64,000 bases of DNA from Blepharisma stoltei ATCC 30299 (lineage: Eukaryota; Protista; Ciliophora). The translations under genes were made by a program, and so were the position numbers. The number at the start of each line of letters is the position of its first letter. The first letter of the stretch is position 1. The DNA lies in NCBI GenBank assembly GCA_965603825.1, contig CBFDEM010000061.1:1-64000 (forward strand), given 5' to 3'. Below the pieces are notes generated by a model. The model was not told where the DNA came from. It saw only the letters and a program-made list of their open reading frames with translations, and searched no databases. Shown piece by piece: positions 1 through 64,000 of this stretch.

Positions 1-1448
1 CTAACACCCTAACACCCTAACACCCTAACACCCTAACACCCTAACACCCTAACACCCTAACACCCTAACACCCTAACACCCTAACACCCTAACACCCTAA
101 CACCCTAACACCCTAACACCCTAACACCCTAACACCCTAACACCCTAACACCCTAACACCCTAACACCCTAACACCCTAACACCCTAACACCCTAACACC
201 CTAACACCCTAACACCCTAACACCCTAACACCCTAACACCCTAACACCCTAACACCCTAACACCCTAACACCCTAACACCCTAACACCCTAACACCCTAA
301 CACCCTAACACCCTAACACCCTAACACCCTAACACCCTAACACCCTAACACCCTAACACCCTAACACCCTAACACCCTAACACCCTAACACCCTAACACC
401 CTAACACCCTAACACCCTAACACCCTAACACCCTAACACCCTAACACCCTAACACCCTAACACCCTAACACCCTAACACCCTAACACCCTAACACCCTAA
501 CACCCTAACACCCTAACACCCTAACACCCTAACACCCTAACACCCTAACACCCTAACACCCTAACACCCTAACACCCTAACACCCTAACACCCTAACACC
601 CTAACACCCTAACACCCTAACACCCTAACACCCTAACACCCTAACACCCTAACACCCTAACACCCTAACACCCTAACACCCTAACACCCTAACACCCTAA
701 CACCCTAACACCCTAACACCCTAACACCCTAACACCCTAACACCCTAACACCCTAACACCCTAACACCCTAACACCCTAACACCCTAACACCCTAACACC
801 CTAACACCCTAACACCCTAACACCCTAACACCCTAACACCCTAACACCCTAACACCCTAACACCCTAACACCCTAACACCCTAACACCCTAACACCCTAA
901 CACCCTAACACCCTAACACCCTAACACCCTAACACCCTAACACCCTAACACCCTAACACCCTAACACCCTAACACCCTAACACCCTAACACCCTAACACC
1001 CTAACACCCTAACACCCTAACACCCTAACACCCTAACACCCTAACACCCTAACACCCTAACACCCTAACACCCTAACACCCTAACACCCTAACACCCTAA
1101 CACCCTAACACCCTAACACCCTAACACCCTAACACCCTAACACCCTAACACCCTAACACCCTAACACCCTAACACCCTAACACCCTAACACCCTAACACC
1201 CTAAACACCCTAACACCCTAACACCCTAACACCCTAACACCCTAACACCCTAACACCCTAACACCCTAACACCCTAACACCCTAACACCCTAACACCCTA
1301 ACACCCTAACACCCTAACACCCTAACACCCTAACACCCTAACACCCTAACACCCTAACACCCTAACACCCTAACACCCTAACACCCTAACACCCTAACAC
1401 CCTAACACCCTAACACCCTAACACCCTAACACCCTAAATAACACCCTA
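1..1448 (+). repeat. Telomere, (CCCTAACA)n, about 180 units, C-rich strand at the 5' end (left chromosome end)
   Basis: Perfect 8-mer array from base 1, with one 9-nt variant at ~1199-1207 (CCCTAAACA) and a degenerate unit at the junction (CCCTAAATAACACCCTA). CCCTAACA is the heterotrich (Blepharisma/Stentor) telomere repeat. Confidence 0.98.
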
Positions 1449-2639
1449 TTTATATATTGGGTAAACAATTTTATTATTTTAATTTAGATCAAAACATCAT
1501 TGTTGATGTTGCTTACTATAATAAGCATGCCTCAATTAGAAGAGTAGGTAAAAAGATAGAAGCAATAGAATGCAATATCAAGAATTTTAGGCTCGATCCA
1601 TCTTATCTGGATGAATGAAATCTAAAAGGCAATACTCTATACGATTTAGGAGAAAATCTAGAAGCAATTGGATGATATGACGAAGCAATCAAATTTAATC
1701 CAAACGATGATGATTTATATAATAAAAAAGGCGACGCTTTTAAAAATTTAAATATACCTAGAAGCAATTGAATGCTATGACGAAGGAATCAAACTCAATC
1801 CAAACAATGCTGATTTATATAATAACAAAGGTAACGCTTTTTATGATTTAAAAAGATATCTAGAAGCAATTGAGTGCTATGACGAAGCAATTACACTCAA
1901 TCCAAGCAACGCTTACTTTTACAACGATAAAGGTAACGCTTTTTATGATTTAAAAAGATACCTAGAAGCAATCGAGTGCTATGACGAAGCAATCAAACTC
2001 GAGCCAGACTATGCTTTATATTACAATAATAAAGGCAACGCTTTTTCTAGTTTAGGAAGATATCTAGAAGCAATCGAATGCGATGACGAAGCAATCAAAC
2101 TCGATCCAGCTAATACTGATTTTTACTATCATAAAGGAATTGCGCTTCAAAAATTAGGAAGAAATATCGAAGCAGTAGTATGCTATGATCATTTAATTTA
2201 CCTCTATTCAAAAGATGAACGTTTTTACCATAATAAAGGGCATGCTTTAAATGAATTAGGAAGATATACAGAAGCAATAGAAAGCTATGACAAAGCAATC
2301 AAAATCAAGCCAAAAAATGCCAAGTTTTATAATGATAAAGGTAACACTCTTTATGTTTTAGAGAGATATCAAGAAGCAATACAATGTTATGATGAGGCAA
2401 TAGAACTTGAACCCAATAATCCTTTGTACTTCTGCAACCGAGCTAGAGTATTTAATAATCTCAGACAAGAAGCAGCAGCTTTGCAGGACTTTAATAGGGC
2501 TTATAATTTGAAGCAAGAAAATCAAGTAAGTGGTATTTTCACTGGGGATGAATGGAATCTTTCTGAAAAAGATATCAATTTTATTAACGACGTATTAGGC
2601 CGAGACCGTATTGAACTACTCCAAAAAATGCTGATTTAG
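1448..2639 (+). pseudogene. 5'-truncated, frameshifted TPR-repeat gene; 3' part of a paralog of 44758-47418
   Basis: Starts without ATG immediately after the telomere (IYILGKQFYYFNLDQ..., aligning with IYNSAIEHYYFNLDQ at ~46405). Contains tandem 102-bp TPR repeats (YNNKGNAFYDLKRYLEAIECYDEAIKLNP). Frameshift at ~1754 (TTA AAT A TAC CTA vs consensus TTA AAA AGA TAC CTA). Ends at TAG 2639. Confidence 0.85.
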
Positions 2640-3314
2640 AATAAAATTTGGTTATAATAAGTCGTCATTATAATAATTATATATTTAAAAAAATAATTTG
2701 CTATGAGACTACTTCTATTGTGGGGCAATAATCACAACTCAAAAGCCATGGCTTATTCAGAAGGTGCCTGTCATAGATATGTGGCCACTTGTTTTCAAAA
2801 TTAATTAATATTAGCCTTTTCTAACTCTTAGTTCATAATTCACTTTGAATCTATCGAGCTTATAGGCTCTTGCTAAAATCTCTTTCTTTTTTATTCAATC
2901 TTCTCTTTTTCTTTTATCGTAGTTTAGAAGCACTTCTCTAGTCATTTGATTAATTCCAATATTAATTGATTGTGTATGATGAGATGATTGATGATTCCAT
3001 ATGTGCATTGAGACGCTCTTTGCCAGTTAAAATATCTTGAGATATTAATCTGCAAATTTACTTAATTTTTTTATCACAGCCACTTTCATGGCAAACTAAA
3101 TTTTCCCTATTTTAACGTTTACTCTTTTTTGCATAGAAATTCTTATTTTAACACTAATCGTTTAAGCTATTATGCTATTATAATTTATATCATTTGAAAA
3201 AGATATAGTTAGAATTTTTATTTTTGAATTGATTTATCTGTCAATTACTATCAAAATTACACCCGAAATAACTAAAATCTATGAATTGAGTTCCCATTTA
3301 TATCTAATAATTTT

Positions 3315-3644
3315 ATGAGGAGGGATAAAGTGTATGGAATATATACTAACCAAACCGTAAAATCTTGCCCTTCAGATAAGAAATCATTGCGATGGGAAAG
3401 AAGAAAAGTAAAAAAGCACCAGGTTGGCTATGGAAATCTCGAAGATGGAATTCCAAGAATAGGGTATGATTGAAAGTTTCATAAAGTGCTATCAAAGGTT
3501 CATAAGTTTGATTATCCTCGCTGGAGTCCAACAAGATTTACTCCTACTCGCAGAGTTAAAATAGTTTTCAGAGAAGATCTACCAAATTACAAATACGAAT
3601 ATCAGTTTGAATCTATAGATAAATTGTGCTGCAAATGGGAATAA
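3315..3644 (+). CDS. Possible small basic protein or gene remnant, 109 aa (needs TGA=Trp)
   Basis: ATG 3315 to TAA 3644 is open with one internal TGA (MRRDKVYGIY...IGYDWKFHKV...LCCKWE). More GC-rich than its AT-rich flanks. No family recognised. Confidence 0.35.
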
Positions 3645-3952
3645 GGTTTATAAGGATATCATTAATAATTTAAACTTCTAACTTTCTAATAAGGCTTTTA
3701 AGTTCAAATATTTACTAATTTAAATTTATTTTTTTCATTTTAATCCGAGATTTATTTAGCTATATTTTAGTATTTTATCAAATAGTATGAGGCTATCTAA
3801 ATCCGGTCATTATCTTCAGTAAGCAGAGAAAACCATAAGGCATTGATTCACTCAAAAATATTTAAAAAAATCAAAAATAATGATGCTGTAGAATTAGATC
3901 TAGTTAATAATAAAATCATTATATTTTAATTATAAGAATTAGAGAAAAAAGA

Positions 3953-5128
3953 TTATAGTAAACTAGAAACATCATTTGGCAGTTCTTCAATAATAGTTGA
4001 AAAATGACTCTCCAATTCTTTTAAAAACTGAAATTCGCTTTGAGTTATAAAACAAATTGAAAGCCCTCTATGGCCATATGCTCCTGATCTTCCCACTCTA
4101 GTAATATAATTTTCAAAAATGAATGGAAAATCATAATGTATGAAAACGCTTGGATAAATATCAATAAAATTTCTAATTAAATCAGTTGCAATAAGTATTC
4201 TAGTTGACCCAGTTCTGAAATTTCTCATAGCAACTTCTTTTTGACGATCGTCTATGTCGCTATGAAGAAATGATACACTGTAATGCGAATCCTGAAATGA
4301 TTGAACTAACGTCTCTAAAGATATTTTTGTGTTGCAAAAAATAGCAGCCTGAGATATTTGCATTGCATTCAAAAGATCTTCAAGAATAGCAAATTTAGCT
4401 TCTACTTCTGACTGAATATAATACTGTTTAATTCCATCCAAGGTCAATTCATTAATTTTTAATGTGATTATAACTGGATTTTTCATATATATTTCTGCCA
4501 TTTCAGACACGTCTGATGGTATTGTTGTTGAAGAAGAGAAGCAGACTTGAGCACTTTCAGGCAAAAATTGAAAGATTTCAATTATCTGATCTTTAAATCC
4601 TGTTGTGAGTAGCTCATCTATTTTATTTAAAATAAATATTTTAACTCCGCTTGCAGAAATCAAATCCTTTCTAAGATAGTCAAGCATTCTTCCAGGGGTA
4701 CAAACTAATATGTGAATGCAATTTTTAAGCACGATTATATCTTCACGATAATAAATGCCTCCAAATACAGAGTGTGCTTTGACATTTACATATTCCCCAA
4801 GTTTAGCTATTTGACTATACGTTTCTTTTGCAATCTCTCTGCAAGGCTCCAAAATTATTGCCTGTAGCTGATTAATGTTTGGATTGATTAATTGTAGCAT
4901 TCCAATTATAAGTGCTGCAGTTTTTCCACTCCCTGACTTAGACTGAATGATCATATCACTACCTTTGGCAATTATTTTAATCGTTCTTTGCTGAACAATG
5001 CTAGGAGTTTCGAAGCCAGCAGAAAAGATCCCTCTTAAGACATCTTCTTTAAGTCCCATATCTCTAAAATCTTGAGCAGTCTCATCTGAATGAGACTGGA
5101 TTGAATTATCATTTAATTTTTCTGCCAT
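3953..5128 (-). CDS. Divergent eIF4A-like DEAD-box protein, 391 aa, with degenerate catalytic motifs
   Basis: Q motif GFETPSIVQ, motif I SGSGKT, Ia PCREIA, Ib TPGR, ELTLDGIKQYY, FRTGSTRILIATD and C-terminal IEELP, all typical of eIF4A. Motif II reads NKID, III SST, VI TRVGRSGA. Confidence 0.88.
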   Translation of the reverse strand: MAEKLNDNSIQSHSDETAQDFRDMGLKEDVLRGIFSAGFETPSIVQQRTIKIIAKGSDMIIQSKSGSGKTAALIIGMLQLINPNINQLQAIILEPCREIAKETYSQIAKLGEYVNVKAHSVFGGIYYREDIIVLKNCIHILVCTPGRMLDYLRKDLISASGVKIFILNKIDELLTTGFKDQIIEIFQFLPESAQVCFSSSTTIPSDVSEMAEIYMKNPVIITLKINELTLDGIKQYYIQSEVEAKFAILEDLLNAMQISQAAIFCNTKISLETLVQSFQDSHYSVSFLHSDIDDRQKEVAMRNFRTGSTRILIATDLIRNFIDIYPSVFIHYDFPFIFENYITRVGRSGAYGHRGLSICFITQSEFQFLKELESHFSTIIEELPNDVSSLL

Positions 5129-5252
5129 ATATTATTAGCAAGCATCAGACTGATGCATATTTTATAAGAGCTTTAAATGTTAAATTAATTAACTTGATAG
5201 TAGATTTTCATCTCTAAAATTGACTGCTGTGTCTTGTTGAATTATAAATAAA

Positions 5253-5450
5253 ATGCTGCAATTTTTTATTTTATTCGGCTTAAGTTTCTTGAGCCTCGGA
5301 CTTGCCCAATAAATAGGTGCATAAGCATCTTTCTTCTAACACTACATAGTTTGAAATCTAAAAGATTCTTGATTGATAGCAAAATATGCGCAGACTTTTA
5401 TCCTTCAAGTTTAAATTTATGCACTTCAAGCAGTACCAACTATGCAGCAT
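5253..5450 (+). pseudogene. Decayed 5' stub of a giant LamG/Cys-rich membrane-protein gene (copy of the gene A start)
   Basis: ATGCTGCAATTTTTTATTTTATTC... matches gene A ATGATCCAATTTTTTATTTTATTC (6998). The RFLIDSKICAD and NLCTSS segments are retained, with a frameshift and TAA after ~19 codons. Upstream 5202-5252 matches 6947-6997. Confidence 0.85.
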
Positions 5451-5567
5451 GGTATCATCATATTTCATGTCTCCGTCTTTATAATATTTTTTATAAAATA
5501 AATTTGTTCTAGTCAAAATTATCAAAAATATCAAGATGTTTTAATTATAAGAATTAGAGAAAAAAGA

Positions 5568-6659
5568 TTATAGTAAACTAGAAACATCATTTGGCAATTC
5601 TTCAATAATAGTTGAAAAATGACTCTCCAATTCTTTTAAAAACTGAAATTCGCTTTGAGTTATAAAACAAATTGAAAGCCCTCTATAGCCATATGCTCCT
5701 GATCTTCCCACTCTAGTAATATAATTTTCAAAAATGAATGGAAAATCAGTTGCAATAAGTATTCTAGTTGACCCAGTTCTGAAATTTCTCATAGCAACTT
5801 CCTTTTGACGATCGTCTGTGTAGCTATGAAGAAATGATACACTGTAATGCGAATCCTGAAATGCTTGGACTAATGTCTCTAATGATATTTTGTTATTACA
5901 AAAAATAACAGCCTGGCATATTTGCATTGCATCTAAAAGATCTTCAAGAATAGAAAATTTCGCTTCTTTTTCTGATCGTATGTAATATTGTTTAATTCCT
6001 TCCAGGGTCAATTCATTAATTTTTAGTGTGATTATAACTGGATTTTTCATATATATTGTTGTTGAAGAAGAGAAGCAGACTTGGGCACTTTCAAGAAATC
6101 GAAAGATTTCACATATCTGATTTTTAAATCCCCTTGCGAATACCTCATCAATTTGATCTAAAATAAATATTTTAACTTCACTTGCAGAAATCACGCCCTT
6201 TATAAGGCAATCAAGCATTCTTCCAGGGGTACAAACTAATATGTGAATGCAATTTTTAAGCACGATTATATCTTCACGATAATAAATGCCTCCAAATACA
6301 GAGTGTGCTTTGACATTTACATATTCCCCAAGTTTAGTTATTTGACTATACGTTTCTTTTGCAATCTCTCTGCAAGGCTCCAAAATTATTGCCTGTAGCT
6401 GATTAATGTTTGGATTGATTAATTGCAGCATTCCAATTATAAGTGCTGTAGTTTTTCCACTTCCTGACTTAGACTGAATGATCATATCACTACCTCTGGC
6501 AATTATTTTAATCGTTCTTTGCTGAACAATGCTAGGAGTTTCGAAGCCAGCAGAAAAGATTCCTCTTAAGACATCTTCTTTAAGTCCCATATCTCTAAAA
6601 TCTTGAATTGTCTCATCTGAATGAGACTGGATTGAATTATTATTTAATGTTTCTGTCAT
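5568..6659 (-). CDS. Second eIF4A-like DEAD-box paralog, 363 aa, with in-frame deletions (possibly non-functional)
   Basis: Near-identical to 3953-5128, with motif II DQID. Lacks blocks of 1, 10 and 17 aa; the 17-aa block covers the motif V region. Confidence 0.82.
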   Translation of the reverse strand: MTETLNNNSIQSHSDETIQDFRDMGLKEDVLRGIFSAGFETPSIVQQRTIKIIARGSDMIIQSKSGSGKTTALIIGMLQLINPNINQLQAIILEPCREIAKETYSQITKLGEYVNVKAHSVFGGIYYREDIIVLKNCIHILVCTPGRMLDCLIKGVISASEVKIFILDQIDEVFARGFKNQICEIFRFLESAQVCFSSSTTIYMKNPVIITLKINELTLEGIKQYYIRSEKEAKFSILEDLLDAMQICQAVIFCNNKISLETLVQAFQDSHYSVSFLHSYTDDRQKEVAMRNFRTGSTRILIATDFPFIFENYITRVGRSGAYGYRGLSICFITQSEFQFLKELESHFSTIIEELPNDVSSLL

Positions 6660-6946
6660 ATATTATTAGCAAGCACCAGACTAGGATATATGTTATAATC
6701 CTAACAGTGTATTTTTATATAGAGGATACTGACATTCTATTAGTTAAATGAGCCTAATCGCGACGTGGCTAGCTTCATTTGCTTGACCATAAATATTATT
6801 TTTTAAAAATAATAAATAGAATTAAAAATTAATTCAGATTTATCAGCTAGAGGTTGGATAAAAAGTGGATTAAAATAATTCTTTATCTATAAAAGAGACA
6901 AAAATAGTCCTTCTTTTCAGCTCTCAATATTAATTAATTTAATATC

Positions 6947-6997
6947 AGATTTTCATCTCTAATATTGATTGCTGTGTCTTGTTGAATTATATATAAA
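6947..6997 (+). promoter_or_regulatory. Conserved upstream/5'UTR element of gene A, within the divergent eIF4A-like/gene A spacer
   Basis: AGATTTTCATCTCTAA.ATTGA.TGCTGTGTCTTGTTGAATTATA.ATAAA(ATG) is conserved at 5202-5252. A weaker CTGCTG..GTCTT..TAAAA(ATG) match lies upstream of gene B. Function is inferred only. Confidence 0.35.
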
Positions 6998-9900
6998 ATG
7001 ATCCAATTTTTTATTTTATTCAGCTTAGCCTTTTTGAACCTCGCAACTTGCCCAATGAATAGCTACACATGCACTATTTCATCTGTCACTTGTACAGCTT
7101 GCAATTCTAATAGATTCTTGATCGATAGCAAAATATGTGCAGATTCTTGCCCTTCCCGTTTTACTGCAAGCTCGAATTTATGCACTTCCAGCAATACTAA
7201 CTGTGCAGCGCCAGCGTCGTCATCAAGTGCAGTTGTGCTCAGACTTCAATTTAAGCCAATTCAAGACTTGACACTTACTTCTATTGCAACAACTTCTGAC
7301 TCATCTGAACTTTTCGAAAATCCTGGAGGAATATCATATAACTCTCAGACCCAAAATTCTCCTCTTCCAACCTTAGACCGCGGCTTTTATTTTGCGACAA
7401 CATCAAGCATTACCAGCAACAAAAGCCATATCCCATCACTTTATTTTATGTTAAAACTTTGAATAAAACCTTTATCTTATGGACAAATTTTAGTCGTATC
7501 ATATAATTCAAAAAATTATATTTCCTGCTATATCTCTAACCCTGACCTCCCAAAATTTGAGATTATTGTCCAAAGCTCTACTGGGAGTGGTGAAACTTTA
7601 ATAACTGCAGTAAGCAGCACTAGTTCATCTCAAAACTGGCAAAATATGACTTTCAGGATTAACCAAACCTCTTGCAGCTCTCTCACTGTTGTTATTTATA
7701 TGAATAGTTCTGCAGTTGTGACTACCACCTTTAGTAGTGTAGAGGCAAGCTTTCCAAACAGCAATTCTTATACTTGAACAGTTGGGAAAGGAGGAGGAAA
7801 TGACTCATTTCGGGGATTTTTGGCTGTTTTAGAAGTTAGGTGCGACTCTCAGACTAGCTATTCATCTTCTCCAATCACTATAGAATGCTATGATAATCAA
7901 TTCTGAAATGGTTCGTCGTGTCAAAATTGTCCAGCTATTTGTTCGACATGGCCTTGATGCATTACCTCAACTACTTGCTCTGTATGTAGTGTAGTAGATT
8001 GCAGTTCTTGCCAAGCTTATTCCTCATTTACGTGCTTAGGCTGCTCCACAGGTGTTTTGCCGAATTGCTGTGACATCTTGGCAAGTGCTTGCACTCAGAC
8101 ATGGTCAAATACGGCATGTCAAACTGGTTATTTTCTTATTGGAGGCGTTTGCTTATATGCATGCCCATATGGATTCGGAAATTGTGTGTCTGTCTCTTCA
8201 GCTGTTATAACAGCTGATTTTATGACAACTTTTGCTGGAAGCTATGGTGCACTAATAACAGCAACAAGCCCTTCTAGTTATAACTTTTGGAATTCCCCAG
8301 AAGGAAGTGATCCTATCCCTGCAAAAAACCGAGGTCTTTACTTCAATGGTAGTGCTTTTCTATCAGGGTCAATAAATTTATCCCACACATGGAGTATGGG
8401 GATGTGGGTGTACGTAGTTAGTGGAGCAATCATTGGCCACAGTACAGGCAGGCTCTCTCTTTCTTCTGATGGAACTCTTTCATTTGACCTGCAAATGTGG
8501 GATGCAACATATGCTAGTTATTCTGCTTCTCAAACTATAATTCCAAGCACTTGGGCATATGCTTCATACTCTGTCGGGTTTTCAAGTAAAGCCTCAACTA
8601 TTACTCCATATTTAAATAATGTAGCTGGGACAGCCACTTCAGTCACAAATTATGTATTTAGACTTCAATCAGGAGGAACTCTCTATATAGGTAAAGATGG
8701 CACTCATTATTTTACAGGCTTTATTAGCTATTTTCAGCTCTGAGGAGTTACAATTACAAGTTTCAGCACTGCTTATAATCTCTACGGGTTTTCTGGAGGG
8801 ATCGCGAACACTTTATGACCATGCAGTATTGATCAATACTATAATGGAACTGCCTGTGAGTCTTGCTTGGGCACATGCTCGAGTGGCTGCGCTCGAGCAA
8901 ATTCATGCAATATATGTGTAAATGATTTATGCACCAAGTGTAACTATTTTACAACAGGAACTTGCTATGAGTGCGTTGCTCATGCTTCTGGTGCTACATG
9001 TGCATGCGATTCTGACTCTTTGCTTTCAGCAGATGGATGCTCATGCGATCCATGCTCAACTGGCTGCTCACAATGCACAGAGACAACTTATCAAAAATGT
9101 ACGGCTTGCTATTCGGGATTTTTTTCCTTCTCAGCAACTGGCCAATGCTTAAGTGAGTGCCCATCTGGGTATAATGCAAATTCTTCCACAAATAATTGTG
9201 ATTATTTCTCAAATCTAGCTCTTAGCCTAGATTTGACTGATCAGATCCGGCTGGATACGGTTTCTGGCTTTAATGTAGGCTCAAAAAATACAAACGTTTA
9301 TCCTGACTGATCTGATATTTATGATCCAATTCCTGCTTATAAAAGAGGCTATTATTTTAATCAAACGAGCTATTTATCCTCTTCAGCCATGATAGCGCCT
9401 TCATTTACAATTTCTGTTTGGATTAAATCATACTCGTCTGGAATATTATTGACCAAATATACTTCGACTGACATCCTTAAAATAACAATTAACTCATCAG
9501 GGTATATTGCACTTTCTATTATTTTTTCTGATTCATCCCCTGAATCTTTGTCCACGACAATAAATATTTTAAATCATTGAACTTTTTTGAGCTTTACTGG
9601 ACAAGTTCAATCAGATGGTAAAACGAAGCTGACTATTTATAGAAATGCAGTAAATTCTGATTCATTTACTACTGTATCTTTAATTTATTTCAAAGACACC
9701 CTGTCTGGGACACTTTATGTTGGCAGTGATGAAAATTTTGGAAGCAATGGACTCTATGGTTTTTTAGATCGGCTGAAAATCTATAATTCTTATTTTTATC
9801 AATCTGATGATTATGCTACTTCTTGCACTGGTTGCTCTGCTTGCCCTTCTAACAATCAGTGCTGAAGTGGGTGTGGCCTAAATGATTATCCAGATAGCTG

Positions 9901-12900
9901 CTCAGCCTGCTTATCAGTCTGCAATCAAGGCTGTGTTAGTGACTTAACTTGTAGACTTTGTAGGGATAATGAGTGCTACTCATGCACTACATTTTCAGGG
10001 GAATGTACTAGTTGTATCACAAACGCTTATAAATTAGCAGGCCATTGTAAATGCCTTTCAAATGCAATATGGATCTCCAGTTCTCAGTCCTGCGAACTTT
10101 GCAGCTCTGCTTGCTCGACTTGTTCAGCTCTTGAATATACTGGCTGCCTTATTTGCATATCAGGTAATTATCTAATCCAGTCTTTATGCATAACCTTTTG
10201 TCCTACAGGCTATATCATAAATGGCAGCAAATGTGATAGTGATACGGATTTCACTAACTCCTTTGTTTTTAATTTAAAGCCTCATCAAATAAAAGATATT
10301 ATATTAGACTCAGAATCAAAAATCCCAGTTCTCACTGGCAAAGATAATAGTTTTTACCCAACTTATGATGTGACCGATCCGATTGCAGCTATATACAGAG
10401 GGTATTACTTTTCTGGTTCTGCTTATATGCAGCTGCCTCCTTATGCAGGCACAATTTCACCACTGCTGACTTTTGCCCCAAAATTTGTAATATCAACCTG
10501 AGTGATGCCAATTAGTGCGACAGGAGCCCTTTTTTGTAAGCAAACAGATAGTGGACTATTTACAAAATATATGAGCTTTGAATTGATCAACCAATTTCCA
10601 TCACTTACTTTAACTTTAAAAGATTCTTCTACAATCACTTATACAAGTTCTATTTCATCATTAAAAGTAGATCTTTCTCAGTGGAATTTTATTTCAGCAG
10701 TCTCTTCTATAAGTGCAACTCCTCAACAAATTATTATCCTAACTACAAATACATATACAGACACTTCAAGCAATTTGCGTGCAAGTTGGCTGAATGATTT
10801 ACAAAGTTCATTTTTCTTAACAATTGGGGCTTGCCACCTCGATTCTCTAGCTTTAAATTCATTTTATTTCGGATTTCTATGAGATCTAAAAGTCTATAAT
10901 GCTCCAATATCGAGCTCTTTGACTTTAAGCTCTTGCAATGGTTGCTCATTATGCCCGATTGATAATTCAAATGCTTGCCTTGATAGCTGCCTAATAAACA
11001 GTTTTTGGGATGGAAGCAGCTGCAGTCTTTGTTTGCCTGCATGCTTTAGTCACGGCTGCGTAAGAGGGGACAAAAATTGTAACCTTTGCCAAGATGTCAT
11101 ATGCGAAATATGCGATGACTATACAGGCACCTGCATGACCTGCAAAACAAATGCTGCCTTAGTCGGCTCAAATTGCCAATGCAATGAAGGATACTACTGA
11201 AACAGTAATAATGAGGAATGCGATCTATGCGATACTTCTTGCAAAACCTGCACATCATCTACATATTTAGACTGCTTAACGTGCGTTGATGGTCTTGATA
11301 TGGCATCACGGATTTGTATGGCCAGCTGCCCATTAGGGTATTCTAAATCTTCATCAGGATGTGTTTTAACCAAAGTAAAAATTTTTGATTTGGATTTGAA
11401 TACACTTGAAGGAGTCGTCTGTGATAAAGCAAGCTCGATCCCAGCAGTTACTGGATCAACAAAACAATTTTATCCCGATTATGAAGCTGATGATCCAATT
11501 CCTGCTTATCTAAGAGGGTTCTGATTTAATGGCCTGTCTTCAATATTAAGACTGCCTGAGTATTCAAGCTACACATCACCAAGACTGGTGATTTCATCTC
11601 CTTTCACAATTTCTATATGACTAAATACTGAAACGCCATCTGCTTCAATATTGTCAAAGCATATTATTTCTGATAATTATCAGTCTTTTTATTCAATCTC
11701 ATTAATTGATAGCAAGCCTGAAATTTCACTTACTATTGGCTCGTCTCAGTTTTTACATATTTCCCAAAGCTCGCTTAAATATTATGAATGGAGCCATGCT
11801 ATGTTTACATTTGAGACCTCTCAAAGTGGATATAATACACTATCAAGCTACCTCGATGGCTTATCCGATTCATCAACGACAACCGAATATGGCGCTTTTA
11901 TTGATATAGGGCCTCTCACTACAATAGTTATAGGAGCTCTAATGAGCTCATCGACTGCTTATAATTTCTATCAAGGATTTATTTATTCGATACAAATATT
12001 TAATACAATAGTTTCACTATCAAGCCTATCCTCTAAATCTTGCACTGATAGCTGCAGTGTTTGCCCTACAAGCCAGATATGCATCCCCAACTGTAGAATA
12101 TATGAGTATTGAAATGGTCCTAGCTATAATGTATGCAATTTGTGTAGCACAAGCTGCACGAGATCATGCAGAAATAAACAAAGCACGTGCTCACTTTGTG
12201 ATAATCTATTGTGTGATGCCTGCACAGATTATTCAGCTTCAGGATGTGGATCTTGTAAAGAAAATGCTATTAATCCTGAATCTTGCATATGTGGTGAAAA
12301 TTATGTGCTAGATACCTCTAGTAACAGTACTTGTATTCCGCTTCCGCCTGGTGGATTTAGAGGGACTGATGGAACATTTTACTCATGCCCAAATTTATGC
12401 ACAATTTGCCAATCGCTTACCAGCTGCACAGCTTGTGTAGAAAACGCCAGCTTAATAAATGGTCTCTGCTATTGCAATTTAGGATACAATGGAACCATAG
12501 CCTGCACTTTTATCCCTTTTTCAGCAAAACTCACTGTTTTGTCAGATAACTCTCTTTATCTGAACTTTTCAGATAGTCTTGCAAATAGTTTTGCTAAAAA
12601 TGACGTTACCATAACTATTGAAAAGCAAGGAGAAGTTTCTTTCAAAATTGAGCAGGTAAATAGCACTTGCTATTATATTACGCTCGTGATGAATGATAAA
12701 ATTTCTAAGGGTGCTTTGGTTGCACTTAAGTTATTGAATTTAACTCAGTTTAGATCAGTTTCAAACGGAATCTTGAGCTCTTCCGAACTGTCTGGATATT
12801 TAAATTATTATGATCCTACACCTTATTCACCATCTGTTGCAGCTGCTGCATCACAAGCTGCAACTGGGGTCCAGGCCTCGATTTCTATTGCTGCTATCCT

Positions 12901-13978
12901 ATCTTTTATTAATCCAAGTCCAAGTTCTCTCTGAAGCATTATGAACTATCTGCAAATTCTTAGCTACTTAACATTATCAGGTATCCCAATATCTACTAAA
13001 ATGAGTACATTCTTAAATAATTTGAACTCTTTTAACTTATTCCCGAACATTTTCCCCTATTTCATAGATGAAAACGAGGGGAATACTCCTTATTATAAAG
13101 CTGAGGATTTTGGATATAACTCTGACTTGATACTGATAACTACGGGAAGCGATTTTACACTCATATTGTTTTCACTCTCAGCTTTACCTGCAGCTTTTTT
13201 CTTTTCGCGCTGCTCTCACAGGTGGATAGGCAAGAAATTCATGAAAGCTTTAAAAAATTACCGATTTTCATTCTATTTAAGATTTTGAATTCAATGCTAT
13301 CTTGAATTGGGAGCTGCTGCAAGTATTGGAATTGTGACACTCGGCTTTAGCAATTTAACTCAAATGATCAATATTATTCTTTGTATATTTATTTATATAT
13401 TGCTATCAATTACTCCGCCTTGGCTTCTTTGGTTTTCTTATAAAAGTAAGAATAGGATCCAATCACGCGAAAAAAGCTTTATTGCCTTATTTGATTCGCT
13501 CTTTTATGAATTCAGAACTGATGGAGAATTTCTTGCAACGCAGTATTACTTTTTATTCTTCTCGCGGAGGCTTATCTATATAGTAAACTTGGTATACTTG
13601 AGGGAGTTTCCACAGACTGAAGTGACTATTAACATCGTTCTCTCCTTAATGACAATCATGTATTTGTGGTTTTTCTGGCCATATGAAGATCCGATTTTGC
13701 AAGTATCTAATTTATTGACTGAAATCTTAATTTTCTTAGTTATGGGTGCAACATCGGTTTATTTATTCAATTTTGAGCAAAAAATTGTTTCAGCAATTGA
13801 GACTAGCATTGTTGCAATTGTCATAGCTATTATCGCAGTTCAATCGATTGTTTCAATAGTTATTTTTATCAGGACTCTCTTTGAGTTTGCTAAGCAAAAA
13901 CTCTCAACGAAAGAAAATATAAATAATATAAGGCCTCCTTGAATACACTTCAAAAAGCCCAATCATAGCCAAGAATAA
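6998..13978 (+). CDS. Giant membrane protein A, 2326 aa: signal peptide, 5 LamG-like/Cys-rich modules, ~8-TM TRP-like C-terminus
   Basis: All sub-ORFs (6998, 8057, 8867, 9389, 9587, 10502, 10919, 11300, 11651, 12140, 12941, 13307) share one frame and end in TGA; the true stop is TAA 13976-13978. The module motif (D)P.P...RG.[YW]F occurs at ~7380, 8330, 9345, 10400 and 11515. TM region: SLWSIMNYLQILSYL...FYEFR...RRLIY...WPYED. Confidence 0.92.
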
Positions 13979-14587
13979 TTAAATAAAATTATTTTAAAAT
14001 ATATATTTGTCTTAAAATATATAATTAGAATATTATAACTTTATATTTTAAATCGACAACAAAAATAAGACCTAATTTTTGTTGCATATTAAAAAATTCA
14101 CTTTAGAACATTAATATAAAAGCTTATATATTGGCTGAATTTGCACTAATTTGGCATTATAGTTGAAGCTTATGTATTTTTACGTTAAAAAACAATATGA
14201 ATTAGCAATAATTCATATTATTAAAGAACTAATGAGCATTTAAACATATAATAAGATTATTATGCAGTCGAAAATATAATTTTTCAATAACCCATTTTTC
14301 AAATTTGCTTTAATAATAAAGATTATTGGCTGTCTAAGAATCTAAATAAAATCTTATAGCTAAAAATAATGAAATTTTGTTAATATTTCATTAGAAAATA
14401 GTCTAATATTATTCTTTATGAACTAATTTCTGAAAAACACAAATGATTGCTATAATTTCTTTTTGTTTAAAACTAACTGCTCATTCTCATCCTCAGCACT
14501 TGAATTTCTAAAATCAGCTGAGAAAATTTTAAATTTCTGTTTTACTTTAGATCATAACTGCTGCCTCGTCTTACTTCTTAAATAAAA

Positions 14588-17500
14588 ATGATGCTATTTT
14601 TGACTTTATTCAACAGGTTCCTGGTGAGCCTTGCCACATGCCCAATAAATAGCTCGACATGCACTGTTTCATCAACTTCATACATAACATGTGACTCTAG
14701 TCGGTTTTTGGTTGACAGCAAAATATGTGCTGATTCTTGTCCTTCTCTTTTTACTACAAGTACAAATTTATGCACTTCAACGAGCACAAACTGCGATGTG
14801 CCAACGACAGCAAATGCCGTTGTTTTTAGACTTCTATTTTCAACGGTCACAGATCTAACTCTTTCATCTATCGCGAGCGATGTTGATAATACCGAACTTT
14901 TCCAAAACCCTGGCGGAGTCTCATACAATTCTCAGACACAAAATTCTCCTCTTCCAACAGTAGACCGCGGCTTTTATTTTGCAACAACATCAAGCATTAC
15001 CAGCAGCAAAAGCCATATTCCAGGGCCTTATTTTATATTGAATACTTGAATTAAGCCTCAGAGCGGTGGGGCTGGACAATTTTTCGTTGTTTCTTATAAT
15101 TCAAAGAATTATATACGTTGCTATTATGATACTGAACTGATGAAAATAGACATCATTGCGCAGAGCTCTACTGGGAGTGGTGAGACAACAAAAACAATAC
15201 AAAGCGCTGTCCAGGCATCACATTGATGACAGCAATTAAGCATTCAGTTTGCCCAAAGCGATTGCAGCACTCTAGGTGTCACTTTTTGATTCAACGCTGC
15301 ATTTGTTGCAGTAGCTCCATTCAGTAGCGTAGAAGCAAGCTTTCCTAATAGCAATTCTTATACGTGAACAATTGGGAAAGGAGGAGGAAACAACTCATTT
15401 AATGGATTCATTTGGTTTATTGAAGTCAGATATGATGGGACTAAGAATTATGGAGCCAGCTTTACACCTAATGCTAGAGAGTGCTTTGTTAACGCATATT
15501 GAAATGGCTCATCATGCATAAGTTGCCCTACTAATTGCTCAGGGTGACCTTGGTGCACTAGTGCAACTAGTTGCGCTGGATGTGGTATTGCAGATTGCGG
15601 CACTTGCCCAGCTTATGGGTCATCTACATGTACAAGCTGTATTACAGGTGTTTTACCGAACTGCTGTGACATCTTGGCGACTACTTGTACTCAGACGTGG
15701 TCAAATACTGCTTGCCAAACAGGAAAAGTTCTGGTTCAAGGGGTCTGCTTGTATGCATGCCCATATGGCTTTGGAAACTGTGCATCAGTCAGCTCCGCTG
15801 TAATAACTGCTGATTTTCTGACTTCTTTTGCTGGCAGCTATGGGACAGCTTTAATAACGGGAGCAAGCGCTTCAAGTTATTACTTCTGAAACTCTCCAGA
15901 AGGAGCAGATCCGATTCCTGCGAAATATCGAGGTCTTTACTTTAACGGTAGTGCATATCTCTCTGGGTTAATAAATTTATCACACACGTGAAGTATGGCA
16001 TTTTGAGTTTACGCTATGAGTGGAACAATAATTGGCCACAGCACAGGCCAACTTTCACTTTCTTCTAGTGGAACGCTTTCATTTGACTTACAAAAATGAG
16101 ACGCAACATATGCTAGTTATACTGCCTCGCATTCAATTCCTGCAGGCACTTGGAAATATGTCTCATATTCTGTGGGGTTTGCAAGCAAAACCTCAACTAT
16201 TACCCCATATTTAAACAATGCAGCCGGTACGGCAACTACAGCCACAAATTATGTGTTCAGGCTTCCAGCTGGAGAAACTCTCTATATAGGTAAAAGCGGA
16301 AGCACTTATTTTAATGGGTTTATTAGCTATTTTCAGTTATGAGGAGTTACAATTACAGGATTTAGCTCAGGCTACAATTATTATGGATTTTCTGGAGGAG
16401 TTGTAAGCTCTTTATGGCCGTGCGCTTTTAATCAATACTATGATGGATCTGCCTGCCAACCCTGCTTGGGCACATGCACAAATGGCTGTGCTCGAGCGAA
16501 CTCATGCAATATATGTGTAAATGATTTATGCACCAAATGTAATAATTATTCATCAGGGACTTGCTATGAATGTGTAACCCATGCCTCAGGGGTTACATGT
16601 GCATGCGATTCTGGATATTATCAGCCTTCAGGTTTAGCTCAGTGTGACATTTCAGTTTGCTACAGCACTTGCTCTACATGCCTAGCGTCATCGTCTGCCT
16701 ATTATCAATGCACAGCATGCCAAACTAACTACTATTTGTTTTTAAGTTCTATGTGCATTTCAAGCTGCCCTTCAGGTTATACAACTGAAACAAGTTCTTG
16801 CACTTTTTCTTCATCCATTAGTCTTAGCTTGTCGTTTTATGATCAGATTCTCCTGAACTCAGTCTCAGGGGTACAAGTCGGTTCATCAAGCTCAAATACT
16901 TATCCTTCCTATGACGGTAATGACCCATATCCAGCTTATCTTAGAGGGTATTATTTTTCTGGAACAAATTACTTATCAACCAGCACTGTGATAGGCCCAT
17001 ATTTCACAATTTCTATATGGATATTTCCAACTGCATATGGCATTATTGCCACAAAAGTAGTTTCTGGGTGTGAAATATTTTGCCTTGAAATTTTAAGCGG
17101 CACTGGATATCCCAAACTGTCTGTAGTTTGGGCTGACTCTAGCACCTTTTCTGTCACCTTATCCTCCAATGTAATAACTAACAGCTGAAATTTTATTGTT
17201 TTTACAGGGAAGCAAGATTCAACCTATGCAACTGCCATTAATTCATATTTAAATTCGGCAACTAAAGATTCAGGTCTCTCTTCTGGACTTACTTTTTTTC
17301 AGGACAACAGTTCTGGGACCCTTTATATAGGAACAATGGAAACCTTTACTGGCGGTTTTACAGGTTTTTTATATAATATAAACATTTTTAACCAAGGAAA
17401 TTTACAGCTGAACGACTATACAACTTCAAGCTGCACTTTGCCATGCACAAGCTGCCCTAGTGATCATGGCTGTCCTAATACATGTGCATTTTCTAAGTAT

Positions 17501-20500
17501 TATAATGGGTCAAATTGCATTGATTGTGTTTCCTGTCCTAAGGGATGCAGATATACTGACACGTGTGGACTGTGCAAGACAAAGCAATGCTATTCATGCA
17601 CCACTTTTACTGGTACCTGCTCAAGCTGTATAACAAATGCAGAAAGTGATGGGTCTGGAGGCTGCCAATGCGAGGCAAATGCTTTTTGGCAGTCTACCAC
17701 TGCCACTTGTGATTTTTGTGATGCGCTTTGTGCTATATGCAAACAAACCACCTATTTTGAGTGTAATACATGTGCAGCAGGGAAACAGATGGTAGGGATC
17801 ATCTGCTTAAATGACTGTCCTTATGGATATGGGACTTCATGCTCCTCAGTCACAACTGCTGTTATTGACCAATCCTTTGATACTGATTTTCAAGGGTCTT
17901 ATGGGATTTTTACAACAGGGACTTCCTCAAGCACTTACCAGCCATTTGTAACTCCAGAAACTATAGACCCTGTTCCTGCATATAAAAGAGGCCTCTATTT
18001 TGATGGAAGCATGTACTTGTTGTCTTCCACTTCTGTTTACCTTTCTCACAGTTTCTATATGGGATTATGAATTTATGTAATTACATATGGAGATTTATTA
18101 CAAAAACAAACAAGACTAACAGTTTCGTCAGCAGGCACAATTACAGCAATAGTAGAATCCACTGCTCAAGTGGCTTCTACACAAACCTTAACTCCAAGTT
18201 CTACGTTTACAGGCTGGGCTTATGTTTCCTTTTGTGTATGATACTCCTCAAACGCCACTCCTATCTCTCTATATATAAATGGAGCTGCAGCTGGGTCAAT
18301 TACTATTAGTGGAAATATCTTCAGAGACCAAGCATCAACGAGCCTGCAATTAGGTAAAAGCAGTTCTTCTACTGGGTTCGTTGGGTTTATCTACTATTTC
18401 CACTTATATAATACCCAGATTACAAATTTCGCTTCTCTTTATAGTGGCTTTACATTCTGTGGGTCTGGGACATCTTGCTTATGATCGTGTGATATATCTA
18501 CCTACAAAAATAGTGGCTCTTACTTAGCTTGTAGTACCTGCAGTAAAGGCTGCGTCAGAGCTAATACTTGTAACGTCTGTAACGATGTATTATGCTCAGT
18601 CTGCACTGGCTTCGACTCAGGGAAATGCACAACTTGCGTGACTAATGCATCAAAAAATCCGACTAATTGTGTCTGCAACTCTGGATATCGAACTTCAAAT
18701 GACGGATTTTCTTGTGTAGCTTGCTCTTCAGGATGCAATACCTGCACAGGAGATGGATATTATCAATGCACGAGCTGCACCAGTGGCAAATACTTTCTTA
18801 ATATCCAGTGTCTTTCTGAATGCCCATCAGGATACACACAAAATTCCTCCACAAAGAATTGTGACCTTACAACTGCCTCATTTCCTTTTTCTTTTTCTAA
18901 TATAATCCTACTTGGAAGTGTTTCTGGTAGTGACGTAGGGTCATTAGCCACAAATGCATATCCTACTTATGATTCAAATGACCCATATCCAGCCTATTTG
19001 CGAGGGTATTATTTCAATCCTACTAGCTATATGAAAGCCAGCTTTATGTTTGCCCCTAACTTTTCTATCTCTATATGGATAAAAGCGGAAGCAGAGGGTT
19101 ATGTTCTAGCAAAATACAGAGGAGGGTCAGTGAAAGGTAGTGTGTCAATAAAGTCAACTGGAGAGCCTACTATAAGCTTTCCTTTATCAGACTCATCGAG
19201 CACTATTACCCTGGATGGCGCTTCAAGCGTCCTTAACTCTTGATATTATGTATCGTTCAACTGGAAAATCAATGCTGATGGCACAACAACTGTGAGCTCT
19301 TATATCAATGGAGGTTCTCTTCTGTCTGCTTCTAGCGCTACACCGCTTTATCTTCAAGATAGCAGCTCTGGGAGTTTTTATATGGGATATTCAAGTGCAG
19401 GGTTTAAAGGGTTCTTGTGGAAAACTACTATTTACCCCCAAGAGGGGCATGCATCCGATGACTTGCTTATAGGAGGATGCTCAGGCACCTGTGCGAGGTG
19501 CCCAGTAGATTTGAGTTGTCCAGATGATTGCCCAATGACTCAATTCTATAGCGGCTCAGGCTGCACAACTTGCAAAGGGAATAATTGCCCTAAAGGCTGT
19601 AGAAATACTGATACTTGTCGAATCTGCAAGACCAGAGAGTGCGCTACATGCACATCATTTACAGGAGGAAATTCTTGCTTGACTTGCATTACAAACGCTG
19701 TGAGTGATGGCTCTGGAGGCTGCACCTGCGCTTTTAATGCTTTTTGGGTTTCTTCGTCAGAAACTTGCGAAATTTGCGATTTAGCTTGCTCGACATGCTT
19801 AAAAACGACTTATTTTGAATGCTCTACATGCTTAGTAAGCTATCAATTAGTAGGGACTGTGTGTTTGAATAGTTGTCCTTATGGCACTTCTTGTTCATCA
19901 GTAACAACCCCTGTTATAAATCTATCTTTTGACGCGGATTTTCAAGGCTCATATGGAATCTTTGCAACAGGAACAAATTCGGCAACTTATCAATTTTTTT
20001 ACAGTCCTGAGTCAGTTGACCCTATTCCAGCCTATAAGCGAGGGCTATACTTTAATGGGAACATGTATTTATTATCATCAGCCACCGTACTGCTTTCGCA
20101 TAGTTTTTCTATAGGAGCATGAATTTATGTAAAAACTGATGGCAATTTATTAGAAAAGCCCAGTCGATTTATATTATCTTCAACAGGGAGCATTTCAGCT
20201 ACCATGACTGACCCTTCTCAAGCAACATCCCCTCAATCCTTGTCTTCAGGCACCACACTGACTAACTGAAACTACTTATCAGTCACTTTTAGCTATACTT
20301 CAGATATTACAACATTGACAATTTATGTTAATGGCGGATCAGTTGCAACTTTACCAATTACCAACTATATTTTACGTGATCTTAGCTCGACTTACTTAAT
20401 GATTGGGAAAAGCAGCAGTTCTTCTGGCTTTGTAGGCTTCATTAATAGCTTTCAATTATGAAATTCACCTATCAGCTCTTTTACAGCCTATATAAACGCT

Positions 20501-23500
20501 CCGTGTGGCTCAGGGCATGCTTGTTTATGGTCTTGCGATTTGACGAGCTACTATGGTGGAGCAATATGCACTTCTTGTAATTCATGCAGCAGCGGGTGTG
20601 TAAATGGTAATTCATGTCATATCTGCGATGATATTTTGTGTTCAGTCTGCACAGGATTCAGCTCAGGAAAGTGCACTCAATGTGTATCAAATGCTTCTCT
20701 AAGCCCAACCACCTGTGTTTGTAATGAAGGATACAGAACGTCAGATGATGGTTTTTCCTGTGTAGCTTGCCCTGCAGGATGCTCTCACTGTTATAAAGAT
20801 GTGGCCTCTGATAAATGCTCTTCATGTCTTTCAGACTATATTTATTCCTCTTCTACTCAGCTTTGCACATTTGGGTGTCCAATAGGATATTCCAAGGTCA
20901 ATGGTCAGTGTGTATTGATAACGACCTTAATTTTTGATTTAAATTTGAATACTCTTGAAGGAGTCATTTATGACGCTGCAAGCTTGGTGCCTGTGGTCAC
21001 TGGGTCAACCGAACAGTTTTATCCTGACTATGAAGTTGATGATCCAATCCCTGCATACTTAAGAGGTTTCTGGTTTAATGGCCAGACCTCTATTTTAAGA
21101 CTTCCAGATTATGGAGCTTATACAAGCCCCAAAATAACTCTAATACCGTATTTTACTATCTCAGTATGGCTGAACACCGAAACTCAAAATGCAGCTATTT
21201 TGTCTAAAAATGATGCCAGCAACAGCTATTCAATAGTTTACTCCATAAATTTAATGAGTGGGCAGCCTGTATTTACATTATTCATCAATTCATCTCAATT
21301 TCTCTATATTTCACAGAAATCTCTGTCTTATTATGAGTGAAGCCATTTATCAATTACAGCAAATGTTGACGGTAACGGAAATACTATAATAACTTGCTAT
21401 ATAAATGGAATCAAAGACTCAGATGCGACGGTATCAGGCAGCTCTTTTCAAGATATCACCACATCCACAGTAATGGCAATTGCTGCACAGACAGGGAATG
21501 GCAATACTATATATAATTATTTTAAAGGATTTATTTATCAGGTGCAGATATATAAGGGTATAAAATCTATATTAAGCTTATCTACAACCTCCTGCACTGA
21601 AAGCTGTAGTGTTTGCCCAATAACCCAAATTTGCATCCCCAACTGTAAAATAACTCAATATTGAAGCGGCCCAGGCTACAATGTCTGCTATCAGTGCAAT
21701 GTAAAATGCACAGAAAGCTGCAGAAACTGGCGGTCTACTTGCTCCCTTTGCAGCAATTTGCTATGTGATACTTGCACTGATTATTCTTCAACTGGGTGTA
21801 CAGCTTGCAAAGAAAATGCTATTAATACTGATTCATGCATTTGTGGGGAAAATTATGTGCTGGATTATTCCAATAACAGCACTTGTGTCCCTCTTACTCC
21901 TGGAGGCTTCCGAGGATCTGATGGGCTATTTTATTCATGCCCAAACTACTGCACATATTGTGAATCTCTGTCAAAATGCACTGCTTGTGTAGAGCATGCA
22001 AGCTTGAAAAACGATTTATGCTACTGCAATTTAGGCTATAACGGGGCCAGTTCTTGCGCATTAGTTTCTTTTTCGGCAAGACTTTACGTTTTCGACGACA
22101 ATTCTTTAGATCTCCTATTTTCAGATGCCCTGGCTAATATTTTAACAGAGAACGATTTTACAATAAAAATTGAGAACAAAACAGATGCGACCTGAAAACT
22201 TGAAAAATTAAATGATACCAGCTATTATATTTCTTTAAGCATTGACAAAGTGATTTCGAAAGGCTCTGAAGTCACTTTAACGTTTTTTAATCTTACAGAT
22301 ATTATTTCTGTGTCAGGCGGAATTTTAAATTCAAGTTCTTTGTCTTCAGAGCTCTACGCATATGACCCAGCTCCATATACTGCTGAAATTTCAGCAATCG
22401 CCTCTCAAACAAAGGCAGCTGTCCAAGTAGGTGTAGCGTTAGCGGCTGCTTTGTCTGTAGTAAACCCTACTCCAAGCTCGTTATGAAGTATGATGAATGC
22501 ATTGCAAATTTTAAGCTATTTAACCTTATCAGGAATTCCTTTATCAAGCAAAATGATAGCATTTCTGAACAGTCTTAATTCGTATAACTTATTTCCAAAT
22601 GCTTTTGAGTTCGTGATAGACAAAAATGAAGGAAATACTCCCTATTCTCAAGCTCAAGATTTTGGATTTGATACTGATCTCATCTTGCTTAATGCAGGAA
22701 ATGACTTTACGATCTTATTGGCTTCTCTAGCAGTTTTTCCAGCTGTTTTTGTTTTTTCTCGATGCTCGTATAGATGGTTTGGGAATAAATTCATGAAGAC
22801 ATTGAGGAATTATCAATACGCGTTCTACTTAAGATTTTGGATCCAGTCATATCTCGAGCTAGGAGCTTCTGCAATCATTGGCCTTTTAACCTCAAGATGA
22901 AGCAACTCGACACAAATTACAAATTTCGGTACCTGCAGCATCGTCTATTTATTGTTGGCTGTCTCTCCTCCTTTGTTTTTTTATTTTTCTTACAAGAACA
23001 AGCACAAAATCCAGTCCCAGAACAAAGAATTTACTTCTTTATTCAGTTCTTTTTTCTATGAGTTCAGAACTGATAAAGGCCTGCTTGGGACGCAGTATTA
23101 CTTTGTCTTTTTTACAAGACGACTCATATATATCACAAATTTGATTTATTTATATAATTATCCGCAAACCCAAGTGACTATAAATGTCGTTATTTCTTTA
23201 ATTACTGTGATGTATCTTAGTTTTTATTGGCCTTATGAGGACAAAATTCTACAAGTTTCAAATTTAATAACAGAGATGATGATCGGCTTGATCATGGGAG
23301 GAATTTCTATTTATCTTTTTGAGGTAGATAACAGCACTGTTACTGACGTCGAAAGTGCAATTATTGTGGCTGTTGTTTTTACTATGGCAGTCCAAGCCTC
23401 CTCCTCAGTCGCAATTTTCGCTAGGACACTTTACGAAATAATCCGCAAGAAACTCACGAAAAACGGAATGCTGAAAGCCACTGTAAAACCTTTTACAAAA

Positions 23501-23524
23501 AAGATGAAAAAGGCCCATCTTTAA
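14588..23524 (+). CDS. Giant membrane protein B, 2978 aa: 7 LamG-like/Cys-rich modules plus ~8-TM domain
   Basis: Sub-ORFs from ATG 14588 to TAA 23524 share one frame with TGA read as Trp. Module motifs at ~14965, 15930, 16945, 17985, 19000, 20040 and 21060. Confidence 0.92.
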
Positions 23525-23551
23525 GTCAATTTTTTACCAAAAATTAATTAT

Positions 23552-25561
23552 TTAATTGACATCTTTATCTATGATATAATATTTATTATCATTTTCAAAC
23601 CTCACCTTACTCGGAGGCACTGACAGAGTTTTGGAATTGGACTTTCTCAGAACAGATTTTCTTACAGTCATTGACGATCTTTGTTCCAAAATCTCCACAA
23701 CTATATTTACATCCATACAGCAAACTCCTTCCTCCACAACTTCAGCTATTTTTTCTCTCTCAAAGCCCAGCTCTTCCACTTTGCCTATAAATTGTTCTTT
23801 CATGCTGCTCAATAGCATTGCAGAATCGTGCATTTTTTGTGGTGAAGGGATCATTTTTTGACCAGCTGTATTAGTCCTGTATAAGTTTTTGTCATCTTCT
23901 TCTTCGTTAGGGAGGATTCCATTTCCTTTCATATATGCTATCAGCTGTTTGGGTACTTCATATAACACTTCTTTGGCTAAATCGCTTGGATTTGACTTAA
24001 ACTTAGAAAACGGCACGAATTGTACTATGTCTCTTTTCATATTTTTCTTCAGCCGCTTTGAATAAAGAGGGTGGATGTCTGCATCTAGCTGTTCCATCAT
24101 GGAAAAGTCTTCGTTTCCCACGCCAACTATGATGATACTTAAAGGGAATTCTCCAGCCCTCACAATTTCGTCGATGGTGTAGTCAATGTCATTGATCATC
24201 CCGTCAGTCAATACTAGCAGAATAAAATACTGCTGATGCTTCTGAGATACTTGGATTGTCGAGGCATATGTAATGGCTGTTTGGATAAGTTCGTTAAATA
24301 TAGTAGGACCATGGAGTCTAACTGTAGATAAGGCACTTTTATAGGCTTCTAGAACTTCTGAAATCCCTTTCACTTCTGGATCAAAGATGTTTCCATTGAG
24401 GGCGAAACAATGGGAAATTATATCAAAAAGAGGGGGAAGTTTGGCTCCGAAACCGTATACTGGGATTTTTTTATCAGAATCGTAATATTGTAAAATTTCG
24501 CCAACTGCGGATAACGCTTGGATGTATTCGTTGGGATGGTCGATGTCCAAATAATGTAAGGAGTTATTAGCTGAAGGCAATCCGTTACTTTTGGTGAAAT
24601 CGATTCCCACAATTAAAGAAATTTCACAGCCTCCAAAAATATAGTCTAAAAAGGTTACTTTTTCTTCATATTGGAATCCGATTAAGTTTAATGTAGCAAT
24701 AGTTTTCTCTCCAAATGAAATAAAGTCTTGGAAATTATTATTTTGCCTTAAATCTGCTAAACAAAACTGGCAAGCTCCAATTAATTCATTTTTCTTCCTA
24801 TCACTTTTATAGACCTCCAATTTTATTTTTCTCCTGTCATCGCCTCTGCATAGATTATTAACTGATAAATCAATTATATCTCATCTAAAGGGATGAGAAT
24901 CTGACGTTTCGCTTTGATAGATAGGGACTTCATTATCATGAGAAATTCTATAAAGCTTTATAAACAGTGGCCCTCTCAAGTTTCGGCTGTCAATTTCCCA
25001 CTGCATTTTCACATGGTGATTTAAATCGCTCATTTCTTCCGAACTCACAGTGAACAAGCCTATTTTTCTTTTATTTTGTGTATTTTCCAGTTGCCTTGCA
25101 ATGCTCCGAGTCGGTGAACAGACAATTTCATGGATATTGCACCTCACGGTCCCAATGTAGCCTTGCTTGTCTAAATTCGGGTTGTTTGGATCTTTCATGT
25201 CAAAGACATCAAATTTAAATTTCAATTGTTTTTCAAAACAATAGGAGACTTTAAATGAAGTTATAAAGGATGGATTTTGTGAACAATTTTGAATTTCCGT
25301 TCGAGATTTTTCTGTGCAAGCCCCTGATTCGTCTTCAACGTAAAAGATCACCATTGGGTCAGGAACTCTGAAGTGCTCATAGTGGTGAAGGTTACTACAA
25401 CTAATTGACAATTCTACTATAGAAAATAAGTCAATGTCCTCTTCGCGAGCTCTCAGGGGAAGCTCTACTATTTGATCTATTTCTTCGTCTTCAACTTGCT
25501 TTACTTTAATAATTCCGGAAACTATTTTAGGATCTTTGTCTTTACTGGCTCCGCAGCCCAT
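23552..25561 (-). CDS. Copine (C2-C2-vWA), 669 aa, with N-terminal MGCGAS acylation motif
   Basis: ORFs 24881-25561 and 23552-24820 are joined in frame through TGA (RWDIIDLSVNNLCRGDDRRKIKLEVY). Copine motifs present: TFLDYIFGGCEISLIVGIDFTKSNG, YDSDKKIPVYGFGA, LHGPT, LVLTDG, PLSIIIVGVG, RDIVQFVPF. Confidence 0.93.
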
Positions 25562-26253
25562 TTGATTTTATATTTTATTATTCAAATAAAGATAGATAAT
25601 TCAATGAAGGAGAATTCTGTGACTTAATGGTGTAATTTAATTAATATTATAAATGATTTTCATTTATTTAGCTTATTCTGGCCTTAAAGTTTCATTTATA
25701 TCTGGTTTATTAAGATAATCATTTGACAGAAATAATCCTTTGCATCAATCTGCTAAGGGCTCTATGAAAATAAAGAATTATTATGGATTTATCAAGCTTT
25801 TTGCTTCTCATTACCGGATATATGTGAATTTCATGGAGTATAGGATAAACTAGTTGACATCAAAAAAGAAAACTTCTCAAAATGTCTTTTTACTTAACTA
25901 AATTAAAAATTAAAAAAATAATTAAGCTTTGTATTTTAGGATAAAATAGAATCCGGTGATTGATTAGTAATATAAAATTCCATATTTATATAAGAATTCA
26001 ATAATGAGCAATAAATATTCTAAAATTTTATGAAAATATAAAATTTATAAACTTTCTAATATTAAATTAATTGCTTTTTATAAAATTTTGAACAAAATAA
26101 ACTAACGCCTTGAATTAACTAGAGATATATTTAAGCCCGCTTCAAGTATATTATGTGATGATTTAATCATAGATTAAGTGATTGATTCCTCATTTTTATA
26201 ATTCATCTATTTACTTTTGCATATGGAAGCATTTCTTCTTAATTAATCAAAGA

Positions 26254-27147
26254 ATGCCTACTCTAATATTTGGAACATTTAACATAGCGTCTGCAAACAT
26301 AAGAAATGCTTTAGAGATTGGGATTAAGGCCGGATACAGACACATCGATACAGCTTCAATTTATGGGAACGAGGATGCTATTGGAGATGCATTACAAGAT
26401 TTTATTAATTCTGGAAAGATATCGCGTAAAGAATTATATATCATTGGAAAGCCTTGGCTAACCCACCATAGGGACATAAGGCCAGCTTGTATAAATTCTT
26501 TATCAAGACTCAAGCTATCGTATTTTGGTCAATATCTTCTTCACTGACCCTTATCTCTAAAGCCAGATGGTAAAGATCCTCCAGTCTTTTCACCATCAAA
26601 AGACCTTTCTCTAGTAGACTATTATCCCCTTTATAAAATATGAGAACAGATGGAAAAACTTCAAGATGAAGGCTTAGTGAAAAGCATAGGAGTGTCTAAT
26701 TTTACAATTGCTCTATTGCAAGATATGCTTGGATACTCAAGAATAAAGCCAGAGACTAATGAAATCGAAATATCGATATTTAATCCCCAGCATGAGCTTG
26801 TAGATTTTTGCCATCTACACAAAATTGTCCCTTTGGGATATAGAGTTATCTATAATCCTATAAATGATTCCCTTTCCAAATTCAAAAAATGTGCACTGGA
26901 AGACCAAGTGGTTATTGATTTAAGCAGAAAATATCACGTTGATCCAGCACAATTGCTTATAGCATGGTGCTTAGCAAGAAATTGTGGAGTAATTGTAAAA
27001 TCTGAAACTCCAAAAAGAATTATTGGGAACTTTGAAGCTCAAAAGCTGATTTTGGAAAAAGAAGACATAGAAAAGCTAAGCTCAGTGACCACAAATGGAG
27101 TATATTGTGACCCTTATGAAAGTTTTGGGATTCATCTGCTTAAATAA
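26254..27147 (+). CDS. Aldo-keto reductase family protein, ~297 aa from the ATG at 26254 (ancestral start probably 26223)
   Basis: GYRHIDTASIYGNE, YLLH[TGA]P (the conserved HWP motif), I[TGA]EQMEKLQDEGLVKSIGVSNF and IVKSETPKRI. The Asp/Tyr/Lys/His tetrad is present. Stop is TAA 27147. Confidence 0.9.
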
Positions 27148-27215
27148 AAAAATAGTTTATTTAAGCTAGCTGAGAATCCCAATAACGTTAATTTTAAATA
27201 TGCGAATTTACATAA

Positions 27216-27848
27216 TTATTTTTCATTAAGTATGGCTTCTTCCACCTGAGCAGCCAAGTACTCAATGCAGATTTCAATTTGTGAGTCATTTGTGGGGCAG
27301 TCTTCATCAATCTCGCTCTTAATGATGTTTTGCTGTATCTCCCTATCGCTAACAATTTCTTCTTCCTGATACACTCGATAGTATTCGCTCTGCCCAAGAT
27401 CTGGGTCATAAAGAGCCTTTAAGAACTTTTTCAGTCCATTCTTAGCCCTTTTTCCTTCCACAATTTCTCCGTCATCCTTCATTTTTCTCTTCCCAAAACT
27501 CTCATGTCCTGAAGGAGTCATTAGTAATGAAAAATTGTTTCCTAGCTCTTCTGCATCAAAATTGAGGTTTTTCTTCACAGAGTCTTCTCCTGATAGAGGC
27601 AGCTTGGGAGGCTTCATTTTTGGGGACTCTCCTCCAGAGTCTGCATTTGAAAGTTTTCGTTCAACGCTGCTTTCTAAACATTCGTCAAGATCCCGCGCAG
27701 AAGCAAGAGACCCTGTGCGGGCTGTGGTGCCTGAGATGAGGAATCGTTTGGCTTTAAAAATTGGCTTTCGTGCGTTTGTGACAGACAAAGGGCCTTTGAT
27801 TGATTTGTTTTGAGGTTTGCTTGAAAAGTCTTTTTGAGGGCGGAGCAT
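27216..27848 (-). CDS. Hypothetical protein, 210 aa, with basic low-complexity N-terminus and acidic C-terminus
   Basis: ATG-TAA ORF with coding-like GC, filling the space between neighbouring genes. No family recognised. Confidence 0.7.
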   Translation of the reverse strand: MLRPQKDFSSKPQNKSIKGPLSVTNARKPIFKAKRFLISGTTARTGSLASARDLDECLESSVERKLSNADSGGESPKMKPPKLPLSGEDSVKKNLNFDAEELGNNFSLLMTPSGHESFGKRKMKDDGEIVEGKRAKNGLKKFLKALYDPDLGQSEYYRVYQEEEIVSDREIQQNIIKSEIDEDCPTNDSQIEICIEYLAAQVEEAILNEK

Positions 27849-27880
27849 TTAAGTTTAATTTGGTATTTATACTTATCTTA

Positions 27881-28738
27881 TTAATTTTCAGACAGTGACT
27901 TGTGTAGCTCGCTGACTGCTTCTTGGAGCTCTGAGTCTAGTTGTTTTTGGCTTAGGAAATCTAGAAGCTCGCTGGCTTCTTGTTTTCGGTTTAGCTTGTA
28001 TAATGCAAAAGCTTGCATGTAAATAAGTTCATTTTGTGTGTCGTCAATTGAGAGGCCGACGTCGCAGACAAATAAGACGCCGTCTCAGTCTTCAAGTTCA
28101 ACCAAAGTTCTGGAGGACTCGCCAAGGGATTGAGATGAGGGCAGATTGAAAACTCCGCAATGCAATAGAATTGTTTTGAATTTTTCCATCGCGTCTCTGG
28201 CTTCAGCGTAGTTTCCTCTTATGAGTCTTAGATTTGCCAAAATCTGATAGGCGTCTATGCAGGTATCATCAAATTTTAAGGCATTTTTGATGCAGAGCTC
28301 ACAGGTGGATTCTGCATTAGGCTCATCACAAAGATCTGTCATGAATAATTCTGAGATCGCTGCATATGCAGAAGCAATTTGAGACTTTATGCCTTCGTCT
28401 TCTTGGTTTTTCTTCAATAAGGCGATGCCCTTTTTGTAAAGATCAAGTGAATCATGCCCATGGCTTAATTGAGCAAGAGCCATATACTTTGACGAATTTT
28501 CAGAGGGAAAAAGCCTTATACTTTCTCTGTACAAATTTGCAGCTGTTTCGTAGTCTCCTAAAGTATTTGAAAGCTCTGCATAGCTATCCAATAATTCACT
28601 TGGAATTACCGAGTGCTGATTCGCGAGATTTATTGCTTGCTTATAGAGTTCGGCTGCCTTTTCAAGGTCACAGGCGTCGTGGTAGTTTCTTGCCTGTAAA
28701 AATAAATCGAAAATTTTTTCAGACATAGATTTATTCAT
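27881..28738 (-). CDS. ACL4: TPR protein resembling Acl4 (assembly chaperone of Rpl4), 285 aa
   Basis: KYMALAQLS.G..SL..Y.KGI, SAYAAISELFMTDLCDEPNAE..CE and DAYQILANLR are Acl4-type signatures. Extends through TGA 28085-28087 (ELEDWDGV...) to TAA 27881-27883. Confidence 0.78.
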
Positions 28739-28747
28739 AAATATTAT

Positions 28748-29566
28748 CTATTTATTTGGGAAATAGTTATCAATGATGTGCCGGATTATCCATTTAATAT
28801 TTTTTGAGGCTGTATTCTGAGAAGGGTCGCTTTCTTTTTGCCTGAACTTGGCGAGTTCATAGAGAGTATCGTTGAGGATGGTTCCTAAAGAATTTTCAAG
28901 GTAAACTCTGACGGGCAGATTTTGAGCTGAGCCTTCGATGAATTTTTGGATTTCTTCAGCGAAAAGTTTTGGATCTTGACGTTGAGCGCAGAGCTTTTCT
29001 TCTTTCCTTTGAGCATGTGCTTTTTTATTTCTGTCGCAGATTGCTTGGATTTCTTCAATAAAATCTTGATGGCCTAGACAAGTGATTTCTACATCTAAAA
29101 GACTTTGGCTTTGGTATAAAGCGTCAATTGCGTTTCTTTTTGCATTTTCAGTTCAGCAGCCTTCAGAAAACTCTTGAAAAGCCAGGTATTTTAGCTTCTC
29201 AGATCTTGGGACGTACTTAGCAAGAATGCTGAGTCCGATATCGCTTACTTGGCCAATATCAAGAGATCTAAGCTTAGAGCTATTGTTCAAAGTCTCCAAA
29301 ATTCGCTGCACCCCATCTTTTTCTATACAGCAACCAGTTAGTTTGAGAGTTTTTAAATCATAGCCTTGAGCTAGTAAATTTCCAATATAGACTCCTGAAC
29401 GATCTTTGAGATTATTAAAAGAAAGATCAATTACTTTTGCTTTGGTGTCAGCGCGTTGCAGCTCTCGGGTTAAATTGAGCACTTCTAGGTCAGTCAGGAG
29501 TTTATTTGAAAGAATAATTCCAGACTCATCGTGATTGCTAGTAACTGATGGCTTTATTGTAAGCAT
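28748..29566 (-). CDS. RNI-type leucine-rich-repeat protein with a C-terminal Dpy-30-like motif, 272 aa
   Basis: LRRs IDLSFNNLKD, LKLTGCCIEKDG and LDIGQVSDIG. Reads through TGA 29153-29155 to TAG 28748-28750. C-terminus NLPVRVYLENSLGTILNDTLYELAKFR...IKWIIRHI. Confidence 0.8.
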
Positions 29567-29588
29567 TATTTATTTAAGTAATTTGAAA

Positions 29589-32500
29589 ATGGAACAAGAA
29601 TTCTATGATAGCTTGCAAAAATGCTTTAACCAAACCAAGAACTCTAGGTCTTGGCAGTGAATTGACTTAATAGCTTGGCTTCAAGGTGCTAAGAAAATTA
29701 TAGAAGCACATAAAGACCAAAGATTTCCGACAGGGATCTTGCACCAATACTCTAAGTTTCTATCTCAGTGCCTTATGCCAAATCAGTCTGAAGAAGTGCA
29801 TAAACTCACTTTAAGCATTTATAAGCACATTTTCCATGAGATCCCTCTGCACCAATATCATATATTATCAGCTGGATTTTTTCCTTTCTTCCAATTCGCC
29901 TCAGCAAGCTGCAAAAACAAATTTATGCAAATAATAGAAAGCGTATTTTTGCCAGAAATAAGCAATCTGAAACATATCTTTTTCGACCTAATCAGCTGCT
30001 TGCTCTCAGGTTCTGTTAAATTACCCAAAGTTTTCCAAAGGGTCAGCCAGACTTTGGACATCCTAGCCGTTAAAATGAAGCAAGACTTGTATGGCTCCAT
30101 CTGGCTTATTGTATTAAAATCATCAAAATCTCGGTCAGCTGCCCTGCAGTTTTTGCATTCTAGATTTGACATGGAATCCTGCGAAAAGGAGTTAATGATA
30201 AAAGCTTTGGCTGAGGCAATTGAAGATAAAGATAAAGAAGTAAAACGAAGTGTCTTAAATTTAATTCGCAGAATTTATCCACTGGAAAGCGATAACTATA
30301 TATATCCAGAACTAAAAATTTTAGTAAAATCGGTGCTGAGACAAACGAAAATGAATGGCGATTTTATTGTGAGGATAAGCGAATGGCTGTGCTCAAATGA
30401 TTTTGAAGATGAAATTGATGCTGAAAAAGCAGATTTTTTGGCTGCTTGTGTCAGAGAGATTTTTAAAGAGAATTTAGAAATTATTAAGAAAAATGAAAAT
30501 TCAATTAGTGCTAAAAATTGCACAGTTGATTTATTGGAATATATTTATAATACAAAGCCTATCAAGACACCAGTTCTTGATAGGATTTCTTTAGATATTG
30601 TTACTTATTTCTATAGATTAAAAGCAGGGATACATGGAAAGGCATTAAATGTTACCAGAAATTTGAATCATATGGTATTTTGGGAATTATTTTTTTCTTT
30701 GTTTGAAAATAATATAAGGCTGCATTCACAAAAAGTCCTAAGGATTCTTCGATTTTCTATGAGTTATATAGAATGCAACTCTGAAATCATAAACGTCATA
30801 ATTGAAAAATTATTAGCAATTTGTATTGAGTCGCCAGAGTTTATTGAAATTTTAATTGATGATATTGAAATCTTATCAAATAACAATGAATTTACTAATA
30901 AATCTATTGCAAATTTATCATTTTACTTATTTATGAACACGCTAACTGATCAAAAATACAATCTACAAATAATTGAAAAAATTAAATCAATTTTGGTCAG
31001 ATTTCATGGAATTGGAGCGGATTTTCATGAGCATCTTCCACAGCTGTATAATCTTAAGCCAAGATCAACTGAAATTTTGCTTCTTGTCTATAATGCATTG
31101 ATCGATTTAAAAGGTGAAATCCTTTCAATTCCTCAATTAATACAACTATGGACTCTAATAGAAACAAAGCATAAAGAAACAGCCTGCAATTTATTAATTG
31201 AATATAGTAAAATTAGTGAAAAAGTATGGCTAGAGGCTCTTATATCTCTTCTCCAAAAGCCAAATACAGCAAAAGGTCTTAGGATATTTATCGAATTTTG
31301 AAAGATTTCTTCAGAAAATCATATGGAAGCTCTTTCAAGTGTACTGGGAAACGGAGAAGTTGTCTTCTTTATAATTGAATGTCTAAACGATGAAAGCCCA
31401 CTTATAAGACACTTAGCAAAAGAATGGGTTTTTTCATCAGACAAAGTAATTCCATTTACTATGGACCCTATTCTCGCTATAATTTTCAGTCAAGCATCAA
31501 GCCAATATTTAAGTTGTGATTCTCTTGATAAATGCGAGTCTGAAAATATTGAAAAATTCATTAAATCTTTTAAAACTCTCCAAGGGATTTCCAAAATTGG
31601 TGGGAAAAATATTTGAAGTGAAATTAATGCACAAGACCTCAGCGAAAAAGCCTTATCGTTAGAGAGCTCCCCTTTGTTCCAAAGAATTACTTATGGAGAT
31701 CTCATTGTATTGAGGTGTTTTGAATTTATGGAAAATATGAATTTGGACGTGGAGAAACTTAACTGGGCTATCTGCAATGCCCTTGAAGAGATTTCAGACT
31801 ACATGAACCCTGAGCTTGCTTTTCGTGGGCTGACTTGCTGTGCAAATGTATTGATAAGGGCTTTAGGAGTTGAGGCCAGCTCAGTTCAAATTTATATGCT
31901 AATTTTGATGAAAAAATTCATAAAATTGACCAAAAAAGCACCAAATCCTTATGAATTTAGGACTATTTTAAATAGTGAACTTTTATGGGCCTGTCTTTGT
32001 AGAGGTCCTCTTACAAGTGATAAAAATTTAAGATCCTACTGGCTTCATTTCATTAAAAAAATTCCAGGGCTATCAATTTTATATTTAGATGGCTCCAATT
32101 TGCACCAAACAATGGCAAATCTAATTAGGCTGTCTTGCCAGCTCGCCGAAAAATATAGAGACGAAAATGTCATTTTGCTTATAAAAAAAGTACTCCATAG
32201 CTCTCTTAATATAAAAAATCTAAATGTAAATGAAAAAATTCCAGCCTTGATGACTATGGTTTTTAAAGACCTAGAAAACTATTTAAAACTGTGCATAAAA
32301 CTTTATAATAACCCAAAGAATAATTATGATTTAAAATATCATGCTCAAATAGCAAAAATTTTTGACCCAATAATGGATAAGTATCCATTTGAACTAACGA
32401 AAGGAATTGCAATAATTTGAATTAAATTTTGTCTGAGTGCACAGGAATCTAAAAATTTTGTCTATATAGTCCGATTGATTCAGTCTTTCAGAATGGACAT

Positions 32501-34013
32501 AGATTTGGTTTTTGATAATATTTTTGCTTATTTTCAGAAAGAGTACTTGCTGATTCCAGATTCAACGAGCACAGATGGCCGGGAACTGTGTGTCGCTCAC
32601 TTCCTGAACTCTTTGTTCTTGAATTTTGACTCTCTGAAGATCTCAATTAAAACTCAACAAAATTTCTGAATAAAATGCCTAAAAGTATTAAAATTACTAA
32701 GTTTTTCTCGATGAGAAGAAATGGGTATCTTCATAGTCAACATTTTATATATATTGAAATCAAGAGTGCACACTATGAATTTATATACAAACCCTCGTCT
32801 AGTAAAAGAGCTCCATTGCATTGTGCAAAAGGTTTTCAGTCAAGCTCTATCTATTTGCAATGCCTGAGCAAGAGATGCTTATCACATGCCATATCCAGGC
32901 TTTGAAGAAGATGGAGACAAGAAATTGTTTAAAATTTTCATGAAAACATTAATGGACAAAGGCTACGAAATTGTATGCCTTGCCTATCCTGATGAACTGT
33001 CTGCAAAAATAAGGGCTGACTGCTTAGCCAATGTATGTCTGCGAATGATTGCTTTGATGCCTGAAGCGACCCTATCAGTTGATTTAGCTTCTGAATTAAT
33101 TTTGGCATTTCTAAATAAAGAAGGTGCAAATCTTGGAAAAATCATTGGAAAAGAAGTAATTAATTTTATTATCAATCCTAAGTTCTTCGAAGTCTGTCGC
33201 CGATTTCCAAGCAGCTTAGAAACATGATCCAAAATTATAATTTTAACATCTTTGCTTGTATACCCAAGCCATGAAAAAACTCTTGAAAATATAACGTTTA
33301 GGATAGCCAGCGATACTTGGAGTTTATTCGCAAATCCGACAAGAAAAATCGGGTATGTAATAAAAAATATTGCGTTTTTAATGTATAGTGGAGCTAAAGA
33401 CGACTATTTTCTCGCTATCGATTCAATTGCTAAATATCTAGCAACTGCGATGGAGGATGAAAAATACTATGAAGTTAGCTTTTTACTAATTAGGGTTGCC
33501 TTTTCTAGGTTTACTGATGATAACAAAATGCAGTTTTGGGTAAAAATTTATCCTAGGCTTTATATTGCGTTATTTTCTATCCTCAAAAGTTCCAGCCCTA
33601 TCAATATTTTGGCAGCCTTAAAGCTATTAGAATGCTTAGTAATCTCTCGAATATTCAGCTTCCAAACTATTCAATGAGCGTTTATTCTTGATGTTAATAA
33701 AGTCAGCAGGGGTGGCCAAATGGACAAATTTATCCCTCTGATAGCTGAAAATGTATTATTTTTAAAAGATATAAAAGTCAGTTCAGACAAAAATAATAGG
33801 GAAAATACTAGAAATGTGATGAAGAGAAAATTAAAATTATGACAAGCCAAAATTGATGATTTAGAAAATGGACTAGAGGACGTAAAAGAATATGCAAAAG
33901 TATTTATAGAAGACTGTATGATGTACAATTGCTCACTTTGGGATGCTGATATACAATCCTTGGATGATGGAATTGCATTTGATCTATTAAATATACAGCT
34001 TGAAAACAATTAA
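29589..34013 (+). CDS. DOP1: Dopey (DOP1)-family trafficking scaffold, 1474 aa, divergent
   Basis: One frame from ATG 29589 to TAA 34011-34013 with TGA=Trp (all joins translated). N-terminal QWIDLIAWLQ...KFLSQCLMP....VHKLTLSIY..IF...GFFPFFQFAS matches Dopey_N, and C-terminal FQTIQWAFILD matches Dopey_C. Confidence 0.82.
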
Positions 34014-34912
34014 TAGATTCTGTATAATTTTAGCTATTTTGATTTAAAAAGTTAGAAATTTAATTTATTTAATACAATATTTTATTTTGATACACTGTAA
34101 TTACTTTCCTCTTCGTTGATGAACAAAAATTGTATTCCCATTTTGATAGCTGAATAGACAGTGCAAGTTTTGCTATTCTAAAATGACTTTAAATCGAATG
34201 GGGAGTTTAGCAGCCCTAAAATGCAGTTAAGTTCAATAGCCAATCTTTTCCTAAATGCTATTATGCAAAATATTCAGGATTTAATTCCATATTTATATTT
34301 TCAAATGCTTGAATTTTAGCATTATTCAATAGTTATCTTAAAGCGTTTTTGACTATTTGAGATACTGGAAGAATTTATTTATGAAGATAATTATTTACAT
34401 ATTAATATCATAGATATAAATAGATAACTATTTATAGCAAATACTTAGTTGCTGTATTAATTGCTTATATTAAAGATTTACCCTGCAATTTTGTAAAACA
34501 TTTTTACAAAGGTTTTATATTTTCTTTAATGAGGTTGTTAAATTAAAGTAGCATAATTTTGCCATTATTTTACCACGCACAAACAAAGTTATAATTGCTT
34601 TTATCATATTAAACTAATAGCCAATCTAATATTACTAGATGTGCATAGAAATTATTTTTATAATGGTTTTCAGCTGCCTAAGAAAAATTATCTGGCTAAT
34701 TCTTACTTCTTGAGCTGATAAATTTTGTTGAGCTCGTTCCATTTATAATATTTACTTTGCCAAACCAAGCTAAACTGGCAAACCAAATAAAAAAAAATTG
34801 CAATGGTTTTTATAGAAAACGCTTAAATCTAGCAGTGCGCCATTGCGACTTCACACGGTCCTTCTAGATTTATTATATGCCATAATATAGGAGTTAAAAT
34901 TTAATAATTTTA

Positions 34913-37900
34913 TTATTTTTTTACTTTCTTAAGATGAGGCTTAAGCGTACGAATGTTTCTTCTTACAATTCCCACTTTGGTAAGTTTATGATGAATGATT
35001 TCATATATGGTTCTAACAAAAATAGCTATTGAAGCAAATGCCTGAATTCCCATAACTGTAATTGTAATTCCTACAATGACATTCTCAAAATCCGAAATAA
35101 TTTTCTGGTCTAAATTAAATAAATAAACTGAAGTCGCGCTCATTATTAAAAATATTGATATTTCGGACAATAAATTGCATATTTGTATAATAGAGTCTTC
35201 AAATGGCCAAAAGAAAATTAAATGCAGGATGACCATTACTGAAAGAACGATATTTATAGTTACCTCAGTTTGTGGATAGTCTCTTAAATAGACCAAGTTT
35301 ATAATGTATATCAATCTTCTTATAAAAAAAACGAAATAATATTGTGTTGCTAGAAGCCCTCGATCAGTTCGAAATTCATAAAAAAAGGAGCTGAATAAGG
35401 CAGTAAATGTCTTTTCTCGTGACTGGATCCTATTTCTATTTATATAAGAAAACCAAAAATATCCTGGCGGCGTGGCAACTAATAGTACGTAAATGATGAT
35501 GCAGATAATGACATTGGAGATTTGCATCATATTATTAAATCCAAACGTAACCAGTCCAATACTTGCAGCAGCTCCTAGCTCAAGGTATGATTGGATTCAA
35601 AATCTTAAATAAAAAGAAAACTGATAAGCTTTGACAGTTTTCATAAATTTCTTACCAATTCATCTATATGAGCATCGAGAAAAAAAGAAAATAATTGGAA
35701 AAGCTAAAAGAGAAGCCAATATCAGTGTAAAATCGTTTCCTGTTGTAATAAGAATCAAATCAGAGTCATATCCAAATTCCTTTGCTTGCGAATATGGAGT
35801 ATTTCCTTCGTTTTTGTATATGATGTATGAAAAAATGTTTGGCATTATGTTGAAAGAGTTCAAATTGTTCAGAAATGAACTCATTTTGCTTGTAAAAGGG
35901 ATTCCTGATAAAGTCAAGTAACTAAGAATTTGCAAAGTATTCATCATGCTCCAAAGAGAACTTGGGCTTGGGTTTACAACTGATAAGGCAATTGCCCCGG
36001 AAATTGCAGCTTGTGCACTAGCTGCTGCTTGAGATGCGACTGCTGCAACTGCAGATGAATATGGCGCAGGGTCATATGAGTTCAAAGCTGCAGAAATTTC
36101 TGATGAATTTAAAACGCCATTTAAAACTGATCTCACTTTTTCTAAATGCAGAAACTCCAGAATTACCAAGGAGCCTTTAGAAATTTCTTCAGTGATAGAT
36201 AAAGATAGATAATAGCAGGTACTATTTACCTGTTCCATTTTATATGATAATTTTCCTTGTTTTTCAATTACTATGGTAAAATCGTATATGGAAAGGGAAT
36301 TCTCAAGACTATCTGAAAAAGTAAGATAAAGAGAATTATCAGATAAAACAGTGAGCCATGCTGAAAAAGGGACTAGTGAGCAAATTGCTGCCCCATTATA
36401 GCCTAGATTGCAATAGCATAGATTATTATTCAAGCTTGCATTTTCTACACAAGCAGTACAACTAGTAAGAGATTCACAATAAGTGCAGTATCTTAGGCAT
36501 GAATAAAACATACCGTCAGGACCTCTAAATCCTCCAGCTTCAATAGGAATGCATGTATTATTAGTGGAAGTATCAAGGACATAATTTACATCACATATGC
36601 ATGAATCAGGGTTAATCGCATTTTGCTTACATGTTGAGCATCCAGAAGCAGAATACTCAGTACAGATATCGCATAATAAATTACTACAAAGTGAGCAAGT
36701 AGGTTTCCAGTCTCTGCAAGTTTTTTTGCATTTTGTATTACATTGATAACATGCATTATAAGCAGGACCGCTCCAGAATTGATTTATTTTACAGTTAGGT
36801 ATGCAGATTTGGCTCGTTGGACAAGCACTGCAAGTTTCAGTACAAGAGGATGTTGATAGACTTGATACTGATTTTACAGTATTAAACATTTGTATGGTAT
36901 AAATAAAGCCTTGATAGTTATTATATACGGATGATGCGCTTATTTGAGCTCCTATAGTTATTGTAGTGTGAGGGCCTACATCGAGAAAAGCTCCATATCC
37001 TGTTAAGCTTGATGGATAAGATATTCCGTTAACATAGCAAGACAACTTATTATAGCCACTTGCAATGATCTCCAATGTAAATGCTATGTGGCTCCATTCA
37101 TAATTTTTAAGTGATGCATCACATATATAAAATGCTGATCACAACCCTAAATTGCTTAGAAAAATAGGTTTGCTATCCATTAATGAGATCAAATAAAGTG
37201 TCGAGTAGCCATCAGAAATATTATGCTTTGATAATATAGCAGAGTAAGAGCTTTCAATATTTAGCCATATCGAAATTGTAAAGGTAGGAGCAATCACAAG
37301 TCTTGGCGATGTGTAGTTTGAATACTCAGGCAGTCTTAAAATTGAAGATTGCCCATTAAATCAAAATCCTCTTAAATAAGCTGGAATTGGATCATCAGCT
37401 TCATAGTCTGGGTAAAACTGCTTTGTAGATCCAGTAACAACTGGGATCGAGCTTGCCTTATCATAAATGACCCCGCTTAAAGTGTTTAAGTCTAAGTCGA
37501 GCATTTTTTCTTGAACCCTTATACAATTGCCTGACTTTTTTTCGTACCCTAATGGGCAGCTTGTCCCACAAATTCCTGATGCCATATAATAGCCATTAGC
37601 GCACGTTAAGCAATCTAGAAAGTTCGGGGATGTGCATGTTTTACAAGAAATATTGCAGAGTTCACAAATTTCATTGCCAGAATTTCAATAATACCCATCA
37701 TTGCATTGGCAGCTTGGACCTACTAAATTTGCATGCGCTCTACAAGAAATGCAAGTGCTTGTATAATCATCACATATTTCACATATGATATCTTGGCAAA
37801 GGTTACAATTTTTATCTCTTCTTACGCAGCCAACAGTTGAGCATCCAGATAAACATGAATCACAACTATAACCATTTCAGTATTTGCCAATAAGACAGCT

Positions 37901-40900
37901 CTCTAAACAAATATTTGAATTATCGATTGGACACAATGAGCACCCGTTACAAGAGCTTGATACTAATGAATTGGTTGTAATTGTATTATAAATTTTTAGA
38001 TTCCATAGGAACCCATTAAAAAATGACGTCAAAGTTATAGAATCAAGATAGCTTGCCCCTATTGTTATTATAAATGAGCTTTGTAAATCATTTAATCAGC
38101 TTGAATCTTGGTCACTTGAGATATCTGTAAATGTATTTGTCATAATTTTAATAATTTGCTGAGGAGCTGCACTAATGTCAGATGCAGCTGAAATAAAATT
38201 CCATTGAGAAAGTGAAACCTCTACAGAGGCAGCAGCACTTGTATAAATGATTGTATTAGAATTCTGCAATGTAAGGGTAAGTGATGGATACTTGCTTACT
38301 AACTCAAAGCTCACAAATTTTTCAAATCCTCCATTGCTGGTTTGTTTAGAAAAAACGACGCCTGTATCAGATACTGGATTTATCCAGGCTGATATCGTAA
38401 ATTTTGGTGAAAAAGTAAGTAATGGGGAACCTGTGCCTGTATAAGGAGGTAACTGCATATAAGCTGAGCCAGAAAAGTAATACCCTCTATAAATAGCTGC
38501 TATTGGATCAGTTGCATCATAAGTAGGGTAAAAGCTATTATCTTTGCCTGTAAGAACTGGGATACTTGAAGCTAAATCTACTACAACGTCTTTTATTTGA
38601 TGTGGCATCATATTAAGCACTAAAAAATCTGTATAAGCAGGGTCAGCATCACAATTGTTACCATTTATAACATATCCAGTAGGGCAAAAAGTCATGCATA
38701 AAGATTGAATCAGATAGTAGCCTGCTGTGCATGTAAGACAGCCATTATAATCAACAGTAGAGCAAGTATCACAAATTGTATTGCAGAGCTCGCAGGACTG
38801 AGAACTAGAGACTCATACAGCATTAGTATTGCACACACAATGGTCTACTGGCTTATACGCATTTGTAATACAGCTTGCGCATTCTCCTGAAAATGTAGTG
38901 CATGAGTAGCATTCCTTATCCCTGCAAAGTCTACAAGTTAAATCACTGACGCATCCTTGATTGCAGCCTGCCAAACAAGCAATGCAGCTATCAGGATATT
39001 TATCAAAATCGCATTCACTTAAACATTGGTTATTTAAAGGACAAACAGAACAGCCAGTATTACATGAAGATGAATAGTCATAAGATTGGTAAGTATAAGC
39101 GTTATAAATATATAATCTTGCTAAAAAGCCATATAATCCTGAAGTCCCAAGGGTTTCATCATTTCCTATATAAAGAGTTCCTGCATTAGTGTCTTTAAAA
39201 TAAATTAAAGTTGTAGTAGTAATATCTTGATAAGCTATTGTATTGATGTAGAGATTCAGTTTAGTTAAGCCATCAGTTTGAACTTCTCCTGTGAAGCTTA
39301 AAAAATTTCAACTATTAAGAATGCTTGTAGAGGTAGTTAAAGTAGTAGATGAGGAATCAGCAAAAGTTATTGAAAGAGAAGGATATCCTAAGGAATCTAC
39401 AGTAATTTTTAAAATGTCATTAGTTGCATATTTAGTCATTAGAATTCCTACTGATAGTGGTTTTGTCCATAAAGAAATAGTAAATGAAGGTGCTATCATA
39501 ACAGTAGATGATAAATAATTGCTTTGATAAAAATAGTAGCCTCTTTTATAAGAAGGGATAGGATCCTTTACATCTAAATTCCAATCAGGATAAATATTTG
39601 TATTAACAGAGCCTATATTAAACGCAGAAACAGTATCAAGACGCACTTGGTCAGTCAAGTCTAGGCCAATCCCTAAATCTGATGACCAATCGCAAGTTTT
39701 TCCTGCAGAATTTGCACTATAGCCAGATGGGCATTCAGTTAAGCACTGCCCTGTTAGTGCAAAGAAATAATACCCTGAAAAGCATGCTGTGCATTTTTGA
39801 TAAGTTAAGCCTGTACATTGAGAGCATCCAGTATAGCATGGCTGGCATGAAAAACCATCATTTGAAGTTCAATATCCAGGGTTGCACACACATGGAGCTG
39901 GAGCTCCACTGGCATTAGAAACACATTGGGTGCATTTTCCTGAGCCAAAACCAGAGCAAACAGAACATAATAAATCATCACAAATATTGCATGTAGATGC
40001 TCTGACACATCCCTTATTGCAAGAATTGCAGGCTGAACAAAAGGCACCATTTTTATAAGTAGAAATACTGCATTCCCATAAACAAGAAGCTCCAGATGCG
40101 CAAAATGTAAAGCCACTAATAATAGTTAGAAAATCTGTAATTTGTGTGTTTCACAGTTGAAAATAATAAATAAACCCAACAAACCCAGATGTGCTGCTTT
40201 TTCCTAACTGCAAATTGGTAGACGCTTGGTCTCGATAAATTTTGCCAGAAATAGTCGTAGTCCCAGCTGAAACCCCATTAATATAAATAGAAAGAACAGA
40301 AGCATTTGAGGTATAATAAATAGTAAGTGATAAATAAGCCCAACCAGCAAATGAAGAGGTTGGGGATAATGTTTGTGTAGAAGTTGCTTGTGTAGTGTCC
40401 TCCATTATAGCTGCTATAGCGCCTGTTGATGAAAATGTTAGCCTTGTTTGTTTTTGCAATAAATCTCCATTAGTAGCTACATAAATTCATGCGCCCATTG
40501 AAAAACTATGAGAAAGATAGACAGAAACTGAAGACAATAAATACATGTTTCCATCAAAATATAGTCCTCTTGCATATGCAGGAATAGGGTCATAAGTTTC
40601 AGGGGAATTGAAGTGCTGATATGTGCTTGATGATGCTCCAGTTGTAAAAATCCCATAAGATCCTTGAAAATCAGTGTCAAATAATAGGTCAATCGCTGCG
40701 GTTGAGACTGAAGAACAAGAAGTTTCATAGCCATATGGACAATCATTCAAACAAATAATGTCTACTATTTCTTTTCCTGTGGCACAAGTAGTGCACTCAA
40801 AATAAGTAGTTTGCTTACATACAGAACAAAGAGCATCACAAAAGTCACAGCTCGCTGTACTAGAATGCCAAAAAGCATTTGCCTTGCATTGGCATCCGCC

Positions 40901-43900
40901 AGACCCATCAGCTTCTGCATTTGTAATGCAGCTTGAGCAAGATCCAGAGAAAAAGCTACATTCATAGCACATTTTTGTCTTGCAAAGTCCGCAGGTGTCT
41001 GCATATCTGCATCCTTTTGTGCAAGTTCCCATACAATTAACATATGCCGACCCATCATAATATTGTGTAATTGGTGCATTATCAGGACAGTTGTGATCAA
41101 TTGGACAACTTGAGCATGAAGAAATACAGCTTGAGGTTGTATAGTCGCTGTACTGCAAGTTTTCGACGTTATATATATTTAAATCATATAAAAATCCAAT
41201 AAAGCCGCTGGTTGTGGTAGCTTTTGTCCCAATATAAAGATAGTTTGCGCTGCGATCCTGAAAATACATAACATTGGATGATGATCCCGTTTCTTTCGTT
41301 AGAGAATTAAAATATGAGCTTACTGTAGTTTTATGGCTTGCATCAATTTTTCCTGCAAATGCAATATAATTTCAACTGCCATTTAATGCATTTTCTGATA
41401 GAGTAACTGAAAAAGACGAAGAATCCTTTAAAATAATAGAAAGCTTAGGGTTCCCTGAGCCACTCAAAATTTCCAAACAAAATATTTCACTCCCTGACAC
41501 TGTTTTAGCAAGAATTGTTCCTGCTGCAGTAGGATAGACCCAAATAGAGACAGTAAAATAAGGTCCAATCACAGTATACGAAGACATATAAGTTGTGCCT
41601 GTAAAATAATATCCTCTTAGGTAGGCCGGATAAGGATCGTTAGAATCATAGCTAGGGTAATAATTTGACATAGAATTTCCTATATTGACTCCTGAAATGG
41701 AATGAAGCATTATTTTATCATAAAGAGATAAGCTTAGCCCAGTCGTTGATGAAAAATCACAGTTTTTTGTGCTTGAGTTTTCTGTATATCCTGAAGGACA
41801 GCTCATAAGACATATCATAGAGTTGTATAAAAAATAGGTGGAGCTGCAAGAAGTGCAGGAATAATATGAAGAATCGGTGCAGTGGGTACAGCCATTATAG
41901 CAAGGAGAACATACAGCTTGATTTGTAGGCTGATAATACCCAGAATTGCAAGTGCAAGGAGACCCTGCAGCATTGGTAACGCATGACGTACAAGTTCCTG
42001 ACAAAAATGATGTACACTGGGAGCATAAAAAATCGTCACAAATATAGCAAGATGTGCCGCGAGTGCAGCCCATTGTGCATGTACCTAAACATGATGCACA
42101 ATTAGTTCCATCATAATATTCAGAGTAATCACAAGGCCATAAAGTTGATACTGTCCCTCCAGTTAATGTGCCAATACTAGAAAAGGCTGAAAAGTCATTA
42201 ATGGCTACTTGCCATAGCATAAAATGAGCGATAAATCCTTTAAAGTTTGTTGAACCTTTTCCTAAGTATAATGTTCCTCCTGAAGGCAATCTAAAAACAA
42301 AATTTGTGATGGAAGTAGATGTCCCAGCAGCATTGTTAAGATAAGGAGTAACAGTAGTAATTTTATTTGAAAATCCAACTGTATAGGAAACGTAACTCCA
42401 TGTGTTTGAAGTTATAGTCTGAGTAGCAGACCAGCTTCCTGAGCTAGCGTCTCATTTTTCCAAGTAAAATATAATTGATCCACTGGAATCAATGGTAAGT
42501 TTGTTAGAGCTGTGGCTGACTAAAGTGCCAGAAATAGCATAAGCCCACATACTCATACTCCAAGTATTGGATAAGTTAATAGATCCAGCCAAATACTGGT
42601 TAGAATTAAAATAAAGCCCTCTATTTTTAGCTGGAAAAGGATCAGAAGATTCAGCAGAAGACCAATAATTATAACTACTAGAGCTTGTAGCCGTAATTAA
42701 ATCAGTTCCATAGCTCCCAGCAAATGTCCCTGTAAAATCAGCTGTTAAAACAGCAGAAGAAACAGCTGCACAATTCCCAAACCCGTAAGGGCATGCATAT
42801 AAGCAAACTCCTCCAATCAGAGATTTTCCAGTATTAGACCAAGTTTGTGTGCAAGTTGTCCCATAAGTATCGCAGCATCCTGGAGCAATACCTGTAAAGC
42901 ACGCTGAGCACAGTGATAAAGAATACCCAGAGCATGCACTACAGTCAGATGTATTGCAAGTGCCACAGTCAGTTCCTCTTCTGCACCAAGGCCAGGTTGG
43001 ACAACTAGAATCGCAATCCACACACGCTGAACCACTTCAATATTGGTTATAAACGCAATTAACAGTAGGAGTCGTTGTTCCATAAGTCATAGTGGTATCT
43101 GATCTAGCTTGCAGTCAATACATAAATCCTCTAAATGAGTTTCCACCAGTTACATTGCCAATTTTTCATGAATAAGTCATCACTGTAAACCTTCCTTCAG
43201 CACCATTTACAGCTGTCGTACCAACTGCTGAGCCATTAATATAAAAAGATACATTTATAGTATCACAATCCGATTGGTTTACAACAACTGATGCATAATG
43301 TCACGATGAAGTATAAGTTGAAGTCGCAGTCCCAGCCATAAATTTTGCATTACCACTAGAGTCATAAATATTTGCCGAATATTTATATACACTTGTGGAA
43401 TCTGCATAAATTCGCAAATATTGTGTAGAGCCTGATATAACGTTCAAAATTTCTCCACTGCTGAGAGGTATTATCCACATATTTAGAGTGAAATACAAAG
43501 CTGGGGTATAACTTTGGCTTCCGATTATACCTGAAGTGGTGGCAAAATAAAAGCCGCGATCAAGTGTTGGGAGAGGAGAAGTGCGGGTGGCAGAGTTATA
43601 AGAAACTGAGCTGGGATTTACAAAGTGATCAGCAGAACCAGTTGAGCTTGCTATATAAGTTCCTGTTACATCTTGGACCGTTGAAAAGGGCAATGTAAAT
43701 AAAATTGCATCATCCCCACTAGGAGTATCACATCAAAAAAGCACTGATACACCATCGTGGTCAGGCGAAAAAAGAGAAGGGCACCCAGTCAAGCATATTT
43801 TACTGTCTGCATAATATTTGGATGAACTTTGGCATGTGCACCCTAACGCCCCTCAGTTTAAGCTGTTATATGGGCAGCAGCTGAAAGTCAACCAAATTTT

Positions 43901-43927
43901 GGTGATAAAAAGGAAACTTAAAAACAT
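34913..43927 (-). CDS. Giant membrane protein C, 3004 aa: 7 LamG-like/Cys-rich modules plus ~8-TM domain
   Basis: ATG at 43927 (MFLSFLFITKIWLTFSCCPYNS). All sub-ORFs share one frame, and the stop is TAA 34913. Colinear with gene D except for a 4-aa deletion. Confidence 0.92.
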
Positions 43928-44757
43928 ATTTTTATAAAAATGAAAGAGATAAGTTTAAATGCAAATCAAAAATATTCACTTCAGGAGAATTTTTAAATAA
44001 TGATAAATTGAAGCAAGATGATTGAGCTAAAAATGAGCTCTTAGAAACTCAGTTCTAAATATAGATTAGTAAAAAAAAATTTAAGAAATCAGCTAATTTG
44101 GAATTATATAAAATTAAGAATCTTGAGCTTCTTTTGTAGCAATAGATCATTATAGAAGAAAGTGATAATAAATTGGAGATTGAGATTTCTATCAAATTTA
44201 GAGAACTAAAAAAATAGAGCATCATAATGTTTCAAATATAATTTAAATTTATGGAATTATTATAACCAGCAATAAGTAAATAAATTCGGCTAAGAGTAGA
44301 GGACTGTCAAAAAAATTATCTTAAATCTTTTTTATAATTAATCCAAGCTCTGCTGCATCAAGATCAGGTATAAAAAAGGCCTATAAAAATTTCAGTTATT
44401 TATTCTAAAAATAAGCTAAGCCGAATGCCGAACTTGATTTATTTAAAATAAAAAACTTTAAAAAATTTATCAATTTTGTGAAGCCATATATAATTTCAAT
44501 TTAAGAATTTAATAAGTTAAAATTCATTTTTTAAAACTAAAATAAATAGGTCTCTCAATAAAGATGCAGGAGAAATATTGAAATAAATGCAAAAATATGA
44601 GCATATGCTATAAATGTTAAAGCAGAAGCTTTCAAGTATCTTTATTTAAATTAAAGTATTGAAATGTGTTAGTTTTATTTTTAATTGCGATTAAGCATAA
44701 TATCATAAAGATAATTGAAAAATAATAATATATCTTTATATATTATATAATAATTAG

Positions 44758-47418
44758 ATGATGGGCAAAAAATGTTTCGAGCCAGAGTGTATGAATGAGG
44801 TAGAGCATGCATGCAAATGCTCTTCTCCTGACACTTTATTGTGCGGAGAGCATATCGGGGAGCATGTAAACTTGCCTAATAGAGCTCATAATCTTGAATC
44901 AATTTTTATGCAGCCTTATGAAGGGACAAAAGAAGCAATTCTTGAATTCCTTACAAAAGAAAAGTCAAAATATAGCGAGTTGAAAAGTAAAATTATCGAT
45001 TCCTATATCCATAATTCAGAAAAAGATTTTGGCAATTTCACAATCAAGTTGGATTGCTACTCAGATGAAATAAATGATTTCTTTGTAAAGATTTCCCAAA
45101 CTCAAAAATTATTAAAGTCAGAAGAAGATCCAATTTTAGGATTATTGAGTTTACAGCCTCAAGAAGCTATTGAGAAAGTAAAATTGATGATCATAGCTAG
45201 CAGATATTGATACAACGGTGCAAAGCTGTTTTACATATTCAAGCAAAAGTTAAATAGTCTAAATAGATCCTTCTTTACAGAAATATGCGGGGCTCATTTA
45301 GAAAAAAGGAATATGCAAAATACCCCTGAAATGGATAATAAAATTAGGAAGCCAACAAGTATAGAGTCAGCAAACGCTAAGGATTCCATTTCCTTGATAA
45401 TAAATGAGAACAGTGATAGTTTGAAAGAGCCTGAAAACGCAAACAAGCCAATAAAAAACACCCCAGAAAATAAGTTAAGCTTGCTTAATTCTCAAATAAG
45501 CAGTGATTTCAACAGTAAACCCAAGGAAACAGAAAGCGCTTTAAGCTTTATAGATATATTAAGGAATAAAACAGCTGAGATTTTGAGTAGACCAAACAAT
45601 CAAGAATTAGAGATGGATTTCAGAAGAACTTGTTCAGCATATCAAGATAATTCTAGTTTTTATGATCCATTACGAATGCAAGCTTACCAAGATTACATTA
45701 AAGCTTATATACTAAAGACATCTCTTTATAATATACCAAGAAATCAAAACAACAGAACTAATTTAATTATATATAACACTGAAACTGAAACCCTAGAAGT
45801 CAAGACCTTACAGACTCCAAAACCATTAAATAAATTCGCTTGCATAACTCAACTTCCAAACGGAAAGCTATTTTGTTGTGCTAACACTAACCTTTCTGGG
45901 ATTACAGTTCTGATTGATGTGAATGGTAGATTCGAAGTGCTGCCATCTGGAACTCCTTGTGAATACTCATCATATATCTATTTCAATAACAGCGTCTATT
46001 GCTTTGGAGGATGAGATAGAGGTCATTTAACTCTATCTAGTAGATTTGATTTAGATCAAAATCGATGAATTCAATTAGCTCCAATGCCACAAGGTGACTA
46101 CAAATGCAATAGCATAATATTAAATAGAAATATTTTGATTTCTGGATATGAAAACAGAAATCTTTGGCTATACTCAATTGATATTGACTCTTTCTCAACA
46201 ATACCTTATGATTTTGGTTTTGCTAAATGAAAGATCCTGATAAATGCAGAGAGACTATATTTGATTGAATGCGAAAATGGATTAATCTATGAAGGCGAAA
46301 TTGGAAGTTTCTCGAATTGGAGACGAATAGGAAGATCAAAAATCAATTTGGATCCTTATCAAGTGTATTGTTCATATAATAAAGGAGGAATATGGATCTC
46401 AGCGATTTATAATTCGGCTATAGAACACTATTATTTTAATTTAGATCAAAAAAAACTTATTGATGCTGCTTACTATAATAAGCATATCTTACTTAGAAGA
46501 GTAGGTCAAAAGATTGAAGCCATAAAATGCAATAACCAGGATTTTAATCTCGATCCTTCTTATCTGGATGAATGCAATTCAAAAGATATTGCTCTAAGTA
46601 CTTTAGGAGAAAATCTAACAGAAATTAATTGCCTTGACAAAAAAATCAAACTTAATCCAAGCAATGCTAATTCATACAATGATAAAGGCAACGCTTTTTA
46701 TGTTTTACAAAGATATCTAGAAGCAATCGAATGCTATGACAAAGCAATCAAACTCAATCCAGACAATGGTTATTTATACAATAATAAAGGCAACGCTTTT
46801 TCTCGCTTAAAAAGATATCATAAAGCAATCAAATGTTATGATGAAGCAATTAAACTTAATCCAAACGCTCTTTTGTGAAATAATAAAGGCATCGTTTTCT
46901 ATGATTTGGAAAAATATCTAGAAGCAATCGAATCCTTTGATGAAGCAATCAAACTCGATCCAAACAATGTTTATTATTACAATAATAAAGGCAACGCTTT
47001 TTATGATTTACAAAGATATATAGAAGCAATCGAATGCTTTGACAAAGCCCTCGAAATCTGACCAAACTATGATAATGATATTTACTGGAAAAAAGGATCT
47101 GCTTTATATAAATTAAGAAGATACCCAGAAGCAGTAGAAAGCTATAGCAAAGCAATCAAAATCAATCCAAATAACACCAAGTATTATAATGATAAAGGCA
47201 ATACTCATTATGTTTTAGAGAGATATCAAGAAGCAATGCAATGCTATGAAGAGGCAATCATACTCGAGCCAAATAATCCTTTGCATTTCTACAACCGTGT
47301 TATTGCATTTAATAATCTCAGACAGGAGCAAGCAGCTTTGCAGGACTTTAATAGGGCTTATAATTTGAAGCAAGAAAATCAAGTATATATGTATAAATTT
47401 CCTATGGTAAATTTTTAG
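44758..47418 (+). CDS. B-box-like Zn finger / coiled-coil / Kelch-like propeller / TPR protein, 886 aa
   Basis: One frame through several TGA codons (joins translated). N-terminal C-x4-C-x7-C-x-C-x8-C-x2-H-x3-H; Kelch-like YFNNSVYCFGGW and FDLDQNRWIQLAPMP; about 7 TPRs; TAG 47418. Confidence 0.85.
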
Positions 47419-47745
47419 GTTATTGGCATGAAGGATTATGAATTTACTCTTAAATAAAAACCTAATTTTTATTTAAATAATTTTTTCATTTCAATTTAAA
47501 GGGGAAGAAATAAAAATAACTAAATTCTTTAATTGGATTGTTTTTATGTTTCATTATAAAGAGTAGAGTTGCTATTGAAATAAGTGAGATCTATTATAAA
47601 ATCGTGGAAGTTTCAGAGTTTGGATTGATGGACTGATTCAGCTTCTGTTCTTATAGTCAGAGTTTATGTCTGCTGTAATTCAGGATTGCAATCTAAGGAT
47701 AAATCTCTGATTCAATTACTCATAATTTATCTATTTATAATTTAT

Positions 47746-50700
47746 TTATTTTTTTACTTTTTTGAGATGAGGCTTATACATACGAATATTCCTTCTCACA
47801 ATCCCTGCTTTGGTCAGCTTATGACGGATAATTTCATATAATGTTCTCGCAAAAATAGCTATTGAAGCAAATGCCTGGATCCCCATAACTGTTATTGCTA
47901 TTGCTACAATAACACTTTCAAATTCTGAAATAATTTCCTGATCTAAATTAAATAAATAAACTGATGTGGAGCTCATTATAAGTAAAATTAATGTTTCAGT
48001 CAATACATTGCATACTTGCAAAACAGAGTCTTCAAATGGCCAAAATAAAATTAAATGCATAAGAGTCATCAGAGAAAGGACAATATTAATAGTTACTTCA
48101 GTTTGTGGGTAGTCTCTTAAAAAGACCAAATTTATTATATAAATAAATCTCCTTAAAAAGAACACAAAGTAATATTGCGTTGCAAGTAGCCCACGATCAG
48201 TTCGAAATTCATAAAAAAAGGAGCTGAATAAGGCAGTAAAAGTCTTTTCTCGAGACTGGATTCTATTTCTATTTTTATAAGAAAACCAAAAATATGCTGG
48301 AGGGGTAACAACTAATGAAATATAAATAATGATACAGATAATGACATTGGTGATTTGAGTCATATTGCTAAATCCGAATGTGACCAGCCCAATACTTGCA
48401 GCAGCTCCTAGCTCAAGGTAAGATTGAATCCAAAACCTTAAGTAAAAAGAAAACTGATAAGCTTTGACAGTTTTCATAAATTTCTTACCAATTCATCTGT
48501 ATGAGCATCGAGAAAAGAAGAAAATAACTGGAAAAGCTGATAGAGAAGCCAATATCAGTGTAAAATCGTTTCCTGTAGTAATAAGAATCAAATCAGAGTC
48601 ATATCCAAATTCTTTAGCTTGAGAATACGGAATATTTCCTTCATTTTTATCTATGATATATGAAAATACATTTGGCATTATGTTAAAAGAGTTCAAATTG
48701 TTCAAAAACGTACTCATTTTGTTTGTAAAAGGGATTCCTGATAAAGTCAAGTAACTAAGAATTTGCAAAGTATTTATCATGCTCCAAAGCGAGCTTGGAC
48801 TTGGATTTACAACTGATAAAGCAATAGCCCCTGAAACAGCAGCTTGTACACCAGCTTTTGCTTGAGCTGCAACTGCTGCAACAGCGCTCGAATATGGCGC
48901 AGGGTCATACGAATTCAGAGCTGCAGAAATATCAGATGAGTTTAAGACACCATTTGAGACTGATCTCACTTGAGCTAAATCCCAAAATGTAAGAATTACT
49001 AACGACCCTTTTGAAACTTCTTCTGAAATAGATAAAGAAAGGTAATAAGAGGTACTATTTACCTGCTCCATTTTATATGAAACTTTTCCTTGACTTTCAA
49101 TAGTAATAGTAAAGTCTTTGATTGTCAAAACATTAGCAAGACTTTCTGAAAAAGTAAGGTAAAGAGAATTATCTGACAAAACAGTTAGCCATGCTGAAAA
49201 AGGGACGAGCGAGCAAGTTTTGATTCCATTGTACCCAAGATTGCAATAGCATAAATTATTATTCAAACTTGCATTTTCTACACAAGCTGAACAACTGGTA
49301 AGAGATGCACAATAAGTGCAGTAGCTTGGGCAGGAATAAAATTTACCGTCAGAACCTCTAAATCCTCCAGCCTCAAGAGGAATGCAGGTGTTATTATTAG
49401 AAGAGTCGAGGGCATAATTTAAGTCACAAATGCATGAATCAGGGTTAATCGCATTTTCTTTACAAGTTGAGCATCCTGAAGCAGAATAATCAGTGCAGAC
49501 GTCACATAATAAATTGCTACAAAGTGAGCAAGTAGGTTTCCAGTCCCTGCAGGTTTTTTTGCATTTTGTGTTACATTGGTAGCATTTATTGTAGGCAGGA
49601 CCGCTCCAATATTGATTTATTTTGCAGTTAGGGATGCATATTTGACTTGTTGGACAAACACTGCAAGTTTCAGTACAAGAGGTAGTTGATAAGCTTGATA
49701 CTGATTTGGCTAAATTGAACATCTGGATACTATAAATAAAGCCTTGATAGAAGTTATAAATGGCTGATGAGCTTGTTTGAGCGCCTATAGTCATTGTAGT
49801 ATGAGGTCCTGAATCTAGAAAAGCTCCGTATCCTGTTAAGCTTGATGGATAAGATATTCCATTTACGTAGCAAGACAACTTGTTATAGCCATTTGAAGTA
49901 GTGTCCAATGTAAATACTACGTGGCTTCATTCATTATTTTTAAGTGATCCGTCACATATATAAAATATTGGCAGTAACCCTAAATTGCTTAAAAATATAG
50001 GCTTACTATCCATTAAATTAACTGAGTAAAGAGTCGAGTAGCCATCGGAAATATTATGCTTTGATAATATAGAAGAATAAGGGCTTTCAATGTTTAGCCA
50101 TATAGAAATTGTAAAGGTTGGGGCTATCACAAGTCTTGGCGATGCATAATTTGAATACTCTGGCAGTCTTAAAATTGAAGTTTGCCCGTTAAACCAAAAT
50201 CCTCTTAAATAGGCTGGAATTGGGTCATCAGTTTCATAGTCTGGGTAAAATTGCTTTGTAGATCCAGTAACAACTGGGATCGAGCTTGCCTTATCATAAA
50301 TGACCCCGTTTAAACTATTTAAATCTAAGTCAAAAATCTTTTCTTGAACCCTTATACAATCACCTGATTTTTTTTCATATCCTAAAGGACAGCTTGTACC
50401 ACAGATTCCTGACGCCATATAATAACCACTAGCGCATGTTAAGCAATCTAGAAAGTTCGGAGATGTGCATGTTTTACAAGAAATATCGCAGAGTTCACAG
50501 ATTTCATTACCAGAATTTCAATAATACCCATCACTACATTGGCAGCTTGAACCTACTAAACTTGCATGTGTTCTACAAGAAATGCAAGTGCTTGTATAAT
50601 CATCACATATTTCACATATCACGTCTTGGCAAAGGTTACAATTTTTATCTCTTCTTACACAGCCAACAGATGAGCACCCAGATAAGCATGAATCACAGCT

Positions 50701-53700
50701 GTAGCCATTTCAGTATTTACTTATAAGACAGTTTTCTAAACAAGTATTGGAATTATCTATTGGGCACAATGAGCACCCATTACAAGAGCTTGACGTTAGA
50801 GAACTAACTGTAATTGTATTATAAATTTTTAGATCCCATAGAAACCCATTAAAAAATGACGTCAGAGTTGTGGAATCAAGATAGCTTGCCCCTATTGTTA
50901 TTATAAATGAGCTTTGCAAATCATTTAATCAGCTTGGATGCTGATTACTTGATATGTCAGTATATGTATTTGTTGTAAATTTTATAATTTGCTGAGGAGT
51001 TGCACTGATATCAGATATAGCTGAAATAAAATTCCATTGGGACAATCCAGCCTCCACTAAGGAAAGTGCACTTGTATAAGTGATTGCATTAGAATCCTGC
51101 AATGTAAGTGTAAGTGATGGATATTTGCTTACTAATTCAAGGCTCACAAATTTTTCAAATCCTCCATTGTCGGTTTGCTTCGAAAAAATGACGCCTGTAT
51201 CAGATACTGGATTTATCCAGGCTGATATCGTAAATTTTGGTGAAAAAGTAAGTAATGGGGAACCTGTGCCTGTATAAGGAGGTAACTGCATATAAGCTGA
51301 GCCAGAAAAGTAATATCCTCTATAAATAGCTGCTATTGGATCAGTTGCATCATAAGTAGGGTAAAATTTGTTATCTTTGCCTGTGAGAACTGGGATACTT
51401 GAAGCTAAATCTAGCACAATATCTTTTATTTGGTGTGGCATTAAATTAAACACTAAAAAGTCTGTATAAGCAGGGTCAGTATCACAATTGCTACCATTTA
51501 TAACATATCCAGTAGGGCAAAAAGTCATGCATAAAGATTGAATCAGATAGTAGCCTGCTGTGCATGTAAGACAGCCATTATAATCAACAGTAGAGCAAGT
51601 ACCACAAATTGTATTGCAGAGCTCGCAGGACTGAGAACTAGAGACTCATACAGCATTCGTATTGCACACACAATGGTCTACTGGTTTATGCGCATTTGTA
51701 ATGCAGCTTGCGCATTCTCCTGAAAAAGTAGTGCATGAGTGGCACTCTTTATCCCTGCAAAGTCGACAAGTTAAATCACTGACGCATCCTTGATTGCAGC
51801 CTGTCAAGCAAGCAGTGCAGCTATCAGGATATTTATCAAAATCGCATTCACTTAAACATTGGTTATTTAAAGGACAAACAGAACAGCCAGTATTGCATGA
51901 GGATGAATAGTCATAAGAATGATAAGTATCAGTGTTATAAATATATAATCTTGCTAAAAACCCATATAATCCTGAAGTCCCAAAGGTTTCATCATTTCCA
52001 ATATATAGAGTTCCTGCATTAGTGTCTTTAAAATAAATTAAAGCTGTAGTAGTAATATCGCTAAAAGCCGCTGTATTAATATAAAGACTCAGCTTAGTTT
52101 TGCCATCAGTTTGGACTTGTCCTGTGAAGGCTAAAAAGTTTCAGCTATTTATTACACTTGTTGAGGTAGTTAAAGTAGCAGTTGAAGAATCAGAAAAAAC
52201 TATTGAAAGCAAAGGGTATCCTGAGGAGTCTATAGTAGCTTTAAAAATGCCACTAGTTGTGTATTTTGTCATTAGAATTCCTGCGGTCAGTGGTTTTGTC
52301 CATAAAGAAATAGTAAATGAAGGTGACATCATAACAGTAGATGATAAATAATTGCTAAGATAAAAATAGTAGCCTCTTTTATAAGAAGGGATAGGATCCT
52401 TTGCATCTAAATTCCAGTCAGGATAAGCATTTGTACTTACAGAGCCTACATTAAAACCAGAAACCGTGTCAAGATGCACTTGGTCAGTCAAGTCTAGGCC
52501 AATTCCTAAGTCTGATGACCAATCACAAGTTTTTCCTGCAGAATTCGCACTATATCCAGTTGGGCATTCAGTTAAGCACTGCCCAGTTGGTGCAAAGAAA
52601 AAATACCCTGAAAAGCATGCTGTGCATTTTTGATAAGTTAAGCCTGTACATTGAGAACATCCAGTATAGCATGGCTGACATGAAAACCCATCATTTGAAG
52701 TTCAATATCCAAGGTCACACACGCATGGAGCAGGAGCTCCACTAGCATTAGAAACGCATTGGGAGCATTTTCCTGAGCCAAAACCAGAGCAAACAGAACA
52801 TAATAAATCATCACAAACATTACATGTAGATGCCCTGACACATCCTTTATTGCAAGAATTGCAGGCTGAACAAGAAGCACCATTTTTATAAGTAGAAATA
52901 CTGCATTCCCATAAACAAGAAGCTCCAGATGCGCAAAATGTAAAGCCACTGATAATAGTGAGAAAATCTGATATTTGGATGTTTCACAGCTGAAAATAAT
53001 AAATAAACCCAACAAATCCAGAGCTGCTTCCTTTTCCTAATTGCAAATTGGTTGACGCTTGGTCTCGATAAATTTTGCCAGAAATAGTCGTAGAGCCAGC
53101 AGAAACCCCATTAATATAAATAGAAAGAATGGAAGCATTTGAGGTGTAATAAATAGCAAGTGATAAATAAGTCCAACCAGTAAATGAAGAGGTTGGGGAT
53201 AATGTTTGTGTAGATGTTGCTTGTGCAGAGTCCTCCATTAAAGCTGTTATAGCGCCTGTTGATGAAACTGTTAGCCTTGTTTGTTTTTGTAATAAATCTC
53301 CATTAGTAGCTACATAAATTCATGCGCCCATTGAAAAACTATGTGAAAGATAGACAGAAACTGAAGATAATAAATACATGTTTCCATCAAAATAAAGCCC
53401 TCTTGCATATGTAGGAATAGGGTCATAAGTTTCAGGGGAATTAAAGTGCTGATATGTGCTTGATGATGCTCCAGTTGTAAAAATCCCATAAGATCCTTGG
53501 AAATCAGTGTCAAATAATTGATCAATTACTGCTGTTGTCACTGAAGAACAAGAAGTTCCATAGCCATATGGACAATCATTCAAACAAATAATGTCTACTA
53601 TTTGTTTTCCTGTGACACAAGTAGTGCACTCAAAATAAGTAGTTTGCTTACATACAGAACAAAGGGCATCACAAAAATCACAAGTCGCTGTACTAGAATG

Positions 53701-56700
53701 CCAAAAAGCATTTGTCTTGCATTGGCATCCGCCAGACCCATCAGCTTCTGCATTTGTAATGCAGCTTGAGCAAGATCCAGAGAAAAAAGTACATTCATAG
53801 CACTGTTTTGTCTTACAAAGTCTGCAAGTATCTGCATATCTGCATCCTTGTGTGCAAGACCCCATACAATTACTATATGTCGACCCATCATAATATTGTG
53901 TAATTGGTGCATTATCGGGACAGTTATGATCGATTGGGCAGCTTGAGCATGAAGAAATACAGCTTGAGGTTGTATAGTCGCTGTAATGCAAGTTTTCGAC
54001 GTTATAAATATTTAAGTCATACAAAAATCCAATAAAGCCGCTGGTTGTGGTAGCTTTTGTCCCAATATAAAGATAGTTTGCGCTGCGATCCTGAAAATAC
54101 ATAACATTGGATGATGATCCTGTTTCTTTCGTTAGAGAATTAAAATATGAGCTTACTGTAGTTTTATGGCTTGCATCAATTGTTCCTGCGAATGCAATAT
54201 AATTTCAACTGCCATTCAATGCATTTTCTGATAGAGTAACTGAAAAAGACGAAGAGTCCTTTAAAATAAGAGAAAGCTTAGGGTACCCTGAACCACTCAA
54301 AATTTCTAAACAAAATATTTCATTCCCTGAAACTGTTTTAGCAAGAATTGTTCCTGCTGCAGTAGGATACACCCAAATAGAGACAGTAAAATAAGGTCCA
54401 ATCACAGTATATGAGGACATATAAGTTGTGCCAGTAAAATAGTATCCTCTTAGATAGGCCGGATAAGGATCATTAGAATCATAGCTAGGGTAATAATTTG
54501 ACATAGAATTTCCTATTATGACTCCTGAAACGGAATGAAGCATTATTTTATCATAAAGAGATAAGCTTAGCCCAGTCGTTGATGAAAAATCACAGTTTTT
54601 TGTGCTTGAGTTTTCTGTATATCCTGAAGGACAGCTCAAAAGACATATCATAGAGTTGTATAAAAAATAGGTGGAGCTACAAGAAGTGCAAGAATAATAT
54701 GAAGAATCGATGCAGTGGGTACAGCCATTATAGCAAGGAGAGCATACAGCTTGATTTGTAGGCTGATAATACCCAGAATTGCAAGTACAAGGAGAGCCAG
54801 CAGCATTAGTAACACACGATGTGCAAGTTCCTGATGCAAATGATGTGCACTGGGTACATAAAAAATCATCACAAATATAACAAGATGTTCCTCTGGTGCA
54901 GCCCATTGTGCATGTACCTAAACATGATGCACAATTAGTTCCATCATAATATTCAGAGTAATCACAAGGCCATAAAGTTGATACTGTCCCTCCAGTTAAT
55001 GTGCCAATACTAGAATAGGCAGAAAAGTCACTAATGGCGACTTGTCATAGCATAAAATGAGCGATAAATCCTTTAAAGTTGCTTGAGCCTTTTCCTATGT
55101 ATAATGTTCCTCCTGAAGGCAATCTAAAAACAAAATTTGTGATGGAAGTAGATGCTGCAGCAGCATTGTTAAGATAAGGAGTAACAGTAGTAATTTTATT
55201 TGAAAATCCAACTGTATAGGAAACGTAACTCCATGTGTTTGAAGTTATAGTCTGAGTAGCAGACCAGCTTCCTGAGCTAGCGTCTCATTTTTCCAAGTAA
55301 AAAATAATATAGCCACTGGAATCAATGGTAAGTTTATTAGAGCTGTGGCTGACTAAAGTACCAGAAATAGCATAAACCCACGTACTCATGCTTCAAGTAT
55401 TGGATAAATTAATAGATCCAGCCAAATACTGGTTAGAATTAAAATAAAGCCCTCTATTTTTAGCTGGGAAAGGATCAGAAGATTCAGCAGAAGACCAATA
55501 ATTATAACTACTCGAGCTTATTGCCGTAATTAAAGCAGTTCCATAGCTCCCAGTAAATGCCCCTGTAAAATCAGCTGTTAAAACAGCAGAAGAAACAGCT
55601 GCACAATTCCCAAATCCATAAGGGCATGCATATAAGCAAACTCCTCCAATACGAACCTTTCCACTGCTGCATGCAGTATTAGACCAAGTTTGTGTACAAG
55701 TTGTCCCATAAGTGTCGCAGCATCCTGGAGCAATGCCTGTATAGCAAGCTGAGCACATTGATAAAGAATACCCAGAGCATGCACTACAGTCGACTGTTTG
55801 ACAAATACTACAGTCAGTTCCTCTTACGCACCAAGGCCAAGTAGGACAGCTAGAATCACAGTTTCCGCAGGCTGATCCAGTTCAATATTGGTTATTAACG
55901 CAATTAATAATAGGAGAAGTTGTTCCATAAGTTCTAGTGGTATCTGATCTAGCTTGCAGTCAATAAATAAACCCTCTAAATGAGTCTCCGCCAGCTACAC
56001 TCCCAATTTTTCATACATAAGTAGCCACTGTAAATCTTGCTTCTGCGTTATTTATCACTGTTGTTCCAACTCCTGAGTTACCAATATAAAAAGATACATC
56101 TACAGTGTCACAGTCCGTTTGGTCGAGCACTATTGAAGCAGAATGCCACGATGACGTATAAGCTGACGTCGCAGTCCCAGCTATACTTTTTGCATTACCA
56201 TTATCATCATATATATTTGCGGCAAGCTTGTATACATTGCTGGAATCTGCATAAATCCGCAAATATTGCGTAGAGCCTGCAATAACGTTCAAAATTTCTC
56301 CACTACTGAGAGGCATTATCCACATATTTAGAGTAAAATATAAGGCTGGGGTATAGCTTGAGCTGCTTCTTATGCCTGAAGTAGTGGCAAAATAAAAGCC
56401 ACGGTCAATAGTTGGGAGAGGAGAAGTGCGGGTGGCAGAGTTATAAGGAACTGAGCTGGGATTTGTAAATTGGTCAGCCGAGCCAGTTGAGCTTGCTATA
56501 TAAGTGCCTGTTACGTCTTGGACTGTCGAAAAGGGCAATGTAAATAAAATTGCACTATCTCCACTAGGTGCATTGCAGAAATATGTGTCTCAAAAACTAT
56601 TGTGGCTAGATGAAAAAAGTGAAGGACATCCAGCTAAGCATATTTTGTCGTCAGCGTAGTATTTGATTCCACTTTTGCATGCGCAACCAAATGCACCATA

Positions 56701-56772
56701 GTCGTTGCTATTATATGGGCAGCAGCAGAAAGTCAACCAAAGCCTGGTGAAAAAAAGCAAAATTAGAATCAT
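47746..56772 (-). CDS. Giant membrane protein D, 3008 aa: 7 modules plus ~8-TM domain; closest paralog of C
   Basis: ATG 56772 (MILILLFFTRLWLTFCCCPYNS). All sub-ORFs share one frame, and the stop is TAA 47746. Confidence 0.92.
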
Positions 56773-57086
56773 ATTAATTATAAAAATGACGTCGATAAGT
56801 TTATGAGCTAAACAAAAATAGCTATTACCGACGAATTATTTGATAAAATTATGATGATATTCAGCAATTAAGATAAGAATAAAAATCATAAAAGGTTAGT
56901 TTCTTAATATTGAAGAGACTGATCATAAGTAAAAATTAATTTTTCTTGATAAACAGTTAATTTTGATTACAGAAAAAATAATGATCTTCTAATGTTTATT
57001 CGGCTGTAAATAGTCGTAAAAAGACTCAAAATATTTTGAGAATGAACGTCTGTAATATTTTGCTGATAAGCTAAAAATTCGATTCT

Positions 57087-57127
57087 TTCTTTTAAAAATT
57101 CATCTTTGTTCTTTTTAAAAATTCATC
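57087..57127. repeat. Short direct repeat, TTCTTTT(T)AAAAATTCATC x2
   Basis: Two near-identical 18-19-nt copies in AT-rich intergenic DNA. Confidence 0.6.
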
Positions 57128-57843
57128 AATAGAAATTTAGGTTTTAAAAAATTTTTTAATTAAATAAGATGATTAATCATAATTATTATGTAAACCTGCT
57201 TACGGATTTAATAATAAAATTATAATAATGTAAATAATCTATTATGAAATATAAAAGGGTCAAAAAATATTTACGTGAGAGATAAATTTGAATTTAAATA
57301 CATGATTGGTATGATTAAATTAAATCCAATTTAATTCTGAAGTAAATCAATTAATTTTTTCAAATTCCCTTTTGTATTTGTTATGGGATCTTAAAATAAA
57401 GAAGTATTGAAATTCCAAAGCACTAATGGTGAGCTTATAATTAAAAATTATATAGCATTGACTTGCAATGCATTAGATATTGAATGAGTAATTTGAAAGT
57501 CAAAAGAAATCAGGCGATAAAATTAATATTTTCCATTTAAATAGGAGTGATAAAGCGATAGAAATAATAAATATTTCGGAAAATATTAACGTCAAATTAT
57601 CTTTATTTTTTATTTACAATAATATTAGAGGTGATTTAAAGTTTATTGCTTAAGTTTTACATTGAATAAAATTTGTAAGCCAAAGCATTTTTAAACCTGA
57701 ATTTGGTTTCAACTCCATTTTTAATAATGCTATGGTAAAATTTAGCCAAATTAGTTTAATTTCCCAATTTCGGTTTTTAAACCACAGTTGAGCAATCAAA
57801 AAGCTGAATTAAAATGCTGTTTGCTTTCAAAGACTGATAAAAC

Positions 57844-57882
57844 CAAGCTTAGGATATAAGTAAGCAAGCTTAGGATATAAGT
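57844..57882. repeat. Short direct repeat, CAAGCTTAGGATATAAGT x2
   Basis: Two exact 18-nt copies 3 nt apart, with a partial third copy (AGGATATAAAGT) near 57921. Confidence 0.7.
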
Positions 57883-58088
57883 TTGTAATTAAAGAATATG
57901 AGATGCCTTCTTCTAAAAAGAGGATATAAAGTTTTATACTTTTAAGAATGTTTAAAATATAAAGGCAAAATAGGTAGCATTTAGCTGAGCAGAACCCATT
58001 TATTGCTAAATATATTAAAATTCCTTATTATATATCAACGACTAATTACTTTATTTCGAATATATTTAATTTCATTAAAATTTTGTAT

Positions 58089-61000
58089 TTATTTTTCAAC
58101 TTTTGAAACTTGAGTTTTATATGGGTGAACGCTTCGTTTTACAATCCCTGCTTTGGTAAGCTTATGATGGATAATCCCAAACAAAGTCCTTGCAAAAATG
58201 GCTACTGAAGCAAATGATTGAATTCCCATAATAGCTATCACAATTGCTACAATTCCATTTTCAATAGTTGAAACAATATCCTGGTCTAAATTAAATAAAT
58301 AAACTGAGGATGAGCTCATTATCAAAAAAATTGAGATTTCAGTCAATAAATTACATACTTGCAAAATTGAGTCTTCAAATGGCCAAAAGAAAATTAAATG
58401 CAAAATGGTCATCATAGAAAGAACGACGTTAATAGTCACTTCTGTTTGTGGATAATCTCTTAAGAAGACTAAATTTATTATATAAATAAATCTTCTTATA
58501 AAGAACACAAAGTAATATTGTGTTGCAAGTAGCCCACGATCAGTTCGAAATTCATAAAAAAATGAGCTGAATAGATCTGTAAATGTTTTTTCTCGTGATT
58601 GGATCCGATTTTTATTTTTATAAGAAAACCAAAAATATGCTGGTGGGGTAACAACTAATAGAACATAAACAGCTGAGCAAATAATAAAATTTGTTATTTG
58701 AGTGATATTGCTAAAGCCAAGCGTTATAAGTCCAACACTTGCAGCTGCTCCCAGCTCTAGATAGCATTGTATCCAAAATCTTAAATAAAAGGCAAATTGA
58801 TAAGCCTTAACTGTTTTCACAAATTTCTTCCCTACCCACCTGAATGAGCATCGCGAAAAGAAGAAAAAAATTGGAAAAACTGATAGAGAAGTCAATATTA
58901 AAGTAAAATCATTTCCTGTAGTTATTAATATCAGATCAGTGTCAAACCCAAAATTCTTTGCTTGAGAGTAAGGAGTATTTCCTTCATTTTTATCAATGAC
59001 ATACTTAAAAACATTTGGAAATAAATTAAAAGAATTCAAATTGTTCAAAAAACTGCTCATTTTGCTAGAAAAAGGGATTCCTGATAAAGTCAAGTAGCTA
59101 AGAATTTGCAAACTATTCATCATACTTCATAGAGAACTTGGATTTGGATTCACAACAGATAAAGCAACAGCTCCAGAAATAGCAGTTTGGGCACTAGCTG
59201 TAGCTTGAGAAGTGACTGCCGCAATGGCTGGAGAATAAGGTGCAGGATCATAAGAGTTCAAGGATATTGAGATTTCTGATGAATTTAAGACCCCATTAGA
59301 AGCTGACCTCATTTCGGTTAAATTTAAAAACTCAAGAGTAGCTATAGTGCCTTTAGATATTTCTTCTGATATTATTAAAGATATATAGTAACAAGTGTTA
59401 TTAAGCTGCTCTAGTTTGCATGAAATTTTACCTTGCTTTGCAATTGTTATAGTAAAATCATTTAGAGTAAGGCTCTCAGCAAGATTGTCTGAAAAAGTGA
59501 GATAAAGAGAATTGTCAGATAAAACGGAAACTTTCACTGAAAAATTAACTAAAGTACAATTTTTCGTGCCATTGTAGCCTAGATCACAATAGCATAGATT
59601 ATTCTTTAACCTTGCGTTTTCTACACAAGCAGTGCAGTTAGTAAGAGACTCACAACTAATACAGTAGCTTGGACACGAGTATAAAATTCCATCAGGACCT
59701 CTGAATCCTCCAGCTTCCAGAGGAATGCATGTATTATTAGTGGAAGTGTCAAGGACATAATTTACATCACAAATGCATGAGTCAGGGTTAATCGCTTTTT
59801 CTTTACAAGTTGTGCAGCCAGAAGCAGAATAATCAGTGCAGACGTCACATAATGAATTGCTACAAAGTGAGCAAGTAGGTTTCCAGTCCCTGCAGTTTTT
59901 TTTGCATTTCGTATTACACTGATAGCATATATTATAAGCAGGGCCGCTCCAATATTGATTTATTTTACAATTAGGGATACAGATTTGACTGATAGGACAA
60001 GCACTGCAGGCTTCAGTACAAGAGGTAGTCGATAGGCTTGATACTGATTTGGCAATATTAAACATCTGAATACTATACATAAAGCCTTGATAGAAATTAT
60101 AAATAGATGATGCACTTACTTGAGCTCCTATAGTCATTGTAGTATGAGGACCAGCATCACTAAAAACTCCATATCCTGTCAAACTAGGAGAATAAGATAT
60201 ACCATTTATAGAGCAAGACAATGTATTATAGCCACCAGAAGCAGTCTCCAATGTAAATGCTAAATGGCTCCATTCATAAATTTTAAGTGATGCTTCACAT
60301 ATATGAAAAATTGGAGATAAGCCTAAAGAGCTTGAAATTATAGGCTTGCTGTCCATTATCGATATATAGTAAAGCGTTGAATAATCATTAGAAATGTTAT
60401 GTTTTGACAATATAGCAGAGTATGGGCTCTCAATGTTTAGCCATATAGAAATTGTAAAGGTAGGGGCAATCACAAGTCTTGGCAATGTATAATTTGAATA
60501 CTCAGGCAGTCTTAAAACTGAGGATTGTCCATTAAATCAAAATCCTCTTAAATAAGCTGGAATTGGATCATCAGCTTCATAATCAGGATAAAATTGCTTT
60601 GTTGACCCAGTAACGACTGGTATTAGGCTTGCTTTATCATATATGACTCCATTCAGTGTATTTAAATCTAAGTCAAATATTTTTTCTTGAACCAGCACAC
60701 ATCCACTTGGAGTTGAAGAATACCCTGACGGACAGCTGGACCCACAAATTCCTGACGCCATATAATAGCCATCAGCGCATGTCAAGCAGTCTAAATAATT
60801 CCAAGATGTGCAGGTTTTACAAGAAGAATCACAAGCTTCGCAATTTTCAGTACCAGAATTTCAGTAATACCCATCATCACATTTACAGGTTGTGCCTACT
60901 AAATTTGCATATGTTTTGCAAGTAATGCAGGTATTTGTATAATTATCGCATATTTTGCATATGATATCTTGGCAAAGGTTACAAGTGTTATCTTTTCTAA

Positions 61001-64000
61001 CGCAGCCAACAGTTGAGCATCCAGACAAGCATGAATCGCAGATAATACCATTTCAGTATTTGTCTATAAGACAATTATCTAAGCAAGTATTAGAATTATC
61101 AATTGGGCATAATGAGCACCCGCTGCAAGAGCTTGACGCTAAAGGACTGGCTGTAATTGTATTATAGATTTTCAGATCCCATAGAAACCCATTAAAAAAT
61201 GATGTTAAAGTTGTAGAATCAAGGTAACTTGCTCCAATCAAATTGAAAAAAGAACTTTCTAAATCATTTAGCCAACTTGCATGCAAATCGCTTGATGTAT
61301 CAGTATTTAGATTTGCAGTAAGCTTAACTATTTGCTGAGGAGTTGTACTAATGTCAGACAGAGCTGAAATAAAATTTCATTGAGAAAGAGTAGTCTCCAA
61401 TGAGGCAAGAGCACTTGTATAAGTAATTGTAGTGGATTCTTGAAGAGTCAGAGTAAGTGAAGGAAATTTATTTACTAGTTCAAGACTTACATATTTTGTA
61501 AATGCTCCACTATTAATTTGTTTAGAAAAAATAACCCCAGTCCCAGATATTGGTTTTATCCAAGTAGAAATAATGAATTTAGGAGCCAATGTAAGCAATG
61601 ATGAAGCTGTGCCTGTATAAGGAGGTAACTGCATATAAGCTGATCCAGAAAAGTAATATCCTCTATAAATAGCTGCTATTGGATCAGTTGCATCATAAGT
61701 AGGGTAAAATTTGTTATCTTTACCTGTGAGAACTGGGATACTTGAAGCTAAATCTAGCACAATATCTTTTATTTGGTGTGGCATTAAATTAAATACTAAA
61801 AAGGCTGTATAAGTAGGATCAGCATCACAATTGTTACCATTTATAACATATCCAGTAGGGCAAAATGAAATACATAAAGACTGAATTAAATAATGGCCTG
61901 CTATGCATGTAAGACAGCCATCAATTTTAAGAGTAGAACAAGTAGCACACACTGCATTACAGAGCTCACAGGATTGGGTGCTTGAGATTCATATTGCATT
62001 AGTAAGGCACATACAGTGGTCTACAGGCTTATAAGCATTTGTAATGCAGCTTGTACATTCACCTGAAAAAGTAGTGCACGAGTAACATTCTTTGTCCCTG
62101 CAAAGTCTACAAGATAAATTACTGACACACCCTTGGCTGCAGCCTGCCAAGCAAACAGTGCAGCTATCTGGGTATTCATTTACAGCGCAATTACTTAAGC
62201 ATTGATTATTTGCAGGGCAAACTGAGCATCCACCACCACAAGAAGTAGAATAATCATCAGATTGATGACTATAGGAGCTATAAATATTAACTCTTGCTAA
62301 AAACCCATATAATCCTAAAGTCCCAGAGGTTTCGTCATTTCCAATATATAAAATTCCTGTATTAGTATCTTTAAAGTAAATTAGAGATGACGTTGTGGTA
62401 ACAGCAAATGCCGCTGTATTGATATAGAGAGACAACTTCGTCTTGCCATCGTTTTGGACCTGCCCTGTAAAGCTTAAAAAGTTCCAACTACTTATTATGT
62501 TTGTTGGAGTAGTTAAAGTGAGAGATGATGAATCAGAAAAGGTTACTGAAAGCAAAGGATATCCTGAGGAGACTATTGATATTTTTAGGATATCGCTCAA
62601 AGTATATTTAGTCAATAGAACTCCAGCTGAAAGTGGCTTTGCCCACAGGGAAATAGTGAAGGATGGTGCTATTACGACAGTGGAATATAAATAATTGCTT
62701 TGATAAAAATAGTAGCCTCTTTTATAAGAAGGAATAGGATCCTTTGCATCTAAATTCCAATCAGGATAAATATTTGTATTCACAGAGCCTACATTAAACC
62801 CAGAAACTGTATCAAGACGTACTTGGTCAGTCAAGTCTAGACCAATCCCTAAATCTGATGACCAATCGCAAGCTTTTCCTGCAGAATTTGTACTATAGCC
62901 AGATGGGCATTCAACTAAGCACTGCCCAGTTGGTGCAAAGAAATAATACCCTGAAAAGCATGCTGTGCATTTTACATAAGTTAAACCTGTACATTGAGAG
63001 CAACCAGAAGAGCATTGATCACAGGAAAGCCCATCAGCAGAAGTTGTATAGCCAGGATTACATACACAAGGAGTTCCACTAGCATTAGAAACGCATTGGG
63101 TGCATTTTCCTGAGCCAAATCCAGAACAAATAGAGCATAATAAATCATCACAAATATTGCATATAGATGACCTGACACAGCCTTTACTACAGGAATTGCA
63201 GGCTGTATAAGTAGTCCCATCATAATAATGAGATAAATCACAAGACCATAAACAAGCATAGCCAGAGCCACAAATAGCACTAATATAGCTTGAAAAATCA
63301 TTAATTGGAGAATTTCATAGCTGAAAAGCATTGATAACCCCTACAAAGCCTGAAGAGCTGCTTTTCCCGATCATTAAATTTGTGGTAGCAAGGTCTCTAA
63401 ACACATAATTTAAAATAAGTGTATTTGCAACTGAAACACCATTGAGATAAATATTGAGATTTGTGACACTAGAAGTGTATTCAAAGGTGACTGATAAATA
63501 GTTCCAATTAGTTAGAGTAGACCCTGAAGATAAACTTTTAGTAGACACTGTTTGTGTAGGGTCTTCCATTTTAGCACTTATATCTCCTGTAGAATGTAAA
63601 ACAAGTTGCTGGCTTTCTTTTTCAAGCCAATCTCCATCAGTGATTACATAAAGTCAAGCTCCTATAGAAAAACTATGTGAAAACAAAAAGTTAGCTGACG
63701 ACAATAAGTACATGCTTCCATCAAAATATAAGCCTCGCTTATATGCAGGAATCGGGTCAATTGATTCAGGAGTATTAAAAAATTGAAAAGATGATGTACT
63801 TGTTCCTGTTGCAAAAATCCCATAAGAGCCTTGAAAGTCTATATTGAAAGATTGATCTATCACAGGGGTTGAGACTGGTGAACAAGGAGATCCAAATCCA
63901 TAAGGACAACCATTTAAGCAGACGTTCCCAACCAGTTGAGAGCTTCCTGAGCAAAGAGAGCATTCAAAATAAGTTGTTTTTATACAAGTAGAGCATAAGG
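58089..64000 (-). CDS. Giant membrane protein E (partial, 5' end outside the window): last 4 modules plus ~8-TM domain
   Basis: Sub-ORFs from 63863 down to 59123 share one frame, and the stop is TAA 58089. Module motifs at ~63740, 62720, 61665 and 60545. Confidence 0.9.

Follow-up and report, generated by a model that had tools for sequence, protein, structure and literature searches.

Giant LamG-string surface-type proteins of Blepharisma stoltei, with module sets probably varied by germline recombination

At one end of a macronuclear contig of Blepharisma stoltei (C61), neighbouring genes encode giant surface-type proteins built from different subsets of nine module types, termed a to i, which raises the question of how these combinations arise and whether their composition obeys a rule. 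The window analysed here is the stretch of 64,000 nucleotides at positions 1 to 64,000 of this contig, where the cluster begins 5.5 kb from the macronuclear telomere. UGA was read as Trp, an assignment for Blepharisma taken from an earlier study (PMC9942806); genetic codes 1, 11 and 6 broke the genes into fragments, and UGA read-through restored the open frames, five of which, genes A to E, are long frames in the window. The modules were typed at the positions given in brackets:

1..1437, no strand: macronuclear telomere, (CCCTAACA)n repeat (PMC9942806)
6998..13978, forward strand (frame 6938-13975): gene A, with signal peptide, five modules a(7148)-b(8162)-g(9158)-h(10199)-i(11327), Cys-rich region, Ig-like stalk and multi-pass membrane domain
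14588..23524, forward strand (frame 14582-23521): gene B, with seven modules a(14738)-b(15758)-c(16766)-d(17816)-e(18821)-f(19874)-i(20876), stalk and membrane domain
34913..43927, reverse strand (frame 34916-43954): gene C, with seven modules a(43783)-b(42793)-c(41800)-d(40741)-g(39733)-h(38686)-i(37558), stalk and membrane domain
47746..56772, reverse strand (frame 47749-56835): gene D, with seven modules a(56628)-b(55626)-c(54633)-d(53574)-g(52566)-h(51519)-i(50391)
58089..64000, reverse strand (frame 58092-63998): gene E, 3′ part, with four modules in the window, f(63908)-g(62909)-h(61862)-i(60734), stalk and membrane domain

This typing agrees for all five genes with the architectures in the initial annotation, which had also predicted that gene E carries e before f and possibly nine modules; modules a-b-c-d-e indeed lie outside the window, reaching C61:69158, and the complete gene (58092-69263, a 3,724-codon frame) has the full nine-module form. 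The products of genes A and E are the database proteins P0011 and P0003, respectively. Judged by sequence divergence, gene D is a recent paralog of gene C (dS 0.12-0.56 along the gene).

Each module consists of a LamG/concanavalin A (ConA)-like domain and a Cys-rich tail, the tails making up ~37% of module length. As had been expected, module trees group the modules by letter and not by gene, both for genes A to E and in 25 long-ORF paralogs on C61; identity is 43-94% between modules of the same letter and about 22-36% between different classes, and d and f, at only ~60%, are not cleanly separable across the family. In these trees h groups with i and not with b/d/f. The proposed two-module repeat unit stands for b/d/f (hereafter class Y) followed by c/e/g (class X), but g-h is not a copy of that unit, since h is i-like; likewise, the size of ~2.05 kb proposed for each pair fits cd (2064 nt) and ef (2046 nt) and not gh (2175 nt). 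The fold of the modules and the nature of the membrane base are illustrated by two parts of gene E:

62196..62900, reverse strand: core of module g, LamG/ConA-like (Pfam Laminin_G_3, E 2.6e-7, over the curated cut-off)
58092..59560, reverse strand: stalk and membrane domain, an Ig-like beta-sandwich and ~9 membrane helices, with an FLC/Pkd2 (PF06011)-like shape

Two pieces matched Laminin_G_3 (PF13385) at 31.3 and 30.5 bits against a cut-off of 27.6, and the remaining pieces fell under the cut-off (E~1e-5). A module model (pLDDT 86) is a beta-sandwich that matched neurexin LNS (Foldseek E 1e-10) and laminin LG (1e-9) domains, and an e-f model matched neurexin, laminin LG and CELSR1 domains. 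Matches to the fold of clostridial toxin binding domains were due solely to the common ConA-like fold, and weak VSP matches occur within the Cys tails. The lectin-like LamG modules most likely serve as putative binders of glycans or proteins, held at varied distance from the membrane.

The AlphaFold model of the gene E stalk and membrane domain (pLDDT 90, pTM 0.77) has strands at 9-100, followed by nine long helices plus shorter ones, and an Atlas structure search matched this base to a fungal TRP/TRP_N cluster (TM 0.69 over 408 residues). Gene E itself has no Pfam match to TRP (PF06011) or TRP_N (PF14558); among 54 homologs, PF06011 gave weak matches in 3 (best E 1e-5) and PF14558 gave none. 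No 7tm Pfam match was obtained, and structural similarity to rhodopsins/GPCRs (Z 7-8.5) was within the helical-bundle background; no clear solved structural relative of the membrane domain was found. In the parts of the C61 genes that were scanned, no GPS or REJ domain lies next to the membrane, where there is one Ig-like stalk instead. The membrane base is a putative channel or signalling unit.

The cluster comprises about 30 tandem paralogs, the 25 with long ORFs forming the architecture survey, for which C61 DNA was examined to 264 kb; homologs were gathered by profile search, off-cluster members being known from database proteins and match coordinates. In the C61 genes one open frame spans all modules; broken family members were seen near C61:79-87 kb, 136-141 kb and 163-168 kb. 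Clusters of family matches are also present on contigs C6, C29, C40, C63, C24 and C48. In databases, family members are unnamed or called “TNFR-Cys domain” proteins. The conserved module order claimed for the window genes is kept in all 25 paralogs, one of which carries a duplicated e-f, and the presence of c, e, g and h changes 4-5 times each on the C-terminal tree, which is unrooted with respect to the direction of module change.

Two junctions in the window show how module sets differ:

8990..9015, forward strand: gene A junction, b tail joined to the pre-g tail, with c-d-e-f (4107 nt relative to gene E) missing
20840..20880, forward strand: gene B f-to-i junction, with no g-h and no clear h-tail remnant

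The switch in gene A, previously placed at ~9010 at the motif CACDS, was located to 8999-9013, where the sequence is B-like before and pre-g tail after. Gene C is without e-f (2046 nt), at an apparent d/f tail crossover with 63% local identity. Old junctions have drifted and their exact positions are uncertain. The Cys tails contain about 12 of the 17 breakpoints (crude binomial p~0.006), and several, including switches in paralogs Y and X/Z, lie inside LamG domains. Even-numbered changes (about 11-12 of ~17 events) join same-class sequence with 61-75% local identity, whereas cross-class joins have ~29-39% local identity and 5-7 shared nucleotides. The pair g-h was lost at 3-4 separate junctions with only ~29-37% nucleotide identity, which argues against homologous unequal crossover. 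Unequal recombination in the Cys-rich linkers, as initially suggested, would fit the location of most breakpoints but not those in LamG or the loss of g-h. Divergence is also uneven along some genes: dS within V/W is 0.04-0.07 in f and i versus 0.59 in the membrane domain, and within F/J it is 0.14 in a versus 0.5-0.9 elsewhere, dN/dS being mostly 0.1-0.5. Two database proteins, P0007 and P0015, are mosaic, and each is encoded by one genomic frame. On a different contig, the a-f string also stands on a polycystin-1-like base that bears REJ; REJ or GPS domains were found only in off-cluster relatives.

These observations probably reflect a heterotrich family of giant surface proteins, with a signal peptide, an a-(Y-X)n-h-i string of LamG and Cys-tail modules, an Ig-like stalk and a ~9-helix FLC/Pkd2-like domain, that would have expanded on C61 to about 30 tandem paralogs and whose module sets would have been varied in the germline by three routes. 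First, modules of the same class (50-65% nucleotide identity) would undergo unequal crossover, which removes or adds even numbers of modules because the array alternates. Second, g-h, h, b and b-c-d may have been lost in frame, by deletion where in-register Cys motifs of unlike tails share short microhomologies. Third, paralogs would exchange segments and undergo gene conversion, also across contigs and onto the REJ-type base, which would produce mosaics. The outcome would be a fixed, expressed repertoire under purifying selection, most likely of putative surface sensors or adhesins. Since B and AB branch early with a Y-i junction, the form with nine modules may in part be a product of assembly and not ancestral, and the f-to-i junction of gene B, as read from its sequence, may represent either a deletion or the ancestral state.

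Selection may have acted further on module neighbours. The 25 C61 genes contain 118 adjacencies (YX 33, XY 28, aY 15, Xh 13, hi 13, Yi 11, aX 4 and Xi 1), with no YY, XX or Yh among them, as expected if Y-X and X-h were packed or cooperating pairs and deletions creating Y-Y, X-X or Y-h were purged; such a selected grammar would account for the joint departure of g and h. Tail similarity is barely greater for f-h (38% amino acid/47% nucleotide identity) than for f-g (33/47) and e-f (36/48); even so, f-to-h/i joins are the only ones seen, 3-4 times. A model of an X-Y module pair reached pTM 0.69. None of the 7-9 cross-class joins falls in the 9 of 22 classes that would be “forbidden” (p=0.025-0.009 under a uniform null), but the independent events are few and the null is crude. 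Moreover, Y-Y is present in P0083, a further B. stoltei paralog, while P0022, a metagenomic homolog, has a six-fold run of it, and P0013 contains h-h runs. We therefore consider a selected grammar possible, if somewhat doubtful. A broader reading, in which the family is a heterotrich receptor repertoire with such a grammar and LamG strings were moved between two polycystin-like bases, one of nine-helix FLC/Pkd2 type and the other of REJ/GPS polycystin-1 type, is more tentative still and rather unlikely; if true, recognition in one cell would be combinatorial, encoded in the germline and linked to putative channels.

The stricter proposal of the initial annotation, in which every change is a whole pair exchanged by unequal recombination in Cys linkers while a-b and i remain constant, is true of the five window genes and is in line with the excess of even events and of tail breakpoints, but it is very improbable, being refuted as a rule by the loss of single modules. 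Odd losses (b; h; b-c-d), which the annotation had itself named as refuting, occur in 10 of the 25 paralogs: W is without b alone, AA is without h alone, and F/J/R and I/L/N/O/S are without b-c-d, so that a-b is not constant. What appeared to be a new N-terminus in I/L/N/O/S turned out to be a degenerate, truncated a module. The 138-aa deletion inside c of V, the LamG switches and the position of h outside class Y also contradict the strict rule, and pairwise gain and loss is only a tendency.

Could the combinations instead be assembled somatically, by alternative IES-like excision during macronuclear development from fewer germline genes? Blepharisma does excise ~40,000 IESs, mostly intragenic (PMC9942856), but each combination has a locus of its own, with 44-95% divergence along its whole length, and junctions are common to clades of paralogs and carry accumulated substitutions. 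The stretch 16700-22650 of gene B lies without differences inside one 18.9-kb contig separately assembled from short reads, which may come from the same strain or sample, and inside one 8997-nt probable RNA contig. A strain that is ~3% divergent shares the layout and bridges the f-to-i junction of gene B. The one joint of pair size in the reads (18024-20094) was cross-mapping of gene E's f module. No alternative somatic forms of gene B, the gene covered by this read-level check, were seen in four runs examined as contigs, which drop rare variants. Somatic assembly is thus extremely unlikely, and the gene B combination is inherited, being neither chimeric nor, very probably, somatic. Chimeric assembly between repeats, for which the repetitive cluster at a contig end might speak, can practically be dismissed, as the modules are too divergent to collapse (maximum 94% amino acid identity, C versus D) and gene B is base-for-base identical in the separate contig; the claim that the combinations are real has thus held.

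Germline diversification is left as the favoured explanation, and the family offers a natural series of ~25 putative receptors differing by defined modules, in which one can test directly how the number of modules and their neighbours affect reach and binding. It supplies candidate molecules for the recognition of prey, mates or substrate in Blepharisma and Stentor. The family also ties the nine-helix FLC/Pkd2 domain, which is poorly understood, to large putative ligand-binding ectodomains, and a polycystin-1-like base carries the same ectodomain.

The repertoire exists and has apparently gone undescribed, no published description of the family having been found in the literature searched; the a-f string on a REJ-bearing base and the absence of Y-Y, X-X and Y-h neighbours in the cluster are new here. 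Giardia VSPs, Paramecium surface antigens, Plasmodium var and yeast FLO/ALS proteins are also clustered, Cys-rich or tandem, and mosaic by ectopic recombination, with a GPI or single-pass anchor, whereas the Blepharisma proteins have a multi-pass membrane base. As in the LG arrays of neurexin, CELSR and laminin, tandem LamG domains are spaced by Cys-rich domains, but only the fold is shared (8-14% identity), and diversity arises by gene-level rearrangement and not by splicing; off-cluster relatives resemble polycystin-1 receptors in placing the same modules on REJ(-GPS) bases. Fungal FLC/Pkd2 “TRP-like” proteins (PF06011 + PF14558; S. pombe Pkd2, Trp663, Trp1322) have a similar layout, in which the extracellular Ig-like domain is immediately followed by a membrane domain predicted to have nine helices (bioRxiv 10.1101/2022.08.11.503631), but in Blepharisma the stalk is preceded by a LamG/Cys ectodomain of 1,000-3,200 residues, and there are tens of paralogs instead of a few. 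In Tetrahymena, the 90-bp-exon LRR genes, which are subtelomere-enriched, vary in repeat number and content by germline unequal crossover within and between genes (PMC6564038); C61 lies near a macronuclear telomere, which does not imply a germline subtelomeric position, and no retrotransposon link was found for its family. The mechanism of diversification, ordinary recombination, is itself not novel: both families show gain and loss of units and exchange between paralogs, but in contrast to the exon-sized units of Tetrahymena, those of Blepharisma are ~1-kb two-domain modules, typed and ordered in uninterrupted frames.

C61 (contig CBFDEM010000061.1), which is 298 kb long within the 64-contig, 41.46-Mb assembly and begins with the 64-kb window, was surveyed from 1 to 264,000, and this census yielded 25 long-frame and three broken members of the family, lettered in order; about five more lie beyond 264,000. 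The window starts with 179 copies of CCCTAACA, and its long frames open only with read-through of UGA, which encodes Trp in the macronuclear genome of B. stoltei ATCC 30299 (PMC9942806). Other genes are interspersed with the family, and the telomere-adjacent TPR-repeat gene resembles a 5′-truncated copy.

Other genes in and around the cluster (window positions unless marked C61)
3956–6662, minus strand: two tandem eIF4A-like DEAD/Helicase_C genes, adjoining the telomere
1656–2636 (plus), 44758–47415 (plus) and C61:87597–96370: TPR-repeat (102-bp period) and related genes, scattered through the cluster
23555–34010: ordinary genes (copine, TPR, Dopey_N), between the plus-strand pair A/B and the minus-strand C–E

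Each module of ~340 residues comprises a LamG-like core of ~215 residues (1–4 Cys) followed by a tail of 100–157 residues (16–25 Cys). Two pieces passed the Pfam Laminin_G_3 cut-off, and the predicted structure of an e-f pair (pLDDT 86) matches the LG domains of neurexin, laminin and CELSR1. The expected clustering of modules by letter holds insofar as the cores group by type (a; b with d/f; g with c/e; h with i), but no clean line can be drawn between d and f, several of which are hybrids.

Module strings of the long-frame members
abcdefghi: E
abcdghi: C, D, H, P, U; likewise T, whose frame starts inside a
abefghi: K, X, Z
abc(d/f)ghi: Y
abcdefi: B, V
acdefi: W
abghi: A
abefgi: AA
aefi: J, R
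aefefi: F
truncated, degenerate a, then efghi: L
truncated, degenerate a, then efi: I, N, O, S
abi: AB

The strings given for genes A–E in the initial annotation were borne out, the switch point in gene A was placed at window 8999–9013, and gene E, predicted to carry e before f and to have either nine modules or a-b-e-f-g-h-i, runs to C61:69158 with all nine present. The alternating unit is Y-X, where Y is b, d or f and X is c, e or g, with h and i following; in such an array, unequal crossover must alter module number by an even count. Approximately 17 independent events were counted, eight of which are even changes joining sequence of the same class, and those with a close parent available show 61–75% local nucleotide identity, which fits the expectation for unequal crossover. 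The proposed two-module repeat describes Y-X but not g-h, which spans 2175 nt, has an i-like h and is not a copy of the Y-X unit. Loss of g-h occurred at three clearly distinct junctions (F/J/R; I/N/O/S; V/W), with flanking identity of just 29–37% and a few shared bases, and gene B is possibly a fourth case. Four odd events, which touch 10 of the 25 genes, comprise the absence of b from W, of h from AA, and of b-c-d from F/J/R and, separately, from the I group; in addition, V lacks 138 residues inside c. Hence, neither a strict rule of whole-pair differences nor the constancy of a-b can be maintained. About 12 of the 17 breakpoints fall in Cys tails against a tail share of 37% (binomial p~0.006), so that recombination in Cys-rich linkers, as originally suggested, stands as an enrichment.

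Y-Y, X-X and Y-h neighbors are absent among the 118 adjacencies on C61 (p = 0.025–0.009 under a crude null), even though tails of different types resemble each other to about the same degree, and selection could shape which modules adjoin; however, Y-Y occurs in two related database proteins, P0083 and P0022, and is therefore not forbidden everywhere, and such selection appears somewhat improbable. P0022, a metagenomic homolog (L024:10001–18583), contains six near-identical Y modules consecutively, and an adjoining shorter paralog (L024:20593–25536) contains two.

Module content has also changed repeatedly, and the genes are mosaic. When mapped to a tree built from the constant C-terminal region, the presence of c and of e each switches five times, and that of g and of h four times each. 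Synonymous distance between V and W is 0.04–0.07 in f and i vs. 0.59 in the membrane domain, and that between E and C/D is 1.2 over a-b and 0.5–0.9 downstream; F has a in common with J/R (0.14), and its second e-f pair is nearest to its neighbor E. This unevenness along gene pairs indicates, at the level of sequence comparison, that C61 paralogs exchanged segments and underwent conversion. The dN/dS ratio is mostly 0.1–0.5 across gene pairs; among the short members I, N, O, S, J and R, module e, their outermost intact module, shows about 0.8–1.3 vs. 0.2–0.5 elsewhere in the same pairs and may be under relaxed or positive selection. One broken member contains, where f meets g, a near-perfect 56-nt palindrome (C61:81733–81788) with 25-bp arms, a 6-nt loop and TATA at its ends (fold z −11.6), which may be a foldback scar or an IES that was retained.

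Gene B was compared with assembled contigs from sequencing runs. Window 16700–22650 (c to i) is reproduced with zero differences in a single contig (18,877 bases) from short DNA reads, the run possibly being of the same strain or sample; this stretch also lies within a single contig (8,997 bases) from what is probably an RNA run, a contig that begins and stops at the ends of the gene, and a run ~3% divergent, probably a second strain, has the modules in identical order with the f-i junction spanned. Of the 40 differences in a partial list for this strain, 21 codons are silent and 17 residue-changing (dN/dS roughly 0.26). The same layout in these runs argues against an assembly chimera or a somatic product and for a real, inherited gene B, although contigs could miss rare forms.

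A profile search with a threshold of E ≤ 0.001 returned 1,723 proteins. Among them are B. stoltei members that have as many as 13 modules, several others from this species that alternate strictly, and proteins from Stentor coeruleus and metagenomes. P0007, encoded on C61, has i and the membrane domain of C61 type, but its modules 2–8 group as sisters with the modules of P0004, a protein from a different contig. In P0015 (C40:316464–318266), a-b-c-d-e-f are each sister to the corresponding C61 letters and are fused in a single genomic frame to a REJ-containing base, a type that bears a GPS in P0018; this base, common to 18 other matches, is that of a second, polycystin-1-like family. Ectodomain strings thus pass from one locus to another and, in one direction or the other, from one of two receptor bases to the second. 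Off-cluster paralogs (C12, C48, C40, C29, C2, C63, C6, C24), compared through database proteins and match coordinates, mostly have two in-frame TAG codons in the membrane domain, the pattern that 15-nt introns would leave; no in-frame TAG was found there in any C61 member, these aligning without insertions, and such introns may have disappeared in the founder of the C61 members. P0009, named MLEC_2 at source, has ~280 residues upstream of its first module that may form a malectin-like N-terminal domain upon the shared chassis.

Module i is followed by a stretch rich in Cys and then by an Ig-like stalk and roughly nine membrane helices. By the features tested, the C61 proteins appear to be neither adhesion GPCRs nor polycystin-1. 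The stalk and membrane domain had no clear match among solved structures; in shape they come closest to the FLC/Pkd2 TRP-like family of fungi (TM 0.69 across 408 residues, with weak sequence support), likewise predicted to have an Ig-like domain and nine helices, and the family base resembles these proteins.

No description of this family was found in the literature searched. It may work like a recombination-diversified surface receptor repertoire. The same recombination mechanism has been proposed for many clustered surface-protein families. It has also been proposed to diversify Tetrahymena LRR genes (PMC6564038). The mechanism is an ordinary one; in contrast to the LRR genes, the units on C61 are kilobase two-domain modules in uninterrupted frames.
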